From IMG/VR virus record IMGVR_UViG_3300034104_005543, positions 32,001 through 96,000 of that record: a stretch of DNA of 64,000 nt; one strand, 5' to 3'. Origin of the DNA: a virus (lineage: Duplodnaviria > Caudoviricetes). Positions 1 through 64,000 of this stretch are shown here, piece by piece. The number at the start of each line of letters is the position of its first letter. The first letter of the stretch is position 1. The notes beneath the pieces were generated by a model that saw only the letters and a list, made by a program, of their open reading frames with translations, was not told the origin of the DNA and made no database searches. The translations under genes and the position numbers were made by a program.

Positions 1-49
1 ATATGAAATAGAAAATCTTAGAATAATAAACAAGAAAGTCAAAAAATGA
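1..49 (+). CDS. 3' end of an upstream gene truncated by the window edge
   Basis: Open frame from nt 2 (YEIENLRIINKKVKK) ends at TGA 47-49, overlapping the next ATG as ATGA, typical of translational coupling. Confidence 0.4.
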   Translation, partial: YEIENLRIINKKVKK

Positions 50-483
50 AAGTAACAGATAAGCAGTTTACAAAAGATTACAAAATTTTAGAAGCTGTTT
101 GTAAAGAACTTTCTGTTGAGTTAAAGAGAGAAGGTAAATCGTACTTTTATTATCCTGATAGTAAAGTTATTGCTTTACCAAAGTGTGTAAAAAGTAAAGC
201 TAGCCTTATTGTAGGTCTGTTACATGAAATAGGACATGTTATTCACCGCGATAGTATTTTTGGAGGTCTTTCTAAAACTGAAAACCACAATCGTGTTATC
301 ATAGTAGAAGGTGAATACAAAGCTTGGGAGCACGGGTACTATCTTTTACAAAAATTAAATTTAGAACATTATAATAATTTCTATATTAAAGAATGGGCTA
401 AATCTTGGAATCTTTATATTAAACACGTAAAAGATTGTCACAAACTTGAGTTATTGAATATGCGTGTCTCAATTATTGATTAA
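46..483 (+). CDS. small zincin-like metallopeptidase (ImmA/IrrE-like HExxH)
   Basis: LLHEIGH motif followed by a downstream E (EGEYKAW); 145 aa. Confidence 0.6.
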   Translation: MKVTDKQFTKDYKILEAVCKELSVELKREGKSYFYYPDSKVIALPKCVKSKASLIVGLLHEIGHVIHRDSIFGGLSKTENHNRVIIVEGEYKAWEHGYYLLQKLNLEHYNNFYIKEWAKSWNLYIKHVKDCHKLELLNMRVSIID

Positions 484-492
484 ATTTGTGAC

Positions 493-810
493 ATGAACAA
501 TCAAGAATTTTCCAAAAGTGTAGAGACAGCTCTAGAGATAGTCAGGAGTAGACTCGTAGTTAAAAATCAAGAGTACGCCCACAATTCTGATGTATTTCGG
601 AATTTTCGTACTGGTATTTCTATGCAAAAAACACCACAGGGTATTGCGTGGGAATATATGACCAAACATTTGCAGTGGTTAAAAGATACTATTGCAGATA
701 ATAAACTTCCTGATATGGACCAGGTAGATGAAAAAATTATTGACATTGTAAATTACTTGCTTATTATTAGAGCAATGTATGATGACCAGAATAACAATAA
801 TTTGCTCTAG
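493..810 (+). CDS. DUF1599 / nucleotide-modification-associated-like all-alpha protein
   Basis: KNQEYA...FRNF and EKIIDIVNYLLI motifs resemble this phage family as recalled; 105 aa. Confidence 0.5.
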   Translation: MNNQEFSKSVETALEIVRSRLVVKNQEYAHNSDVFRNFRTGISMQKTPQGIAWEYMTKHLQWLKDTIADNKLPDMDQVDEKIIDIVNYLLIIRAMYDDQNNNNLL

Positions 811-832
811 TAATATTTATTTATTATATTTG
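801..832 (+). promoter_or_regulatory. Bacteroidota-type housekeeping promoter (-33 TTTG / -7 TAnnTTTG)
   Basis: TTTG at 801-804, 20-nt spacer, TATATTTG at 825-832, upstream of ATG 852; matches the TTTG-N19-21-TAnnTTTG consensus. Confidence 0.55.
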
Positions 833-851
833 TATATAAAATTTTGAAATC

Positions 852-1094
852 ATGGAAAAATTTGTACCACAATCACCCGATCCCTTTTTGAATAAAGATG
901 AAGACATGAGTCTTGCAAAGTTTGGTCACATTAACGCTATTGTTGATGCATTAAATGCTCCTACTAGTTTTAATAGTTTTGTAAATCAAATTACTACTAA
1001 TGTTTATTCTAATAATAGTCAAGCGCTAGCAGGAGGATTAACTGCAGGAGATTTTTATAGAACTTCAGGCGGAGTAATTCATATTGTAGTTTAA
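852..1094 (+). CDS. small putative virion protein
   Basis: 80-aa ORF; C-terminal YSNNSQALAGGLTAGDFYRT resembles a motif recalled from Bacteroidota phage fibre/structural proteins. Confidence 0.5.
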   Translation: MEKFVPQSPDPFLNKDEDMSLAKFGHINAIVDALNAPTSFNSFVNQITTNVYSNNSQALAGGLTAGDFYRTSGGVIHIVV

Positions 1095-1124
1095 ACGAAA
1101 ATAAAATAAAACAACCAATATATT

Positions 1125-2135
1125 ATGATTAAAGTAGAAGTAGCTACACCGAACAAAAGGTCGGATATAAGTATCCGTCCGTTCACAGGTATTGAAGATG
1201 AAATGGGTCTTCACAAATACGAACTTGTTGTGTTTGATGGAGTAGTTCATGAAGAATGGATTGCTTGTCTTGAACAAAATGGAGTTCGTAGATATGTAAC
1301 AGGACTTAATGAATTTGCTCCTGAAGTTCAAAGATTAGAAGGTGAGATGAAAGAAGCGACTATTAAAGATATTCGCAAGACTGTAGCTCACCTGGAAAAA
1401 GCGTTAATTACTAATGTAATTGATGAAAACGATCCTGATTTTTGGGGCAAAGTAAAGATTCTAAAACCTGATAATGATGAGTTTTGGAGTAAGGTTAGTA
1501 TTCGTTGTGGTAATGACCCTGTATTTTTAGATCAAAAAGATCCTTACGATTTGATTAAATTCTATGCTATTAAAGCAGGAGGATTTTCTTCAATTGCTCC
1601 AGATTACAATGCTGCAAAAGATAGTAATATGCGTGGTGTCCGTAAACGTTTCTTTTTAGATCGTTTTGAGGATACTCTGTCTGTTAAAGTAGAAGTAAGT
1701 AAATTCCGTAACAAAGCGTTAGGTGAATTGCATAAACTCTATGAAAAAAATACAGATAAAATGTTACTTATTACTAAGATTTTGGACCCTAATTCTTTAT
1801 CCTACAGAAGTAACACTCCTCCTGATGTATTGTATCAGCAACTTGATAGATACATTCAAGGTGTTGGAGTAGATAAAGATAAGTTAAAAGCACCTCAGAA
1901 GTTCTTAAAACTTATTGAAACTCCTGTAGAAGAACTGAAAGTACGGGCTATTATTAAAGATGCAGCTGGTCTTAACATCTTGCGTTCTAAAAGCGATGGT
2001 ATGATTTACTACGAAAAAACACAAACTCCGGTAGGTAGAACACCACAAGATGTTTTTGTTTTCTTAAAAAATCCTCTACACCAGGATATCTTAGTAGATT
2101 TACAAAAAGAAGTTGAATCTAACTGGTCTAAATAA
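1125..2135 (+). CDS. conserved crAss-like phage protein of the capsid gene block
   Basis: 336-aa ORF at the start of the structural module; assignment by context only. Confidence 0.5.
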   Translation: MIKVEVATPNKRSDISIRPFTGIEDEMGLHKYELVVFDGVVHEEWIACLEQNGVRRYVTGLNEFAPEVQRLEGEMKEATIKDIRKTVAHLEKALITNVIDENDPDFWGKVKILKPDNDEFWSKVSIRCGNDPVFLDQKDPYDLIKFYAIKAGGFSSIAPDYNAAKDSNMRGVRKRFFLDRFEDTLSVKVEVSKFRNKALGELHKLYEKNTDKMLLITKILDPNSLSYRSNTPPDVLYQQLDRYIQGVGVDKDKLKAPQKFLKLIETPVEELKVRAIIKDAAGLNILRSKSDGMIYYEKTQTPVGRTPQDVFVFLKNPLHQDILVDLQKEVESNWSK

Positions 2136-2137
2136 TC

Positions 2138-2839
2138 ATGAATAATACTCTTCTAAAACTTAAAATTGAGCAAAGATTAAACAAAATATCTAGTCAGGAT
2201 TATAGTAATATAAAACCCTGGATGGTTATTGAAGCTTTTAATAAAGCTCAAATTGAATGGATTAGAAGAAATTTACATGGTAATAATTTATTTAAAGAAG
2301 GAGACGAGCAGAGTGTTAGAAGAATTGATGATCTTCAAATTCTACTAACCTCTGCTTTTATCCCTACTACAAACAATAACTTCTATGTAATAGCACCAAT
2401 GCCAAGTAACTATTTGGCATTTAAGCGTTTAGATGTAGAAGCTAAAAAAGATTGTTGTAAAGATGTTAGAAACATGCGTTCTAATCTAATAGAAGAAGCA
2501 ATGGTTAATCAATATCTTAATAACGAAAACTCAAAACCTAGTTTTGAGTGGGGTGAAACCTTTTTTACAATGATAGGTAATAACTTACATATCTATCATA
2601 ACAAAGACTTTGATGTCAATAAAGTCAACTTAGTCTATTATAGATTTCCTAGAAAGATTGAAATCGCAGGTGTTGAAAATCCTGAAAACGGTCAGATATC
2701 TCCTATAAACGTTGAATCAGAACTTAAAGATGATTTACTAGAATTGATAGTAGACGATGCTGCTGCTATATTAGCAGCTGATATTGAATCATTTAATCAA
2801 TATCAAAGAGAAACACAAAACGCAGAAAGAAATAATTAA
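2138..2839 (+). CDS. putative head-tail adaptor / tail ring protein (crAss-like)
   Basis: 233 aa; FNKAQ...W N-terminal helix and LVYYRFP...ELIVDDAAAILA C-terminal pattern resemble crAss-like ring proteins. Confidence 0.5.
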   Translation: MNNTLLKLKIEQRLNKISSQDYSNIKPWMVIEAFNKAQIEWIRRNLHGNNLFKEGDEQSVRRIDDLQILLTSAFIPTTNNNFYVIAPMPSNYLAFKRLDVEAKKDCCKDVRNMRSNLIEEAMVNQYLNNENSKPSFEWGETFFTMIGNNLHIYHNKDFDVNKVNLVYYRFPRKIEIAGVENPENGQISPINVESELKDDLLELIVDDAAAILAADIESFNQYQRETQNAERNN

Positions 2840-2844
2840 CCTTT

Positions 2845-3252
2845 ATGTTAAAGAGACCTTCTAATTTATCGCATATACAGATTTCAGAATTAGTTGTTGA
2901 ACTGTTAGCACTTGCTCCTAGAGCTCATTCTTTACATTTACTTGTAACAGGAGAAGGTTCTTTTGCAGCACACAAAGCACTTAATGAATTTTATGATGCT
3001 TTACCGGGTCTTGTAGATACAGTAGCAGAAGGATGGCAGGGTTATAATGAAAAGTTATTAGACACTGTTGATCCTAAAGTACCTGTAATTAAAAATACTA
3101 AAGATATGCTTGCTGTTATTAGAAAAATGCATTCTAAGATTACAGAAATACAAGCTGACTTACCTTCAGATGCTTCTGAAATAATAAATGATTTAGACAA
3201 TATTAAGTCAGAAATGAATTCTTTAAAATATAAATTGCTTTTTCTACAGTAA
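2845..3252 (+). CDS. ferritin/Dps-like four-helix protein
   Basis: AHSLHLLVTG-x3-FAAHKALNEFYD...DTVAE matches the Dps-like H-x-H...H...D..AE ligand pattern; ends KYKLLFLQ. Confidence 0.65.
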   Translation: MLKRPSNLSHIQISELVVELLALAPRAHSLHLLVTGEGSFAAHKALNEFYDALPGLVDTVAEGWQGYNEKLLDTVDPKVPVIKNTKDMLAVIRKMHSKITEIQADLPSDASEIINDLDNIKSEMNSLKYKLLFLQ

Positions 3253-3289
3253 TTTATTATATTGATTTAAACATTTTATCTATATAATT

Positions 3290-4552
3290 ATGTATTTTAA
3301 TCACGCGTTTCGACAAACACACATTGGAACCAAAGTTGGTGGTTCACCTGTGTTTTCTGGAATTTCTTCAGTATCAGGTTTTATTGAAGATGCTTCCTCA
3401 ATCAAATCTTCTGATTTGAAAGATCGTACTATTGGTCTTGGTCCTGGTACTTTTGGATTTTTTGATGAAAGTTTTAATGGTATTGATACCAATAACTTTA
3501 CAAACTGTTGTCCATTGTACTTAGCAAGTGCTTCTATCTTCCAAAAAGATAAAATCGGTCAATTTCATGGTGGGTATTTAGAGTCAGTAAAATCTAAACT
3601 GATTAATCCTAAGCATGTTAGCAAAGTTTGGTACACTCCTGCTTGTCCTGCAAAAGCTGACGTAGTTCACATTGGACATACTCCTTACACTACTACATTG
3701 TCTCCAGCATGTCCTGCTCGCGAGTTTTTGTGTAATGAAGTTTACAACTTACGTATTGACCTTAAAGGGTCTCCTGTTCTTCGTTTGTTGAACCGTAATA
3801 TGTACCGTAATGTAAGTCGTTGGACAGGTTGTTGCCCTGCAGGTCAACCAGTTGCTCCTGTAGATTCTACATTAGTATTTATTCAGTGGGCAAAAGACCT
3901 TTTGAATTTCCCGTTGACTCAACCTTTCATTCAAATTGAAATTTTTAGAGAAGATACTGGTGCATCTTTAGGTACAGATCCTGCTGTTTGGGATAATTAT
4001 GTTTCTCCTGGTCATACTACTAATAGAATGGCAGGTATGATTATCACAGGAGCTTATGTTGATACTAAGTTTGGTGATTGTACTTTCCAAATCTCTGATT
4101 TCTTTGAAAAAGAACCAGTTCGTGTATATGCTTCTATGGTTGATGAAACCGGTGATGTTTGTGCATTTGAAGGTCTTTGTGTAATTAAAGAGTGTGAAGC
4201 TACTCAGGCTGAAGGTTTTGGTGAGCAAGTAGTTCGTGATTTGATTTTGTTTGAATCTTATCGTCAGAACTTTTTCCATACAGATCTTCGTCTGCGTGAA
4301 GTAACTCAAGGTTATGATTTTACAAATGTAATTGATCGTAATTCTTCTTACCATCGTTACTTTATTGCTCATAATGTACCTCGTAGAAATAATCCTACTA
4401 GTACTTTTGACAATGATCAATATTTGATTGAAATTGTAGTTCCTGCAAAAGATGCTTTATTTGAAGCATTTATTCAATCTTGGTTAGGTGGTTGTGGTGT
4501 TTGTTCTGCTGATATTGACTTCAGCGCTACTTGCTCCGCTGCTTGTCCATAA
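3290..4552 (+). CDS. abundant virion structural protein (putative auxiliary capsid/structural protein)
   Basis: 420 aa, Cys-rich, strongly biased codons (CGT/GGT) suggesting high expression, followed by a strong terminator. Confidence 0.5.
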   Translation: MYFNHAFRQTHIGTKVGGSPVFSGISSVSGFIEDASSIKSSDLKDRTIGLGPGTFGFFDESFNGIDTNNFTNCCPLYLASASIFQKDKIGQFHGGYLESVKSKLINPKHVSKVWYTPACPAKADVVHIGHTPYTTTLSPACPAREFLCNEVYNLRIDLKGSPVLRLLNRNMYRNVSRWTGCCPAGQPVAPVDSTLVFIQWAKDLLNFPLTQPFIQIEIFREDTGASLGTDPAVWDNYVSPGHTTNRMAGMIITGAYVDTKFGDCTFQISDFFEKEPVRVYASMVDETGDVCAFEGLCVIKECEATQAEGFGEQVVRDLILFESYRQNFFHTDLRLREVTQGYDFTNVIDRNSSYHRYFIAHNVPRRNNPTSTFDNDQYLIEIVVPAKDALFEAFIQSWLGGCGVCSADIDFSATCSAACP

Positions 4553-4576
4553 TTGTTTGGTTGTTTTGATTTGTTG

Positions 4577-4606
4577 AAATAGGGAGAGAAATCTCCCTAT
4601 TTTTTT
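4577..4606 (+). terminator. rho-independent terminator
   Basis: AAATAGGGAGA-GAAA-TCTCCCTATTT perfect stem with GNRA loop followed by a T run. Confidence 0.85.
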
Positions 4607-4648
4607 ATTAATATTTGACAAAATGTAATAAATTTGTAAATTGTAAGT

Positions 4649-5191
4649 ATGTCACAGTTAGCTTTAGATTTTATTCAAACAATGAACCCTTCTGTAATGA
4701 GAATTGCAGATGCTAGTAATTACTCAGGTCCTCCAGTAACTAATCCTATTTTAACTGTGTTGGGTCCGGGATATACTACACCAGGAGTTATTTATCCTAC
4801 TACGTTTCCTTTTATAGAAAATCTTTCTGCTTACGATGCAGGTTTATTACCTGCACCTACCCCTATTACAGATTACCCTGAATTTCCAGATGGTGTATAT
4901 GTAGTTAAATATAGTATAGCTCCTAATACTCAAGTGTTTGTAGAATACAATCATCTTAGAATAACTAAGTTTCTTAATAACTTACAAAAAGCATATTGTA
5001 AGATTGATAATGTAGGTTGTATGCCATCTGCAGAATTAGAAGAAGATTTAGCAAAATTGAGACTTATTGAAAATATGATGAAAGCTGCTGTAGCAAAAGT
5101 TGAAATTTGTCATAAACGCGAAGCTGGAAGTATGATGTTTCAGTATGCAAATAAATTATTAGATCGTTTTACTTGTAAATCTTGTAAATAA
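4649..5191 (+). CDS. putative virion structural protein
   Basis: 180 aa; FPDGVYVVKYSIAP motif, ends CKSCK; in structural module. Confidence 0.5.
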   Translation: MSQLALDFIQTMNPSVMRIADASNYSGPPVTNPILTVLGPGYTTPGVIYPTTFPFIENLSAYDAGLLPAPTPITDYPEFPDGVYVVKYSIAPNTQVFVEYNHLRITKFLNNLQKAYCKIDNVGCMPSAELEEDLAKLRLIENMMKAAVAKVEICHKREAGSMMFQYANKLLDRFTCKSCK

Positions 5192-5192
5192 T

Positions 5193-5312
5193 ATGAGTAT
5201 GTGTCCTAATTGTAAAGCATCTTTAGGTTGTAGTTGTAAACTTAGAAAGACTCCTAAAGGAACCCAAGTTTGCACAAACTGTCTTTCATTAGCTATATCC
5301 CAAGGAAAATGA
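5193..5312 (+). CDS. 39-aa six-cysteine micro-protein (absent from the ORF track)
   Basis: MSMCPNCKASLGCSCKLRKTPKGTQVCTNCLSLAISQGK*; starts 1 nt after the previous stop and its TGA overlaps the ATG at 5309. Confidence 0.7.
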   Translation: MSMCPNCKASLGCSCKLRKTPKGTQVCTNCLSLAISQGK

Positions 5313-5548
5313 GTTGTACTTTATGTGAAATAGAAGAAATAAAATGTGACTTTGCAGATTACATGTATAACAAATTTAAAGAAATGAAATTTGGTATAGA
5401 GACTTGCTGTAAAGAAAACTTTAACAAACTTGATGTAAGACATAAGCTTGCAGAGTTTAGTCTTATTCAAGATGTTGATACCGAATTGATTTTAACTAAC
5501 GACACTGTTACTATATTTCCAGTTTCATTTGGAGAATGTTGTAAATAA
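5309..5548 (+). CDS. small Cys-rich protein (start revised from 5270 to ATG 5309)
   Basis: MSCTLCEIEE...ETCCKE...ECCK; ATGA overlap with the micro-ORF supports this start. Confidence 0.6.
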   Translation: MSCTLCEIEEIKCDFADYMYNKFKEMKFGIETCCKENFNKLDVRHKLAEFSLIQDVDTELILTNDTVTIFPVSFGECCK

Positions 5549-5563
5549 TATTATATTAAGTAT

Positions 5564-6994
5564 ATGGCAAGACCTACTAACTCCTCTAATAAAAGTTTAA
5601 GTTGCAATCCAGTTTCTTCGGAGTGTGTTATCTACAATAATCAGAACTTAGATTGTTTTGAAATTTGTGTAGGTAATAGTGTAGGTGATGTTATATTTGG
5701 TTTAGGTAGTTTATTATGCGAGTTTACTCAAAAGGAATATTCTTTGTGTATTAATGAACCTCACACTTTAAATTTAGAAGATGCTCTTACAGAATTAGCA
5801 AATGCTGTTTGCGAATTGCAAAATGCAACTCCTCCTGAACCAGGTCCTACTTTTACTTGTACTGATGTTAAAGCATGTGAAATGCCTGCTACAGCCATTA
5901 CAGAAGAAGGAACCTCTTTAGAAGATGTTATTGCTGCTATTGCAACTAACAGTGATGGTTCTGCAACTGTAATAGAAGATGAGATTAATCCTACTTTAGC
6001 AAATCACGAAGACAGGATTACAGAACTAGAAGATGCTCCAGCACCTATTTTTGTTGAACCTGAAATAATTCCTGTATGCGTACTTCCTGCAGTTGCTACA
6101 CCTATTAGTGAAGTATTATCTGCATTAGAAGAAGATTTTTGTAGCATGCAACAGTTATTAGGTTCTAATAACGAAATTGTTACTGCTATTTCGCGACAGT
6201 GTTTAAATCTAAATACAGATACCTCCCTTTCTACAAATGGTACTATGAGTGCTATTCCAGGATGGCAAACCAGTCCTAATACCTTATCAGAATCAATTAA
6301 CAATTTATGGTTGACTCTTTGTGATATGAGATCAGCTATTAAAGACATTAAACTTAACTGCTGTAATACAGAATGTTCTGACTTTGTTTGGGCAATTAGT
6401 TCTACTATTAATGCTGCAGGTACACAAATTGAGTTTTACTTTGATTCTGTAGTAATACCATCAGGATTTACAGCATGTGATCCTCTAGGTGCAACCTTTA
6501 CTATTTCTGATAGTTTAGGTAATAGCATGAATGTAAAAATACCTATTCAATCATACGCAGGTACTTTAACTCCATATGTTATTCTTTTAGGTGGAACACC
6601 TTTGTCTGCATCATCTAATTATAATGTTAATGCTAACACTTGTTTTACAAATGCGGCAAAAGGAATTACTTGTGAAAAATCACTTTGTTTAGGTATTCAA
6701 AACCCAGCGGTTTGTCCTGAAGTAGTTTACACAGCAGGAGTTGATAATATAGGATATTCATTTACAGGTTCTGCAGGAATGACTTATGTAATTTCTGTAT
6801 ATACTACAGGTAGTCCTTCTGTATTAATAACTTCTGTAACACATTCTAATGTAGCAGGAGGAGTTATTACAGGTAGTATTACAGGATTATCTTCTGAAAT
6901 ATCCTACGATCTGATAATGAATATTGTAAATGTATCAGCAGGAATTAATACAAATTGTCCTACTGTAGTAGTAGAAACATTACCCGGAACTTGA
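5564..6994 (+). CDS. Cys-rich fibre-like protein with coiled coil and C-terminal FN3-like domain
   Basis: NHEDRITELE trimeric coiled-coil motif; C-terminal GSITGLSSEISYDL FN3-like strand pattern. Confidence 0.55.
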   Translation: MARPTNSSNKSLSCNPVSSECVIYNNQNLDCFEICVGNSVGDVIFGLGSLLCEFTQKEYSLCINEPHTLNLEDALTELANAVCELQNATPPEPGPTFTCTDVKACEMPATAITEEGTSLEDVIAAIATNSDGSATVIEDEINPTLANHEDRITELEDAPAPIFVEPEIIPVCVLPAVATPISEVLSALEEDFCSMQQLLGSNNEIVTAISRQCLNLNTDTSLSTNGTMSAIPGWQTSPNTLSESINNLWLTLCDMRSAIKDIKLNCCNTECSDFVWAISSTINAAGTQIEFYFDSVVIPSGFTACDPLGATFTISDSLGNSMNVKIPIQSYAGTLTPYVILLGGTPLSASSNYNVNANTCFTNAAKGITCEKSLCLGIQNPAVCPEVVYTAGVDNIGYSFTGSAGMTYVISVYTTGSPSVLITSVTHSNVAGGVITGSITGLSSEISYDLIMNIVNVSAGINTNCPTVVVETLPGT

Positions 6995-6995
6995 T

Positions 6996-7547
6996 ATGGC
7001 TTGTAAGTGTAATAATAAACCTTGTAATTGTAATGATGTACCTGGAGTAACTCCTGAGGGTTATCATGAATTATCTGCAGCAAACGGAGGTATAGCACCT
7101 TCTCAATACTATCCTGCTAACGGTGTTGTCTATCCTACAACTACTGTTGTTCCTTACCAAAGTTTGTTAGAAACACCTATAAACACAGGGTCTAGTGCTG
7201 TAGAAGCGTATCAAGCGCTTGTATTATTGCAAACAAATCCTACTTGTGTACAGAATGCTCCTAATTGTCAAAGTCCTTTGGGAGTTGTAGTATCTGATGC
7301 TACACAAACTAGTTTGACTGTAGTTTGGGTTGATAATCCAACAGCAACAGGTTACCGTGTTAAAGCTACTACTGGGGGAGCTCCTGTATTTCAACAAGAT
7401 TTCTCTTCTTCTACTACAGTAGCAATGATAACAGGACTAGCTCCTTCTACAGATTATGAAGTTTCAGTAGGATCAATATGTGATTCTTCACCTGTAACTA
7501 CTTGTGATTCTGTTACTATTCTTGTTACTACCCCAGGACTTTTGTAA
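6996..7547 (+). CDS. fibronectin type III domain virion protein
   Basis: ATQTSLTVVW...GYRV...ITGLAPSTDYEVSVGSIC is a canonical FN3 signature; N-terminal CKC...PCNC. Confidence 0.75.
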   Translation: MACKCNNKPCNCNDVPGVTPEGYHELSAANGGIAPSQYYPANGVVYPTTTVVPYQSLLETPINTGSSAVEAYQALVLLQTNPTCVQNAPNCQSPLGVVVSDATQTSLTVVWVDNPTATGYRVKATTGGAPVFQQDFSSSTTVAMITGLAPSTDYEVSVGSICDSSPVTTCDSVTILVTTPGLL

Positions 7548-7567
7548 ATTAGTAGCTCTTTTGAGCT

Positions 7568-8137
7568 ATGAAAAAAACAAAAATTGTCACTGCGCTATTA
7601 ACAGCCCCTAGATACAATCCCAATTATTATTACCCTAGAGGTAAACAGTTTAGTACAACTAAACTCTGGTTGCACTATAAAAAACAAATACCTACATTTC
7701 GAAAAAGAGATGTAGGTATTATTATTGACACCTTTCACGATGAAATTTTTAACGAACTTCTAAATAATAGAAACGGTGTCTATTTACCTAAAAACATAGG
7801 TAAGCTATACATAATAACTAAAGACCAACCCAAAGAAGGATTTAAGTATCTAAATTATATACTTAGTATTGGTGAAAAAATAGGAGTAATTGCGTTTGAT
7901 CATAACTTAGACAAAGCCGGTATTATTGATTCTTCTATCTGGCAGTTTTCTTTTATCAGACCTAAAATGAATATAATAAAAGAAAAGTATAAAGAAGATT
8001 TTATGTTTTATATGAATTTTTTTAAAAGAAATAAAATGAATGATAAAATCTTTGATATTGACAGTAAAAAACCGTATATTTCTATTATAGAGAATGTAGA
8101 AGATCCTCTTAAAAATTACAACGAATTTGAAATGTAA
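7568..8137 (+). CDS. IHF/HU-like DNA-binding protein (crAss-like)
   Basis: Basic; IIIDTFHDEIFNELL...GVYLPKNIGKLYI resembles the HU/IHF helix-strand; position before tail-tube genes matches crAss-like synteny. Confidence 0.55.
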   Translation: MKKTKIVTALLTAPRYNPNYYYPRGKQFSTTKLWLHYKKQIPTFRKRDVGIIIDTFHDEIFNELLNNRNGVYLPKNIGKLYIITKDQPKEGFKYLNYILSIGEKIGVIAFDHNLDKAGIIDSSIWQFSFIRPKMNIIKEKYKEDFMFYMNFFKRNKMNDKIFDIDSKKPYISIIENVEDPLKNYNEFEM

Positions 8138-8796
8138 TGGATACAATTGGAGTAATAGTAGCACGTCTTAGAAAAATAGCAAAAGCAATAAGTCCTGATA
8201 GTTTTTTAACTGACAGAGATTTGTATTCTATTTTTCTAAAATACGCATATCTGTATATAAGAAGACAGGATAATCTAAACCGTATTATGAAATACCAAAC
8301 GGTGTTTCAGGTACTTCCTTGTGTAGAACTTATAGAAGTTGATAAAGTAGAAGCATGTTGTGTTGGAATACAATCTGGTTGTACAATAAGAAGAACTAAA
8401 GATAAACTACCAAAAGTAATAGATGGTGCATACGGTCCTTTGTTTAGAAATGTTACATCAATAGATAGAGGTACTTCTTTTACTTTTACAGCACCTTCTA
8501 TTTATGTAGAAATGACTAAAAGCAAAAGCTTTAAGTTTAATACAAACAAATATGCTTGGTATATAGATGGGTATCTTTATTTTCCTAATATCGATTGGGA
8601 TGCAATACTTATTGAAGCTTTGTTTGAAATAGATTTAGGTGTCCAAGATGGTTGTAGAAATATGCAACAAACTATTTCCCGTGTACCACCCTATTTGTAT
8701 TCAGAAATTGAAAACGGATTTAAGCAAGATCTTGCTGTTATGGAACAGTTACCTGCAGATCCTATGATTGATAAACAAGATAATACAAGACAATGA
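8137..8796 (+). CDS. tail ring / tubular protein (crAss-like)
   Basis: 219 aa; LPCVELIEVD, RTKDKLP and YIDGYLYFPN motifs; synteny between IHF-like and stabilisation genes. Confidence 0.55.
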   Translation: MDTIGVIVARLRKIAKAISPDSFLTDRDLYSIFLKYAYLYIRRQDNLNRIMKYQTVFQVLPCVELIEVDKVEACCVGIQSGCTIRRTKDKLPKVIDGAYGPLFRNVTSIDRGTSFTFTAPSIYVEMTKSKSFKFNTNKYAWYIDGYLYFPNIDWDAILIEALFEIDLGVQDGCRNMQQTISRVPPYLYSEIENGFKQDLAVMEQLPADPMIDKQDNTRQ

Positions 8797-10019
8797 AAAC
8801 AGTAGAACTACAGTATAAAACTTTTGATGAGTTAATGGCGGATGTAAATGTTGATTTTCAACAATACAACCTTGAAAATATGATTGACCCTCAACAACTT
8901 ATTAGAGTTGCAGGTAGGGTTAATTATGATTTAGGAATTCAAATAACAAGAGAAAAAGAAGCAGTTATTGATATTTGTAATTACAAGGGTAGATTACCTT
9001 CTGATTTTCAAATATTAAACTACGCATACTTATGTGGTAAATATACTGTAGAAGAAATGGTACCTTCTGGTACTCATATTGAAGATGTTGTTCTTACTCC
9101 GCCTGAATGTAAACAACCTAAAATTTATTATTATTATATAGACTATGGTCCTGATTCAGCTTCTTTATGTGCTACAGATTGTTTTGGTACAAGTCTAGGA
9201 AGAGATTATGGATTTGGTTTAATTAGTTATGTGCCATTAACTCCAAATGATACTGTTTATATTCAATATGACACTAATAGAGGTATGTGTATAGAATTAG
9301 GATGTTGTGGTTTTCAATCAATTCCTAGTGCTGCACCACCTCAATTTTTTTCAGGAAATTGGCACACTTATCCAGTTTTACAAAAACATTCGGATTGTGC
9401 TGCATGTAAACAAAGACATAATCAATACAATAATACAGCACCTAATTGTGGAGACCCTATACAAAATGTAACTCCTGTAGAAAAAGAACCTAATGATTCT
9501 CCTTTTTGTATGCCACAAGATGCGTGTATGAATAAATGTGGTGATTATTATCAGTTAATTCAAAAGGTAAAATACACTACTAGAACTTACACCGAGTTTA
9601 TGCCTATATATCTTAAACCGGGTAGACAAATAGATTGCGATTGTCCTAATACTAGAATTAGGTCAGGAGCTCATGCTGAAATTAAAGATGGTTTTATAAA
9701 CGCTGGTTTTGAAAACGGTACTATTTACATTAACTATCAAGCGCTTATGCAAGATGATAATGGTAACTTACTAGTTTTAGACCATCCTATGATTACAGAA
9801 TACTACGAATATGCTCTTAAAGAAAGAATTCTTGAGAACCTTTTAATGAATGGTGAAACAGGATTAGAAGGAAAGATTCAACTTATTGTAGCAAAACTTA
9901 GAATATCAAGAATTAATGCGTTAAGTATTGTAAGGACTCCTAATTTCTCTGAAATGAAAAGAGTTTGGAAACAAGCGCGTGATATTATGTATAGAAGATT
10001 TTACGATATAATTAACTAA
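8793..10019 (+). CDS. tail tubular/ring protein with Cys-rich insertion
   Basis: 408 aa; GRLPSDF N-terminal and GTIYINY...DDNGNLLVLDHP...YYEYALK C-terminal parts resemble crAss-like tail tubular proteins. Confidence 0.55.
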   Translation: MKTVELQYKTFDELMADVNVDFQQYNLENMIDPQQLIRVAGRVNYDLGIQITREKEAVIDICNYKGRLPSDFQILNYAYLCGKYTVEEMVPSGTHIEDVVLTPPECKQPKIYYYYIDYGPDSASLCATDCFGTSLGRDYGFGLISYVPLTPNDTVYIQYDTNRGMCIELGCCGFQSIPSAAPPQFFSGNWHTYPVLQKHSDCAACKQRHNQYNNTAPNCGDPIQNVTPVEKEPNDSPFCMPQDACMNKCGDYYQLIQKVKYTTRTYTEFMPIYLKPGRQIDCDCPNTRIRSGAHAEIKDGFINAGFENGTIYINYQALMQDDNGNLLVLDHPMITEYYEYALKERILENLLMNGETGLEGKIQLIVAKLRISRINALSIVRTPNFSEMKRVWKQARDIMYRRFYDIIN

Positions 10020-13000
10020 TGGCAGAGAACTTTCAAAATTTAAAACAAGGTGAGAGCAATACTTTTGTAAAAGGTATGATGAAAGACCTTAATGATTCTT
10101 TCTTACCAGAAGGTGCTTGGTCACATGCTAGAAATGCTGCTGTAAATACATTACAGGGTGATATGGCTACTATATCTAATGAATCTTCTACTTTATTTTG
10201 TACAAGTGCTCCTTTTCCTGTAATAGGTTATTTATTTTTTAATGACGACGAGTGGATTATCTTTTCTACTGATGATTCTAATAACCATGAAATAGGACTA
10301 TATACGGAATCTACTTGCACTTATACTAAAATAGTAAACGATCCTTGTTTAAATTTTTCTTCTTCTAATCCTATTAGGTCAGGTGGTGTTAAAGATTCAT
10401 TTGATTGTCATAGATTTTTTTATTGGGACGATGGTAGAAATCCTACTAGATATCTATCTCCTACTAGTATTCCATACAAACAAATATGTACTCCTAGTCC
10501 TACAGGTTGTAGTATATGCACTAACATTCTACCCTTACAATTAGATTGTGATCAAATAAGACTTACCCCAAAAATCAAAATACCTAAAGTAGATATTAGA
10601 AAAGCTACATATGGAGGTGAGTTAATAAACGGTTCTTATCAAGCATGCGTAGCATACACTATTAATCAACAAAGATTTGGTGATTATTATGCTATTACTA
10701 ATCCTCAACCTATATTTAATCATGTAGGAATAGGTGGTGCTATAGAAGTAAGTGTAACTAATCTTGATACTGAGTACTTCAGTGAGTTTGAATTAGTCAT
10801 TGTTTACACTATTGCAGGAAATACAATAGCTAAAAGTTTTGGTTTTTATGCTACTAGCAACGGTGCTGCTCCTAGTCAAGAAGCTACAATAGGAATAAGT
10901 ATTATACCTGATTCTTTGCTTACGGTACCACTTTCTAATCTTCCTGTTCGCAGACCTGTTTATGAAAAATCAGATGCTACTTATACGGTAGGTGATTATA
11001 TGCTTAGAGTAGGTCCTAGAACTAGATATAGTTTTAACTATCAACCTACAGCTAATAATATTAGATCTAAATATGTAATATGGGAAGTAGAATCTAATTT
11101 TTACAAAAACGGGGGAGCTGTAACTGGTTACATGTCAGATGAAGTCTATCCATTTTTTATTAGATTTTTATATGATACAGGAGAAAGAAGTGAGTCATAT
11201 CATATTCCAGGTAGAGCTCCTGTTCAAACAGATTTAGGTATTATTCCTCCAGGTACAGGTAATAACTTTGATTTTGCTTTTAATTGGCAAGGTGAAGATA
11301 CATCTATTGTTACTACTAACACTTCTTATCAACATATAGATACCGCTTCTAAATATGAAGGTCAAATAATTGAAGAAGGTGAAATGTCGTATTGGCAATC
11401 TTCTGAACGATATCCAAACGACTCTGTCAGATACGGTAGTTTATGTAATGATTATATCAGACATCATAAATTTCCATCTAGACGAACTGGAAACTCGTGG
11501 CATCATAGTAATGACGGAAGACAAATTAGAATAATGGGTGTTAGGTTTTATAATATTGCAAAACCTCAAATGCCCAACCCTACTAATCCTTCTGTTCTAA
11601 TAGATGTACCAGGTATTGTAGGTTATGAAATATTAAGAGGATCGCGTGAAGGAAATAAAACTATTGTAGCAAAAGGTATATTTAATAATCTTTTGGTTCA
11701 AGGTAACGATGCTATACAGAACTTTCCTTATAATCAAGTAGGTCCTACAGAAAAATTATTACAACCTGCTAATCAACCTCCTAATCCAGCTTATAAAAAA
11801 GGCAACTGTGATGCAGAAGGGAAAACAGATCGTGCTACATTTACTAGAACAGAACATTATAGTTTCCACTCTCCTGATACACAATTTAAAGAACCGTATC
11901 TAGCTCCATATGAAGCAAAAAAATATGGTATTGTAAGAGGTGAATTAGATAGAGCTATATTTAGTCCTGTTGAAAATCATCCCAGACATAAACTACCATC
12001 AGATTTAAGTTTCTTTTTATCTATGATAGCAGGTTTAGTTTTAGGTGTCAAAAAAGCATCTAGTGAACCTACTATATCTACTATGACTTTACCTAAAACT
12101 AAAGGTCCTGAATTATTAAATGGTGGTACTACTTTTCCTACAGGACCTTTAACAGCTGCTCAAGCAACACAGTTGACTACATATTTCACTGATATATTAA
12201 ACAATGATATCCAAAATACAATTGCTCCTGAAATATTTAGAATATTAGCTAATTTTACAGCTAGTATTAATACTTCTTCTGCTACATATGTACAACCTAC
12301 TATAGTTCCGCCTCCTGTAGCACTTACATCAAGCGGTACTTTAAGAAATTTTATAAATAGAACATTAGGGCTAGCTACTACAACTAATGCTTTTGAACTA
12401 CCTACAACTACTGTAACATTTAATGACAGTCGTTATGAAGGAATGCCTTTTCCACTTAAAGCTTTTTATCAATTGCCAATACTATTAAACTCATGGTCTG
12501 AAGCTACTGATGAATTCTTAGAACTATTACTTAAACTGGTACCATATAGACAATTTGCATATCAACAAAGGTCTCATTGTTTATATAAAGATTATGATAA
12601 TCTTTTTATAAGCAGAAGAAAGGTATTTAATAGTGGTTATATAGGTTCTGGTGTATTTAATGCTGGTAATCTTAGAATAGATAATACTTTAAGAAACAAA
12701 TTTGTATTTGTAGAAACGCAATCGTTATCGTTTGATCATACAGGATTACTTTCACCTTCTGATGATACTAGCAGATTTACGTTAGGTGATGCAAATACAC
12801 CTTACGGAAAAGATCATATTAACGGATTGCCTGTTACTGGAAAAAACTCTGCTACTATTTACGGAGCTTTAGTGAACAGAATAGTAAACCAATATGGTCA
12901 GTTAGATACTATAAATCAAATACCTATTAGTTCACATTATATTGATTCTCCCAACACAAACAATACTTGGGTTTCTAGTACAGGTCCGTTATTTGGTGGT

Positions 13001-15046
13001 GATATTTATATAGGAAGACACACAGAAAAAAATCCTTTCTTCTTTTTTAGAAATTGGTTACAGAATAGACCTGACGGGTATGAAATAGATTATAGAAAAT
13101 ATAACGCTACTGTTTTTAGACCTAGATTCTGGATGAATACTGAAAGTTACGATTTAAACGATTTTTTTAAAGGTTTAATGAGTAGTTTAGGAGGCTTGGC
13201 TTCATCTGTATTTACTTCTAATCCAGCAGGACCTACAATACCAATACAACCAGATCAAGAGGGTGTAGTACCTTCTGATTTTAGTAACCTAGATCAAGAT
13301 GGTCAAAACTGTACATTTAACCCTCTTAATTTTAGAAAATTACGATTAGGAGTAAAGAATGCTTTTATGTATCTCTTCTACTCTGGTGTTCGTGATTTTT
13401 TTGTAGAAAGTGAAATAAACGTTGACTTACGCGATTGGTTAGATGAAGATAGATATAGACACTATCACCCATACAATTACACAGACCTTGATAAATTATT
13501 TAACCCTGATGTAATAACTGAAAGAGAACAATACAGATATGATTTCTCACTAAGTCATAGTAAAATATTTTTTGATAAAATTTCTTGGGGTAATATTCAA
13601 CCTAGAACATATGATCCTATTACATACCTAGATTGTTTTACATACGATCCTAGTATGGTAGTGTATTCACTTCCTGACAACGGTTCTGTATCAGATCCTT
13701 GGAGAGTTTATCTTCCTGATAACTTTAAAATACTTTCAGGTGGTATTGTTAATATTAAAAACATTAACAAAAACGGTTCTATGATTGTTTTTAATGATAG
13801 ATCACCTGTAATGATTCAAGGTTCTGATTCTTTACAAACAGATCTTGGTACTAAAGTTACTTTAGGAGATGGTGGTTTGTTTGAACAAGCTCTACAAAAT
13901 ATATCATCTAGCGATCGTTCTTTTATGGAAGGTGCTTGTATAGATACTTTTGGTGTTATAAACTGTCCTGCTGGAGTATTCTTAATGTCTAATTCTCTGA
14001 AAAAAATATATAGAGTAGCAGGACAGGGTGCTTTAGAAGATATAACAGCAAAAGGATTAAAGTGGTGGTTTAATAACTACATGGGTTATAAAATACTAGA
14101 AGATTTTCCTAACTTTCCTGATACTAATAATCTTGCAGTAGGAATAGGATCTTTTATTAGTTATGACCACGAATCTTCTATTCTGTATTTTACAAAACGT
14201 GATTATGTAATTAATCCTCAATACAAGACTCTATGGGATTATTTCTATACAGGTAGAGGTAAGTTTACATTAGTAAGCAAGCAATTACCTGGTAGAAAAT
14301 TAAGAAACATTTCTTTAAATTCTCCTTACTTTATAGATGTATCATGGACTGTTAGTTATGACCCTAAACAGAATTTCTGGGTTTCTTTCCACGACTGGCA
14401 TCCTAATTACACTTTATCTTCCCGCACTAAATTTACTGCTATCAATGGTAAAGACTTCTGGAAGCATAATGTAAGATTTGATAGTTTCTGTAACTTCTAT
14501 GGTACTGATTATCCTTTTGAAGTAGAAGTACCTATAAATACTAAACAAGTTTCTATTATAGATTCTTTTGAATATTACTTAGACGCGGTTGTCTATACGG
14601 ATTCACCAGATGTTAGTTACACTCAACTAGATGGAAATTTTGATCAAGCGGTTGTATCCAATAAAGAGCAATGTTCGGGTTTATTAAATCTAGTACCTTA
14701 CCCTAGACAAAATCCTTATTTAGCAGCGTCTTATCCTACTACAGCAGGTAGCTCTATAAACATCTTAGTATCTAAAGAAGAAAACAAATACAGGTTTAAT
14801 CAATTCTACGACATAATAAACAATAGAGGAGAGAATACAGGTATTACTTCTCCTATATGGTTAGTAGGAAAAGACGGTTATAAAAAACAACTAAACCCTG
14901 CAGCAATAAATTACAATAAACCAGAGTTTCAGCAAAAAAGATTAAGAAATTACTTTCAGAAAGTATTTTTACGTAAAACTATCTCAGGAGCTGTTAACTT
15001 TGTATTTAAGATATTCAATACCAAATCTACTATTTCACCGCGATGA
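10019..15046 (+). CDS. tail stabilisation / muzzle-like protein
   Basis: 1675 aa; FVKGMMKD start, YWDDGRNPTRY, DEVYPFFIRF...SESYHIPGR, IRHHKFP, WTVSYDP...WVSFHDW motifs characteristic of crAss-like stabilisation proteins. Confidence 0.7.
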   Translation: MAENFQNLKQGESNTFVKGMMKDLNDSFLPEGAWSHARNAAVNTLQGDMATISNESSTLFCTSAPFPVIGYLFFNDDEWIIFSTDDSNNHEIGLYTESTCTYTKIVNDPCLNFSSSNPIRSGGVKDSFDCHRFFYWDDGRNPTRYLSPTSIPYKQICTPSPTGCSICTNILPLQLDCDQIRLTPKIKIPKVDIRKATYGGELINGSYQACVAYTINQQRFGDYYAITNPQPIFNHVGIGGAIEVSVTNLDTEYFSEFELVIVYTIAGNTIAKSFGFYATSNGAAPSQEATIGISIIPDSLLTVPLSNLPVRRPVYEKSDATYTVGDYMLRVGPRTRYSFNYQPTANNIRSKYVIWEVESNFYKNGGAVTGYMSDEVYPFFIRFLYDTGERSESYHIPGRAPVQTDLGIIPPGTGNNFDFAFNWQGEDTSIVTTNTSYQHIDTASKYEGQIIEEGEMSYWQSSERYPNDSVRYGSLCNDYIRHHKFPSRRTGNSWHHSNDGRQIRIMGVRFYNIAKPQMPNPTNPSVLIDVPGIVGYEILRGSREGNKTIVAKGIFNNLLVQGNDAIQNFPYNQVGPTEKLLQPANQPPNPAYKKGNCDAEGKTDRATFTRTEHYSFHSPDTQFKEPYLAPYEAKKYGIVRGELDRAIFSPVENHPRHKLPSDLSFFLSMIAGLVLGVKKASSEPTISTMTLPKTKGPELLNGGTTFPTGPLTAAQATQLTTYFTDILNNDIQNTIAPEIFRILANFTASINTSSATYVQPTIVPPPVALTSSGTLRNFINRTLGLATTTNAFELPTTTVTFNDSRYEGMPFPLKAFYQLPILLNSWSEATDEFLELLLKLVPYRQFAYQQRSHCLYKDYDNLFISRRKVFNSGYIGSGVFNAGNLRIDNTLRNKFVFVETQSLSFDHTGLLSPSDDTSRFTLGDANTPYGKDHINGLPVTGKNSATIYGALVNRIVNQYGQLDTINQIPISSHYIDSPNTNNTWVSSTGPLFGGDIYIGRHTEKNPFFFFRNWLQNRPDGYEIDYRKYNATVFRPRFWMNTESYDLNDFFKGLMSSLGGLASSVFTSNPAGPTIPIQPDQEGVVPSDFSNLDQDGQNCTFNPLNFRKLRLGVKNAFMYLFYSGVRDFFVESEINVDLRDWLDEDRYRHYHPYNYTDLDKLFNPDVITEREQYRYDFSLSHSKIFFDKISWGNIQPRTYDPITYLDCFTYDPSMVVYSLPDNGSVSDPWRVYLPDNFKILSGGIVNIKNINKNGSMIVFNDRSPVMIQGSDSLQTDLGTKVTLGDGGLFEQALQNISSSDRSFMEGACIDTFGVINCPAGVFLMSNSLKKIYRVAGQGALEDITAKGLKWWFNNYMGYKILEDFPNFPDTNNLAVGIGSFISYDHESSILYFTKRDYVINPQYKTLWDYFYTGRGKFTLVSKQLPGRKLRNISLNSPYFIDVSWTVSYDPKQNFWVSFHDWHPNYTLSSRTKFTAINGKDFWKHNVRFDSFCNFYGTDYPFEVEVPINTKQVSIIDSFEYYLDAVVYTDSPDVSYTQLDGNFDQAVVSNKEQCSGLLNLVPYPRQNPYLAASYPTTAGSSINILVSKEENKYRFNQFYDIINNRGENTGITSPIWLVGKDGYKKQLNPAAINYNKPEFQQKRLRNYFQKVFLRKTISGAVNFVFKIFNTKSTISPR

Positions 15047-18000
15047 AAAAATTACTTAAAGCTCAAAAAGGTACGCAATGGATAGGTCCTAGTGGTTATG
15101 TTGGTAAGTCCAATGTAAATAAACCTGCCGTAACAAAGGTAGAAGCTGCAGGTGTTTATGTAAACACTGTACCTCAAACAGAAGGAATGCAATATATTGA
15201 TAGTAGAACTCCTGAGCAAAAAAAAGCTGATGAAATAGCATACTTGCAAAGAAGAATGAATCCTTGGACTGATCCTTCTGCTTCAGGAGCTATGATATCT
15301 ATAGATCCTATAGGAGATGCTGTAAATCCTTTATTAGTTGCTGAATCTATTGCTTCTATACCAGGTCAGATTTTAGAAGGTGATTATTTTGGAGCAGGAA
15401 TGAATGCATTAGAAGCACTTCCTTTTGCAGGTTCAGCATTTAGAGGATTAAAAAGAACTAGATTCCCACACATAACTAATAGTAATGTTGATGCTAAAGA
15501 ACTATTTGATTTTAGCAGTACTACTTCTAATTCTATAAAAATAGATCCTACAAAATTAGAAGATGCTAAAGGATTTTTAAAAAGAAGACAATTTATTAAA
15601 GGTTTACAAAAAGAAGGCTTAATAGGAAAAGATTTTAATTTAGGTGATGTTAATTATGCTGCTAGAAGTACAGACAAAACAAATAAGCTAACACAGTTTG
15701 CTTTGAACAGAGAAGCAACTAGATTTAGAGGTGTTAAAGGAAGTGTACCTAAAGATGGTAAAGGTATTCAAGACAATACAGGGATTTCGTTTGATATGTC
15801 TAGACCTCATTATTATAATGAAATTTCTGAATTTGAAAACATGAAAAATGCAGGAGTTGATTTTAACGATCCTCTATCCATTGCAAAATATCAAGCTTCT
15901 CATGTTCCTATGGAACAATATGGTTATACATCAGGATTACCAGACAATAGATATTTAGGAGGTTTATATTTATCTTCTACTCCTAATTATTATGGAAACT
16001 ACCAAATAAGAATGACATCACCTAGAGATTATTCTACAGGTAATTATCAAAATTGGTTTAATAAATATTTTCATCCAGAAAATAATTTTGATGATTTATC
16101 TAAAGGATTTCGACGTTTTGATTTTAATCCTGTTCTTTCTTACGAAAGACCTATGGCTATGTATAAAGGAAGTACAAACGTTATGGGTAAAAGAGGTTCT
16201 AAAATGTTTGATGTAGACGAAAGCTTTCCTTTTATGGATTATAAAAATTTAACTCCCGAACAAAATTTGGAGTTTAAAAAATATATAGATGATTTATTAC
16301 AAGATTACAAAATAGGTTGGAGAGGTAAATACAAAAATGGTGGCTCATTACCAAAATATCAAGATAAAGGTTCCTGGAAAGGACCTGCTGGTTATGCAGG
16401 TTCTAATAGAAGTGTAGCAAAATCTACCGCAACTGCTGCTGGTGTTACTACTCAAAAATCACTACCCGTTAAAGTAGAGATAGAAGAAGATTTTGATAAT
16501 ACATATCAAACAGAAAAAGAACGACAACGTATAGTTCAACAACAGTATGAGCAATCTCAAAATCAAGGTTGGAGAGAACCTCAAGGTGGGGGTTTAATAT
16601 CTATAGACCCTATTGGTGACGCGGTTAATCCTCTTCTTACTATAGAAGGATTAGCTAACATACCTAGTGATATTTCAGAAGGTAATTATTTAAGTGCTGG
16701 AATGAATGCTCTTGAAGCAGTACCTTTTTTAGGTGCAGGTTTTAAAGGTGCAAAACAAGCGTCATCCTATTTTAATAAAATAGATAACGCATTATTACAA
16801 ATAGAAAAAGAGGGTTTGCAAAAAGGATTAACTCAGTTTGAAATTGCAAAAGAACAAATGGAAAAATTAGGCATAACAAGTAAACAAAGAAAAGGTTATT
16901 TGCCTATAGTATCCGAATTATTGACTGAGTATGTTGTACCTTATAGTTATGATAATGCTACAAAAAGAATTCTTCAAATACCCCAAAAAATAATTTTAGG
17001 TAAAACAAATTCAAAAATTTTAACAGATGACATAAGCAAAGTTATAATGTCAATAGATACTAAAAATCCATTGGTATCAACTAATAGATATGATGCATGG
17101 CGATTGTATAGTGGACTTCCTCAAAAATATAATACGTTTAGAATTGCTGAAACTGCTCCTATTAATCATCCTGCTTATACTCCCGAACAATTAAAAAATC
17201 TTGAAATATTTTCGATTAATAATGAAAATAGATTGTTAAATGACTTACCTAACATTGCTGATTTAGCTCCTTGGTTTTATTATAATCCTAAATATGCATC
17301 AGTGCAAGATTTAAAATTATTGAAAGAAGAAAAGAAAAAAATAGATGCTTTAGATAACAGTCTTCAAACTAAAGAAAGTGATTTTACCACTACTAATATA
17401 ATGGGTGGTTACAATCAGCGATTTTACAACAATGTAATGGAATATAATGATATATGGGATTTGGTTCCAGGTAACGTAAAACTAGAAAAATTTTTTGGTA
17501 AGCCTTTTATGTCACATGGTGTACTAGAATATAGTCCTAAAGAGTTTTCTGAATTAGTTACTAATTTAATTGCTCAAAGAGAAAATAACATTTTACGTAA
17601 CAATTCTGTACAGTATTTCAATCATTCAAATAATGCTGTTAAACTAAATATACTTAATCCTAGTAACTATACTAAACAGAGTTACCCTATGGGTGATTAT
17701 CTTCGCCATAATGTAAACTCTGCTGTTAAGCAAAAACAAAAAAATGGTGGTATGATAAGAAGAAAAGATGGTAGTTATTCTCGTAGAGGACTTTGGGACA
17801 ACATTCGTGATAATGCAGGTTCTGGTAAAAAACCTACCGCTGAAATGTTAAAACAGGAAAGAAAGATTAGAAATGAGAAGAAAGAAATGGGTGGTTTTTT
17901 TCCTACTTCAACAACAGGAGTACCATATCAAGATAAAGAGTATATGTATCAAGGAGGAGGAGAAACTGAAAACTGGTTAACTAAACTTCTTAATACACCT

Positions 18001-20736
18001 GCCGGAAATATACTTAAACAAACTTTAGCTGACCAAGTTAATGTAGTAGGTCCCGCTTATAATGCAACAACTCAAATACTAGAAAATAATCCTAGCGATT
18101 ATGCAAGAACAGTTAACATTGCTTTAGAAGGATTAAAATCACCAGCACCTTTTTGGGGTGACTTAGCTATAAACGCACTACAAGAAGGAGTATCTTATAT
18201 GGGTAAGAAAAACCCTGTCGGTATAGATAGGTCTTACGAAACTCATTTTAAAAACGAGAAAGGACCTAAATATCGAGAAGGAGGAGAGAATCCTGAAGAC
18301 TGGACTAAGTTTACAGCTTTTAATAAAACGCTTCCTAATAATTTAAGAGATGATAACTTTAAATATGGAGACTACTCATACTATGATTTGTATGGCATGT
18401 GGGAAGCTGCAGGAAAACCTAATTCATTTAAAGAAGTAAAAGACACAGAGTTTTTTCCGTTACAAGATGATGGTTTGTATCATGGATTTAGCGTAGGTAA
18501 AGATGGTATAGTGTTAAAGAGTAAAAACCACCCTTCTGTTGTTTATGAAGCGCTAGCAAGTCAACTTAGTCCCTATACAAAAGATCTATTACTTACACAA
18601 AGAGAAGATGGTAGATTACAGTATGTACCTAAAAAACAAGCTGGTGGTGAGAATCTAATAGACATGTATTACAAAGGTTCTAATTACCCTTATAGAATAA
18701 AAGACGAAACTAAAAGAAACGAGCATATAAAAAATATATTCTTTAGAGATTTAGATGAAATACCCAGAGAATATCTTACAGAGGAAAACATTGAACAAGT
18801 AAAGAATTTTTTTAGAAAGAAATACAGAGGGTATGGAACAGAAAGAGGTTATGACGTAGGAGACAATTACATTGGTTTTGATTACAAAGACTTCGATGAC
18901 AAAATGTTTGCTAAGTTAGTAGAAGAATATTTAGATCAAGTATATTCTGATGAAGCGCCTTTAATTGTAACAAACGGTATTGAATCTATTTTAGCAAAAC
19001 AACGCAAAAATAGAGCAAAAAAACGAGATGGTGGGTCTTCATCAGAGATAGACCCTTGGGTAGAATATCACAAAAAACTAAAATTATATAATCAATATAA
19101 TAATGAAGAACAACCAGAATATGAATTAATTATAGACAAAAATACATTCCCTAATGAATTTGAAGAATATACTCAACACGATGAAGCAGTTAAGAAATAC
19201 ACTCAACAAGCATTTGATAATGAAGATTTATTTGTTAAAGAATTTGCTAAAAAGTATGGTTTAGAAACAGAAAGAAAAACTTCTAAAGACTCTTTAAGAA
19301 TTAAAGGAAGAGTTCCTGAAAGCTTATCTGAAGAGTTTTATAAAGGAAAAGTAAAAGTATTAGAGGATATTATGGAAAGTAAAGATTATAAGGATAGACT
19401 TAATCGAAAATATTATTTAAATAACATGTATGCTAGACCAAATGTTAAATTAAACGAGTATTGGAAAACAAAAAAAGATCCTAACTTTTCAGTAGATGGA
19501 ATAAAACCAACATCTTGGGAAGAAAAAATTATCGAACAAGGAAGAACTATGGTACCAATTGGAAGTAATTCATATGGTACAATATACGGGCAACCTGTAG
19601 GAAATCCAACAACAACTGAAAGTACCACTTATTATAAACCTATTTTTCAAAAACCATTAATGCCAAAGCTTAAAAAAATGCCATTAAGAAATATAACTCA
19701 AATATCTTATGATAAACCAGAAAGAGAATTTGTACCTTTAGATATTCCTATACAAAAACCTGCAAGAAACCCTCCTCAGAAATTTTATTATGGAATGGAT
19801 AAAAAACAAGAAAAAAGAAGATTAGCTGGTAAACCATATACAGCACTTAACTCTTCAGGTAATGAAATATACATAGCTTCTGGTGATACAAGATTAGATA
19901 GCGACCCTGAAAACACAATAGGTTATAATAAAGGTAGAGCTTATGTAGAAGGAGATAGAATGGAGGAGTTTGAACCGACTAGAGATACTCAAAATAATCC
20001 TATTTCTAAAGAACAAATGGGCGGTAATATATACGATAAAGAAACTGATAATCTATTAGCTCAGATAGCTTCCATGATAGCTGATGGGGAAGACCCTGAT
20101 ATGTTAGCAGGTTCTTTAGTAGATACTGGTTATTCAGAAGAGGTAGTAGATTCTTTAGTAGAAGAAGCGATTGATAGATTATCAGAACTAGGTGATTACG
20201 AAGAAGAAGACATCAATCAAATAGAAGATATTAAAGTTCTTAGAGAAGGTGGTATTCCTGATAGATACAAAAACCAAGGTTTTACTAAAGTGGGTGCAAA
20301 ACGCAAATCTAATCGTCCTGGTAAAAAATGGATGGTACTTGCTAAAAAAGGCAACAAATATAAAATAGTGCACGGTGGTTATAAAGGGATGAAAGATTAC
20401 ACCCAGCATGGTTCAGAAGAAAGAAGAGAAAGATTCTGGGACAGAATGGGTGGTAAAAATTCTGCTAAAGCTAAAGATCAGTTTAGTCCTTTGTACTGGC
20501 ATAAAAGATTTGGTACTTGGCAAGACGGAGGTAAAACTCCTATTGAACACCCTGAAGGACAAAGAAAATTTCCTGGTAAAACAACTAGAATTCCTTCTAA
20601 CAGAATTACAATGGAAGGAATTAACTATCCTGTTTTAGCAATTGGAGATAATGGAAAAGCAAATTTAATGCTACCAGGTGAAGAATATTTGTATCTTGGT
20701 GTAAATTATGTAGATGAAGTTCCATTTTCTAAATAA
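15043..20736 (+). CDS. modular GG-punctuated putative virion cargo polyprotein
   Basis: 1897 aa, no Cys seen; ten xxxGG motifs separate unrelated domains; internal duplication. Confidence 0.6.
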   Translation: MKKLLKAQKGTQWIGPSGYVGKSNVNKPAVTKVEAAGVYVNTVPQTEGMQYIDSRTPEQKKADEIAYLQRRMNPWTDPSASGAMISIDPIGDAVNPLLVAESIASIPGQILEGDYFGAGMNALEALPFAGSAFRGLKRTRFPHITNSNVDAKELFDFSSTTSNSIKIDPTKLEDAKGFLKRRQFIKGLQKEGLIGKDFNLGDVNYAARSTDKTNKLTQFALNREATRFRGVKGSVPKDGKGIQDNTGISFDMSRPHYYNEISEFENMKNAGVDFNDPLSIAKYQASHVPMEQYGYTSGLPDNRYLGGLYLSSTPNYYGNYQIRMTSPRDYSTGNYQNWFNKYFHPENNFDDLSKGFRRFDFNPVLSYERPMAMYKGSTNVMGKRGSKMFDVDESFPFMDYKNLTPEQNLEFKKYIDDLLQDYKIGWRGKYKNGGSLPKYQDKGSWKGPAGYAGSNRSVAKSTATAAGVTTQKSLPVKVEIEEDFDNTYQTEKERQRIVQQQYEQSQNQGWREPQGGGLISIDPIGDAVNPLLTIEGLANIPSDISEGNYLSAGMNALEAVPFLGAGFKGAKQASSYFNKIDNALLQIEKEGLQKGLTQFEIAKEQMEKLGITSKQRKGYLPIVSELLTEYVVPYSYDNATKRILQIPQKIILGKTNSKILTDDISKVIMSIDTKNPLVSTNRYDAWRLYSGLPQKYNTFRIAETAPINHPAYTPEQLKNLEIFSINNENRLLNDLPNIADLAPWFYYNPKYASVQDLKLLKEEKKKIDALDNSLQTKESDFTTTNIMGGYNQRFYNNVMEYNDIWDLVPGNVKLEKFFGKPFMSHGVLEYSPKEFSELVTNLIAQRENNILRNNSVQYFNHSNNAVKLNILNPSNYTKQSYPMGDYLRHNVNSAVKQKQKNGGMIRRKDGSYSRRGLWDNIRDNAGSGKKPTAEMLKQERKIRNEKKEMGGFFPTSTTGVPYQDKEYMYQGGGETENWLTKLLNTPAGNILKQTLADQVNVVGPAYNATTQILENNPSDYARTVNIALEGLKSPAPFWGDLAINALQEGVSYMGKKNPVGIDRSYETHFKNEKGPKYREGGENPEDWTKFTAFNKTLPNNLRDDNFKYGDYSYYDLYGMWEAAGKPNSFKEVKDTEFFPLQDDGLYHGFSVGKDGIVLKSKNHPSVVYEALASQLSPYTKDLLLTQREDGRLQYVPKKQAGGENLIDMYYKGSNYPYRIKDETKRNEHIKNIFFRDLDEIPREYLTEENIEQVKNFFRKKYRGYGTERGYDVGDNYIGFDYKDFDDKMFAKLVEEYLDQVYSDEAPLIVTNGIESILAKQRKNRAKKRDGGSSSEIDPWVEYHKKLKLYNQYNNEEQPEYELIIDKNTFPNEFEEYTQHDEAVKKYTQQAFDNEDLFVKEFAKKYGLETERKTSKDSLRIKGRVPESLSEEFYKGKVKVLEDIMESKDYKDRLNRKYYLNNMYARPNVKLNEYWKTKKDPNFSVDGIKPTSWEEKIIEQGRTMVPIGSNSYGTIYGQPVGNPTTTESTTYYKPIFQKPLMPKLKKMPLRNITQISYDKPEREFVPLDIPIQKPARNPPQKFYYGMDKKQEKRRLAGKPYTALNSSGNEIYIASGDTRLDSDPENTIGYNKGRAYVEGDRMEEFEPTRDTQNNPISKEQMGGNIYDKETDNLLAQIASMIADGEDPDMLAGSLVDTGYSEEVVDSLVEEAIDRLSELGDYEEEDINQIEDIKVLREGGIPDRYKNQGFTKVGAKRKSNRPGKKWMVLAKKGNKYKIVHGGYKGMKDYTQHGSEERRERFWDRMGGKNSAKAKDQFSPLYWHKRFGTWQDGGKTPIEHPEGQRKFPGKTTRIPSNRITMEGINYPVLAIGDNGKANLMLPGEEYLYLGVNYVDEVPFSK
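15058..16755 (+). repeat. two diverged copies of a ~130-aa module (about 15058-15455 and 16353-16755)
   Basis: W.GP.GY.G.N...AAGV...ISIDPIGDAVNPLL..E..A.IP..I.EG.Y..AGMNALEA.PF.G..F.G.K occurs twice; cores start at 15295 and 16597. Confidence 0.85.
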
Positions 20737-20765
20737 ATTTCGTAAATTAGATAAACTATAGTTAT

Positions 20766-21578
20766 ATGAAAAAGTCGTCAAAACCCTGTTATAAGTGCGG
20801 TGGTAATGTAAAAATGCAAGAAGGTGGTTCTGCAGAACAAGACCAAATTATGCAAGTAATTCAAATGTTCGCAGACATGCAAGGTGTTGATCCTGAAGAA
20901 ATAATTCAACAACTGCAAGGATTATCTTCAAAAGAACAACAGCAAGCTATTCAGCAGATGATGCAAGTAGTACAGCAAGGTCAAGGGCAACAGATGAGAA
21001 TGGGTGGTAGTAGATATCAAGAAGGTGGGAGTACTGAGCAAGATCAAATAATGCAGATTATTCAAATGTTTGCTGAGATACAAGGTGTAGATCCCCAAGA
21101 AATTATGCAGAGACTTCAGCAATTAAGTCCTGAACAACAGCAACAAGCTATACAACAAATGGCGCAGGTTGTTCAAGAAGCTATGCAACAACAACAGGGT
21201 ATGCCTCAACAAGGTATGCAACAGCAGATGATGCCACCTGAACAACAAGCAATGATGGCGCAAGGTGGTTCTTGGTACTATGGTGGTTATATGAATCACC
21301 CTATGATGGAACCTAATGGTTATCAGCACCCTGTAGCATTATTTGAAATGGGTGGTATGAATCAAATGAAGCAAGGTGGTATTCATATTGACCCTCGTAA
21401 AAAAGGTACATTCAAAGCTCAAGCTACTAAAATGGGTATGAGTGTTCAAGAAGCAGCGCGTCATATTCTTAGAAATAAAGATAAGTATTCTACCGCGATG
21501 GTTCGTAAAGCAAACTTTGCTAGGCAAGCAAGTAAATGGAAAAATGAATTTGGTGGAGATATATACGTAGAAGATTAA
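20766..21578 (+). CDS. Gln/Met-rich GG-motif putative cargo protein
   Basis: 270 aa; nine xxxGG motifs; C-terminal basic GGIHIDP...KANFARQASKWK domain. Confidence 0.6.
   Translation: MKKSSKPCYKCGGNVKMQEGGSAEQDQIMQVIQMFADMQGVDPEEIIQQLQGLSSKEQQQAIQQMMQVVQQGQGQQMRMGGSRYQEGGSTEQDQIMQIIQMFAEIQGVDPQEIMQRLQQLSPEQQQQAIQQMAQVVQEAMQQQQGMPQQGMQQQMMPPEQQAMMAQGGSWYYGGYMNHPMMEPNGYQHPVALFEMGGMNQMKQGGIHIDPRKKGTFKAQATKMGMSVQEAARHILRNKDKYSTAMVRKANFARQASKWKNEFGGDIYVED
20817..21179 (+). repeat. tandem duplication, 201-nt period
   Basis: QEGGS.EQDQIMQ.IQMFA..QGVDP.EI.Q.LQ.LS..QQQQAIQQM.QVVQ-like unit at 20817 and 21018. Confidence 0.85.
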
Positions 21579-21583
21579 GTATT

Positions 21584-22312
21584 ATGAAAGGAACAACTAC
21601 ATATAAAATATGTCATCAGTGTTCTGTCAATTTGCCAGAAAACAGAAAAAACTATCGTTCTTCTAGAATACATAGCAAAGAGGTTTTTCACATGGTTTGT
21701 AGAACATGCGAAGATTCTATTAAATTAAAACCTGAGTGGTTTGAAGGCAAGTTATTGTGTCATAAATGTGCTGACTACAAAGATGAAGTTGTTTTTACAC
21801 CAAATAACACTTTAAATGCTACAAGAAATTATAGAAGGTATATATGCAATAATTGTAATAAAATACGACAACATAAATTAAATGCTTCTTTTTCTGAAGA
21901 TAAAAAATTAGATAAAATTTTAACTAGTAGATACAGAGGTGCTGTAGATAGATCTTTGAAATCTAATATAGAATTTTCTATAAGTAAAGCATTTCTTCAT
22001 GATTTATATATAAAACAAAAAGGAAAATGTGCCTTATCAAATTTAGATATGACTTTTGAATTAAATGCAGGAAGAACTCCAACTAATTTAAGTGTGGATA
22101 GAATAAATCCAAACGAAGGATATACAGAAAATAATACACAATTAGTATGTATGGCTATAAACCAAATGAAAAGCGATTTTACGAATGATGAGATATATAA
22201 ATTTTGTAAAAATTTTGTTCTCACATATGAGGAAAAAAATAAAAGCGAAGAAAACTTTGCTAAAGAATTTGGTGGTCAATTAGATGATCAAGATTTAATG
22301 GAACTTTATTAA
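21584..22312 (+). CDS. free-standing HNH-like endonuclease with Zn-finger CxxC pairs
   Basis: Four N-terminal CxxC pairs; KQKGKCALS...LSVDRINPNEGYTENNTQLVCMAINQMK is a beta-beta-alpha-Me nuclease signature. Confidence 0.75.
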   Translation: MKGTTTYKICHQCSVNLPENRKNYRSSRIHSKEVFHMVCRTCEDSIKLKPEWFEGKLLCHKCADYKDEVVFTPNNTLNATRNYRRYICNNCNKIRQHKLNASFSEDKKLDKILTSRYRGAVDRSLKSNIEFSISKAFLHDLYIKQKGKCALSNLDMTFELNAGRTPTNLSVDRINPNEGYTENNTQLVCMAINQMKSDFTNDEIYKFCKNFVLTYEEKNKSEENFAKEFGGQLDDQDLMELY

Positions 22313-22313
22313 C

Positions 22314-24341
22314 ATGAAGAAAAAAGATTTTCCTTATTTGCCTAAAGCTCAAGTAGGTAAAGAACATGACGGACTTACTGTAGCAGAAAGAGCTCTACTA
22401 CTTGCCGATGATTTATTTGAATCTACTACTACATCAAATTTAGTAAAATCTAAAAGCGTTAAATCAGAATCTAATAGCAAAACTTTTACTAAAAAAGATT
22501 CTGTTAAAGAAACAAGAAAGCCTATACTAATAGATGTAGTTAATAGTATATATAGTGAATCTTCTCCTCTAGGAAATACTCAATATATTCCTGTAGGAGA
22601 TCCTAGATATGATAAGGCTAGAAGAAAAAGACCTCCAGGAGACTTTATAACTTACTGGAATGAAGATTCTCAAACATGGTTAAATACTTATAACCCTGAG
22701 AATTATAAAAATGTTTCTGTAATTGGAGTTCCTTCAGACAGAATAGGTGATCAAGGAGAATGGATAAGAAGAGATCAGCTTAAAGAGAAAGTTAGTTATG
22801 CAGGTCGCGGATATAGGAACAATCCTGATTATGAAATCGGAGGTTCTACAGAACCTACAAAAGAATTTTATGATTTTTATGAAAAAGTAAAGAAAAAATA
22901 TCCTAATGCAAGTGAAGAGCAAATTTTAAATGTTTGGGAAAAAAGTTATTTAAAAGGAGAAAGTTATAAAAATCCTTTTTTAGCAGTTACTCCTTTAATA
23001 CCTGGTTCACAGTCTACCTTTGAACAATATGGTATAAGTGAACCTTATATTAATAACGCATCGTATTTTAATGAAACACCGTATCCTCAAAAGGTAAGAG
23101 ATATCGATTATAATGATCCTTTAGTTTATCCTACTGTTGTTGATAATGAAGAAATACCAACTAGATTTACAAATCCTTTTTTACCTGAATCAACTAAAAA
23201 ATTACCGGGATATTTATCACAATTAGATAGAATGCCTACTAGATCTGTTACTCAAATAGGTAGTCCTTCTAGTCTTGTGTATGATCCTAAAAAGGCTAAA
23301 AGTGTAAGTAAAGCAATTAATAAATTAGCTAAAGAAGATGCTGAATACAGAAGAAACCAGCGTGAAGCAGATGAAGTTATTCTTCCTACTGAAGAATCAA
23401 CTAGTTGGAGAGTAAATGAAGAAGCACCTACTTCTAATGCTGATATGTACGCTTCTGAAATTTCAAAAGACTGGGAAACTGTTGTACCTGAATTTAGAGT
23501 AAAAACTAAACCTAAAGTTGATACAAGTCCTGTTGTAGTAGACATAACATCTAATCCCAATTATGATTGGGGGTATGCTATGAATAATAAAGGTAACATT
23601 GAATATAAAACAGAATCCCCTAATTTTATTGAAAGAAACGCTCCTGTATATAAAAAAGGAGGCTATTTACCTAAAGCTTTGTTTGGTAACATGTTCAAAA
23701 AAAATAAACAACCTTATGGTCCTACTGCATTTACAGATCAGTTTTCTCAATGGCAAGATAATAGTCAAACTGCTAAAAATGCACAAAGACAACCTCAAGC
23801 AAATCCTATGTTTATGTCAGGTCAAAACGCACCTATGACATCAAATGTAGATAATATACAAGGTACAGGAACAGAACTTATTTTAAATCTTAATAAACCT
23901 TCTAATACAAATACTAAAGTAGAAGAAGATCCATTAAGTTGGTATGAACAAGATGAAGCATTTGATCCTCTTAAAGTAAATTTTGATAAAAACACAAAAT
24001 CAGAACCTTCTTTTGGTCAAAAAGTAGGGGCTTTTGCTAAAGGTATGTGGAAAGGAGCTAATGCAGATAACATACTACTAGGTACAAAAGCTCTTAATAA
24101 TTTATTAGAAAAAACACCGGACTATGATCAGTTTCAAAGAAACTATAAAGAACCAGGTCAATCTATGAGTAGAGGAGATTGGACTACTAATCAAGGTTTC
24201 TTACAACCTAATCGTTTAGGTTATTTTGATAAGTTTTCAGTAGGAACAGGGAGTATGCAATTTGGTGGTGAGGTAGATATGACCGATGATGAAATTTATG
24301 AGTTTTTGGCAGCGGGTGGAGAATTGGAGTTTATAGATTAA
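22314..24341 (+). CDS. GG-motif putative cargo protein
   Basis: 675 aa, no Cys seen; LPKAQVG, YEIGG, YKKGGYLPKA and MQFGG motifs; low-complexity segments. Confidence 0.55.
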   Translation: MKKKDFPYLPKAQVGKEHDGLTVAERALLLADDLFESTTTSNLVKSKSVKSESNSKTFTKKDSVKETRKPILIDVVNSIYSESSPLGNTQYIPVGDPRYDKARRKRPPGDFITYWNEDSQTWLNTYNPENYKNVSVIGVPSDRIGDQGEWIRRDQLKEKVSYAGRGYRNNPDYEIGGSTEPTKEFYDFYEKVKKKYPNASEEQILNVWEKSYLKGESYKNPFLAVTPLIPGSQSTFEQYGISEPYINNASYFNETPYPQKVRDIDYNDPLVYPTVVDNEEIPTRFTNPFLPESTKKLPGYLSQLDRMPTRSVTQIGSPSSLVYDPKKAKSVSKAINKLAKEDAEYRRNQREADEVILPTEESTSWRVNEEAPTSNADMYASEISKDWETVVPEFRVKTKPKVDTSPVVVDITSNPNYDWGYAMNNKGNIEYKTESPNFIERNAPVYKKGGYLPKALFGNMFKKNKQPYGPTAFTDQFSQWQDNSQTAKNAQRQPQANPMFMSGQNAPMTSNVDNIQGTGTELILNLNKPSNTNTKVEEDPLSWYEQDEAFDPLKVNFDKNTKSEPSFGQKVGAFAKGMWKGANADNILLGTKALNNLLEKTPDYDQFQRNYKEPGQSMSRGDWTTNQGFLQPNRLGYFDKFSVGTGSMQFGGEVDMTDDEIYEFLAAGGELEFID

Positions 24342-24358
24342 TTTTGTATTTTTAGATT

Positions 24359-26701
24359 ATGATGAGACGTGTAAAAATTACTAAACTTCCTGAAGCTGGT
24401 TATGGTAGACCCATATCAGAAGGGTGGAGTACAAAAAATAAAAATGGTTATACTGCTAGTTTGCTATCAGATAAGACTTCTTCTCCTGTAAGAAAAACAC
24501 TTACTAGTGTTCCTAGAGGAGAAGCTAATGTAGAAGCAGAAGGTGGAGAAACCGTAGTTGGTGATTTTCAAAAAGACGGTCTTGATGAATTTTACAACAT
24601 TCAAGGACCCCGTCACGCAGATGGTCCCGGTGTACCTCTAAACTTACCAGAGTCTTTTATTTTCTCAGACACAAAGAAGATGAGAATCAACAATCCTGAT
24701 TTGTTAAAAATCTTTGGTAAGTCTAAAGGTTCTTATACTCCAGCGGCATTGTCTAAAAAATATCAACTAAACGATTACAACGCTACTCTAACTAATAAAG
24801 ATGCTGATACTTTAGAGAAAGAGACTGCGGAATTAATGATTAATAACAACCGTGATAAATTATCGAAATTATCTATTATACAAGAAGTTTATTTAAAGGG
24901 TGGTAATGTACCTAAATTCGCTTATCCCTACTTAGAAAAGAAAGGTATTAGTACTAGCCAGTTAGCAACTGACCAAGATGACATAAATGAAGAACAGTAT
25001 AGATATGGTGGGTATTTAGATAAATATCAAAATGCAGGTTCAACAAAATCTTCTAAAAAAGGCGCTACTGAACAACCTATATATACATTACCATTAGCAG
25101 ATAATAGTTATATAGATCGAGGTTCAAACACTGAACTAAACAATTCTTTTCCTATGTCAGACAATAACGGAGCTTTTTTTGAACAAGGTAGTAGAATTAT
25201 AAACACATACAATAATGGTTTACCTAACGATACCTCATATATATATATGAAAAATATTGATAAAGGAGGTAATCCTCTTACTGAATCTTTTTATTATAAT
25301 ACAGGGCAAAACATGCCTGATAAAAAACCGGTATCAAACTTTCAAGGTTCAAATCAAAATACTAATCAATATTATTTTGATGCTATAAATAGATTAACAG
25401 GTTTAGATTCATTAAATAAAAAGAAAGTTGGTGGGTATTTACCTAAAGCTCAAGTAGGGGACGATCGTTTTAATCCCGCAGATACTACAAAAGCAAGAAT
25501 TGTAGATAAAATTCCTGAAGGTTTTAAACCATACCAAGAAGATCCTAATTATGCACGGAAAATAACACAAGGTCGACAAATAAATGCTGCTACGCAAGGT
25601 ACTCATACAATCGAAGGTGTTATTAATAATAAAGGAACATATTCTACTTTTCATAAAGCAGCCGTAGAAGCAGGTATTACAGATCCTGAAGAATTAAAAA
25701 AAGCAGCTGCTGACTATTTAGGTCCTAATCCTAGATTACCATCTAAAAAAGAAGTAGTTAGAGTACAACCTGTTGCACCTGCTGCTCCTTCAGAACCATT
25801 AGAAAAAATGGTTCCTAGAAGTGTTACGATTCCACCTCCTTCTGTAGAAAGAACAGGACCTCCTGCTTTTGGTACACCTGAACAAGAAACTACTGATGAT
25901 GAACAAAAACAAACCTACGACTACTCTCAATATCCCAGTCAACCTTTCTTTAAATCAGATGTAGTAGATTTATATGGTTCAGCTTTTTCTTTATTTGATA
26001 ATACTGATGTAGGTCCTACATATCAAAGAGTAGCAGGTCCTAGGACTATTAATCCTGTATTAGAAGACCCTACTCGTGCTATTGCTAATAGACAAGAAGG
26101 TGCTGCTAGAGCTACAGACGCTATAAAAGCATTTGGTAGAAACCCTTCATCTGCAGCATCTTACATGCAAGGTTTAGCAGCAGGTGATACCGCTGATATA
26201 ATAAGTGGTGTAAATCAAAGAAACATAGGTACCTTAAATCAAGCGCAAGGGTTTAATGCTCAAATGTTAGGTAACTATGATAGAAGTCGTCAAATGGCTG
26301 ATAGACAATATGATGTAGATTTAGCTACTTACTTGCAACAAAAAGCTAATACTAGAGCTCAAAAGAGAAATGTATTTACTAACAAGTTATCTCAAGCTTA
26401 TACTAATCAAGGTAATGTAAACTTGTTAAACGCTCAAGATCCAAGTTTTATGTTTAATACTAGAGCAAATAATATTCGGTTTACAGGACAACCTGGTTCT
26501 GGACAATCTTCAACACAACCTGGTTTTGCAGGAAAAAATTACAAAGACATGACTCCTGCAGAAAAAGATGAATATTTAAAAGAATTAGATATACAAGATA
26601 AGGAATCACGTATAGCAAGTCGTAATCAATTTGGTTATGTACCTAGACGAGGAGGTGCTGGTTGGAGACAACAAGCAGGTTTACCTGGTAGTAGACAGTA
26701 G
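24359..26701 (+). CDS. putative virion cargo/ejection protein
   Basis: 780 aa, no Cys seen; ANVEAEGGETV...GPRHADGPGVP...FIFSD N-terminal domain recalled from crAss-like cargo proteins; GG motifs; Q/N/A-rich C-terminus. Confidence 0.55.
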   Translation: MMRRVKITKLPEAGYGRPISEGWSTKNKNGYTASLLSDKTSSPVRKTLTSVPRGEANVEAEGGETVVGDFQKDGLDEFYNIQGPRHADGPGVPLNLPESFIFSDTKKMRINNPDLLKIFGKSKGSYTPAALSKKYQLNDYNATLTNKDADTLEKETAELMINNNRDKLSKLSIIQEVYLKGGNVPKFAYPYLEKKGISTSQLATDQDDINEEQYRYGGYLDKYQNAGSTKSSKKGATEQPIYTLPLADNSYIDRGSNTELNNSFPMSDNNGAFFEQGSRIINTYNNGLPNDTSYIYMKNIDKGGNPLTESFYYNTGQNMPDKKPVSNFQGSNQNTNQYYFDAINRLTGLDSLNKKKVGGYLPKAQVGDDRFNPADTTKARIVDKIPEGFKPYQEDPNYARKITQGRQINAATQGTHTIEGVINNKGTYSTFHKAAVEAGITDPEELKKAAADYLGPNPRLPSKKEVVRVQPVAPAAPSEPLEKMVPRSVTIPPPSVERTGPPAFGTPEQETTDDEQKQTYDYSQYPSQPFFKSDVVDLYGSAFSLFDNTDVGPTYQRVAGPRTINPVLEDPTRAIANRQEGAARATDAIKAFGRNPSSAASYMQGLAAGDTADIISGVNQRNIGTLNQAQGFNAQMLGNYDRSRQMADRQYDVDLATYLQQKANTRAQKRNVFTNKLSQAYTNQGNVNLLNAQDPSFMFNTRANNIRFTGQPGSGQSSTQPGFAGKNYKDMTPAEKDEYLKELDIQDKESRIASRNQFGYVPRRGGAGWRQQAGLPGSRQ

Positions 26702-26771
26702 ATAAATTTTAAAAATTTATTAAACTTGTAATGTTAAAATAGCTATATTAGTGTGAAATATTCATACTAAT

Positions 26772-29651
26772 ATGGCTACTTTTATTCCTGGCGTAACTGA
26801 TTATATACCTCAGTTTCAGAACGATATACCAGATTTAGGGTTAATTCAACAGACTCTTAAAATTAAACAATCACAGTACGATGCTAATTATGCTAAAATA
26901 AAAAGCATACAGGATGGTATATTAAATGCGCAACTTACTAGAGATGATACTAAAGAAACTAGAAAAGCGTTTTTTGAAGCTGCTAATAAAGCAATCAAAC
27001 AAATTTCTACTGTAGATCTTAGTAAAGCTCAAAATGTTTCAGTAGCAGAAAGAATATTTGACCCGCTTATTAACAATCAACTTTTTATAGCAGATGCATC
27101 TAAAACTAAGATAGTAATGGCAGAATTACAAAAGGGTCAAGCTGCAAGAGATTGCACTGACCCTAAAAAGTGTAACGATGGTTATAATCCAGAAAGCGAT
27201 GAAGCACTAAATTATTGGTTAGAGAATTTTAAGAACATGACTCCTGATGAAGCACTTAAAGCAAATCCTAGAAGATATGTATATGATCCTAAGATAAGTA
27301 AAAGACTTACTGACCTTATTAAAGAAATAGAACCTAGCGCTACTATTACTGAAGTTCAAGGACAATGGATTGTAAAAACTAAAATGGGAGACCAAGTTCA
27401 AGCTCATCTAAATAGTATTTTACATAATGCTGTTGCTACAGATCCTCAAGTAGGTGAATACATGAGAAATAAAGCTTATGTTCAAAGAGAAAGGTTTATA
27501 AGAAGTTCAGGTTTACCAAGAGAACAAGCTGACGCAAACTATAATAACGAAATTTTAACAACTGTAGAAAAACAAAACACAGAAGATTTAAATAATATTA
27601 ATAAGTCTATAGAAGAAATACAGTTTAAAGGTAAAAAACTTGTTGAAGCATCTGGTGGTAAAGTACCTACTAATAGTAGCATTCTTCAAAGAATTGAACA
27701 GTTTGGTCAAATAATTCAAATGCTTGAAGCTAATAAAAAAAGTATTGAAGAAAGACAACAAGATTTTGAATTATTTAGACAAAATGCTAATTCTTCTAGA
27801 ATTGACGATCAAGTAGCATCAACATTATTAAGCAATCAAATAGGTTCTTTTGCTAAATCTTATAGTGCTCTTAAAAAAGAAGTTGATATTGAAGCTAATC
27901 CATATGCTGTAAATGAGCAAAAGTTTAATTACGATGTTGCTATAGAAAAAATGCGAGCTGAAAATGATAAAAATAATATTATTCTAAGAGCTCGCATGGA
28001 TATGGCTAAAGAGCAATTTAAATTTAATCTTGAAAATACTGCAAATATACCTGGTGTTACCCCTGAAGGAGGAGTACAGCTTATAAGTCAAGGTGAAAGT
28101 GCTACAAGACCTATAGATAAAATTGGAAAACATAATACGGACCAAGCTTTAGCATATGCAAGTCAGGCTCAAAAAGGACAAAAAGATTATTTGGTAAAAT
28201 TATATAGAAGTTTAAGTGTTGCTGATAGGAATAAACTATTTAAAAAACCAAATGGTGATCCTTATACAGTAGAAGAATTACAAAACTTAGACCCTAAAAC
28301 TTTACAAGAAACATCTAAAGGTAATGTTTCTCAACTAAGTCTTTTATATAGAACTGTAACAGGAGCTATAAGTAAAACACCTCCTACTACACTACCTCAA
28401 ATTCAAGGAGAACTAGCTGCATTACAAACTTCTATTAATTTAAATGAAACAGCATCTAAAGAAGCAATAAATGCTTTTAACAGTAATAAAGAATCAGTTA
28501 ATTTAAATCTAAATAAAAATCCTGATTTTGTAGGGTTAATGCAAACTATAATGAAAGGTAATGATCCTGAATTAAAAAAGTTATTTAGAATAAAAGATGG
28601 AAAAATAGATGTAGACGACTATAAATTATATCAACTTATATTAAAAGAAAGAGATCCTGCTCTTTTTTTAGCAAGTCAAAAAGTAACAATGTCTGGTGTG
28701 AATCCTATGGGAGGTATAGGAGTTGGTTTTGGTGCTGTAAAAGCCTCTGAGCGATTACAACTGTTAGAAAATTTAGAACAAGTTATAAGTAAAGCTAAAG
28801 ATGATACCTATAAATCTAATTCTAGCCAATTAAAAATAGTAGGTGCTAATTTAGATTTAGATCAATTAGGCAACCCTATAATATCATACCCTGCTATAGG
28901 AATTCCTACAACAGTTAGTAGTACGGATAATACAGCTGAGAAAAAAACAGCTCTTTCTATGCTTAACAGTTTAGATTATGTAGCTACTACAGAACCCGAA
29001 AGTAAAATAAAGTTTTATTATCCCGATGGAAATAAATATCAAGAACTTGAAGTTGGTGCCAATGTTATAGCTCAATTAAAAGCAGGGTTTTCAAATCCTC
29101 AAAAAAGTAATGTACTGCAAATCAATAGTATTGAAAGAAGCGAAAATCTTACATACAAAAAAGAATATGATGATTCTAAAGTACTTTATAAAATAAATAT
29201 TGCTCCTACTACAGCAGAAGCTATAGCAAAAACGACAGGAAAAACTGTACAAGAAGTTTCTCAAATTATTGTAGAAGTAGATAAAAATTCAGATAGAAGT
29301 AATTTTGTAAATGCTAGTTCTAATTTTAACGCTGCAAATACTATACTCAAAGGAGGAGGAAAAATAACTCAAACAATTGATGATCCTATTTCAGGAGATA
29401 AATATGAATTAAATATTTTTAGAGCAGAAGATGGTCAGATTTACAGTTATCTTAATTACAATGATGTTTTTAATGGTAATAGTTATTTACCTATAGGTAG
29501 TCTCGACCCTGAAGAATATATATTACAAGGTGTTCAAAGTATTAGTTCAGGTATAGCTACTAAGAATAATAAAGTAGCAAATGAAAATCAAAATTTACAA
29601 ACAAATTTTGTTTCAAAAACAGAGTTGTATAATTTACTAGGAATTAAATAA
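26772..29651 (+). CDS. putative ejection (DNA delivery) protein
   Basis: 959 aa, helical/coiled coil; PDLGLIQQTLKIKQSQYD N-terminus and EANPYA motif; directly precedes the giant proteins. Confidence 0.5.
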   Translation: MATFIPGVTDYIPQFQNDIPDLGLIQQTLKIKQSQYDANYAKIKSIQDGILNAQLTRDDTKETRKAFFEAANKAIKQISTVDLSKAQNVSVAERIFDPLINNQLFIADASKTKIVMAELQKGQAARDCTDPKKCNDGYNPESDEALNYWLENFKNMTPDEALKANPRRYVYDPKISKRLTDLIKEIEPSATITEVQGQWIVKTKMGDQVQAHLNSILHNAVATDPQVGEYMRNKAYVQRERFIRSSGLPREQADANYNNEILTTVEKQNTEDLNNINKSIEEIQFKGKKLVEASGGKVPTNSSILQRIEQFGQIIQMLEANKKSIEERQQDFELFRQNANSSRIDDQVASTLLSNQIGSFAKSYSALKKEVDIEANPYAVNEQKFNYDVAIEKMRAENDKNNIILRARMDMAKEQFKFNLENTANIPGVTPEGGVQLISQGESATRPIDKIGKHNTDQALAYASQAQKGQKDYLVKLYRSLSVADRNKLFKKPNGDPYTVEELQNLDPKTLQETSKGNVSQLSLLYRTVTGAISKTPPTTLPQIQGELAALQTSINLNETASKEAINAFNSNKESVNLNLNKNPDFVGLMQTIMKGNDPELKKLFRIKDGKIDVDDYKLYQLILKERDPALFLASQKVTMSGVNPMGGIGVGFGAVKASERLQLLENLEQVISKAKDDTYKSNSSQLKIVGANLDLDQLGNPIISYPAIGIPTTVSSTDNTAEKKTALSMLNSLDYVATTEPESKIKFYYPDGNKYQELEVGANVIAQLKAGFSNPQKSNVLQINSIERSENLTYKKEYDDSKVLYKINIAPTTAEAIAKTTGKTVQEVSQIIVEVDKNSDRSNFVNASSNFNAANTILKGGGKITQTIDDPISGDKYELNIFRAEDGQIYSYLNYNDVFNGNSYLPIGSLDPEEYILQGVQSISSGIATKNNKVANENQNLQTNFVSKTELYNLLGIK

Positions 29652-32600
29652 TGGATAATTTTAGCGATTTACAAAAAGATATAGATTCTGCTATATATAG
29701 CGCTTATCAATTTGGTAATGTAACGGGCGCTCCACAGAATACTACTTTTAATGGAGATGTTGCAGCTCAGATGTTAAAAGAAAACATTAAGACTACACCG
29801 TCTTTAGTTTCTACATCAGGAGGTGTTCCTTCAGTATATGGTGACTCTCAAATGAATCTAACATTTGAAAGGTACTATATGCACCCTAATTTTAGCAGAT
29901 TAGGTTATTCACCTTGGAGAGATAACGATAGACTATATAATGAGAATAGTTCTTGGTTAGATAATACTAGTAGATCTATTAAAGCAATGGGTCATATAGC
30001 AATGGAATCGTTTGGTTCTAATAAACCTTTCATTTCTACTTTAGATTTATTTGATCCTTTAAACTATGACGAAGAATCAGCAGGTTCTATATCCAGAATG
30101 ATGAAATTAGGATATGACACTAGTGGTGGTCTAGGAGCATTTACTAATAACTTTTTATTAAATAGTGGTATTACTCTTGGTATAACAGCAAGTGCTCTTG
30201 TAGAAGAAGCTGTTATAGCAGGTGCTTCAGCTCTTATGGCAAAAACAGGTGTAGGAATTCCTGCAGCTGTAGGTACTTTAGGTGTAGGTACTGCAGCTAC
30301 TATAGGTAAGTTTGCTAGAAACATAGGTAAAGTATTTAATGCTAATGACCTTGTTTTTAAATTAGCACGTAACACAGATGAACTAAAGCAAGTATATGAC
30401 TTCAGTAAAATGGGTCGTGCTTTAGATAATAAAGTAGTTGATTTTTTTAACCCTCTTTCTAATACAGCAAAACTATTAAAAGAATACCCTGAGACTTTTA
30501 AAGGATTAAACGCTCTTGGTAAAACAGCTACTTCTTTTGGTGCTTTTTATGCAGATGCAAGAGCAGCTGCTAGAGTTCTTAATGAAGCTCAAATGGAAGG
30601 AGGACTAGTTCTTAATCAAATGGTTGAGGATGGAATACGAAAAGAGTATGATGCTACAGGACAGTATCCAACAGAAGAAAAGATAGCAGGTATTAAAGAA
30701 GCAGCTCAAAATGCAGCGTTTGCTACTACGATGATAAATCTACCTCTTATTTTCTTTTCTAATAAAGTAGGGTTAGATAATATCATAAAAAATCTACCTA
30801 AAGGTAAAAATCTAATAAGTGCTTTAGATGATGTTAAACAGTTTGGTAGTTTTAGTAAAATAAAAGGTCAAGGTTATAAGTATCTTACTTCACCTTTACA
30901 AAAAATATCAGCCGGTGCTAGACCTGTTGAAATAGCAAAATCATTTCTTAACTACACTCGATACAATTTTTCAGAAGCAATTCAAGAAAATCTACAGGAA
31001 GCAACTAGTGCTGGAGTTATAAACTACTATAAAAAGTTGTTTGAGAATCCTATGATAGACCAACATATGCTTTTAAAAGAATCTGTTGCTTTAGGTATAG
31101 GAGAACAATTTACTGGACAAGGTTTAGAAACTTTCTTTAGTGGATTTTTAACAGGGGGTTTGATGGGAGGCATGGGTAAAATAGCAAATCTGGGTATAAA
31201 TGTAGGTCAAAGAATATACGATCCTGTAGCTTTTAAAGACTATCAAGATGAAAAGAAAAAGTTAAAAGAAGAACTTGAAGAATCAGCTAATTACCTTGAC
31301 AAAAACTTTTTAGACTTAGGTAGAGGTCCTATTGACATGATCAATCCTAATGCTGTCAATGCAGCTCAACAAAGTGCTGCTAGTAAAACAATGAATGCTT
31401 CTAATCAAACAGGAAATGTTAAAGTATCCAAAGATGCTCAACGACTATCTTTGTTTGAACATGTATCTAATGCTATTAAAGGAGGTTTTTATAACAATAT
31501 TATAGATGATTACAAAAGTCAACTTGCTGTAGATGACAAAACATTAGCTGAAGCTTTTGGTAGAGATATTACAGAAGTACCTAAATTAAGATCTGATATT
31601 TCTAATGCAATTGCTGACGCTGAAAATATTAAAAAATTACACGATAAATATAATTTTGGTAATCCTGTAAATCTTAAAAGTGTTTCTAAAGACGATCCTA
31701 AATATAGACAATTATTAGCAAGATATAATGCATTTGAGACTGTACGAAAAATGCTTATAATGTCTGAAGATACTATCAAAGATGGTGCTTACAGAATGAA
31801 TAAAATTACAGAGTCTTTGATGACTTTATTACCAGAGTTTGGAGAACTAGATTCTGATGATATTTTAACACTAGTAGATACATTTAGATTAGAAGCATAT
31901 AAGTTTGATCAGATTAAGCAAGAACTAGAATTAGCAAAAAGCACTCAAAGTTCTCCTAGTACTACTCCTGAAGATAGAGAAAAAGCTAGAATTAAAGAAC
32001 AATATATTAGTCGGAAATTAATTGCTTTAACAGATTTGCATACTAAACTAAAATCTTTTAGAAGTAAGAAAAAGACCAATACAGAATTTACCGACGATGA
32101 AAGAAGTGCATTGTCTGGTGCATATAACGCATATATTAGTGTACTAAACCAAAATCCAGAAAGAAAAAGTTCTGTTGTTACTACAACAAATCTAGATGAA
32201 TCATTAAATTATATACTAGATTATATATCTTTAGAATCTGAAAATGAATTACTTACTAGTATAATTTCAGTTTTACAAGACCCTCAAGGTTTTGCTACTA
32301 CAGTAAATGATACTACAAACTACCTAGAACAAATACTAAATGATACAAGCTTTGTATCTAAAATGGTTAACCGAGGTGTTAGTCTTTTAGAACACAATGC
32401 TATATACAACTTTATGTTTACAAAGTTTGGTGTATATGTAAAAGAATATGAAGATGGTAGTGTTGCATTTGAAAGACCTAGTGCTAATGTAGTAGACGCA
32501 CTTATTCCTGTAGATCCTTTGTCAGAAGAATATGAAGAAATGCTTAACGCATTTTTTGATAAAAAAGAAGCGTTATCTAAAATAGATGCTACTACAGAAA

Positions 32601-35600
32601 AGATTAAAAAGACAAAAAAAGTTCAAGCAGATAGAGTTGCTAAAGATAAAAGAGATTTTGAAACTATAAAAGCTGCACTTAAAAAAGAAGATCCTTCTTT
32701 ATCTGATGAAGCATTAGATAGAAAAAGTCGTTTTATTTTAATGATCCCTCAATTGCGAGATTTGTACATACAAGATTCAGTCCTTGATGGTTTAGCTCAA
32801 AATATTGAAGATGCAGCATCTACTCCTACAACAAAAGAAGAAGTAGAAGAAGCATTAAAATTACTAGAAGCCGCTAAATTTATAATAGTAGAAGACCCTG
32901 ATACTGGTACCTCTTATTATGTACAGGTAGATGAAGAGGGTAATCCTTTAGAAGAAAGTTTAGAGTGGAAACGAGTAACAAGTCTTTATAAAACTAAAGA
33001 GTTTGGTGGAACAAAGAAGTTTACACATAGAGGTAATATTATAGATGGACTTTTAAGAGCTCTTATTGGAGATAAAAGTTTAACTAAAGAACAGTTTAAA
33101 GAAGCTTATGTAGAATTACAAAAAGAAAACCCAGAAGCTTTTGAATTTACTGATGATAATCTTACAACTTTAAGAAGTACTCTTGATAATTTTATAGCTA
33201 GTATTGAGTCCCAGGGTTACACTCTTAGAGCTAATATACCTACTCTTTGGGGTACAATAGACGGGCAAAATGTTGCTGGTACTATGGACATAATTGCAGT
33301 CAATGATAAAGGTGAAACTTTATTAATAGACCTCAAAACTTCTAGTTCTAATAGAAGAAAAGCGTATGCTATGGAAGCAGCTCTTAAAAAAGCAGCTGGT
33401 AATAAATACAATTTAGTAAAAGAAAAAATAATAGCTAATGGTAACAAAATTAAAGGTGATGTAAGTAAAGGTGAAAAAAACCTACTTAATGATTCTGAAA
33501 TAGGTGATATATTAAATAACTTTCTTTCAATAGAAGATGACAGTAAAATTAAACCATACGTTGATGTAAACGCAATCTTCTTCTATAAAGATTCTGACGA
33601 AAATCAGTTAAATGCTTATGCTGATTTGTTAGAACAAAGAACAGGTATAAAAGTATCAGGGTTATTTGTGTTACCTTTAACTATACAGGATAACAACAAT
33701 AATAAAACCTATACTAAAATAGAAGCAGCTACAGAAAAAATTAATAATAAAGACAGATATGCTCTTAAAGTAAGTAGAAAACAACCTATTGCACCTAAAA
33801 TAGAAACTACAGAAACACCAAAAACTGAAGAAAAAGAAGTAGTAGAAGAAGAAACTCTAGAAGAAGAACCCTTAACAGAAGAAGAGATTAAGCTTAGAGA
33901 TGAAAGAGTAGAGCTTATAAACAAAACAATAGGATTACTTGAAAAAAGGAAAGAGAAAGGAGTACAAAGTATTACAAATGTTGAAAACACATTAGAATAT
34001 TTAAAAGAACTATTAGATGAAACTTCTGAATTAAGTTTTGAAGAAGTTAAAAAAATACTTAACACTATTAAAACTCTTGAAGAAGCAATATCATCTAATT
34101 CTGCTAGAAAATCAAAAAGAGGACAAGCTATATCTTTAAGTATAGAAGAATACAAAAAACAGTTTAGAACTGAAAAGCAGTTGTTCAATGATATAGCTAA
34201 TAGAATTAAATATCTTAAAGAAGATTTGCAACAACTTAAGCAAATTGATAAAGATCTATCTGATCAAATTAACTATTATAGAAATATGATAGCTAATAAA
34301 GACTTTAAAACTTTAAGTTTTGAGGAGATAGAAGAAAAGATTGAGATTATTAACAAGAAAAAATCTGTATTAGAAAAAATAATAGCTAGTTTACTTAGAG
34401 TAATAAAGCAATCCGTTTTTTATCTAAAAGAGTACGTTAAAATCACAACTAAGTCTATCAATGATTTAGAAATATTTAAAAAGAACACTAACTTCAAAAG
34501 ATTAAATACTGAAGAACTAAAAAAGTTAATCGATGCAGAAGATTCTTCTGCTACAACAGAATACGACAAATTAAGGAAACAAGCTGACGAACTTGAAAAA
34601 GCTATAGAAAACAATCTAGATTCTATAGAAATAGTAGAAGGCGCAAAACAAAAAGAACAAGAACGTCTTGATGATTTGTATAATGTTGTACAAAAATACA
34701 ATAATCAGCTACGGTACCTTAACAATCTACTTACAGTATTGTATCCCGATTTAGCTAAAATCAAATTAGAAAAAGCAACTGCTGGTAAAACTGCAAAAGA
34801 ACAAGTTGCTCCTGGAGTTAAAAAAGCACCTGCACCGACTGCTAAACCTAGTCCTCAAAAAACAGAAGCTAGATTAGAAGACGCTAAAAAAGAAAAAGCA
34901 AAAGCTGAAAAACGTACTACTAAACCTAAAAAAGAAAAACCTACTACTACACCTACAGCTCAACCTACTGTTTCTGATAAGAAAGCTGATGTAAAAGGAA
35001 ATTTAGCATCACAAGGTACTTCTATAGAACTAGAAGTAATAGGTGAAACTGGTAAAGAGTTTTTACTTACTGTAGATAGAAGTGGTAACATTAGCTTATG
35101 GTCTGAAAAACAACCTGATGGTACTTATAGACCTGGAGAAGGCGCACCAAAAGAAGCAATAGATAAACTGTATAATAAATACATACCTGAAAAAACAAGA
35201 ATAGCTATAACTAATTGGTTAAATGCGTTCACTGGTTCTTGGGCTGCATCAGAAACAGAAGATGGTAAAAAATATGATATAGCTGAAAAAGAACTTAATG
35301 CAGAACTAGCTGCTTTAGAAGGTACTGGTATAGAAGAAACTGATACTACAACTAATACTTCTAATATAGGACCTGTATCGTCTATAAAACTAGATACTGT
35401 CTATCCTATATACAAAGACAATAAACAGGTAGGTTCTGTAGTTTTGCAAAGTGTTAACGGAATACCCGCGTTTGTTTTTACTAATAGTAAAGGTCAAGTA
35501 AGTACTCCTTCAGTAATAACAACCTTGTCAAATAATTTCTTTAATGCTAATGAAGGTTTGTTTGAACATTGGTATAATAATATTCTTACTGATGATAACC

Positions 35601-36919
35601 GTCAGTCAGTGTCGTTGTATAAAATGGCAACTACTGCATCCCAAAAAGATTTGTTTGTAGCTATTTACGGTATAAGTAAAACTGTGTTTAACAAAAATAT
35701 AGATTTACTAGAAGATGCTGTATCTACTAATGAAGATATATTAGATACTTTTAAAGGTAAACTTATATATGGTACTCCTGGAGTAGGAAAAACACAATTT
35801 ATAACTGAATACAACGCTCGTCCTGAAAGTCAAAGAAAACATACTCTTATAGATGTAGATGATTTACTAGTAGCTAGATTACAAGAACTTAATGCTAAAT
35901 TAGGTTTTGCTGGAGATTTAGAGTTTACAAACGAAAACTTATTTGCTATTATAAACAAGTTTGGGAAAACATTTGGTACTACAGAACGTACTAAAGAACT
36001 AGATAATCTTCTGTACAACCCGGTATTAGAAATCATAAAAAGTGAAAAAGCAAAAGGTTCTATCCTACTAACAGGAACAAAAAGATTTATAAAAGAAGCT
36101 GATATTGCTGTACTTAGTGAAGAACGTAGTAATATATTACGCGATAGGATAGTAACGGGTGAAGGAGATGTAAAAAAATACCTTGAAGCTGAAAACAGAT
36201 TTACTAAACAAGTAATAATACTAAAACAGGGACAACCATTCAGCGATGTATTAGTTAAAGGTATTGACGCAGTAGAAGCAGATGCTGCATTTAGACAACT
36301 AAAGCGTAATCTTTTTAATAGAATGATTTTTGATGACTTTACTTTAGTTAAACTTATTACAGAATTAAGTAAAGTAAATCTTAGTGAGCTTAATTCAAAC
36401 CAACTTGTAGATCTTTTCAATACAATAATAACTAAAGAATCTCCTTTTTATTCTGAGATTATAAGTTTAGATGGTAATATTGACGAAAAAAGTAAGGAAT
36501 TATTTAATTACTTCAAAACTTTTTACAATTCTAACGAGACTTCTGTTACAGATCGGAGTGTATTACTTAGAAAAATAATAGATGTTTTAAGTAACATTGC
36601 TCCTAACAGTATATCAATTACAGATTTAAATAATCCACTATCTAATTTTGCAGTACTTAGCTCTGTAAACGGAGACAATATAGAATATAATGTATTTTCT
36701 AGTATTGGTGCTGAACCTCAACTAAAATCACAGTCTATTTCTACTTTTGTAACAGCAGTCTCTAAAAACAGAAGTAAGATAATATCTTTTAGAGAAACAG
36801 TTCAAGGCGAAACTGAAAAGATTGATTCACCAGAAGCCGTAGGTAAAAATATAAACAACCTACCTAAACTTGATGAAAAAGATATCTTTAACAAACCTTG
36901 TGGACCTATTAATACTTAA
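29651..36919 (+). CDS. giant polyvalent ejection protein with PD-(D/E)XK nuclease and P-loop domains
   Basis: 2422 aa; hydrophobic Gly/Ala segments near 30160-30310; GTMDIIAV...LIDLKTS and QLNAY at 33278-33620; GTPGVGKT at 35771-35794; coiled coils. Confidence 0.65.
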   Translation: MDNFSDLQKDIDSAIYSAYQFGNVTGAPQNTTFNGDVAAQMLKENIKTTPSLVSTSGGVPSVYGDSQMNLTFERYYMHPNFSRLGYSPWRDNDRLYNENSSWLDNTSRSIKAMGHIAMESFGSNKPFISTLDLFDPLNYDEESAGSISRMMKLGYDTSGGLGAFTNNFLLNSGITLGITASALVEEAVIAGASALMAKTGVGIPAAVGTLGVGTAATIGKFARNIGKVFNANDLVFKLARNTDELKQVYDFSKMGRALDNKVVDFFNPLSNTAKLLKEYPETFKGLNALGKTATSFGAFYADARAAARVLNEAQMEGGLVLNQMVEDGIRKEYDATGQYPTEEKIAGIKEAAQNAAFATTMINLPLIFFSNKVGLDNIIKNLPKGKNLISALDDVKQFGSFSKIKGQGYKYLTSPLQKISAGARPVEIAKSFLNYTRYNFSEAIQENLQEATSAGVINYYKKLFENPMIDQHMLLKESVALGIGEQFTGQGLETFFSGFLTGGLMGGMGKIANLGINVGQRIYDPVAFKDYQDEKKKLKEELEESANYLDKNFLDLGRGPIDMINPNAVNAAQQSAASKTMNASNQTGNVKVSKDAQRLSLFEHVSNAIKGGFYNNIIDDYKSQLAVDDKTLAEAFGRDITEVPKLRSDISNAIADAENIKKLHDKYNFGNPVNLKSVSKDDPKYRQLLARYNAFETVRKMLIMSEDTIKDGAYRMNKITESLMTLLPEFGELDSDDILTLVDTFRLEAYKFDQIKQELELAKSTQSSPSTTPEDREKARIKEQYISRKLIALTDLHTKLKSFRSKKKTNTEFTDDERSALSGAYNAYISVLNQNPERKSSVVTTTNLDESLNYILDYISLESENELLTSIISVLQDPQGFATTVNDTTNYLEQILNDTSFVSKMVNRGVSLLEHNAIYNFMFTKFGVYVKEYEDGSVAFERPSANVVDALIPVDPLSEEYEEMLNAFFDKKEALSKIDATTEKIKKTKKVQADRVAKDKRDFETIKAALKKEDPSLSDEALDRKSRFILMIPQLRDLYIQDSVLDGLAQNIEDAASTPTTKEEVEEALKLLEAAKFIIVEDPDTGTSYYVQVDEEGNPLEESLEWKRVTSLYKTKEFGGTKKFTHRGNIIDGLLRALIGDKSLTKEQFKEAYVELQKENPEAFEFTDDNLTTLRSTLDNFIASIESQGYTLRANIPTLWGTIDGQNVAGTMDIIAVNDKGETLLIDLKTSSSNRRKAYAMEAALKKAAGNKYNLVKEKIIANGNKIKGDVSKGEKNLLNDSEIGDILNNFLSIEDDSKIKPYVDVNAIFFYKDSDENQLNAYADLLEQRTGIKVSGLFVLPLTIQDNNNNKTYTKIEAATEKINNKDRYALKVSRKQPIAPKIETTETPKTEEKEVVEEETLEEEPLTEEEIKLRDERVELINKTIGLLEKRKEKGVQSITNVENTLEYLKELLDETSELSFEEVKKILNTIKTLEEAISSNSARKSKRGQAISLSIEEYKKQFRTEKQLFNDIANRIKYLKEDLQQLKQIDKDLSDQINYYRNMIANKDFKTLSFEEIEEKIEIINKKKSVLEKIIASLLRVIKQSVFYLKEYVKITTKSINDLEIFKKNTNFKRLNTEELKKLIDAEDSSATTEYDKLRKQADELEKAIENNLDSIEIVEGAKQKEQERLDDLYNVVQKYNNQLRYLNNLLTVLYPDLAKIKLEKATAGKTAKEQVAPGVKKAPAPTAKPSPQKTEARLEDAKKEKAKAEKRTTKPKKEKPTTTPTAQPTVSDKKADVKGNLASQGTSIELEVIGETGKEFLLTVDRSGNISLWSEKQPDGTYRPGEGAPKEAIDKLYNKYIPEKTRIAITNWLNAFTGSWAASETEDGKKYDIAEKELNAELAALEGTGIEETDTTTNTSNIGPVSSIKLDTVYPIYKDNKQVGSVVLQSVNGIPAFVFTNSKGQVSTPSVITTLSNNFFNANEGLFEHWYNNILTDDNRQSVSLYKMATTASQKDLFVAIYGISKTVFNKNIDLLEDAVSTNEDILDTFKGKLIYGTPGVGKTQFITEYNARPESQRKHTLIDVDDLLVARLQELNAKLGFAGDLEFTNENLFAIINKFGKTFGTTERTKELDNLLYNPVLEIIKSEKAKGSILLTGTKRFIKEADIAVLSEERSNILRDRIVTGEGDVKKYLEAENRFTKQVIILKQGQPFSDVLVKGIDAVEADAAFRQLKRNLFNRMIFDDFTLVKLITELSKVNLSELNSNQLVDLFNTIITKESPFYSEIISLDGNIDEKSKELFNYFKTFYNSNETSVTDRSVLLRKIIDVLSNIAPNSISITDLNNPLSNFAVLSSVNGDNIEYNVFSSIGAEPQLKSQSISTFVTAVSKNRSKIISFRETVQGETEKIDSPEAVGKNINNLPKLDEKDIFNKPCGPINT

Positions 36920-36939
36920 AATTTTACTATATTTACCTT

Positions 36940-39900
36940 ATGAATATAACTGCCACTTCTTGTAATATTACAACGGAAGACTTAGAAAATTTTGAAGTTC
37001 ATTTCGTTACACTTTATAAAACAGCTTTTGACGATTTAAAAGAAAATGAAAATTTAAATGTCAAAAAATTCATGCAGAATTACTTTAAAAGAGTATCTGA
37101 AATAGTAGACAATCCTAGCGAAAAGTATGAAAAAGCGTTACTTGCTACTTTAGTAGGTTCTGTAGCTTTAGTAAACACAGCGCGCAACCCTATAAACAAA
37201 AATTATTTCCCGGATTATATAGTACAGCAACTTGGTAATATTCCTTGGAATATAGTAGATGATTCTTCTAAAGTAAAAGTAACTAATTACTTAGATTTAA
37301 TACCTGCTGTAAAACCCGTTGTAGCTCCTGTAATTAGTGCAAGAGAAAGTGATGCAGATTATGAAGCTTCTTTGTTTGAAATCAACACAATGAATATTGC
37401 GTTATTATTTCAACCTACAGATTCTGAATTCTATAACAGTAATGATTTATCCAAAGAAGTAGAACAAAAAAATGGCATAAAAGCTTTTAGAAAGTTTGTT
37501 GATTATTTTTTAAGTAATAGCAATAAAACTGTTCAAGACAAAGACCCTGTTCTAGAAAATATTTACATAAGACTTTTTAAGATAAAAGATGTTGATTCTT
37601 CAAAAATATATGGTAATCCAAAAGGGAGCGAATATGTTTATCTTATAGTAGACTCTCAAGGAAATCCTATTTATATAAACGATGATGGTGTTATTGATTC
37701 AAGTGGAGCATATCATGCAGCATTTTATTCAAGGATTCCTGATGAAGTTATAAACAACATAGATAAGTATATGGATGGTAGTACAGATAAAGTGCTATTA
37801 AATTTACTTATTAAAAGAGGAATGGTTTTAAATCCTGAAAAATATAAAGCCAGTACTTTATCTTCATCTACGGATTCTAATGTTATAACTCAGATAGAAA
37901 CTGAAAAAGAACAATATATACAATCGCTTCTTGCATCCACGCGTAGTATAGCAAGATTTATCAAGGATAGAATTCTTGAAGATCCTGAAAATAATTTTAT
38001 GGAAATTGATACTTTAAATAGCAGATTTGGTTATTTAAAGTATATATCCAAAAGAGCGGATTTAGCAGAAAAAGGTGATAGCTTTATTACAGATGAAAGT
38101 GGTAAATTTATAAACGGTGTACAATCTATTGCTTATAAACCTGCTAAAGTATTGGGTAAAAAACAAGATGCTCGTTTAGTTATAAATGATAAGTTTAATG
38201 TAACAATATTTCTTAGCAATAATAAACTAGGATTTGCAGGAGATAGAACCAACCCTCGTTTACTTCCTATTGTAGATGCATTAGTAGAATTATTAACAGA
38301 TGATACTATTTTGTATGGAGGTGTACCACTACCAACCGCTGAAAAAAACGAAATACTAAAACAATTTTACTTTCAGGAAATAACATCTGCAAAAGCTCCT
38401 ATTAAACATAATACAAAAAATTCTAATGAAGCGTTATGGACTGTAACTGTTAGTGAAAAAAATAGCAATGAAGCAACTGTTTATAAAAAAGGTACTGATA
38501 AAGAAATTTTTAAACAGTATCTAAAACAAAGTTTAGAAGCAAATTATTTACTAAACCCTGCTAATGAAACTATTAAAATTCCTACTATTATCCAAGACGG
38601 TGATATTAAAACTCTTATTTTAAAAGAAATAAGCAGTGCTGATTATATAGCTCAATACTTTAAGTTGCCTATAACTGTAACAGAAAATAGCGACAAATTA
38701 CCAATTCTAAATCCTACACTAGCAATAAATTTTGAGTCTCCTTTTACTATTAAAACAAAAGAAGTAAAAGAAGAGTTTGTTGATGACGAACTGTGGATGT
38801 CTAAAAACATTGCTAACTTATCTACAGAAAAGCTAAATAAGAAAGCTTTAGAGTGGTTTAATACAAACCCTATAACTAAAAACATACCGCTACAACAACT
38901 TTTTAATATAGTAAATTCAGGAGCTCTTGCTACTTGGAGCAGAGCTGGTGTTACATTGTACAGCGGTTCTCAATATACCGACCTTTATCACGAAGCCTGG
39001 CATGAATTTACAGAGATGTGGTTTACACCAGAACAAAAACAAAATCTTCTTTCAGAAGTAAAAAAAATAAAAGGTAAGGTAACATACTATTATAAGAACG
39101 AAAAAATAACCAAACTAGCTTCTGAAATAGATAGTTACCAAGAAGCAATGGAATTTTTAGCAGATGAGTATAGAATGTTTGCTATTAATGAAAGCGCTTC
39201 TGTAGTAACAAAAACAATTAAAGCAATATTCAAAGCGATAAAAAACTTGCTGGATTCTTTATTTGGTAAAACTACTTCTTTAGATAATAGTATAAATACT
39301 TTTGATAACCCTGTTATTAAAGAGATTTTTACTACACTATACACAGGTGATGTAAAAAAACTTGAAGCTTACCGCTATGATATAAATCAAGGTACTACAG
39401 ATGTGTTGCAAAGAACAATAGTAGGTGTAGGAAAAAAAGAAGAAAGATATAAGTTTACTTCGCAAGAAAGTATTTTATTACAGCAAGCTATTAATTCAAT
39501 AGTTTTTGATGCAGCACTTACACAAAGAGATACTAAAAGTCAGCAAGGAACTATAGTAGGTAGTGTTAGACTTTTATTTAGATCGGATAAAGTTGAAAGA
39601 TTTCATAAACTTATTGCAGAACGTTTTGCTGAAAAACAAAAAACTTTTGAACAACTTGCTAATAATTCTGAAACGACTAATGAAGACCTAAAAAAATCAT
39701 ATAGAGAAATGGCATCTTTGTTTGCAGTGGCTTTAAGAAATTTAGGAAGTGTTGAAAAACTTAAAGATAGAACTGAAAATCAAGGTATTATTAAATACTA
39801 TATAGAAGAAAACGAGTTCATTAATGAAATATATAACGACGATGAAGAAGATTTTCTTGCTAAAGATGACGGGCAGTATTCTGATAAAGGAAATAATAGT

Positions 39901-42900
39901 ACATCTTTACATAGCGACTTTTCACCGTATCTTAAACTGATGTTTTCCATAATGCCTGCTCTTAAAGTATTTAAAGAAAATACTTTATATGTAAATGATA
40001 ATTTAACAGAAGGTATAAAAAAAGTAGGTGATTATTATTATAGGGTAAACATGCTTTCTGGAGAACAATCAAGTATTGAAGCAAAAGATTTTCTTAGGTT
40101 GTTTAATACCCCTAGACATATTGTTGATGAAAACGGTAATATTATAAAAAGTAGTTCATATGTAGAAAGAGATGCTACAGGTTCTCCAGTAGCACTAGGT
40201 AATGCTAACATAGCTATAAGTAAACTAATAGAAACACCTGGTTTAACAGGTACTCTAAAACCATTATCATTACTTACTATAATTGAAGCTTTTGCTCAAA
40301 AAGGTACTTCTGTTACAGATAAATCATTTTTTGCATCAGTATATGGTATAATAGGAGGTAACGCTTTTACTAAATGGAATTCTATTACAATACAAAAAGC
40401 TCAGAATCAGTTACAAGAAAAGATTAAACTCTACCCTGAATTCTATAACAATGTCAAAGAACACTTTTATACTTATAGTTCTTTAGTAAAAAGCTTGTCA
40501 AGAGAAAAGGTTCCTCCTATAATGGTTAGTATATCGTTAGATAAAGATAAAAAATACACCATAGAATCTTATATAGGAAACACAGAATATATTAGCTTTT
40601 GGAATAAAAGAGAAGTTGAATACATTGACTATACTACAAAATTACCATCTGAAGAGCAAAAGCGTTATGGTTTAGTTCAAGTTGGTACAGAACTTAAATT
40701 TAATGCGCAAGAGTTTTTTAATCATCCGGATAATAATAAAAATTATAATCCTGCAGCAAATAAACAAGATGTTGTATTTAAATATACTGACCGTGATAAA
40801 ATAGTTAATTATCTAAAACTATTAGGAATATTAAATAATAGTATTGTTTATCCTGAGTCATTAATAATAGAGATGCTCAAAGATTCTACAATCATAGATG
40901 GACTAAACGCGCTTAATATAGCTTTATTCAACTATAAACAAAACTTATCAGAAGTACCAAGTATTCTTTCTCTACTAAAAAAAGGTATAGCTGCTATACC
41001 TGACTTAAAACAATTAACCCTAGTTGAAAAAGTATTTAGCTATGCAAATAAAATAGAAATTACTACTAATGATTATATGTACAAAGATGCAAAAGGTGAT
41101 TTGGTTAACGAGTTTTCGTTACAATCATCTATGATGCGATACGTACAGATGTATAATGATTCTGATCTAAAAGCAGAACTTTATCAAACACCTGAAGAAA
41201 ATGCATTCTGGGTTGATTCATTGCTTAACAAAGCAATTTACGGCACCAACCCAAAAAAGTTTAGATTATTTTTAGCAGGAGGTATTACTAATGATAATAA
41301 CACAGGAATATCTGAAAATGATAACAATGTTTTTACTGCTACTATTGAATCAATAATTAATCTGCGTATTCAAAATGCATATAGAATGTATCAGCATTCA
41401 GGAAAAAGTACACAGTATTTTATTAGTTTAGATAAACAACCTTTTATACAATACAATGCTGCCGACGAAATGGCTAATAATGTGTTTTACAATCAAATGT
41501 ATAATTATTTTATAGCAGAAGCAGTTCGAGTCTATCAGACAGAAAACGGTGTAAGTGAAGGTGTAGAAATGTTTAGTAAATACGGAAAAGAATTTCTCTT
41601 TTTTGATTATATAAACGATTCAACCAAAACATTAGTAAAAAAATTAATAGCTGAAAATTATAATTTAGAACAACCTAATGTTACAGAAGTAATAAACAAT
41701 GTAAAACAAAGTTTACAAAACTATAAAGCTACAATTATAAGTGAAATAAAAAACGAACATGAACAGCGAATAGAAAAAGCTATAAATGCTTTTGCAAAAA
41801 TTGATAATACTATTTTAGATAATGTTGATAAAGCAATAAAAGATACCGTTGGTGAAGAATCAGATGGAAATGGAAACAAGTTATACCGTCATTACTATAT
41901 GAATAATACTTTGTTTAACATGGAATCTCATATATTTTTCTATGGTGACTTAGCAAACTATCAATTATCAAAGGATGAATTTCCTAAACGAAATGCTCTT
42001 TTAGGTTCTGGTGGAAATCCTGTTTATTCAGATCCTGAATATAGAACTTTAATAAAAAACATTTTTGACTTTAGTGATACTAATGATGCTATAATTAATC
42101 TTAAAAAGTTACCCATTACTATTCTAGAGGATGTAAAAGTAGGGTCAGAAAATTATAGTGAATATGAAAAAGCAGTAAAAACTATAATTCAAGACGCAAA
42201 GACAGCTGAAAAAAGAGTAAGTCCTTACAAGGATGGCATGAAAGAAGCAGATGCTCAAGGTATAGTTTTACTAGATACTTATAGAATGCTTTCATTAGCT
42301 TCAAATAATTGGAGTTCTGTAAAAGAAGATTACTATAATCGCATTAAAAATAATCAGCCTTTACCAATAAATGTTTCTGAATTTTTTCCTTCTTTAAAGT
42401 ATCAATTTGCAGGACCAGCAACATATATTAAAGATGAAAAAACAGGTAAGCTTCAAATGTTTACTCTTAAATTTAATATAATACCATTAATACCTAGTGT
42501 ACTTAAAACTAAAATAGGAGAAGTAGAAAAAGAAAGATATCTCAATCTTGTTTCTAAAAAATTGGTTACTGAAAACATAGCAATGTTAACTTTTGTTTCT
42601 GGGTCCAAAAATAGTTTCTTGTTCGATAAAGAATCTAATATTTTCTACGATGATAATGGAAATTTGACAGAAAGTCCTTTTGTTAAAAACTATATTGATA
42701 CAACCTTTTTCAAAGATCAACTTTATATAGCTCCTGTTTTTAAAGAAAAATCTTTAGTATCTAGTCAAAAAAGAACTAAAATATTAGATTTGTTTTATCA
42801 AAATGGTAAACTCACAGAAAAATTTGCAAGACATAAAGATTTAGTAGAAGAATATAAAAAATCTATTGCTGATGCAACGGAGATTTTTAAACAAAAACTT

Positions 42901-45900
42901 TCTTCGACACTACAAATAGATTTAAATAACCCTGATAAAAAAGCACTTGAGAAGTTTGCAGGTTACATAAAAGAACTGCTGCATAAAAAAGGTTATATAA
43001 CAGCTGATGAAACTGAAATGATAACCATTGTAGATGGTGCTTTTGCGCAAGATTATTTACCGTCAGGGCTTGCTGTTATATTAGATGGTATTATAGCAAA
43101 CATTATTGAAAAAAATATTCTTCAGCAAAAGTTTCCTGGAGAACCTCTTATTCAAGTTGCTAATACAGGTTGGGAGTTTGTAGAAACAGACCCTTTAAAA
43201 AAGAGATTAAAAAAAGATAAGGTTCGTTATAATAATAAGTTAAAATCATACAGACCTGGTCCTGATGGTACAACGTTACCAGGACAAGTAATAATATCAA
43301 TGCAAGGAGGTTTTTATAAACTACTTAATCTTACTCATACTGATGGTAATCCTATAGGTACTGTACCAAGATTAAACGAAATGATGGGTATAGAATCATG
43401 GAAGAAAGAGCATATGCAAAAATTTATAATAACAGGAGATAGAATTCCTGTGCATGCTCATCCTTCTATGGAAGTTTTAGAAATTGTTGAATTTATAGAT
43501 TCACTTCAAGGTAATGTTATTATACTTCCTTCTGAGATAGTAGCAAAATCTGGTGGTGACTTTGACGTAGATAAACTGACACTTCTTTATCCTACTTTTG
43601 ATGATGCAGGTAATATATTAGAATACTCTCTTGACTATAATCAAAGCAAAGAGAGAATAAAAGAACTATCTGCAAAAATTAAAGTAGAAGAAAAACATAC
43701 CGCTGCTTACTATAAACTATTACGAAAAATACTTAGCGCGGTTGCTAAAGATTTAAAAACAACAGGATTTCAAAATGTAGGTGAATTAGCTAGTAGTAAT
43801 AAAGCAGACCAGTACCGTAAAGTAGTTACTAAAAACGAAGAAGCATTTGCGGAGTATGATGACATTGAGTTAAAAGCAGATGAAACTTTAGACTCTATCG
43901 CAGCAAAAATTGAAGATATCAATCAGAAAATTGATGATATATTCAACAATAAACCTGAATTAAAAACTAAAGAAGATAAGTTAACTGAATCTGAAAAGCA
44001 ACTTATTAAAACTGCTGAAGAATACACTAACGCAGTTTTTTATTTCAAAAACATAGTAGGCGCTATAGGTAATAGAATAAATCAAAATGTAGCAGCACTA
44101 CTTACTGTAGAAGAATTATTCCCTTATTTAATTTTACCTACTACTGACGAAAACCTAAAATCAATAGCTAATAGTACAGAAAACAAACAATTAAGTGAAT
44201 TTCCTATACCTTCAGAAAAAAGAAAATATAGTTATATAACAGATCCTTTTGAATCTTTGCTAAAGTTAGACTACAATAGTGCCGGTAAAAAAAGTTTAGG
44301 TATTATTGCTGTATTTTCATCAATGCTTAATGAAATGGCTGAAGCAAATCTACGACTACCCAATGGTATAATGGTTAAGGGTGGAGGTTTTAAAGTAGTA
44401 AAAATACCATTTATGTATAGGAGCACTAAAGAAACAGTTGATGTACTTGTAGACGGTGAAATAAAACAGATTAAGATTGACGCTTTAGATTACTCAAGTC
44501 TAACTGATTTAGAAAATAATGATAAAGGTGACTACACAGGACAAAAGATTCAAGCTTCTGTTGACGTAGAAAAAGACCCTTGGTTATTACGTCTTGGCAT
44601 TAGAAAAGAAACAGCATCTTTCCAATTAGGTTTAACTGGAGCAAGTGTAAAAGAAGGACCTCTTTCTATATTTTTACTTAATCCTATGGTAAATCAGTTT
44701 GTTAGATATACGGAAATATCACAAACACCGTTGTTGCCATTTTTTAGTAACATAAGTGATGGTGTTAATAGCAAACTTAGTACTGTTAGTAAGTTTTCAA
44801 AAATAATATCAAAACGAGAATTAACGGATTTAATAAAAAATTCTGATTATAGTGATGAAATAAAACAGAAAGCCGAAAAAGTTTTACAGAAAACTTTTAC
44901 TAAAGATAATATTATAGAATTAAATAATATCTTTTACAGTACTTCTATACAAAAACACGAATCAATAAATTTTGGTGCTTCTCACTATGAATCAAAATTA
45001 AATCAAGCAGTGGGACTTATACATTATATAGCTATAAATGAAATGTTTAAGGACACTATTAATAAACTTTCTTTTGCTTTGCGACCAGATCGTCAGCGAT
45101 TTGCTTCTATATTAGACTTTATGATTTTTGATAAAAAATTTGAAGAACTATACAATTCAATGCCTGATTTTACTCGTGAAGCGTTGCTTCAAATAAAAGA
45201 AAAAAGTGTGAGATCTTCTTTCTACATTAATACTAGCACTTTACCAAAAGCTTTATTAGAGCTACTATCACCCATGATGATACCTGTAGTAAACTTTATT
45301 TATGAAAAGCATTATAAAAATAAACAATTTGAATCGCAGATACCTTTTAAAGATACTAAAGCTGCAATAAAACTATACTCAAACATCATTAGGTCTACAC
45401 TATTGCAAAAACTTTTAAACTCTAGATATGATAATGATGTTTACAAAGGATTTAATATTATAACAAGTACTGAATTTACTTCTGATAGTAATGCTGTAGA
45501 AACAGCCGTCCTTAATAATGACTTTAATATACTAGCAACCTCTGCTATAAAAGTTTTAGAAGTTAAGGATGAACTAAATAATGTTGTAGAAAAATCTATA
45601 TATGTAAATAAACTTAATATTGCTCTTTTTGCTATGAGTGGTGCTGCCGATAAAAGCAATGCTGATTTTTATATCAACTACGGTATGGCAAAACCTGATA
45701 GTAGAATTATAACAAGTCCTAAAAAACTTGAGAAATATCTTATTGAATACGAAATAGCTAAAAATAAATATCCAATAAGTGCGTTTGAAAAAACAATTTA
45801 TTATGAACAAGTATATAAAAACATAACAGAGGATGTTGATTATAATAAAGTAACCAGCACTAATAAGGATGTAAAGAAAATTAACTACGCTTATGAACTA

Positions 45901-48117
45901 TTTTTGCGTGATATGGCACTTATAAATACTATGCCTTTATCAGTTTTAAGTGAAAAAAGTATAGGTAAGGGTACAACTAACATTGGTTATTTTATAAATC
46001 AATTTAAAGTAGCATATGGAAATATCTTATTACAATCATATCCTGTATTAAATAATATCAATACAAAAGTAAGAGATAGGTCTGAAAATCTAGAAGTTGA
46101 AATTATTGGTATCAAAGACAATTTAGAATACTACCGAAATCAAATACAAACTCTTATAGATCCTACAAAACAAGTAATGTCAAATAGCTTTGACAATATA
46201 ATATTAAGTGATATTTTAACTGGAGTAGGATTGTTTTCAGTAATGCAGAATAATACTAGTACAACTGCTAGTAAAGTGCAACAACTTTTTGTCAACAAGA
46301 GCTTGATGCGAAATTTAGCTACTATTTCATTAAGTAATAAAGAGTTAAACGATTTGTTGAATTCAATATTATCAGAAGTTATTGCTAAAAACAATCACAA
46401 AAAAATGGGTTATGTCTATGTACTTCCAGAAAAGAAACCTATAACTGCAAATACTTTAGATATAGTACCTTATAGAAATATTAAGACTACTAAATCTACT
46501 CTGTTTGTTGCAAAATCTGTTTCTACTTCTACTACAGATACTACACAAACTGCGGTAAGTACTCAACCCGAAACTGCTAGAACTATATATGATAAGATTA
46601 ATAAAGATAAAAAAACAAAGTCTACTAATGTAGAGATAGCAGGTCAAGGAGATTTATCTGATGTAAAGTATAGTGCAAAAACATTTTGGAGTGAAGTGGT
46701 ACCAGAAGCAAGAGCTTGGTTTGGAGATAACCTTATAATTGCATATAGAGGTAAAAAAACAAATACTTTCTTGCAAAACTATAAAGGTAGGCTTAGTGGA
46801 GAACCTGCATTAACAATAGGTAATCCTTTTGACTGGCAAGCTGAAACAGGTACCCGCGATGAACAAGGTATAAAATCTACTAAACGATTTATACACTGGA
46901 TGATTACTGGAGATAACATGGGTGTTACTGAAGCTACACCTGAATATAGGCAAGCTATTATTGATGATATTAAAAACGGTAAACTGAAAAATAGACCTAT
47001 TATATATTATCAAGAAAAAGGATATGCTACTCATGCTACAGCTTTAGATTATCTTATAAATGAGTATAATTGGAATCAACCTACTACACCTACTGTAAGT
47101 GAAGGTATTGAAATTAATTCTAAGCAAACAGGATTAGGAAATGATTTAACTAATGTACATTTTGCTACAAATGGTAAATCTAAATTTGATATAATCCCTA
47201 CAGATAAATCTTTAAAAAACCCTGACTCTGTTAAATTAGATAGTAATGATTTAGCGGTTAAGTGGGCAATAGATAAAGGACTAAAAACTTATGCTGATGC
47301 TTATGGTCAATCAGTAGAAGCTTGGTATAAATCAAACAATGCAATGTCAAAAGGCATTCCTAAAGGAACAGAAGGAGATGCTTATGATATGAAACTTATG
47401 ATAGGATTAATAACTGATAAGTTAAAACAATATCCTAATCTAGTTACACAAATTACAGAAAGAGGAGGTTTAGCGTTTTTAGATAAATCTACTCATACTA
47501 TGGGAACTGGTAGATGGTCTAGTAAAAATCCAAAAAATATGTTTATGAATGCTTTAAAACAGGCATATCAAAACGTATCTGCTACACCTACTGTAACTGC
47601 AAAACCTACTACTCAAACTCTAGAATCAAAAACAGAATTAGAAGTTTATATTCCTGATTATAGTTTAGCTGAATCTGTATATAACAATCTAAAAAGCAGA
47701 GAATCTAAAGGTGAGGATTTTATAAAGATTAAAAACGAACTGTATAAAAAATTCTACGATAATATTTCTCAGAAATACGATCAGATACCAAAAGATACTA
47801 ACTTTAACATTAGATATATGTTAGGCAATACAGTAATAGAATCAGCAAACATTGAAAATGAAGAAAGTATAAAAAAGACACTTGTTTATGATAATATACC
47901 TCTTGGAAATGATGATAGAAGCAAGCAAATAAATTCAATATTAAACGGCTTGTTATACATAAATGCTTTTGTTTTGTATCAAAAATTTGGTAAAATAAAT
48001 AAGCAGTTTTTACCTCCTAAACTGGTTGCTAAAATAATGGTTAGAGAAACCATCGAACAAGCAAACATAAGTGAGGACGAATTGAATAAAGTTTTAGAAG
48101 TTATAAGAAATTGTTAA
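36940..48117 (+). CDS. virion-packaged RNA polymerase (crAss-like, double-psi beta-barrel type) fused to zincin and accessory domains
   Basis: 3725 aa; RIP at 43441 and GGDFDVDKL (DFDVD 43558-43572) like the DFDxD motif of phi14:2 gp66; EADAQG motif; HEAWH at 38989. Confidence 0.85.
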   Translation: MNITATSCNITTEDLENFEVHFVTLYKTAFDDLKENENLNVKKFMQNYFKRVSEIVDNPSEKYEKALLATLVGSVALVNTARNPINKNYFPDYIVQQLGNIPWNIVDDSSKVKVTNYLDLIPAVKPVVAPVISARESDADYEASLFEINTMNIALLFQPTDSEFYNSNDLSKEVEQKNGIKAFRKFVDYFLSNSNKTVQDKDPVLENIYIRLFKIKDVDSSKIYGNPKGSEYVYLIVDSQGNPIYINDDGVIDSSGAYHAAFYSRIPDEVINNIDKYMDGSTDKVLLNLLIKRGMVLNPEKYKASTLSSSTDSNVITQIETEKEQYIQSLLASTRSIARFIKDRILEDPENNFMEIDTLNSRFGYLKYISKRADLAEKGDSFITDESGKFINGVQSIAYKPAKVLGKKQDARLVINDKFNVTIFLSNNKLGFAGDRTNPRLLPIVDALVELLTDDTILYGGVPLPTAEKNEILKQFYFQEITSAKAPIKHNTKNSNEALWTVTVSEKNSNEATVYKKGTDKEIFKQYLKQSLEANYLLNPANETIKIPTIIQDGDIKTLILKEISSADYIAQYFKLPITVTENSDKLPILNPTLAINFESPFTIKTKEVKEEFVDDELWMSKNIANLSTEKLNKKALEWFNTNPITKNIPLQQLFNIVNSGALATWSRAGVTLYSGSQYTDLYHEAWHEFTEMWFTPEQKQNLLSEVKKIKGKVTYYYKNEKITKLASEIDSYQEAMEFLADEYRMFAINESASVVTKTIKAIFKAIKNLLDSLFGKTTSLDNSINTFDNPVIKEIFTTLYTGDVKKLEAYRYDINQGTTDVLQRTIVGVGKKEERYKFTSQESILLQQAINSIVFDAALTQRDTKSQQGTIVGSVRLLFRSDKVERFHKLIAERFAEKQKTFEQLANNSETTNEDLKKSYREMASLFAVALRNLGSVEKLKDRTENQGIIKYYIEENEFINEIYNDDEEDFLAKDDGQYSDKGNNSTSLHSDFSPYLKLMFSIMPALKVFKENTLYVNDNLTEGIKKVGDYYYRVNMLSGEQSSIEAKDFLRLFNTPRHIVDENGNIIKSSSYVERDATGSPVALGNANIAISKLIETPGLTGTLKPLSLLTIIEAFAQKGTSVTDKSFFASVYGIIGGNAFTKWNSITIQKAQNQLQEKIKLYPEFYNNVKEHFYTYSSLVKSLSREKVPPIMVSISLDKDKKYTIESYIGNTEYISFWNKREVEYIDYTTKLPSEEQKRYGLVQVGTELKFNAQEFFNHPDNNKNYNPAANKQDVVFKYTDRDKIVNYLKLLGILNNSIVYPESLIIEMLKDSTIIDGLNALNIALFNYKQNLSEVPSILSLLKKGIAAIPDLKQLTLVEKVFSYANKIEITTNDYMYKDAKGDLVNEFSLQSSMMRYVQMYNDSDLKAELYQTPEENAFWVDSLLNKAIYGTNPKKFRLFLAGGITNDNNTGISENDNNVFTATIESIINLRIQNAYRMYQHSGKSTQYFISLDKQPFIQYNAADEMANNVFYNQMYNYFIAEAVRVYQTENGVSEGVEMFSKYGKEFLFFDYINDSTKTLVKKLIAENYNLEQPNVTEVINNVKQSLQNYKATIISEIKNEHEQRIEKAINAFAKIDNTILDNVDKAIKDTVGEESDGNGNKLYRHYYMNNTLFNMESHIFFYGDLANYQLSKDEFPKRNALLGSGGNPVYSDPEYRTLIKNIFDFSDTNDAIINLKKLPITILEDVKVGSENYSEYEKAVKTIIQDAKTAEKRVSPYKDGMKEADAQGIVLLDTYRMLSLASNNWSSVKEDYYNRIKNNQPLPINVSEFFPSLKYQFAGPATYIKDEKTGKLQMFTLKFNIIPLIPSVLKTKIGEVEKERYLNLVSKKLVTENIAMLTFVSGSKNSFLFDKESNIFYDDNGNLTESPFVKNYIDTTFFKDQLYIAPVFKEKSLVSSQKRTKILDLFYQNGKLTEKFARHKDLVEEYKKSIADATEIFKQKLSSTLQIDLNNPDKKALEKFAGYIKELLHKKGYITADETEMITIVDGAFAQDYLPSGLAVILDGIIANIIEKNILQQKFPGEPLIQVANTGWEFVETDPLKKRLKKDKVRYNNKLKSYRPGPDGTTLPGQVIISMQGGFYKLLNLTHTDGNPIGTVPRLNEMMGIESWKKEHMQKFIITGDRIPVHAHPSMEVLEIVEFIDSLQGNVIILPSEIVAKSGGDFDVDKLTLLYPTFDDAGNILEYSLDYNQSKERIKELSAKIKVEEKHTAAYYKLLRKILSAVAKDLKTTGFQNVGELASSNKADQYRKVVTKNEEAFAEYDDIELKADETLDSIAAKIEDINQKIDDIFNNKPELKTKEDKLTESEKQLIKTAEEYTNAVFYFKNIVGAIGNRINQNVAALLTVEELFPYLILPTTDENLKSIANSTENKQLSEFPIPSEKRKYSYITDPFESLLKLDYNSAGKKSLGIIAVFSSMLNEMAEANLRLPNGIMVKGGGFKVVKIPFMYRSTKETVDVLVDGEIKQIKIDALDYSSLTDLENNDKGDYTGQKIQASVDVEKDPWLLRLGIRKETASFQLGLTGASVKEGPLSIFLLNPMVNQFVRYTEISQTPLLPFFSNISDGVNSKLSTVSKFSKIISKRELTDLIKNSDYSDEIKQKAEKVLQKTFTKDNIIELNNIFYSTSIQKHESINFGASHYESKLNQAVGLIHYIAINEMFKDTINKLSFALRPDRQRFASILDFMIFDKKFEELYNSMPDFTREALLQIKEKSVRSSFYINTSTLPKALLELLSPMMIPVVNFIYEKHYKNKQFESQIPFKDTKAAIKLYSNIIRSTLLQKLLNSRYDNDVYKGFNIITSTEFTSDSNAVETAVLNNDFNILATSAIKVLEVKDELNNVVEKSIYVNKLNIALFAMSGAADKSNADFYINYGMAKPDSRIITSPKKLEKYLIEYEIAKNKYPISAFEKTIYYEQVYKNITEDVDYNKVTSTNKDVKKINYAYELFLRDMALINTMPLSVLSEKSIGKGTTNIGYFINQFKVAYGNILLQSYPVLNNINTKVRDRSENLEVEIIGIKDNLEYYRNQIQTLIDPTKQVMSNSFDNIILSDILTGVGLFSVMQNNTSTTASKVQQLFVNKSLMRNLATISLSNKELNDLLNSILSEVIAKNNHKKMGYVYVLPEKKPITANTLDIVPYRNIKTTKSTLFVAKSVSTSTTDTTQTAVSTQPETARTIYDKINKDKKTKSTNVEIAGQGDLSDVKYSAKTFWSEVVPEARAWFGDNLIIAYRGKKTNTFLQNYKGRLSGEPALTIGNPFDWQAETGTRDEQGIKSTKRFIHWMITGDNMGVTEATPEYRQAIIDDIKNGKLKNRPIIYYQEKGYATHATALDYLINEYNWNQPTTPTVSEGIEINSKQTGLGNDLTNVHFATNGKSKFDIIPTDKSLKNPDSVKLDSNDLAVKWAIDKGLKTYADAYGQSVEAWYKSNNAMSKGIPKGTEGDAYDMKLMIGLITDKLKQYPNLVTQITERGGLAFLDKSTHTMGTGRWSSKNPKNMFMNALKQAYQNVSATPTVTAKPTTQTLESKTELEVYIPDYSLAESVYNNLKSRESKGEDFIKIKNELYKKFYDNISQKYDQIPKDTNFNIRYMLGNTVIESANIENEESIKKTLVYDNIPLGNDDRSKQINSILNGLLYINAFVLYQKFGKINKQFLPPKLVAKIMVRETIEQANISEDELNKVLEVIRNC

Positions 48118-48118
48118 T

Positions 48119-50311
48119 ATGTTTTGTATAAATAAAAATTCAGAAGAGTTTAAGTCTCTTGTAGAAGAAGTAGGTTTTAGAGACGCTGTAGCATACTACT
48201 TAGCAAAAGGGTATATTATTGATGATACCGAGTTTACTTCTACTTCAGAAGAAGTAGAAGAAGTTAATAGCCTTTTTCAAAATACAAATTATTATAATTT
48301 AGAAAACACGGAGGTTAAAAGAAATATAAAAAACCTAGAAAAGCAGCTGCTAGATGGTTTTTTAGCTGAATATAATTTTACAGCAACCGAGTATGAAAAC
48401 TTAAAACAAGAACTAGGAATAGACTCTTATACAGCAACAGATTTAATAACAAAATCTATTGCATACGAAAAAGGAGAATCTATTTTACCAGAGGTTGCAT
48501 ACATTGCCTATTCAATTTTAGGTAAACAAAACAACAAAATTAGATCTGATTTAAGATACCTAGTAAACAAATGGAGCAAATACACTGAAAGGTTTAACTA
48601 TCATAAAAAAATAATATCAAAAAAAGAAGGGTTTATTGATGATAAAAAAGAATGGCGAACAAAAATAAAAGACCTAGTAATACTAGACTTTTTAAGAGAA
48701 AATATAGAAAAATATTACTTTAACGATAATGAATTCACTAAAATTAATGATTCAAAATGGACAAAAGAAGATTTTACATTGTGGGAAAAAATAATTAGAG
48801 CAATAGAAAAATTCTTAGAAAAACTTAATATAATGTCAGATGAGCGGAAAATAGAGAAACTTAAAAATATAGGTTTATCTATTGCTAGTGAAATACTTAC
48901 AAATAATTATCAATATTATAATTACAATTTATCGCAAGATCAAATAAGAAAATATTATAAAAATACAATTCAAAGCGATCCTTTTGCTAAAGAATTAGTT
49001 GAATTTGTTCAGTCTAAAATAGGACTTATTCTTACTGGATCTTTAGCTTTAAGAAAAGCAGGTTCTGTTTACAGAACTATTATTGAAACTTTACATGATA
49101 TAGATTGGGTTGTGCCTTTTGAAAAAACGTACACTCCTACTAACATGGATGCGTACAATAGAATTATTAATGGAGAACCTGAGTTTATATTAGATGAATA
49201 TATAGAAAGTCTAAAGATAGATGATGTTGCAAGAAATGTATTATATAATATTCAAAAATTAGATTGGTTTCAAGATTTCATAGAAAAATACCCATCTTTT
49301 GAATTTACGGGTGGTTTTTATGGAGGAGAACATACTAAAAAAGAAAGTTTTACAGCGCAAGGTGTTGTAAACGGAGAATTTTATACTGAGGATGGTACTC
49401 ATGAACAAGAATTTACTTTTTACAGTAAAGATCCTATTACAAAGAAACCTATAAAAGTAACTGAAAAAAGTATAGTTAATCATAGAAAAGGTGAATATAT
49501 AAAAGGAACAGGATACGCAATTGATTTTTTTGTACGATTACAACCCCATCAAGAACAACATGAAAATTATTTTAAACTATGGAAAGAAATAATGATTGCT
49601 AAAATTAGAATGGGTAGAGATAAAGATTTTATAGACTGGAAAGCATTTGTTCCATATCTTAAGTCAACCAATTCATTTAATTTTAATTATGAAGGTTTTC
49701 GACATTTCAATTACGAATCTTCCAAAACAAATTTATTAGAAGAATATATAGTAGATACATTAGAAACTGTAGAAGAACAAGAAACATCTACTGGTATAAA
49801 ACCAGGAGTACAAGAACTAATGGATTTTAATAGACCTGTAGTAGATACTAAAGAAAAAGCATCTCCTGTAGTAGAAGAGTTAATGACCCCTGAACAAATA
49901 GAAAAACAGCGTGACTTTGAAGATTTAGTTGAAAAAGCTAGATTAGATGAAGAAATGGGTATAGATAGGTTTGGCGATTCGTTTGGTCCTGAAACTATTA
50001 GTTTGCAAAAAGGGTATATTAACCCTAATACAGAACCAGTTCTCTATCAAACGTATGTAAATAAATACAATGAAGAAACAGGTAATAACATCACCGGGTA
50101 TGAATTCCTAAAAGATGATGAAGAAGACATTTTTGATATGTCACCTTTCTATAAATTCTTAGACGAAAATGATTTGCAAGGTTTAGACTTACGTTACTAT
50201 GAAAGAGGCGTAGTAAATTTTGAAGAATTTAACCAAGATGTGATAAAAAATAATAACTTTAACAAAGGGATTGACCCTATTGCAGGGTTTCCTGTTCCAC
50301 CAAGTTGCTAA
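48119..50311 (+). CDS. virion-associated protein with nucleotidyltransferase-fold domain
   Basis: 730 aa; LTGSLAL...HDIDWV, AIDFFV and K..MGRDKDFID motifs. Confidence 0.55.
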   Translation: MFCINKNSEEFKSLVEEVGFRDAVAYYLAKGYIIDDTEFTSTSEEVEEVNSLFQNTNYYNLENTEVKRNIKNLEKQLLDGFLAEYNFTATEYENLKQELGIDSYTATDLITKSIAYEKGESILPEVAYIAYSILGKQNNKIRSDLRYLVNKWSKYTERFNYHKKIISKKEGFIDDKKEWRTKIKDLVILDFLRENIEKYYFNDNEFTKINDSKWTKEDFTLWEKIIRAIEKFLEKLNIMSDERKIEKLKNIGLSIASEILTNNYQYYNYNLSQDQIRKYYKNTIQSDPFAKELVEFVQSKIGLILTGSLALRKAGSVYRTIIETLHDIDWVVPFEKTYTPTNMDAYNRIINGEPEFILDEYIESLKIDDVARNVLYNIQKLDWFQDFIEKYPSFEFTGGFYGGEHTKKESFTAQGVVNGEFYTEDGTHEQEFTFYSKDPITKKPIKVTEKSIVNHRKGEYIKGTGYAIDFFVRLQPHQEQHENYFKLWKEIMIAKIRMGRDKDFIDWKAFVPYLKSTNSFNFNYEGFRHFNYESSKTNLLEEYIVDTLETVEEQETSTGIKPGVQELMDFNRPVVDTKEKASPVVEELMTPEQIEKQRDFEDLVEKARLDEEMGIDRFGDSFGPETISLQKGYINPNTEPVLYQTYVNKYNEETGNNITGYEFLKDDEEDIFDMSPFYKFLDENDLQGLDLRYYERGVVNFEEFNQDVIKNNNFNKGIDPIAGFPVPPSC

Positions 50312-50314
50312 AAA

Positions 50315-53300
50315 ATGAATTGTTCTATTGATAATTTTCGTGATAATGTAACAAAACAAATGTTACAGTATGGTTTTGCAGTTGCTGCGTCTAAGTATTC
50401 AAGTAATCCAACTTTACAAAACGCTATAAGAAACGGAATAAGCACTAATCAAATACCAAAAAAGATTTCTATAGGTAATAAATCATATAGAGGTTTTGAT
50501 ATAGCTAAAAAAATTGCAGATGCTATAAACCAAGGTTGGAAATCTATGGTAGCTAATGTTGCAACTGTAAATGATACACATTCTATAAACATAAACATTA
50601 GTCCTGATATGATGAAGCTTCTAGAAGCTGCTGATTTTACTGCAGAAGAAAGAAGCGCTTTTAACGACATAGCTCCGGGTTATGCTAATAGTCTAGAAGA
50701 AGAAGCTATATTAAAGTATGAGAGTATGAAAAGCTCTGATATTGATAAACTAGTCTCTGCACAAGCTAATAATTTTTTGAGTTCTGTTTTAAGTACTTTA
50801 AAGCGTGCTTTTCCTACAGTAAACTACCAAATTGTAAGTGATACAGATGCTAGAGAAATTACAAAGAATTCTGCTAACCCCTACACAGGTCAGGGTGTAT
50901 CTTTTTTCTACAATGGTACCGTTTATATAATAGAAGGTAATGTAACACCCAAAACATTAATTCACGAGTTTCTGCATCCCTTAGTTAAGTCAATAGAAGT
51001 AGAAAACCCAGGATTGTTTGATAATTTAGTTAATGAAAGTAAAACTGTAGATAACACTTATGGACTTGAAGTAGGAAAAAGACTACAAGAAGAAATAGAT
51101 GAAGACCCTGAAACTTTTTCCTTTGACAATAATGCGTATAAAAGAGAATACGTAACAAGAGTATTGGAAAGAATCGCTAGTGAAAGATTACTAGAAAACA
51201 GAGAAGATGGTATTCTATATAACTTTTTTAACAAAGTTTTCTACGCTTTGAAACAGATATTCAGAAAAGTATTTGGTTCTAAAATTAATGTAAGTAAATT
51301 ATCAGCTTATACTTCACTTTCAGATTTAGCTGAAATGCTTAAAATGAGTGAGTTTAATCTTAATGCTGAGTTATTTACTACTGAAGATTATGTAGAGTAC
51401 TTAAGTAAAGTAGAAGAAGAAATAAATAAAACAGCAGAATTATTAGCAGACTCTGTAAAGTATAATAAAGAAGCTGCAAAAGATCCTCGTAATATAAAAT
51501 TTGGACTCTCAAATCTTGATGACCTGATTAAACAGTTAGAAACTTTAGTAGATAATAATACTGAATACTTCAAGAATAACAATATGATAGATCCTGAATT
51601 AAATGCTATTATATTTAATTCCGAAACTGGTAATCTCGAAAAAATAAAAGAAGAGTTAAGACTAAATAAAAAGTTTCTTGTACAAGAACAACTGGATCTT
51701 AGTGAAGATATTAGAAATGCTTTAAACGCAGAAAAAAACGATGCTCAAAAAGCATACCGGTTAATATCAAGTATATTTGAAATTCAAGCGTTAATCTACA
51801 ATTTAGCAGGACCTGATAAAACAGTACTTATTGATAAAACATCAACTGATGATTTTAAACAAAATTTAGTTTTGATAGAAAAACTAGAAGGTATGTTACG
51901 ATCATTTCAAACATTAGCTCAAAGTGTAAATTCTATCATTGTTAAACTTGATCGTAATAATCAATTAGCACAATCTCTTAACCAAACAATAGAATATTCT
52001 GAAAATGGTCTAAATCAACTTAAAAAACAAAGGTTTAACAATATAAAAGAAGTAATAAATGTACCCTTGTCTGCTATAAATGATACGATTCAATCTTTAT
52101 ATAATGATCTAATTGAAAAAATAGATGAAGAAATAGCAACTAAAGGATCTAATAGTTTATTGGAAAAAAGAAAAGAGTATTATATTAAAACTCGCGACTC
52201 TTTAATGGTTTCCGAAAAAAGATTAGAAGATTTATTACAAGGTAAAGCGGGAGACTCTGATTTCTTAGAAGGTTATATTCTGTCTGCAGTACAATCTTCA
52301 GATCCAATTTACGGTACCCTTGGTAGTATTGTAAAAAACGCTTACAATAATATAGAGGCTAACATGGTTAATGTTTATTCCTCATACTTTAAAGATTTAA
52401 ATGAATTACAAAACAAAGCAGGAATAACAAAATTTAACTACTCTAGTAAATACAGGCAAATAATTACAGAAGCTACTAGACTAGTTAGAACTGTTGAAGA
52501 AGGAGAAAGTAATAAAGAAGTAACGCTTGAAGAAAAAAGTGACTACTTTGAGTTTTTACATTCTACTTTAGTTTCACAAGCAACTAATGATATAAGAAGA
52601 TTAGAAGCAGAAAAAGAAGATGCTTCTAGAAATAATGACTTGATTACAGTAGCTGAAAAGTCTAGAGAGATATCAGAGTTAAAAGATAAATACTTTTTTG
52701 GTTCTGTTTTAGAAGGACACAATATCAGAAAACAAATGCTTTCTACAGAGTGGGGCGTAAGAATGTTTATCAAACGACTTAAGATAGAAGACAACATTCG
52801 TGTTTTAGAACTTGTTATAAAAGCTGAACTAGCATTAAACAATCCTGAAGCCCGACAAAATATTATAGATAAACAAGAACAAATAAAAGAACAGTATATA
52901 TTATTAAATGAAATAACTAGCATATACAAAAAAAATGGTGAGGTTAAAACAGGGCAAGAATACCAAGATGCTATAGACTATAAAAATTTTTATACTGTTA
53001 CAGAAAGCAATTTAGAAATAGAAAGAGAAGAAACAATACAAAAATTTGTCGAAGCTTATAAATTAAACGAAGAACTATTAGGTGCAAACACTCCTGAATT
53101 TGGTCAATGGTTAGCTGAAAACACTTATATAAAAAGAAAAGATGAATATTTTTCATTAGTTCAGCAAATATTTGACAACATAGGTGAGACAAACAATAAG
53201 TCTACCAGTTTTACAGCAAAACTTAAAGACTTAAATAATGAACGATCTGCTTTAGGTAAACAGTTAAGTCAATTAAGAATATTGTATTCTGATCCTAGAA

Positions 53301-56290
53301 CAAAAATGATGCTCATTGACCAAATGACACCAGAAGCTGTAAAAAAAGTAAATGACATTGAGCAAAGATTATTTGAAATAGGTATAGAAATAGATGTAGA
53401 AAGAGGACTACCTAAAAATATAAAAAGGAAAGATATTGAGCTATTACACACAGTAAGGAAATTGTATGCTGGAGATTACGAATATGAATCAACAGATCCT
53501 CCTGTTATTAAATCACTCAAACAAAACAATTTTAGATTGTATGAAAAATATATTGCCATAAGTGAAGCACTAAAAGAATTCAGAAGCGAACAACCTTCTA
53601 ATGTAGAGCAAGAATATATAAATGGTGAGTGGGGTAAATTCTACGATATTCAATACAAAGGTAAAACAGTTGCTTATGAAATGTATAAAAAAGAAGCTAT
53701 TCAAAATATAAACAACGGAATTTATGTTGATATAGCTTTTATTAACACAGATACTAATTTCATTAAAGCTTTAGAGAATAAAGATTTTAGAAAATTTATA
53801 GAAGACCATCATACTAAATTTGAAATAGAAGAGGAAGGTACTGTATCATTTGCTTATGTTCCAAACGGAATTCACATTGAACAAAAAATCAATGACAATT
53901 ACAAGGACATGGTTGAATTTAGAAACAGTAAAGGTGAACTTGTAAAAACAAACTTTCCTTCAAGAAATTATCACGCTTTAAGAACCAAAGAAGCAGTTAA
54001 AACTCCTCGCATAATGGGAGTAACAGTAAATGCTTTTGGTGAATGGTTACCTAAACCTATTGAAGTATTGTATGCAGAATCTAAGGGTAATAAAATAACT
54101 ACTGAGTTCTTAGAAAATATTCCTGACATGTCAGATTCTGAATACAATTCATTTATTAATGACAATGAGGAGTTAACTAAGTATGTAAATAAAGAATACT
54201 ATAACTTAAAAAAGACTGATAAAGATCTCTGGAATCTACTAGAATATCTAAAGAAAATGTCTTTTACACAGCAAAAAGAAACTTCAAAAATGGGAAGACT
54301 TAATTTTCAAGTACCTTCTTTTTTTGCTAGTAATTTTGAAGTTGCTCAAAAAACATTATCTGGACAAAAACGATCTGGGTTATCAGTATTCTTATCTTCT
54401 ATTAAAGCAAAGCTTTTTGGTAAAGAGGGAGATGAAGCTGAAGAAGGATACTCTAATGTTCTTTCTGCTGAAACAGAAGAAGAAAAACGCACTAGACTTA
54501 AACTTATATCACTAGACTTTTTTGGTGATGAATTATCTAAGATACCTGTAGCAGGAAAATATCCTATTGACTTAGATAAAGTAAGTATGGATATTCCTTT
54601 ATCTATGTTCAGATACTTCTATAGTATAGAAGAAGTAAAAGAAAAAGTAAAAATAATGCCTATTGCTAGAGGTATTGAAAAAGTATTGGCTGATGAAGAA
54701 AACGCGTTGAAAGAAATGGATAAAATTAATAAATATGCATTTCTTCAAAACAATCTTACAATCTTTGCAGGTGCTAAAAGCAAAAAAGAAGCTAGTATTA
54801 GAAAACAAATGGTAGAATCTTTTAACCGCACTATATTTGAAGGTGAAAATGTTAGAGGATTTTTATCAGATGCAACACCTATATTGAAAATACTAAATAA
54901 TGTAACAAGATTTACATCGACTGTATTTCTTTCTACTCCAGAATCTGCTATAAGAAACAGAGTACAAATGGGCATGCAAAATATAATAAACCTTGCAGCA
55001 CAAGATGGAGTTGATAGAGAAAGTTACACTAAAGGTGAAATATGGGCAACTAAATATATGTTTGGTCAAACAACACACGCATATCAAGGAGGTACATATA
55101 CCTTTGAACAAATGATGGTTGATGCTTGGGACCCAAAACAAGGTAGCTCAAAGCAAAGAATAGGTCGTAGTTTTAATAGATCATACGCGCAAGATGCTGC
55201 AGATTGGCAATCATTTGTACTAGCACCAAGAACTTGGTTAGAAACACAAGGTGCTATAAAATTATGGGCTCAACGTATGTTCTATGAAAAAGTAGAAATA
55301 ACAGAAAATGGCGTTACTACTAAAATACCATACATGGAAGCATGGTATATAGTTGATGGTAAACTAACACTTAGACCAGGTATTGACAAAACATATGATG
55401 TAGAAGGAGTAAAGTTCAACCTGATCAAAAACAGAATTCACCAGCAAATTGCTTTAACCAACGGTGATTCATCAGCTTTAGGTAAAAGTTATGGAGATAA
55501 GTTTGTTATCTACAATCAGCTTCTTAGTATGAAAAGATTCTTTTATATGATGTTTTTGAATCGTTTTGGTACTAATTTTAAATATGATAAAGAAAAATCT
55601 TTTTTTGATGCTTGGTCTTTTTCACCACGGCTTAACTATTCAACAGGAGAAACTCAAGAAGGATACTATATAACATCGCTACGATTCATAGCAAATTACT
55701 TTAGGAATATTTTTACTAAAAACCCTAATTTTAATATTTACTGGAGTATGCTTACTCCGTATGAAAAAAGAAATTTAATTAAAACATTTAGTGATATAAT
55801 GCTTTCTTTAGTCTTATGGTTAATTGGTAGAATGTTATTTGAGTATGACCCCGATGATGAAGATCGCTACAAAAAATTAAGAGCTAATTCAGCACCACTA
55901 CCTATATTTGGTACAGCAGACGAAGGACAGTTTCATTTAGAAGGTTACGCTTTTAATAAAGCTCTTCAGCTTATATTAGGTTTTCAAGAAGAACATAATA
56001 CTTTTATGCCTTTACCCGGTATGGGTTTAAAAACATACACCAATTTATTTCAAATTAAAATGGCTACCTTTCAACCTAGTGCTGATCTTATTAAAAATGT
56101 AATAACATATAGTATGTTAGGAGCAACTGGTGACGAAAGAGGTTTTTATGATAAAAGAGTCGGTCCTTATGAATGGCAACAAAAAGATTCTGCTAAGATT
56201 GTAAACTTTATGTTAAAGTATATTGGACTATCAGGAACTTCTACAGATCCTGTGTTAGGTATCCAACAAAGAGAGTCTTTTGCTCGATAA
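50315..56290 (+). CDS. giant ejection protein with zincin-like domain
   Basis: 1991 aa; FFYNGTVYI...TLIHEFLHP (H at 50963) plus downstream E; hydrophobic helix near the C-terminus; last gene of the late module. Confidence 0.6.
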   Translation: MNCSIDNFRDNVTKQMLQYGFAVAASKYSSNPTLQNAIRNGISTNQIPKKISIGNKSYRGFDIAKKIADAINQGWKSMVANVATVNDTHSININISPDMMKLLEAADFTAEERSAFNDIAPGYANSLEEEAILKYESMKSSDIDKLVSAQANNFLSSVLSTLKRAFPTVNYQIVSDTDAREITKNSANPYTGQGVSFFYNGTVYIIEGNVTPKTLIHEFLHPLVKSIEVENPGLFDNLVNESKTVDNTYGLEVGKRLQEEIDEDPETFSFDNNAYKREYVTRVLERIASERLLENREDGILYNFFNKVFYALKQIFRKVFGSKINVSKLSAYTSLSDLAEMLKMSEFNLNAELFTTEDYVEYLSKVEEEINKTAELLADSVKYNKEAAKDPRNIKFGLSNLDDLIKQLETLVDNNTEYFKNNNMIDPELNAIIFNSETGNLEKIKEELRLNKKFLVQEQLDLSEDIRNALNAEKNDAQKAYRLISSIFEIQALIYNLAGPDKTVLIDKTSTDDFKQNLVLIEKLEGMLRSFQTLAQSVNSIIVKLDRNNQLAQSLNQTIEYSENGLNQLKKQRFNNIKEVINVPLSAINDTIQSLYNDLIEKIDEEIATKGSNSLLEKRKEYYIKTRDSLMVSEKRLEDLLQGKAGDSDFLEGYILSAVQSSDPIYGTLGSIVKNAYNNIEANMVNVYSSYFKDLNELQNKAGITKFNYSSKYRQIITEATRLVRTVEEGESNKEVTLEEKSDYFEFLHSTLVSQATNDIRRLEAEKEDASRNNDLITVAEKSREISELKDKYFFGSVLEGHNIRKQMLSTEWGVRMFIKRLKIEDNIRVLELVIKAELALNNPEARQNIIDKQEQIKEQYILLNEITSIYKKNGEVKTGQEYQDAIDYKNFYTVTESNLEIEREETIQKFVEAYKLNEELLGANTPEFGQWLAENTYIKRKDEYFSLVQQIFDNIGETNNKSTSFTAKLKDLNNERSALGKQLSQLRILYSDPRTKMMLIDQMTPEAVKKVNDIEQRLFEIGIEIDVERGLPKNIKRKDIELLHTVRKLYAGDYEYESTDPPVIKSLKQNNFRLYEKYIAISEALKEFRSEQPSNVEQEYINGEWGKFYDIQYKGKTVAYEMYKKEAIQNINNGIYVDIAFINTDTNFIKALENKDFRKFIEDHHTKFEIEEEGTVSFAYVPNGIHIEQKINDNYKDMVEFRNSKGELVKTNFPSRNYHALRTKEAVKTPRIMGVTVNAFGEWLPKPIEVLYAESKGNKITTEFLENIPDMSDSEYNSFINDNEELTKYVNKEYYNLKKTDKDLWNLLEYLKKMSFTQQKETSKMGRLNFQVPSFFASNFEVAQKTLSGQKRSGLSVFLSSIKAKLFGKEGDEAEEGYSNVLSAETEEEKRTRLKLISLDFFGDELSKIPVAGKYPIDLDKVSMDIPLSMFRYFYSIEEVKEKVKIMPIARGIEKVLADEENALKEMDKINKYAFLQNNLTIFAGAKSKKEASIRKQMVESFNRTIFEGENVRGFLSDATPILKILNNVTRFTSTVFLSTPESAIRNRVQMGMQNIINLAAQDGVDRESYTKGEIWATKYMFGQTTHAYQGGTYTFEQMMVDAWDPKQGSSKQRIGRSFNRSYAQDAADWQSFVLAPRTWLETQGAIKLWAQRMFYEKVEITENGVTTKIPYMEAWYIVDGKLTLRPGIDKTYDVEGVKFNLIKNRIHQQIALTNGDSSALGKSYGDKFVIYNQLLSMKRFFYMMFLNRFGTNFKYDKEKSFFDAWSFSPRLNYSTGETQEGYYITSLRFIANYFRNIFTKNPNFNIYWSMLTPYEKRNLIKTFSDIMLSLVLWLIGRMLFEYDPDDEDRYKKLRANSAPLPIFGTADEGQFHLEGYAFNKALQLILGFQEEHNTFMPLPGMGLKTYTNLFQIKMATFQPSADLIKNVITYSMLGATGDERGFYDKRVGPYEWQQKDSAKIVNFMLKYIGLSGTSTDPVLGIQQRESFAR

Positions 56291-56291
56291 A

Positions 56292-56330
56292 AGAAAAAAA
56301 AATCCCCCTACCTTTTTAGGGGTAGGGGGA
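56292..56330 (-). terminator. rho-independent terminator at the convergence of the two modules
   Basis: TCCCCCTACC...GGTAGGGGGA 10-bp stem (56303-56330); A run at 56294-56302 gives a U tail on the - strand. Confidence 0.8.
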
Positions 56331-56335
56331 GCTGT

Positions 56336-57217
56336 TTATTCGTCAGAATCGTTTTCGTTAAACACTTTATCTATAATAGTGTTTAGCGCGTGCGAGTCTA
56401 TCGTTTCTTTCTTAGTAGAAGAAAGTATTTCTATTAGTTTACTAAAGTATGCTATATCAACACCAATAAGTTGTTCTTCTAACACATAAGGATCTCTTAA
56501 ATTTAGTTCTGATATCTGGAACATAATCTTAAGCATTTCACCAGCGCTGATATTCCATCCGCGTTTTATAAACTTCTTAATGCGTATAATAGAAGTAACA
56601 GGGTATAAAGAACCTCTATACTTAAGAGTTTTTGATAGAATAGATTCTAATACTTCAACCGTAGTTACTAGACCTTCATCGTAAGTAAAATAGGAAGTAG
56701 CATGAACAAAATCAAAATTCTTATGAATAGCTGCAGCATCACCGGTAAATCTTAACACAATCTGAATATCGTCTGATAAACTAATAGCGTTAGGAGAATA
56801 AAATACAGGACGGTATTTAGGAGCAGTATCTTCATCATACTCTGGAGCATAACCACCATTTTTTTCTGCAAAGAAAATCTTTACCTGATCTTCTTTAAGA
56901 TTTTTAACAGCGATTACATATGCAGAATCCTCTTTACCTTCAACACTTTTAACAAGTGTGTCTTTATCAGAACCAGAAAGAACTATCATTCTTGTATCAT
57001 TACCTACATAGTATTCTGCAAGTCTTTTTGCTACTTCAATATCTTGAATATAGATATCATAGTCGTTTACTTTTTCTTGCAAGTATAAGGAGGCTATACA
57101 GCCTCCAGATACTAACAAACTTTTTCTTACATCATCTCTAAGAACAGGATCTGTAATTGAGTCTAACCACAATTCTAATTCTTTCTTTATTGTCTTGATT
57201 ATAGTTTTTCTTTGCAT
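56336..57217 (-). CDS. phage nucleotidyltransferase (PolyA polymerase/CCA head-like); start revised to ATG 57217
   Basis: VSGGCIAS...VNDYDIY, DIQIV and FDFVH motifs; R..KFIKRGW; the revised start removes the overlap with the MazG-like gene. Confidence 0.6.
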   Translation of the reverse strand: MQRKTIIKTIKKELELWLDSITDPVLRDDVRKSLLVSGGCIASLYLQEKVNDYDIYIQDIEVAKRLAEYYVGNDTRMIVLSGSDKDTLVKSVEGKEDSAYVIAVKNLKEDQVKIFFAEKNGGYAPEYDEDTAPKYRPVFYSPNAISLSDDIQIVLRFTGDAAAIHKNFDFVHATSYFTYDEGLVTTVEVLESILSKTLKYRGSLYPVTSIIRIKKFIKRGWNISAGEMLKIMFQISELNLRDPYVLEEQLIGVDIAYFSKLIEILSSTKKETIDSHALNTIIDKVFNENDSDE

Positions 57218-57218
57218 G

Positions 57219-57617
57219 TCAGTATTTTTTTCCGTGTAATCTTTCACGAGTTTCATTGAATCTCATCTTCAAAATAATATGGTCGGTAATATTAATGTTC
57301 TTACCACCTACCAAATCAAACAAACGAATAAAGGTATCTGCAATCTCCTCTTCAAAGGTTCCTTTAATGTTATTATTGTAGTAGTCGATGTAAGCTTCTT
57401 TCTTTTGTTCGTGCTTAACATTTTTACTTAATAAAACACCCAGTTCTAATTCTGTAGAGTTTAAAGTACAGTGTCTTTGTTTTCTATCTGCTTCTAGCGC
57501 TTCTGCTAGTTCAGAAACAATTAACATAAGGAGCTCACCTGTGTTTCTTTCTTTGTCCCAGAAACCTTTTTCTTTTGCTGTTGAATGAGCTTTTTCGATT
57601 AATGCATTAATGTCCAT
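57219..57617 (-). CDS. MazG-like nucleotide pyrophosphohydrolase
   Basis: LMLIVSELAEALEADRK...EEEIADTFIRLFDL...KMRFNETR..HGKKY. Confidence 0.85.
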   Translation of the reverse strand: MDINALIEKAHSTAKEKGFWDKERNTGELLMLIVSELAEALEADRKQRHCTLNSTELELGVLLSKNVKHEQKKEAYIDYYNNNIKGTFEEEIADTFIRLFDLVGGKNINITDHIILKMRFNETRERLHGKKY

Positions 57618-58152
57618 AAAAATTTAAATAATATTTACTAGATTGATTTCCTTTTTGTTTATTGTATTTAGATTTTGATTTTAGTGAGTAATCGTTTTTA
57701 ATATTACCACTTACTTCTTCAAATTCAATCTGACCAATTAACATATTCGGATAAATTTTAATAGGTTGAATACATGCCAGTTCTAAAACTAAAGAACCTT
57801 CAAAACCGGGGTCTATAAACCCTGCAGTTAAATGTATCATTAAACCTAATCTACCTAAACTAGATTTACCAGATAATGTAGATTTTAAATTGTACGGTAT
57901 TTTTAAGTATTCGTTACAGTGCCCTAGATATAAAACACCAGGTTGTAACTCGTAACCTTCATCTGTTAAGATTACAGGTTCTGCTAATAAATGTTCTTTT
58001 TTACAATCAAAAGTTTTGTCTTGGTAAAAAGCAATTTCAGGGTTAAGAGTAACATCATAACTGCAAGGATTAAGATGCTCTTTTCTGAAATTGCTAATAC
58101 CAAGATGTTTACTTAGTAGTCTTCTTTCTATTTCTAAGTCACTAAGAATCAT
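57607..58152 (-). CDS. dcd: dCTP deaminase
   Basis: MILSD, NPCSYDVTL, GKSSLGRLGL, TAGFIDPGFEGSLVLEL and IGQI motifs. Confidence 0.92.
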   Translation of the reverse strand: MILSDLEIERRLLSKHLGISNFRKEHLNPCSYDVTLNPEIAFYQDKTFDCKKEHLLAEPVILTDEGYELQPGVLYLGHCNEYLKIPYNLKSTLSGKSSLGRLGLMIHLTAGFIDPGFEGSLVLELACIQPIKIYPNMLIGQIEFEEVSGNIKNDYSLKSKSKYNKQKGNQSSKYYLNFYGH

Positions 58153-58517
58153 TTGTCATTATTTACAAGTTGTTTATACAAATCATCATTCAGTTTTTTA
58201 AGTCGACGGACTTCTGTTTCTAATGATTTTATATTATCAGCCATAGAAGACTTAGACAAACCTACTATTTTAGTGTAGGTTTCTCTTTGTATTTTCAAAT
58301 CGTATTCTAAATTTGATTTTTCATATTTAAGATGTTCAATTTTATTATTAGACTGATCAAGAACATGTTGTAAATAATGCTGATTATAGATACCTGAGTG
58401 GTAAAAATACTTCTTAAAAATATAATAGCAATCTCTAAGTCCATCTACATACATTGAATCAGGATTTTTTGTAGCACACTCCTGAATCATTTTTTCAACA
58501 TTATTATAAATATTCAT
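58149..58517 (-). CDS. hypothetical coiled-coil protein
   Basis: 122-aa ORF whose stop overlaps the dcd start. Confidence 0.6.
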   Translation of the reverse strand: MNIYNNVEKMIQECATKNPDSMYVDGLRDCYYIFKKYFYHSGIYNQHYLQHVLDQSNNKIEHLKYEKSNLEYDLKIQRETYTKIVGLSKSSMADNIKSLETEVRRLKKLNDDLYKQLVNNDK

Positions 58518-58530
58518 TTTTCTAAGAGTT

Positions 58531-58561
58531 AAATAAAAGGGGCTTTTACACCCCTTTTATT
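58531..58561 (-). terminator. rho-independent terminator (possibly bidirectional)
   Basis: AATAAAAGGGG-(8 nt)-CCCCTTTTATT inverted repeat just downstream of 58568-59671. Confidence 0.75.
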
Positions 58562-58567
58562 ATGTGA

Positions 58568-59671
58568 TCACCATATAAAATCTTCGTCTGTAACAGTAGA
58601 TGAAGAAGGCGGATTACCAAAGTCATCATCGTCATCAACATTGTTATATACTATTGTCTCTTCCTCTTCCTCTTCTTCTTGTTTTGATTCTTCTAAAACA
58701 ACTTCTTCATCTTCTTCTTCCGCAACAACAGTTTCTTCTACAACAGCATATTCTATTTTACGGGATTCTTGCTCAAAGTTTTCATCAAAAGTAGTTTCAA
58801 CTTTTTCAGGTTCTGGAATTGCTACAGGTTCTGGAACAACAGATTCTTCTTCTACTACCATATCTAACTTTTCTTCAATATCATTTTCTGTTTCTACTAC
58901 TACCGGAGTAGAAGAACTGACATTATTAAAGTTAAGTGTAGATTCTATAGGTATAATAGAATCAAAACTATCAGTCAAATACTCATGCAATTCAGAATGT
59001 GCAGACAACCAAAACCTAGGATGGTAGGTATATGTTACCAAAGAAAGCATCTCGTAAACATCAGATAATTTCCAATTAGAAACATCCTTAAATGTTTCTG
59101 TCATCCACTTCTGTATTGTACTTGCCTGGTGTGGTGTAACTAAATTCTTATTAAAGAAGATATTACCTAACAAACAACAAGTTTCTTCCCTAGAAATTGA
59201 TTTAAAAGAAAGAGCTTCTATTTCTGCTATTGTGTTGTCATAGTAGGAATAAGCATTTTGTATTACATTTTCCATGAGTTTAATGATATCAGAAATATCA
59301 CCACCCTTTTTTACGGAAAAATAATGTTTAACATATACAGCAGGATTAGTCTTTAACCTACAACCTACCGCACACTTAAAGCGCATAGATCTGGTATAAG
59401 AATTAACCCAGCTAAATACTAGTTGGTAGGTATCGTTAGACGGTACATCCACCACAAAATAAGCAGCTACTATTTCATTCTTGTTAGAACCAATAAATTT
59501 AATTGATTCTTCACCTTCTGCAGTTGCAATAGTAATGTTATTGTCGGCTAGTATTTTCTTACTAGCCTCAATAACTTGTTTGTGTGATGGTGGATTGTAT
59601 CCGTTACCGTAAACCGGAATAGAACTAGTAATTACAGAGTTCTCGTTTGTGGGATTAAGTTTGATAGGCAT
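58568..59671 (-). CDS. DUF932-like protein with long acidic C-terminal tail
   Basis: YNPPSHKQVI and WVNSYTRSMRFKCAVG resemble DUF932 motifs; last ~110 aa are E/D-rich. Confidence 0.5.
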   Translation of the reverse strand: MPIKLNPTNENSVITSSIPVYGNGYNPPSHKQVIEASKKILADNNITIATAEGEESIKFIGSNKNEIVAAYFVVDVPSNDTYQLVFSWVNSYTRSMRFKCAVGCRLKTNPAVYVKHYFSVKKGGDISDIIKLMENVIQNAYSYYDNTIAEIEALSFKSISREETCCLLGNIFFNKNLVTPHQASTIQKWMTETFKDVSNWKLSDVYEMLSLVTYTYHPRFWLSAHSELHEYLTDSFDSIIPIESTLNFNNVSSSTPVVVETENDIEEKLDMVVEEESVVPEPVAIPEPEKVETTFDENFEQESRKIEYAVVEETVVAEEEDEEVVLEESKQEEEEEEETIVYNNVDDDDDFGNPPSSSTVTDEDFIW

Positions 59672-59675
59672 AATT

Positions 59676-60474
59676 TTAAAATAATGTGTTTTCTACTTTT
59701 TTTACAATGTTACTAATCTCTTCATAAATAGCATCTAGATAAAACTTTTCGTTAATACCATAGTTTACCCAGTCTTGCTCTTCATGAACATTATATACTG
59801 TTTGATATACATTACCAGAATGCTGTTGTATCTTACGTCCATCAACACTGTTGACTTTAATAATCTTACAACCCTTCTTGCTCATATAATATCTAGTTAC
59901 TTTCTGTAAAGGAGATTCTGTAATAGAACCTTGGTCGTTACACAATGCAACTAATTTCCACTCTGAGGATGATTTGATACCACCACAGTAGTCAAAAATA
60001 TTTTTGTTAGCTTTTAATGTTTGCTCTGGTAACTTACCAAAAACAAAATAATTGTATAAAGCCTTACGTTTAATAAGAAAGCTTTTATTCTTATGAAGCG
60101 CTAAGTCTGTAAACTCAAATGCAATACCCTTACATTTTGTAGGACTGTAATAAAACTTACCGCTCTCTTCTCTACAAGGGAATATACCTTTTGATTTAAT
60201 TTTAGAATACTCTTCAGAAGAACACTCTCTTTCTTTAAAAATACCAATATAGTTATTTACATCTCGAATAATAAGCTCTTTATAAGCATCAAACTCCAAA
60301 GATAAACTAGTTCTTTCTTCCCAGCGCTTACAACATTCTTTATAAATCTCCATTTTATCGCGTGGTATTAAGAATTCCGCACCATCTGTATTTACCAAAA
60401 CAGGAATAGCATCAGGAATACTTAGCAATACATCCTCGAACAACATCATCAAAGACAACTGTCCGTTTATAGTA
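59676..60474 (-). CDS. polB: family B DNA polymerase, exon 2
   Basis: TINGQLSL, VNTDG (motif C), RDVNNYI and KCKG; joins exon 1 in frame after intron removal (662 aa spliced). Confidence 0.88.
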
Positions 60475-61578
60475 CATTTAATCCCCTAAATTTCTAAAGG
60501 GGGTGGATCATATCTTCTTGATATCTAAAAATTTTATTACTTGCGTGTTTACGTAAACCTTTGCATACTTTTGCAATATAAGATTCATCTAACTTATAAT
60601 AAGCTGCTGCTTCTTTTATTGAATTATATACAAACCCGTCATTCACACATATAACAGGTGAAGAGTGATTATTAATGTAAAAAGGAAAATCACATCCTTT
60701 TTTACATAATATCCATTTTTTTGCTGATTTCCTAATACCCATAATACAACTGTTTATTAATTGTATAGAACATCCTATATGTTCGGAAGCATGTTTTTGG
60801 GTAAGAAAATATTGTATTTCACCTGTTATCAGATTCTTTCCTTTTAGTCTATATTTTATCTTAATTAATTCGTTAAAGTTTTTATTAAAAGACATAAGCC
60901 ACTTACTTAAAACAAGTGAGTCATATAAGGCTGATGTTGTTACTTTTAAATACATCGCTGCAGCTTGTACTGAACTAAATTCAATAATTTCTGAAGTAAA
61001 TATATTATACAAATAACATGTTCTTGTATGAGGTTTTGTTGGTAATAGTACATGATTTGTTAAATCATCATACTTTTCAATTAACTCCTCTTCTTTTAAT
61101 AAAGCATCTTCTAAATTAGTAAAAGAATCAACTATAGTCATTAATATTTGATTACCGCTTTTTAACTCTTTACTTATCCAATTACTCTTATAAGTATTAT
61201 TATGATAAGATTTTGAAGTATGATGTGATAATCTTCTTAAAGGATCTGTAGTAATACCTACATAACGCACTTTATTATTCTTTGTTGAACAAAGTGTGTA
61301 AATGTATATTTTATTTATCATGCACGGTGTTTCCCAGACTATATATTTATTTAAGTCAAGTACTCTCTTGCGAGATGATCTCTGAACTCTTCCCTGTTCG
61401 GGATTCAGCTGCTGATTGTCCATTTTGTGTAATTTTTTGTAAAAATACAATAAACCTTACACTCATACAAATATTTTTCAGGCATTCAAGCTTAGTCGTA
61501 TTTCATACTTACTTTGTAGCATATTTGTCTTTAGGATATTCCAGCAATTAACCGTGTTTATTGAGCACCACTATTTTA
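60475..61578 (-). mobile_element. group I self-splicing intron (1104 nt) in polB
   Basis: Exon 1 ends in U; P1 UGAGCAU/GUGCUCA with U-G wobble; P10 UACUAU/AUAGUG; P AAUUGCUGGAA, Q AAUCAGCAG, R GUUCAGAGAUCA, S AAGAUAUGAUC; P3 CACGGU/ACCGUG; terminal G at 60475; splicing restores MTMSITINGQL. Confidence 0.92.
60494..61321 (-). CDS. intron-encoded GIY-YIG homing endonuclease with NUMOD1-like repeats (start revised to ATG 61321)
   Basis: IYIYTL...RYVGIT...RRLSHH; repeats FSSVQAAAMYL, FLTQKHASEHIG and YNSIKEAAAYY; the upstream extension in the ORF track is intron core RNA. Confidence 0.85.
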   Translation of the reverse strand: MINKIYIYTLCSTKNNKVRYVGITTDPLRRLSHHTSKSYHNNTYKSNWISKELKSGNQILMTIVDSFTNLEDALLKEEELIEKYDDLTNHVLLPTKPHTRTCYLYNIFTSEIIEFSSVQAAAMYLKVTTSALYDSLVLSKWLMSFNKNFNELIKIKYRLKGKNLITGEIQYFLTQKHASEHIGCSIQLINSCIMGIRKSAKKWILCKKGCDFPFYINNHSSPVICVNDGFVYNSIKEAAAYYKLDESYIAKVCKGLRKHASNKIFRYQEDMIHPL

Positions 61579-62768
61579 ATGCTCATTGTCATTAGAGGAT
61601 CGTAGAAAGGACTATTTCTCTCATTAGTAAGACCGTAAGCACTATTCAAAATAATCTTAAATAGATAATTTACAGGATCTTTCTTAGGTATTTTAACGCG
61701 TTCTTTAAAAAACCATTCATACTGTTCACAAAAAATCTCTACCGGAATATGAGCAGGAGACCATTTGTTTTTAATAGCAAGATTAGGATAAAAACTTATT
61801 ACATCAAATGATTCAAGAGAGTACTTAGCATCTGACTTGTAAATACCAGGAAGTCTAGAACCATGAACACCACCTAAACCATAATCAATAGTAATACCTT
61901 TAGTCTTTATGCAATGCTTAAAAGCATCTTTAGTTTTTTCAGGATCAATTACTAATTCTTTAAACGCCTCTAGAAGATTCTTAAACTCTTCACTTTTGAA
62001 TTCAGTATAAGGAAGAATAATATCTTTTACTGGAATACTTTCGCGATATGTTCGTAAAGATTTAAAATCTCTAGGATTCATTCGCATTTTAGGTGCCAAG
62101 TAATAAGAAAATATCTTCTTTGCAATACTAGGTTCAGAAGAACTAAGTAAATCCATTTTATATTTCTCACTAAAGATTTCTCTTTGAGAAGTCTGCGGTG
62201 TAAATATTTTGTATAGATGTTTAGTAGAACTAACATCGTTACCACAGTAACTAATAATCTGATCTATTTGATCAAGACTATTAATTACTGTAGAATGATG
62301 TATCGGCATTTCTTCAATGTTATGCCAATCTGTTGTAAACTGCAAATATTTTAGACTAGCTCTCTTTGCTGCAGAGTCAAAATGTCCTTGCTTAAAAACA
62401 TCAATATGAGGAATACTAAGTTCAAACGGACCATACTCAGCAAACTCTTTATTATTAGAACGCTTTATTGCTTCTTGAGCTTTAAGGTAAATATTGTATG
62501 CTACTTGAGAACCAGGTAGATTAAGTAAGTCTTCTCTATTTCTAATGATGAATTCTATAATCTGAGAATCAAAGGCAATACCATTAAAAGAAACAAAAGA
62601 ATCTTTGTTTACAATTAAAGTATCTAGAAAATTACAAAGCTCTTCTAAATCATTCCTTAGATCATGTATAACATAGGTATATACACTAGCTTGCTCATCT
62701 ACATCAGCTTCTTCAAAAACAAAAGCTGTGCAATTAATAAGAGTCTCGCAGTCAAAAACAAATCTCAT
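61579..62768 (-). CDS. polB: family B DNA polymerase, exon 1 (3'-5' exonuclease plus motifs A and B)
   Basis: FDCET (ExoI), SFNGIAFD (ExoII), YCGNDV (ExoIII), FDVISFYPN (motif A), KIILNSAYG (motif B). Confidence 0.9.
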
Positions 62769-63289
62769 GATGTATATATTTCTTTCTCTAAATCAGGTAG
62801 GTTACATAACTCAGGACCTACTATTGCTATATCAACCTTTAAATCATCAGCATAATCCTTGTAATATTTGTCAGGATATAACCAAGAATTCACATACTCA
62901 TATGTAGGTTGACCTTTGTAATATCCCAGTATAACCTTTTTAATTCCTTCTGGTATTTGAGAATATTTGCCTGTAAGCACAAGACTCCAGACTTCTTTCA
63001 TATCAGTAAGGTCGAACACGTAAAGATACTTACTTTCACCCAATCTGCGCATTTCAGATTGCTTAAAATGAGGAGAGGTAAATAAATACTTGCCTTCTAG
63101 ATCACGGTGTATTTCAGGATATTTACTACCATCTACTACAACAGTAAGCTGATAATCATCGATGTTGTACACATCTTTCCTACTAAGGTAGCATTGAATC
63201 TCTAAAATATCATTTACATTTTTAGGACATATCAAAGGAAATAAAAATACCTTCGATTTTTGCACATACTGCTTAAGAACTTTAATCAT
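62765..63289 (-). CDS. conserved hypothetical phage protein
   Basis: 174 aa; overlaps both neighbours by 4 nt; YVQKSKVFLFP and GKYS motifs. Confidence 0.6.
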   Translation of the reverse strand: MIKVLKQYVQKSKVFLFPLICPKNVNDILEIQCYLSRKDVYNIDDYQLTVVVDGSKYPEIHRDLEGKYLFTSPHFKQSEMRRLGESKYLYVFDLTDMKEVWSLVLTGKYSQIPEGIKKVILGYYKGQPTYEYVNSWLYPDKYYKDYADDLKVDIAIVGPELCNLPDLEKEIYTS

Positions 63290-64000
63290 AAAAATATTTC
63301 ATAATTTATATATGATTTAGGTAGTCTAAAATTTTGTTCAGCAAAACTTTGTTTTACCTGATTTATAAGGACATTCGTTCTTTCTAACCATTGTTCCATA
63401 GTAGATTCAGATACTTTAAAAGGATAAACTACACCATAACTATCAACTACTATAAAAGTAAATGTTACACTATAATCTGGGTAATAATGTTTAGCAAACT
63501 TATAATATAAAGCTGCTTGCAACCACAGATTATAATACTCAACAGTTTCAGGAAAGTCCTGAATGCGTTTACTAGTTGTTTTTAAGTCGCTTACAAATAC
63601 TGTTTTAGCATTTTCCTTGACTCTAATACAATCTATAATACCTCTAAGCCCAAAGAATTCAGTAGCATTTGGAATACTTACTTCTTTCTCAGACTCAGTA
63701 AACTCTAATAACCACTTACAAACTTTATCTTGATTTAGCAGTTGAGTTTTTTCTAGAATTTCATTGTAATCCTGCTGACTTACTGCTACTTTAGATTGAG
63801 CAGTAAGTAAATAGTTCCAGTATTCTTCGTTAACATCAAGAATTAGTTTCTTACCTCTATCAGAGTCTAGTTTAATAGCAGAATAGTAATCTATTTCAGC
63901 CATAATCTGACCAATTTCATCCTGATACTTGTTTAAAGGAGCTATTAATAATTCAGGGTCCTCTAAATGTCTAGAATATAACATTTTAAGAACAACTTGA
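63286..64000 (-). CDS. PD-(D/E)XK exonuclease (Cas4/RecB/ExoVIII-like), probably 5'-truncated by the window edge
   Basis: LRGIIDCI...VSDLKTT...WLQAALY; frame stays open upstream of ATG 63984 to the window end. Confidence 0.75.
   Translation of the reverse strand, partial: QVVLKMLYSRHLEDPELLIAPLNKYQDEIGQIMAEIDYYSAIKLDSDRGKKLILDVNEEYWNYLLTAQSKVAVSQQDYNEILEKTQLLNQDKVCKWLLEFTESEKEVSIPNATEFFGLRGIIDCIRVKENAKTVFVSDLKTTSKRIQDFPETVEYYNLWLQAALYYKFAKHYYPDYSVTFTFIVVDSYGVVYPFKVSESTMEQWLERTNVLINQVKQSFAEQNFRLPKSYINYEIFL

Follow-up and report, generated by a model that had tools for sequence, protein, structure and literature searches.

A short conserved peptide ending in Gly-Gly, which we call a seam, was found at every joint between modules, and as a cap at most of the N- and C-termini, of four large, probable cargo ORFs of a crassvirus. 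The ORFs lie in a 64,000-nucleotide stretch of viral DNA (the window). The seam has the consensus [M/F/Y]-[Q/A/K]-x-G-G-[aromatic/E]-[I/V/T/L]-[P/D] and a variant, L-P-K-A-Q-x-G(G). The seam pattern is real, and we found no published description of such seams. We tentatively favor a reading in which the seam serves in the particle as an uncut joint and docking handle over one in which it is a protease site.

The probable cargo locus and its Gly-Gly motif

Judged from its genes, the source virus is a crassvirus (a crAss-like phage from lake water) with a genome of 115 kb. Pfam matches above the cut-offs included PF23898 Crass_capsid (3.7e-33), PF25702 CrAss_Ring_2 (3.8e-13) and PF24228 CrAss_Ring_1 (1.1e-8), and the terminase and portal genes had PHROG matches. 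The capsid and ring genes stand in the conserved order of the Crassvirales virion module, followed by muzzle and cargo genes, and the virion gene order is that of crAss001. The seam-bearing ORFs are placed between the muzzle-like gene and the giant genes of the RNA-polymerase region; in crAss001, cargo protein C1 occupies this slot, next after the muzzle gene. By gene order, the ORFs at 15043-26701, minus an HNH gene, are most likely first-slot crassvirus cargo proteins, and their slot suggests that the four large proteins would be packed into the particle and injected. In the present genome the slot is expanded and comprises four ORFs made of exchangeable cassettes, with 3622 aa in all (Table 1). 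A preliminary description had counted five cassette ORFs. Four of them stand as such; the fifth, P0003, is HNH-like and is not a cassette protein. It ends in K-E-F-G-G and an acidic tail, and this single GG is weakly seam-like with a matrix score of 0.35.

Table 1. Coordinates of the cargo ORFs, their seams and modules, and other features of the window; scores are those of the flank-only weight matrix.
Feature	Position	Strand	Remarks
Accessory zincin P0125, 145 aa, candidate protease	46..483	+	H60, E61, H64, E90 invariant in 29 relatives
CrAss_Ring_2 and CrAss_Ring_1 genes	8137-10019		Ring-protein genes preceding the muzzle-like gene
Muzzle-like virion protein, 1675 aa	10019..15046	+	phrog_37948 virion structural protein, 1.2e-48; directly upstream of cargo ORFs
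Cassette cargo protein P0001, 1897 aa	15043..20736	+	About 13 modules separated by seams
Seam Y-K-N-G-G, P0001 aa 433	16330..16344	+	Score 3.6; then S-L-P-K-Y-Q; repeat of N-terminus begins 2 aa behind
Seam Q-K-N-G-G, P0001 aa 902	17737..17751	+	Score 2.4
Seam Y-M-Y-Q-G-G-G, P0001 aa 971-973	17944..17961	+	Score 2.4
Seam Y-R-E-G-G, P0001 aa 1080	18271..18285	+	Score 4.1; start of module 1077-1201
Seam K-Q-A-G-G, P0001 aa 1201	18634..18648	+	Score 2.2; end of module 1077-1201
Seam E-Q-M-G-G, P0001 aa 1660	20011..20025	+	Score 2.7; helical module starts behind (AlphaFold2)
DUF5754 cassette, P0001 aa 1738-1826	20254..20520	+	Bounded by seams V-L-R-E-G-G and W-Q-D-G-G
C-terminal cassette of P0001, 61 aa, aa 1834-1894	20542..20724	+	Module most widely shared with relatives
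Gln/Met-rich cargo protein P0002, 270 aa	20766..21578	+	Nine GG; Q 20.7%, M 10.7%
Seams Y-K-C-G-G and K-M-Q-E-G-G, P0002 N-terminus	20790..20828	+	8 residues apart; scores 5.0, 4.4
Seams M-R-M-G-G and R-Y-Q-E-G-G, P0002	20994..21029	+	7 residues apart; scores 4.3, 5.8
Seam M-A-Q-G-G, P0002 aa 167	21255..21269	+	Score 3.8
Seam M-K-Q-G-G, P0002 aa 204	21366..21380	+	Score 3.0; right border of natural 3.5-kb swap
HNH/endonuclease VII-like ORF P0003, among cargo genes	21584..22312	+	phrog_1035 8.7e-22; phrog_3118 HNH 1.5e-15
Cargo protein P0004, 675 aa	22314..24341	+	N-terminal L-P-K-A-Q-V-G leader; conserved acidic C-terminal tail
Seam Y-E-I-G-G, P0004 aa 176	22830..22844	+	Score 2.2
Seam Y-K-K-G-G, P0004 aa 449	23649..23663	+	Score 5.4; then Y-L-P-K-A
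Seam M-Q-F-G-G, P0004 aa 651	24255..24269	+	Score 6.4, the genome's best; just before acidic tail
Cargo protein P0005, 780 aa, last seam-bearing ORF	24359..26701	+	1173 relatives
Folded N-terminal domain, P0005 aa 44-204	24488..24970	+	pLDDT 83-92 (AlphaFold2); contains non-seam GG at aa 62 and 181
Seam Y-R-Y-G-G, P0005 aa 217	24998..25012	+	Score 5.7; then Y-L-D-K-Y-Q
Seam K-K-V-G-G, P0005 aa 358	25421..25435	+	Score 2.5; then Y-L-P-K-A-Q-V-G; low-confidence linker
First seam-free downstream ORF, 959 aa	26772..29651	+	Hydrophobic GG contexts
H-E-A-W-H, aa 684 of 3725-aa ORF	38989..39003	+	Crassvirus-wide zincin signature Y-H-E-A-[F/W]-H, at motif level

The five ORFs contained 35 GG runs against 21.2 +/- 3.9 in within-protein shuffles (35 or more in 3 of 2000), and the remaining genome had 81 against 76.1 +/- 7.5. 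The pattern [KMYF][QREK]xGG occurred 18 times in the five ORFs against 1.26 +/- 1.13 in the shuffles, a count reached in none of the 2000; the other 116 ORFs (32,723 aa) held six copies, so that the density was 4.66 versus 0.18 per 1000 aa. We also scored the GG sites with a flank-only weight matrix trained solely on 80 related phage loci, with the own genome left out. The mean score was 1.81 in the five ORFs and -1.41 elsewhere (Mann-Whitney p = 8.2e-10), and 17 of 37 sites reached 2 or more, compared to 3 of 87 elsewhere. It was considered whether the pattern could be a by-product of Gly-, Lys- and Gln-rich low-complexity composition with no motif at all, since the Gly content of the five ORFs is somewhat high at 6-10% and P0002 is rich in Gln and Met. 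The composition-preserving shuffles refute this explanation; in addition, a matrix trained on other phages picks these very sites and the residue preferences are position-specific, leaving it practically no probability.

The motif of the preliminary description thus held against the shuffles, the rest of the proteome and the related-phage matrix, with about 17-23 good seams instead of the 25 or so copies proposed; at least 8 of the 37 GG in the five ORFs are ordinary. All of the sites that it had listed were present, with the GG at nt 16339 (KYKNGG), 17746 (KQKNGG), 17890 (KKEMGG), 17953 (YMYQGGG), 18280 (KYREGG), 18643 (KKQAGG), 19030 (KKRDGG), 20020 (KEQMGG), 20248 (VLREGG) and 20527 (TWQDGG), and with DYEIGG, VYKKGG and SMQFGG inside 22314-24341 and QYRYGG and KKKVGG inside 24359-26701. 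The claim that (Y)LPK[AY]QxG often follows was overstated, as we counted four internal cases and two ORF N-termini. The motif had been said to fade after about 26700, and it indeed stops after 26701, the next ORFs having hydrophobic GG contexts.

The same preferences were found in the relatives. Across the 80 related loci, GG was 1.26-1.71 times as frequent as expected in the three cargo slots, and M/F/Y/W stood at -3 in 28-41% of the GG sites there versus 12% in the background. In the relatives' downstream ORFs this share was 1-8%; it was 8% for the relatives of the 959-aa ORF slot, which start M-A-T-Y-L-Q-G. Over 485 distinct sites, M/F/Y at -3 were 3-4 times and Q at -2 was 3.4 times the background. 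The downstream side of GG was also constrained, with an aromatic residue at +1, I/T/V/Y/L enriched at +2, and K at +1 in 0 of 485 sites. Spacings of 12 residues or fewer made up 20 of 357, and in the own cargo ORFs the closest seams were 6-8 residues apart. The last GG was 20 aa or less from the C-terminus in 48 of 61 relatives' ORFs in the slot of P0004 and in 51 of 65 in a second slot, and the tails beyond it were conserved. Basic N-terminal leaders of ~15-20 aa ending in GG were found in all three cargo slots and in gp45 of crAss001.

Modules and their borders

The architecture of the cargo ORFs resembles that of polyvalent proteins: they consist of small autonomous modules, which are swapped, duplicated, gained and lost among related phages. 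In P0001, the N-terminal 138 aa are repeated directly behind the seam at aa 433-434 (aa 4-138 versus 436-572, 43% identity, E 1e-24), so that the true N-terminus has its counterpart immediately past an internal seam. Five distinct modules that P0001 has in common with relatives have a border no more than about 4 aa from a GG, among them module 900-951 (72% identity with related locus L065) and module 1077-1201 (common to related locus L044). The C-terminal 61-aa cassette recurs in about 30 relatives' loci, occupying aa 27-87 of the upstream cargo ORFs; there Q-M-K-K-G-G-type seams follow it and a GG precedes it when it is internal. P0002 has two tandem repeats that are 77% identical (E 4e-15), each beginning right behind a seam, and its C-terminal module matches phrog_20603. 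In P0004 a GG lies 6 residues from the C-terminus, and the C-terminal 58 aa are common to ORFs of 13 relatives.

The sole named domain in the own cargo ORFs is DUF5754, detected as PF19058 at P0001 aa 1754-1802 (E 4e-9, 36.8 bits against a cut-off of 27.4; 42.3 bits when the module was scored in isolation). AlphaFold2 folds this cassette with a pLDDT of about 94. Stand-alone DUF5754 relatives of 91-98 aa have ends that coincide with both seam borders of the cassette. Among 14 relatives read, nine end exactly at the W preceding Q-D-G-G of P0001 and three begin with M-A-[I/V]-P directly behind R-E-G-G, while GG stands before I-P in the four fused forms and x-x-G-G after W in four.

Other evidence also placed the seams at module borders. 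A contig from another lake-water sample skips 17869-21384 (3.5 kb) in frame from seam to seam, carries its own seam at the joint and rejoins at nt 21384. Internal ends of the relatives' alignments fell within 3 aa of GG in 8.6% of cases versus 5.3% for random cargo-ORF positions; the corresponding values for downstream ORFs were 2.6% and 2.5%. P0005, in which a Pfam scan found 0 families, has two conserved domains, one N-terminal and the other C-terminal and helical, joined by a linker rich in seams. Its aa 205-414 have a pLDDT below 50 (AlphaFold2), and the seam at aa 217 lies in this stretch, 13 aa behind the folded domain; all 10 of the 10 sequences aligned have the G-G-Y of aa 217-219, which is kept at identities as low as 31%. 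All four seams examined by AlphaFold2 were in coil or low-confidence linkers and outside folded domains, whereas four of four non-seam GG (P0005 aa 62 and 181, P0001 aa 1778 and 1803) were within folds. At the seams the models show neither a fold nor a turn, the signal there being low confidence. Shared modules, repeats, AlphaFold2 and the natural swap support the earlier proposal that the motifs sit at borders of unrelated domains.

These observations would also suit passive joints: uncut, partnerless Gly-Gly linkers and shuffling scars, flexible and retained only for keeping folding units apart. The seams are predicted to be disordered and lie between folds, modules are exchanged there, and the tandem seams could be scars. 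Passive joints, however, would not maintain residue preferences at -3, -2, +1 and +2 over 485 distinct sites, would not preserve G-G-Y-L-P-K-A-Q down to 31% identity and would not show up at protein ends. We also found no DNA-level repeat able to drive recombination at seams. This explanation is considered improbable.

Possible cutting or docking at the seams

The cargo ORFs had been proposed to be polyproteins cut into small injected effectors. The modular cargo strings of that proposal were found, but we saw no sign of cut joints. If the seams were protease sites, the cut would fall behind G-G or between its two glycines, either while the head matures or later, in the injected proteins, and the candidate enzymes would be the virion zincin with Y-H-E-A-[F/W]-H, a zincin cassette, the accessory zincin (46-483) or a host enzyme. 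We regard this as doubtful, with evidence on both sides. The seams reproduce exactly where autonomous proteins begin and end, as a cut that frees them would require. The motif information lies mostly N-terminal of GG, as is common at protease sites, and this counts against an uncut handle. The basic leaders ending in GG resemble cut-off leaders. The hydrophobic residue right behind GG, where K never occurs, would suit a zinc protease. Cleavage proposals have also been published: the available text of PMC5512222 proposes that zincins process polyvalent proteins, and that of a preprint (10.1101/2020.03.07.982082) states that a zincin-like domain adjoins the crAss RNA polymerase and proposes that the fused polymerase proteins are cleaved. 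The giant proteins that these papers, in the parts available, expect to be cleaved carry no seams.

HExxH genes do exist in the window, as the preliminary description had noted. The accessory zincin P0125 is a separate gene and not a domain of the cargo ORFs; its best family is PF18818 MPTase-PolyVal, below threshold (E 0.002, 18.6 bits against a cut-off of 27.5, profile 3-111 of 126), and 9 of 29 members of its own family match PF18818, all below the cut-off. P0125 was missing from 16 related, near-complete, seam-bearing genomes, which left the own genome as the only one of 17, and a protein search found it in 0 of 25 related records; it is not a conserved partner of the seams. The region around H-E-A-W-H in the 3725-aa ORF had no Pfam match. 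Y-H-E-A-[F/W]-H occurs in a giant virion-region protein of every crassvirus checked, including crAss001 gp47 at aa 2157 and the relatives' downstream ORFs, and HExxH was found 33 times in the relatives' cargo ORFs (26 of 80 loci) against 1.4 expected. Both observations count against an uncut handle. On the other hand, 25 of 28 HExxH segments match no Pfam family, and these cassettes may be cell-wall or host-directed effectors instead.

The search for a protease gave no family that cuts at di-Gly in Pfam scans of the 121 ORFs. No Peptidase_C5, C48, C57 or C63 (clan CE) was detected at E <= 0.001-0.01, in scans that may miss a divergent enzyme, and no C39 peptidase was matched. A prohead protease family was found neither in these scans nor in Pfam/PHROG scans of the head module. 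An acidic ORF of 402 aa, which lies between the genes for portal and capsid, looks like a scaffold and not like a protease. The more specific proposal that a virion-borne zinc protease (with Y-H-E-A-[F/W]-H, or a zincin cassette) cuts after Gly-Gly following injection or late in head maturation appears rather unlikely. If it were true, crassviruses would have an undescribed processing system, in which the 1897-aa polyprotein would free at least a dozen effectors with native ends and the N-terminal leader ending in GG would be a removable loading signal.

We tentatively prefer that the seams stay uncut in the particle, acting as joint and docking handle. The two glycines would permit a tight turn, and the bulky residues flanking GG would form a small sticky face that may tether the modules in series to other seams or to a site recurring within the head, portal or tail; a short unfolded joint would let the modules be threaded singly through the tail. 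A multivalent targeting tag had been offered as the second possibility in the preliminary description, and it fits the facts at least as well as cutting, with a receptor that is hypothetical. The uncut reading is favored because of an intact GG in crAss001, the seams 6-8 residues apart, the conserved tails past the last GG and the constraint on both sides of GG. Cutting at seams so close together would free useless peptides, and the conserved tails would be discarded. According to the accessible part of the structural study of crAss001 (PMC10172136), the solved fragment of gp45 comprises residues 425-552; this stretch starts A-F-G-G-W, and thus GG 427-428 is intact in the particle. The argument concerns one crAss001 seam, in a protein for which sequence and profile searches showed no homology to these ORFs. 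The intact GG, the close-set seams and the conserved tails argue against general cutting inside the particle, the stage on which they bear.

Relation to known systems

Gly-Gly-directed processing is known from the proteases of adenovirus (adenain) and ASFV (pS273R), from ubiquitin-like tails and from double-glycine leaders cut by C39 peptidases. The seams are similar in having G-G at the putative P2-P1, specificity upstream and short N-terminal leaders ending in GG. They differ in that the hydrophobic residue is one place further from GG than in the known consensus, the downstream side is constrained and no such protease family was found in the genome. C39 leaders have a hydrophobic residue at -4 from the cut; in the seams this position (-2 from the first G) is Q/A/K, and the scans for a C39 peptidase covered the phage genome.

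Another precedent is provided by the T4 internal proteins, which carry a capsid-targeting leader, and the head proteins of giant phages; in both systems a dedicated prohead protease cuts after Glu. The likeness lies in head-packed, ejected proteins with a short shared N-terminal leader and one consensus that is reused. Papers listed on such systems include PMC10052503 and PMC9026906. The present motif differs since it has Gly-Gly at its center, stands inside the proteins as well as at their ends, and has no prohead protease family found alongside it. Short Gly-containing peptides, many of them repeated, also dock disordered cargo inside a shell in encapsulins (cargo-loading peptides), whose shells have the phage capsid fold, and in carboxysomes (shell-binding repeats of CsoS2). 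These have no sequence likeness to the seams, for which docking would be an analogous role.

The polyvalent proteins of Iyer, Burroughs, Anand, de Souza and Aravind (2017, PMC5512222) occur in phages and conjugative elements; they include large phage strings of unrelated domains thought to be injected with the DNA. In its available part, that paper gives the domains and the proposed zincin processing but no junction peptide, and 'glycine' and 'linker' occur 0 times. The relatives' cargo ORFs contain Amidase_2, SLT, SET and LysM, together with ADP-ribosyltransferase domains, of which ADPrib_exo_Tox is above its cut-off and ART-PolyVal just below. Of 15 relatives' cargo ORFs scanned with Pfam, seven had a match, and three of these combined two kinds (SLT with ART-PolyVal, SET with SLT, and ADP-ribosyltransferase with DUF5872).

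The nearest counterpart by position is crAss001 gp45 (cargo protein C1), described in the available part of Bayfield et al. (2023, PMC10172136) as a virion cargo protein with long unresolved stretches between its docked pieces; the words 'glycine', 'protease' and 'proteoly' are absent from the text of that paper. The C1 family PF25725 crAss_CARG1, which models the portal-bound domain, had no match at E <= 1 in the own genome or in two relatives, G001 and G005, whereas the controls crAss001 (2.6e-69) and phi14:2 (1.2e-12) matched, and a 36-sequence profile had no match in PDB or crAss001. The bulky residue is at -1 in gp45 and at -3 in the present seams. On the other hand, gp45 occupies the same slot, after the muzzle and before C2 and the polymerase-associated giants, and has a basic N-terminus ending F-D-T-G-G (hydrophobic-x-x-G-G). 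Its GG runs number 20, where 13.3 would be expected, and stand in contexts of the type [F/Y]-G-G such as F-S-A-Y-G-G (209), L-K-A-F-G-G (332), W-N-A-F-G-G (427) and M-F-A-Y-G-G (562), which is not so in gp46, gp47, gp49 and gp50.

Genomic setting of the Gly-Gly ORFs

The window takes bases 32001-96000 of a virus record of 115,486 bases, and its sequence occurs in sequencing runs of freshwater and lake samples. Pfam matched, above cut-offs, both crassvirus tail ring proteins as well as the major capsid protein, and terminase and portal were matched in PHROGs. On the plus strand, ring protein 2 is followed by ring protein 1, a 1675-aa muzzle-like virion protein and five ORFs rich in Gly-Gly (GG) motifs, downstream of which lie ORFs of 959, 2422, 3725, 730 and 1991 aa. 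Since in crAss001 the muzzle gene gp44 is followed by the genes for cargo C1 (gp45) and cargo C2 (gp46) and then by those of the polymerase-associated giants (PMC10172136), the five-ORF region occupies the slot of cargo C1. From this position we infer that the cargo ORF products are packed into the particle and injected. The capsid protein of related phages was 72-75% identical to that of the window, and the cargo ORFs shared only scattered modules with their relatives. No PDB sequence relatives of P0005, P0001 or the muzzle-like ORF were found and the A2 profile had no match in the PDB, while Foldseek with the whole P0005 model returned nothing from the PDB at E <= 0.001 and VIA-align with P0005 residues 555-654 returned long-helix look-alikes only (Z <= 8). 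A tblastn search of 50,697 phage records with P0005 and one relative's homologue gave no match, so a cultured relative was not found.

We also noted a very acidic 402-aa ORF (pI 4.6, D+E 23%) between the portal and capsid genes, conserved in 15 relatives, which is probably the scaffolding protein. The conserved GG at its aa 171 was rejected as a seam, the short Gly-Gly peptide found at joints and ends of modules, as relatives read Y-V-A-D-G-G-T-D-L there within a conserved block. The DNA polymerase gene (minus strand, 59676-62768) is present as two ORFs, both matching phrog_1252.

Coordinates of features (window positions unless stated otherwise)
Feature	Position	Remark
402-aa acidic ORF	genome 28102-29310; L003:10102-11310	upstream of window
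145-aa stand-alone zincin	46-483	H-E-I-G-H + E90; in head module, just after capsid and metallophosphoesterase genes
Muzzle-like virion protein	10019-15046	
P0001	15043-20736	
DUF5754 cassette	20254-20520	relatives P0161-P0272
P0002	20766-21578	
P0003	21584-22312	HNH/endonuclease VII-like ORF
P0004	22314-24341	
P0005	24359-26701	
Y-H-E-A-[F/W]-H signature	38989-39003	in 3725-aa ORF
DNA polymerase ORF	59676-60458	
GIY-YIG/NUMOD homing-endonuclease ORF	60494-61450	between the two DNA polymerase ORFs
DNA polymerase ORF	61548-62768	
~211-aa ORFs of related loci	L010:13483-14118; L011:7032-7673; L031:13028-13663; L040:5579-6229	directly 3' of the P0005-like gene

Occurrence of the motif in the window and in related phages

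The preliminary description had reported a recurrent GG motif in five adjacent cassette ORFs. All the GG sites that it listed were present, and an enrichment test against shuffles and the rest of the genome placed the motif above background. GG runs numbered 35 in the five ORFs against 21.2 +/- 3.9 in shuffles (3 of 2000 shuffles reached 35), and 81 against an expected 76.1 in the rest of the genome. The four positions preceding GG were occupied by K/R/Q/E/D/N/M/Y in 74% of cases in the five ORFs compared to a background of 47%, and in 35% elsewhere in the genome. The pattern as originally worded occurred 18 times versus 1.26 +/- 1.13 in shuffles, none of 2000 reaching that number, and six times in the other 32,723 residues; that the seam pattern arose by chance is scarcely credible. 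As an independent test, a flank weight matrix trained on related phages only was then run on the phage's own genome. Its mean score was 1.81 in the five ORFs and -1.41 at all other GG sites (p = 8.2e-10), and a score >= 2 was obtained at 17 of 37 sites in the five ORFs versus 3 of 87 elsewhere. Judged by the shuffle and matrix results, roughly 17-23 true seams are present in the five ORFs, some of the GG being ordinary. Four of these ORFs stood as cassette proteins, but the HNH/endonuclease VII-like P0003 did not. Among PHROGs, P0003 also matched, more weakly, the Srd anti-sigma and sigma-70 decoy families. Its C-terminus, K-E-F-G-G followed by an acidic stretch, is similar to the one with which the ORF before it ends (N-E-F-G-G-D-I-Y-V-E-D). 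P0003 could be a nuclease that is packed, or else a homing element that took over a copy of its target's end.

Using an alignment of P0005 relatives (A1), we found 80 viral loci, each with flanks of at most 10 kb; a search with the single protein and no alignment found nothing. ORFs were called anew (>=100 aa, greedy) and numbered relative to the P0005-like ORF (slot 0). Across the 80 loci, which were not dereplicated, the observed/expected ratio of GG runs was 1.26, 1.63 and 1.71 in slots -2, -1 and 0. Position -3 was M/F/Y/W in 41, 39 and 28% of sites in these slots versus a background of 12%, and in 8, 5 and 1% in slots +1, +2 and +3 of the same non-dereplicated set. The consensus over 1898 distinct sites was [M/F/Y]-[Q/A/K]-[Y/M/F/E/D]-G-G. 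Constraint extends to the far side of the GG: among 485 distinct strict sites, Y/W/M/F/E were enriched at +1, where K occurred in 0 of 485, I/T/V/Y/L at +2 and P/D at +3. The L-P-K-A-Q-x-G string, originally described as following the motif, was found to be a variant of the same peptide (compare K-A-Q-x-G-G with K-M-Q-x-G-G). Cargo ORFs of phi14:2 contained weak seam-like contexts only. The seam motif is characteristic of the clade.

Seams at protein ends and module borders

Seams also occur at protein ends. In the relatives, slot 0 ORFs begin M-x-R-R-V-x-I-K-x-L-P-K-A-x-T-G, slot -1 ORFs begin M-K-K-R-V-R-I-Y-K-A-(Q-E)-G-G and slot -2 ORFs often begin M-K-K-Y-x-I-x-x-L-P-R-x-x-Q-x-G-G. Among distinct ORFs, the last GG was at most 20 residues from the C-terminal end in 25 of 67 (slot -2), 48 of 61 (slot -1) and 51 of 65 (slot 0), and in the downstream slots in 5 of 62 (slot +1) and 3 of 57 (slot +2). 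The tails that follow this GG were conserved (e.g., ...F-L-A-x-G-G-x-V-E-Y-L), and the ORFs of the window follow the same end grammar. Separately, ORFs of ~211 aa share an M-A-T-[Y/F]-[L/I]-Q start with the next large gene; they look like mobile endonuclease insertions that have duplicated the initial codons of the gene they target.

Six agreeing lines of evidence bore out the earlier proposal that the motif sits at borders between unrelated domains. Five distinct P0001 pieces common to relatives (aa 162-434, 900-951, 1077-1201, 1730-1831 and 1834-1894) had a border within ~4 residues of a GG. The 61-aa C-terminal piece of P0001 is followed in relatives by seams of the Q-M-K-K-G-G type and, where internal, preceded by GG; the ESM Atlas held no usable match to this cassette. 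The DUF5754 cassette had 112 relatives of 90-289 aa. When 14 of these were examined, nine terminated precisely at the W in front of the Q-D-G-G of P0001 and three started M-A-[I/V]-P at the residue right behind R-E-G-G, whereas four fused forms had GG just before I-P and four had x-x-G-G behind the W. This comparison of stand-alone and fused ends indicates that the seam comes in only when modules are joined to one another. DUF5754 itself is very basic (pI 10.4, ~90 aa) and 70-80% identical over >100 protein clusters, among them stand-alone genes from 196-kb and 343-kb contigs; such conservation is unusually high for a phage protein without known function. Within the window, P0001 residues 4-138 aligned with residues 436-572, just behind seam 433-434 (43% identity, E 1e-24), and the two repeats of P0002 (77% identity) both begin directly after a seam. 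In pairwise alignments of the relatives' cargo ORFs, 8.6% of internal alignment ends were within 3 aa of a GG versus 5.3% at random places, and downstream ORFs had no such excess (2.6% versus 2.5%). A repeat or recombination signal at the DNA level was rejected, as the Gly codons were ordinary in usage and the flanks differed.

In the AlphaFold2 models, the seams examined were outside folds and plain GG were inside them. P0005 was folded at residues 44-204, 411-459 and 523-704, with pLDDT < 50 at residues 1-43, 205-414, 460-522, 705-726 and 753-780. Seams 217 and 358 fell in the low-pLDDT linkers while plain GG 62 and 181 were inside a domain. In the model of P0001 residues 1662-1897, seam 1736 was modelled as coil, with a helical module on one side and the DUF5754 fold (pLDDT 94) on the other, plain GG 1778 and 1803 were inside that fold and seam 1829 opened a low-confidence stretch.

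A natural exchange was detected among contigs, a comparison that is informative only where the stretch has contig cover. In run X2, from another lake sample, one contig (depth 5.55) linked nt 17869 with nt 21384 through an insert of 29 other letters. The joint was in frame, reading K-A-K-Y-E-D-G-G-G-I and then H207 of P0002, and resumed one residue behind the window's own seam 204-205. As this in-frame joint ends at a seam, we conclude, from one contig of 85% likeness, that 3.5 kb of cassettes was exchanged seam to seam and that the variant carries its own seam. In run X13, three contigs continued past the terminal W of DUF5754 into A-E-G-G and then into unlike sequence. Further joints, 15069 to 17730 (X13) and 16109 to 22000 (run X3), were not counted, their short sides being 20-27 letters.

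Cut or uncut seams and comparison with known systems

The GG pattern is genuine and conserved, and it is bound to the borders of modules. We tentatively favor, as the most likely reading, an uncut joint or docking handle. The residue pattern would fit a tight turn at the seam, which the AlphaFold2 models did not predict. Cleavage at the seam by a protease, possibly acting only after injection, ranks second and seems doubtful, and a merely passive linker is improbable. Cleavage would agree with the exact coincidence of seams with native protein ends, with N-terminal leaders that end in GG, with motif information lying mainly upstream of GG and with the hydrophobic residue behind it. HExxH was also strongly enriched in the relatives' cargo ORFs, with 33 occurrences spread over 26 of 80 loci versus 1.4 expected; of 28 segments containing it, only 3 touched any metallopeptidase family, all below cut-off. 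In addition, the 3725-aa ORF shares its Y-H-E-A-[F/W]-H signature with crAss001 gp47 (locus L086, aa 2157) and the relatives' downstream giant ORFs. For phi14:2, a preprint places a zincin-like domain in this region and deems cleavage of the fused polymerase proteins likely (10.1101/2020.03.07.982082). The window also encodes the 145-aa zincin. H60, E61, H64 and E90 of this zincin were invariant in 29 relatives; its family is small (34 representatives of ~145 aa) and its best Pfam match, PF18818 MPTase-PolyVal, was below cut-off. However, protein search did not find it in any of 25 related records (15 of them >=90% complete), and neither its family nor its profile detected it in 16 other genomes. 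Because it is confined to its own genome in these searches, it is not a general seam partner and was rejected as the conserved seam protease. Search of the genome for the supposed protease gave no di-Gly or prohead protease family in 121 ORFs. Also against cleavage, the P0002 seams are only 6-8 residues apart and a cut would cost the proteins the conserved tails that follow their last GG.

Two further HExxH occurrences were noted. One is at aa 217 of the 1991-aa ORF and has a counterpart in phi14:2 gp076. The other is an unnamed cassette, G-x-L-P-H-E-x-S-H-S-x-D-R-P, in at least six relatives' loci (e.g., L028, L051, L072, L076, L079 and L081), which had no Pfam match.

The uncut reading is also consistent with crAss001 gp45, which carries the same kind of aromatic-G-G peptides. 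Its solved portal-bound piece comprises residues 425-552 (PMC10172136) and starts A-F-G-G-W in sequence; in the particle, no cut has been made at this GG. A second solved piece, 214-245 (PMC10172136), starts four residues after GG 209-210. The gel bands of crAss001 in PMC6235969 could not be matched to gp45 from its text. Homology between gp45 and P0005 was looked for, also with Pfam PF25725, and could not be shown, so the argument is one of analogy.

Few phages are as abundant in guts and waters as the crassviruses. To our knowledge, the mechanism by which they load and inject several megadaltons of protein is not understood. One short peptide marks the joints and most ends of the first-ejected cargo, and it is conserved, as variants, all the way between lake phages and crAss001. 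We found no published description of it in full-text searches or among the terms checked within PMC10172136 and PMC5512222. The seam offers a concrete handle on cargo loading that can be mutated or used as bait for a receptor or protease, and could delimit hundreds of unknown effector modules in metagenomes. If uncut, the seams would represent a novel type of signal for docking or threading cargo, and if cut, a new phage polyprotein system; in either case, the seam could serve to load foreign proteins into phage particles.

DUF5754 was the only named domain in the window's cargo ORFs, and 11 of 13 P0001 modules had nothing above threshold in Pfam. Scanning of 15 of the relatives' cargo ORFs gave a Pfam match in seven, the domains being Amidase_2, SLT (2), SET (3), ADPrib_exo_Tox, LysM and DUF5872, with ART-PolyVal just below cut-off. 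ADP-ribosyltransferase and SET methyltransferase domains lie beside cell-wall hydrolases in several loci (L045:3474-7382, aa 598-760; L019:590-5527, aa 1138-1279; L014, L009 and L021) and are candidate injected host-modifying enzymes. This domain make-up would match that of the polyvalent proteins (Iyer et al. 2017, PMC5512222), for which the text searched, mentioning neither glycine nor linkers, proposes processing by zincins.

Follow-up and report, generated by a model that had tools for sequence, protein, structure and literature searches.

The window, that is, the whole stretch of 64,000 nt of DNA analysed, was found to contain four giant cargo ORFs, all on the + strand, which are numbered below as chain members 1 to 4. 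Coordinates are positions within the window, and each ORF was taken to begin at the first ATG that follows the in-frame stop preceding it. The genes, motifs and junctions were as follows.

29651..36919, + strand: chain member 1, 2422 aa, 271 kDa; sole cysteine C2417 (codon 36899-36901), at -6 from the C-terminus; no N-terminal cysteine
36899..36963, + strand: junction 1, NKPCGPINT and the stop codon, a 20-nt spacer, then MNITATSC; genes in different frames
36940..48117, + strand: chain member 2, 3725 aa, 424 kDa, assigned as crass-type virion RNA polymerase; only cysteines C8 (36961-36963) and C3725, the last residue (48112-48114)
38989..39003, + strand: zincin-like motif HEAWH of chain member 2, at residue 684
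43558..43572, + strand: catalytic motif DFDVD of chain member 2, at residue 2207
48112..48127, + strand: junction 2, VIRNC and the stop codon, a 1-nt spacer, then MFC; genes in different frames
48119..50311, + strand: chain member 3, 730 aa, 86 kDa; only cysteines C3 (48125-48127) and C730, the last residue (50306-50308)
50306..50323, + strand: junction 3, PPSC and the stop codon, a 3-nt spacer, then MNC; genes in the same frame, with TAA and one codon between
50315..56290, + strand: chain member 4, 1991 aa, 229 kDa; sole cysteine C3 (50321-50323); no C-terminal cysteine

Chain member 1 was found to contain a weak exonuclease-type PHROGs match at residues 1201-1383. The N-terminal domain of chain member 3, about 550 aa long, was conserved (43% mean column identity) with an invariant C3, and this protein was fused to chain member 4 in the relatives G001, G002, G003 and L005. 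Chain member 4 contained HEFLH at residue 217 (50963-50977), and in its C-terminal part residues 1770-1945 resemble PhicrAss001 gp49 and phi14:2 g065. The combined mass of the four proteins (8868 aa) was computed as 1010 kDa, in agreement with the thread of roughly 1 MDa proposed in the initial annotation.

The 3725-aa protein is identified by its sequence as a crass-type virion RNA polymerase of the phi14:2 gp66 and PhicrAss001 gp50 family, as the initial annotation had proposed. Its DFDVD motif was found to align with DFDID at residue 1361 of gp66 and with DFDVD at residue 1483 of gp50, and in a motif alignment of 10 sequences the columns D58, D60 and D62 were invariant in the context GSDFDIDK. 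Residues 2001-3725 gave tblastn matches in 10 crassvirus records (23-31% identity, E 5e-9 to 3e-6), and blastp against cr4_1 gave 985 aligned residues with E 1e-14. The N4-like polymerases, which are single-subunit T7-like enzymes, are of an unrelated type.

Taken with its neighbours, the polymerase, which lies second, would make up the ejection module of a crAss-like phage, the cargo packaged in its virion. The module is homologous to phi14:2 gp67-gp66-gp65 and PhicrAss001 gp47-gp50-gp49, with which it shares the DFDxD motif, the zincin-like HEAxH region and the C-terminal gp49/g065 similarity, whereas it is cut into four polypeptides and not three. The polymerase of the window has 3725 aa against 2180-2412 aa in the two reference modules, and, measured from the zincin motif, its first break comes earlier by at least about 850 residues.

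Other searches gave little. No Pfam match was found in any of the four proteins, PHROGs gave nothing for the 3725-aa protein and, among the four, only the weak match in the 2422-aa protein, and the 3725-aa protein had 0 matches when its sequence was searched against the PDB. Nothing was listed by phmmer for the window proteins against reference phage proteins, whereas blastp did give matches. The 730-aa protein had no tblastn match among INPHARED phages, and a related-locus search with the N-terminal 900 aa of the polymerase found no relatives. The cargo proteins appear to diverge too fast for simple searches, since the 2422-aa protein was matched in only 1 of 5 related records.

The four proteins were found to contain 6 cysteines in 8868 aa (0.07%), against about 97 expected from position-specific base composition, and there was one at each of the six facing termini, never more than 8 residues away from it. 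A recount of the six cysteines listed in the initial annotation gave the same codons and zero internal cysteines. The linear A-B-C-D pattern described there was likewise recovered, the 2422-aa protein having no N-terminal and the 1991-aa protein no C-terminal cysteine. In the two alternative frames of the four genes, TGT/TGC triplets were counted 133 and 448 times, respectively, and the cysteine content of the other ORFs of the window was 1-4.6%. As in Cys-suppressed ejection proteins, cysteine was far rarer in the four cargo proteins than in the remaining proteome. The chance that six uniformly placed cysteines would all fall in the 48 positions near facing termini was 2.5e-14, and 3.9e-16 with exactly one per facing terminus. 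At the junction of the 959-aa and 2422-aa proteins, which are Cys-free neighbours in the same operon, no cysteine was found.

Cysteine suppression of this kind has precedents, and the claim of the earlier annotation that ejected proteins such as the N4 virion RNA polymerase are Cys-free agrees with the literature. The giant virion RNA polymerases of N4-like phages (Schitoviridae: N4 gp50, DEV gp71-gp73) and their companions are almost devoid of cysteine, which has been explained by passage through the oxidising periplasm (PMC11445570). Retained terminal cysteines, as found here, are not reported in the available text of that article, where the few cysteines are put down to annotation errors (PMC11445570).

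In phi14:2, 4 cysteines were found in 5398 aa, all at facing termini (gp67 C1797, gp66 C3 and C2179, gp65 C3). PhicrAss001 was found to contain C-3 (C2339) in gp47, C5 and C-9 (C2404) in gp50 and C5 in gp49, and the gp47 gene lies on the opposite strand from gp50 and gp49; DNA adjacency is therefore unnecessary for the pattern. Facing cysteines were also present in Rudgehvirus and cr4_1. PhicrAss001 gp50, Rudgehvirus and cr4_1 contained 1-6 internal cysteines. In gut Intestiviridae-like phages the termini-only rule was relaxed, with 6-22 internal cysteines in the giant proteins.

The terminal-cysteine pattern was general among crass cargo modules and co-varied strictly with gene fission and fusion. 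In five relatives in which the whole module was covered, it was encoded as 2, 3 or 4 proteins, and 13 of 13 junctions were flanked by cysteine on both sides (26/26 termini). Only 4 internal cysteines were present, and no first protein with an N-terminal and no last protein with a C-terminal cysteine was found. In fused forms the facing pair was absent, both cysteines being lost together. The break point was not homologous: in the window HEAWH follows junction 1, but in PhicrAss001 it precedes the gp47|gp50 junction (gp47 residue 2157). In G001 the polymerase itself was split, some 180 aa downstream of the motif, and a new cysteine pair was present at the split. The comparison of orthologous blocks called for in the initial annotation thus gave cysteines at facing termini only, a pair at splits and none at fusions.

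A non-circular test was made among the surveyed best-match loci by setting the distance from the motif to each end of the polymerase ORF against the presence of a terminal cysteine. The N-terminal cysteine was present in 78/78 ORFs starting 1000-2500 aa before the motif and in 1/33 of those starting at least 3000 aa before it (fused upstream), and the C-terminal cysteine in 84/84 ORFs that extended less than 1500 aa beyond the motif and in 1/31 of those that extended at least 2500 aa beyond it.

The surveys covered 160 IMG/VR loci, comprising the best 80 of 539 confirmed catalytic-motif matches (survey 1) and the best 80 of 552 (survey 2). Junctions were chosen blind to cysteine (the neighbour had to have at least 500 aa, share the strand of the polymerase ORF and lie at most 1 kb from it), ORFs were called by first ATG, and a facing cysteine was scored when it lay at most 25 residues from the terminus on both sides. 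Cysteine was found on both sides at 94/94 unique junctions in survey 1 (best 80 of 539) and at 57/58 in survey 2 (best 80 of 552), or 151/152 polymerase-flanking junctions in all and none with just one cysteine, but the loci are mutually related and the counts are therefore not independent events. The sole exception, L169, had a polymerase ORF cut 137 residues before its motif and no cysteine at that junction. Among the best 80 of 539, 273 of 316 cysteines in 448,393 aa lay at most 25 residues from a complete terminus, these totals including a 197-aa ORF of L046 that is GIY-YIG endonuclease-like by eye and not a chain member. In a C-terminal alignment of the polymerase (26% mean column identity), the terminal cysteine was one of two invariant columns.

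Cys-rich control ORFs (n=49), a small and skewed set, had terminal cysteines in 31% and 33%, values driven by a few very Cys-rich proteins. Since this set was too small and skewed, weight was placed on four internal controls: the ends of the chains, the fusions, Cys-free neighbours outside the chain and the broken ORF.

It is very improbable that the pattern is a nucleotide-level by-product of tight junctions (a TGY coupling or re-initiation signal), an ORF-calling artefact or chance. Most surveyed junctions were indeed very tight (gaps of -8 to +20 nt), and at junction 3 of the window the reading frame continues beyond a single TAA. However, the cysteine offsets, which were mostly -1 to -9 and +3 to +6, varied from -1 to -21 at C-termini and from +3 to +8 at N-termini in the window and the surveyed loci, the relative frames of the genes differed, and the pair was kept over gaps of 524-555 nt, over an inserted ORF and with a partner on the other strand. 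Other Cys-free neighbours had no junction cysteine, neither in 5 cases from the same operons of the surveyed loci nor at the 959|2422 junction. The broken ORF junction of L169 had none either, and the probability obtained for the window alone speaks against chance. A translational-coupling reading was rejected in view of the variable offsets and frames, the large gaps and the other-strand partner.

Another reading, in which each terminal cysteine acts independently, as an anchor to a third virion protein, an acyl carrier or a processing signal, and the neighbours stay unlinked, was judged improbable. It draws on the orphan N-terminal cysteine observed in L044, on the non-adjacent partner genes of PhicrAss001 and on the use of disulfides by PhicrAss001 tail and portal-vertex proteins (PMC10172136), but a third partner would not require strict C-to-N alternation, and in the two surveys (best 80 of 539 and best 80 of 552) one cysteine was never found alone at a junction. 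The outer chain ends also lacked cysteine among the best 80 of 539: 0/43 last proteins with a complete C-terminus had one in the last 25 residues, and 1/12 first proteins had one at the N-terminus. Fusion, moreover, removes both cysteines together. A lipoprotein reading, with an acyl group on the terminal cysteine, was rejected, as C- and N-terminal cysteines come and go together. Split inteins or protein trans-splicing were also rejected: no Pfam match was present in the four proteins, and there is no space for intein halves (N-part about 100 aa, C-part about 35 aa) because the cysteines lie 0-8 residues from the ends.

The C-to-N pairing of consecutive cargo proteins, as first proposed, is strongly supported, because the orthologue, fission and fusion tests were all passed. 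Head-to-tail disulfides at the facing termini probably join the packaged proteins into one thread that would be cut in the reducing cytoplasm. Each cargo polypeptide lacks cysteine apart from a single residue at any end that faces a neighbour, and in the virion the C-terminal cysteine of one protein and the N-terminal cysteine of the next would form an intermolecular disulfide. The separately translated pieces would in this way be joined into a single covalent thread without branches, about 1 MDa in mass, whose side stubs, no longer than about 9 residues, would be small enough for the narrow tail channel. Internal cysteines would be selected against, because any further disulfide would introduce a knot or a branch into a chain that has to unfold for ejection. 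After entry, the reducing cytoplasm would cut the links and the proteins, including the polymerase, would come apart. We infer that the thread may serve ordered packaging or ejection and that it may be released by reduction. It weighs against a disulfide that the host cytoplasm is reducing, and the bond would therefore have to form inside the capsid or after release.

The initial annotation had taken crAss-like cargo to exit unfolded, and crassvirus cargo is thought to unfold at least partly on exit (PMC10172136). PhicrAss001 virions contain inter-subunit disulfides, including those of tail and portal-vertex proteins (PMC10172136). Fused polyproteins of the crassvirus module have been suggested to be "likely cleaved" (preprint 10.1101/2020.03.07.982082). 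The main texts of PMC10172136 and of the preprint 10.1101/2020.03.07.982082 contain no instance of the word cysteine, and the preprint none of the word disulfide.

A solved case of the same signature was found in the cyanopodophage A4 (Anabaena phage A-4L, NC_024358). Its gp27 (1717 aa) has a sole cysteine at -3 and the adjacent gp26 (1114 aa) a sole cysteine at +5, which is the facing arrangement of the three junctions of the window. In the cryo-EM map a gp27 Cys1715-gp26 Cys5 disulfide joins the two pre-ejectosome proteins in the virion (PNAS 2025, PMC12002296). A "chain reaction" during ejection is raised there as a speculation, and in the available text the bond is treated as a stabiliser of one interface and not as a general rule tracking gene fission (PMC12002296). 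A4 has one link, two proteins and no RNA polymerase and belongs to a different family, whereas the window has four proteins including the polymerase. No blastp match at E <= 0.01 was found between A4 gp26-gp29 and 241 crass chain proteins, and the hhalign probability was 0.1% both for the alignment covering residues 1-550 of the 730-aa protein against gp26 and for that of the last 250 aa of the polymerase against the gp27 C-terminus. Because sequence homology was not found, the crass module is described as working like the A4 pair and not as a member of its group. The statement in the initial annotation that nothing of the kind had been described therefore did not hold for a single head-to-tail disulfide, which is present in A4 (PMC12002296), but it stood for the rest: in full-text literature searches no such links were found for crassviruses, nor multi-link chains including an RNA polymerase.

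A facing pair might instead act through a shared metal ion or other bridging group, so that the link would already exist in the reducing cytoplasm and serve 1:1 co-packaging; shared metal sites had also been allowed for in the initial annotation, but this was considered unlikely. The co-variation data fit any Cys-Cys link, and the cytoplasm is reducing. The phage genome, 97% complete, gave no match to a thioredoxin fold, nor to an Erv1/ALR thiol oxidase, the latter search carrying no weight because the control genomes were silent too. Against bridging stands the single cysteine per terminus with no conserved His, Cys or Asp partner in the flanking residues; a pair of thiolates is a small ligand set for Zn or Fe to be held stably. 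A disulfide is what was found in A4, the one solved example of the signature (PMC12002296), and disulfides are seen in crassvirus virions (PMC10172136). From the sequences and by analogy with A4, we infer that the crass pairs would be disulfides rather than metal sites. A complex prediction for junction 2 (last 250 aa of the polymerase with residues 1-550 of the 730-aa protein), run without controls, gave a score of 0.08 with a mark of 0.32, which counts neither for nor against a link.

Crassviruses are among the most abundant human-gut viruses and pass about 5 MDa of cargo, including the giant RNA polymerase, through a narrow tail (PMC10172136). A wider reading is put forward tentatively, with somewhat more doubt than confidence: across Crassvirales the polymerase module might be a single redox-cleavable covalent train. 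Its giant polyprotein gene could be cut at almost any linker, because a disulfide clasp would restore covalent continuity for packaging and tail threading; gene order would be ejection order, and the reducing cytoplasm would uncouple the train and switch on the polymerase. The same trick would have arisen independently in A4, and terminal cysteine pairs in Cys-free neighbours may therefore signal ejection-protein trains in uncultured phages. If true, a reducible link would explain the 1:1 ratio and fixed order of separately made proteins and the tolerance of the module for repeated gene fission and fusion, and would refine the accepted explanation of cysteine avoidance in ejected proteins. Sets of ejection proteins in metagenomic phages would then also be recognisable by a simple rule at the sequence level.

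A few irregular cases that count against the rule were observed among the surveyed loci. The C-terminal cysteine was found at -19 and -21 in L032 and L050, respectively. In L103/L177 a 583-aa member had its second cysteine at -63, and the next ORF, of 628 aa, contained four cysteines. In line with the rule, small link proteins of 169-172 aa contained cysteine exactly at C4 and C-3.

The + strand gene run of the window (bases 32001-96000 of a 115,486-base virus record, completeness rating 97%) was found to close with four giant ORFs, in which cysteine (Cys) was present as follows; minus signs count back from the C-terminus.

29651-36919, + strand, chain protein 1, 2422 aa: C2417 (-6 from the end)
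36940-48117, + strand, chain protein 2, 3725 aa: C8 and C3725 (last residue)
48119-50311, + strand, chain protein 3, 730 aa: C3 and C730 (last residue)
50315-56290, + strand, chain protein 4, 1991 aa: C3

Translation gave six Cys in 8868 residues, at the same terminal positions as in the initial annotation and none besides, and agreed with the linear-chain ends proposed there, the 2422-aa protein containing no N-terminal Cys and the 1991-aa protein no C-terminal Cys. The estimate of a ~1-MDa total was likewise matched by a summed mass of 1010 kDa. About 97 Cys codons were predicted for the four genes from position-specific base composition and TGT/TGC was frequent in the other two frames (133 and 448); selection therefore acts against interior Cys and retains Cys at the six neighbour-facing termini. 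The probability of such placement by chance was ~2.5e-14 in the window. The junction of the 959-aa and 2422-aa proteins, just upstream of the chain, contained Cys on neither side.

Pfam, PHROGs and PDB sequence searches returned almost nothing, and identities were based on motifs and on resemblance to proteins of reference crassviruses. In the 3725-aa protein, DFDVD at residue 2207 (context SGGDFDVDKL) aligned with two reference motifs, the catalytic DFDID at residue 1361 of phi14:2 gp66 and DFDVD at residue 1483 of PhicrAss001 gp50, and the second half of the protein matched genes annotated as putative RNA polymerase (RNAP) in ten crassvirus records. Its residues 662-830, with a zincin-like HEAWH, matched a HEAFH-bearing region of cr4_1, whose counterpart in PhicrAss001 is HEAFH at gp47 residue 2157; the 1991-aa protein was similar in its C-terminal part to PhicrAss001 gp49 and phi14:2 g065. 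By these motifs and similarities the block is assigned to the packaged RNA-polymerase cargo module of Crassvirales. The counterparts gp67-gp66-gp65 of phi14:2 and gp47-gp50-gp49 of PhicrAss001 consist of three polypeptides each, whereas the window contains four; the accessible portions of 10.1101/2020.03.07.982082 and PMC10172136 report all six from virions.

The phi14:2 chain was found to contain g067 (1797 aa, C-1), followed by the polymerase g066 (C3, C-2) and g065 (C3), with four Cys in 5398 aa. That of PhicrAss001 contained gp47 (C-3), gp50 (C5, C1334, C-9) and gp49 (C5), that of Rudgehvirus a 2018-aa protein (C-2) followed by a 4098-aa protein (C3 and three internal Cys), and that of cr4_1 a 4491-aa protein (C-4 and six internal Cys) followed by an 1803-aa protein (C3), with 38 in-frame TAG within one gene. 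Relative to the first junction, the zincin motif was found on one side in the window and on the other in PhicrAss001, so the Cys pair follows the break and not a homologous position. A junction-DNA signal as the source of the pair is excluded, since the gp47 gene of PhicrAss001 lies on the strand opposite to the gp50 and gp49 genes.

Eight IMG/VR loci were found to be related to the 730-aa protein, and five records (G001-G005) were extended to the full module.

Chain architecture in the window and five related records (aa)
Window: 2422, 3725, 730, 1991
G001: 4431, 1329, 2014 (needs TGA=W)
G002: 2295, 3597, 2339
G003: 4101, 2224
G004: >2134, 3557, 575, 1613
G005: 4277, 525, 1711

The expected restriction of Cys to facing termini in orthologues was borne out, as 13/13 junctions contained one Cys within 8 residues on each side, no first protein contained an N-terminal Cys and no last protein a C-terminal Cys (6/6), and four internal Cys were present across all six chains. 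Terminal Cys also followed gene fusion and fission, as had been anticipated: fused 730-like/1991-like proteins (G001, G002, G003 and locus L005) lacked the pair and kept the N-terminal Cys only, and the G001 polymerase, itself split ~180 residues past the catalytic motif, contained a new pair at the split. The 730-like/1991-like parts of G003 (fused) and G005 (split) were 53-59% identical, so this change is recent. The terminal Cys was one of two invariant columns in the RNAP C-terminal alignment (26% mean column identity).

Searched against IMG/VR, a catalytic-region profile gave 539 confirmed matches in one ranking and 552 in the other; from each ranking the best 80 were retrieved together with 10 kb of flanking sequence (survey 1 led by the window sequence, survey 2 by Rudgehvirus). 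ORFs were called mechanically from the first ATG after a stop, starts being set by rule only; the code of each locus (table 11, TAG=Q or TGA=W) was picked by motif-ORF length, and RNAP-flanking junctions were defined without reference to Cys. Each side carried Cys within 25 residues at 94/94 unique RNAP-flanking junctions in survey 1 (best 80 of 539) and 57/58 in survey 2 (best 80 of 552), counts that are not independent events because the loci are mutually related. The exception, L169, whose ORF starts 137 residues ahead of the motif and whose relative L164 is continuous, is most likely a broken gene. Among the best 80 of 539, the offsets were -1 to -9 (mode -1) and +3 to +6 (mode +3), with two apparent exceptions (sole Cys at -19 and -21), and 273 of the 316 Cys in 448,393 aa lay near a terminus. 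Cys was present in the final 25 residues of 0/43 complete last C-termini and at 1/12 complete first N-termini, in the same loci. This one, the L044 polymerase (1034-12760), contained an orphan N-terminal Cys preceded by a Cys-rich 261-aa ORF, so the gene for its partner may lie elsewhere, as it does in PhicrAss001. Just ahead of the chain, five junctions between further Cys-free neighbours carried Cys on neither side.

Link proteins of 169-172 aa in several survey chains contained exactly C4 and C-3. A 169-190-aa protein, again with exactly C4 and C-3, was observed at ~12870-13380 in L045, L049, L052, L054, L058 and L082 and looks like a genuine small chain link. Between chain members of L046 (14548-15141), with the Cys pair spanning it, lies a 197-aa ORF that looks like a homing endonuclease from its GIY-YIG-like motif (by eye). 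L103/L177 (13764-20192) were irregular, containing a 583-aa member (C3, C-63) and a 628-aa ORF (four Cys) followed by a protein starting MSC.

RNAP ORF ends from the best 80 of 539 and best 80 of 552 loci were also binned by distance from the catalytic motif, fusion being defined without Cys.

RNAP ORFs with a terminal Cys, by distance from the motif
N side, start 1000-2500 aa ahead: 78/78
N side, start 2500-3000 aa ahead: 12/15
N side, start at least 3000 aa ahead: 1/33
C side, end <1500 aa past: 84/84
C side, end 1500-2500 aa past: 32/36
C side, end at least 2500 aa past: 1/31

The fully fused 5812-aa ORF of L140 contained terminal Cys at neither end.

Strict C/N coupling, joint loss on fusion and absence at chain ends strongly support, at the sequence level, that the facing Cys act together and that consecutive proteins are paired. 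The link is likely to be a disulfide, since each end contains a single Cys without a conserved co-ligand nearby, disulfides were seen between PhicrAss001 virion proteins (available text of PMC10172136), and the same facing signature occurs in adjacent ejection-protein genes of cyanopodophage A4 (NC_024358), where gp27 (1717 aa, sole Cys at -3) and gp26 (1114 aa, sole Cys at +5) are disulfide-bonded through these Cys in cryo-EM (available text of PMC12002296). No similarity was found between A4 gp26 or gp27 and the crass chain proteins; the likeness, one of function, reflects either convergence or a kinship too distant to be detected. Suppression of interior Cys is established for N4-type ejection proteins (in the portion available of PMC11445570). 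The stubs beyond the terminal Cys (at most ~9 residues in most cases) would suit a chain passing through a narrow channel; a covalent thread could order packaging or ejection and would be cut by reduction in the cytoplasm, a plausible functional account. Against the simple picture, a thioredoxin-fold gene was sought in the phage genome and not found; the Erv1 search carries no weight, its control genomes having been silent.

The pattern had been put forward as not previously described. This stands for crassviruses, where a full-text literature search and the accessible parts of 10.1101/2020.03.07.982082 and PMC10172136 yielded no mention of the terminal cysteines; the principle is anticipated by the A4 paper, which in its available text reports a single such bond, whereas the crass pattern spans the order, comprises several links, takes in the virion RNA polymerase and follows gene fission. 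The phi14:2 preprint, in its available portion, describes the three proteins as fused in some phages and 'likely cleaved'.

Also against the simple picture, gut Intestiviridae-like giants were found to contain 6-22 internal Cys, so suppression is much weaker in that family, and several reference crassvirus proteins contained 1-6. On both grounds, the termini-only rule is strict in the window's clade and phi14:2 and relaxed elsewhere, the junction pair persisting. Fused polymerase and gp49 giants of Intestiviridae-like loci L105-L135 (4070-4852 aa, 3-22 internal Cys) retained a C-2/C+3 pair with the upstream protein.

Further features were observed around the chain.

15043-20736, Cys-free 1897-aa protein
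20766-21578, 270-aa protein, CxxC at residues 8-11
21584-22312, 242-aa protein, four CxxC pairs (10/13, 39/42, 59/62, 88/91)
22314-24341, Cys-free 675-aa protein
24359-26701, Cys-free 780-aa protein
26772-29651, 959-aa protein, C128 and C134 only
56300-56330, G+C-rich inverted repeat CCCCCTACC ... GGTAGGGGG

The Cys-free proteins, whose genes also precede the chain in relatives, are likely further ejected or cargo proteins outside it. The two small Cys-bearing genes lie within this Cys-free block; residues 188-264 of the 270-aa protein were 51% identical to residues 73-142 of Rudgehvirus 'gene49', and the CxxC pairs of the 242-aa protein look like a zinc ribbon. The 1057-aa G002 counterpart of the 959-aa protein contained the same two Cys positions, and close lone pairs were also present in PhicrAss001 gp45 (C390, C398), phi14:2 g069 (C369, C378) and A4 gp28 (C1036, C1039); blastp among the 959-aa protein, gp45, g069 and gp28 found no homology, and such a pair may be a disulfide closing a small loop or may join copies of the protein. 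The inverted repeat, directly after the last chain gene where + and - strand blocks meet, looks by eye like a two-way terminator. Stop-codon recoding was observed in cargo genes of relatives (L001/L002, i.e. G001; L021, i.e. cr4_1; L068, L086, L093, L132-L145 and others): the G001 chain genes contained three in-frame TGA and formed one continuous ORF with TGA=W, and many survey loci required TAG=Q; table 11 suffices for the window itself.
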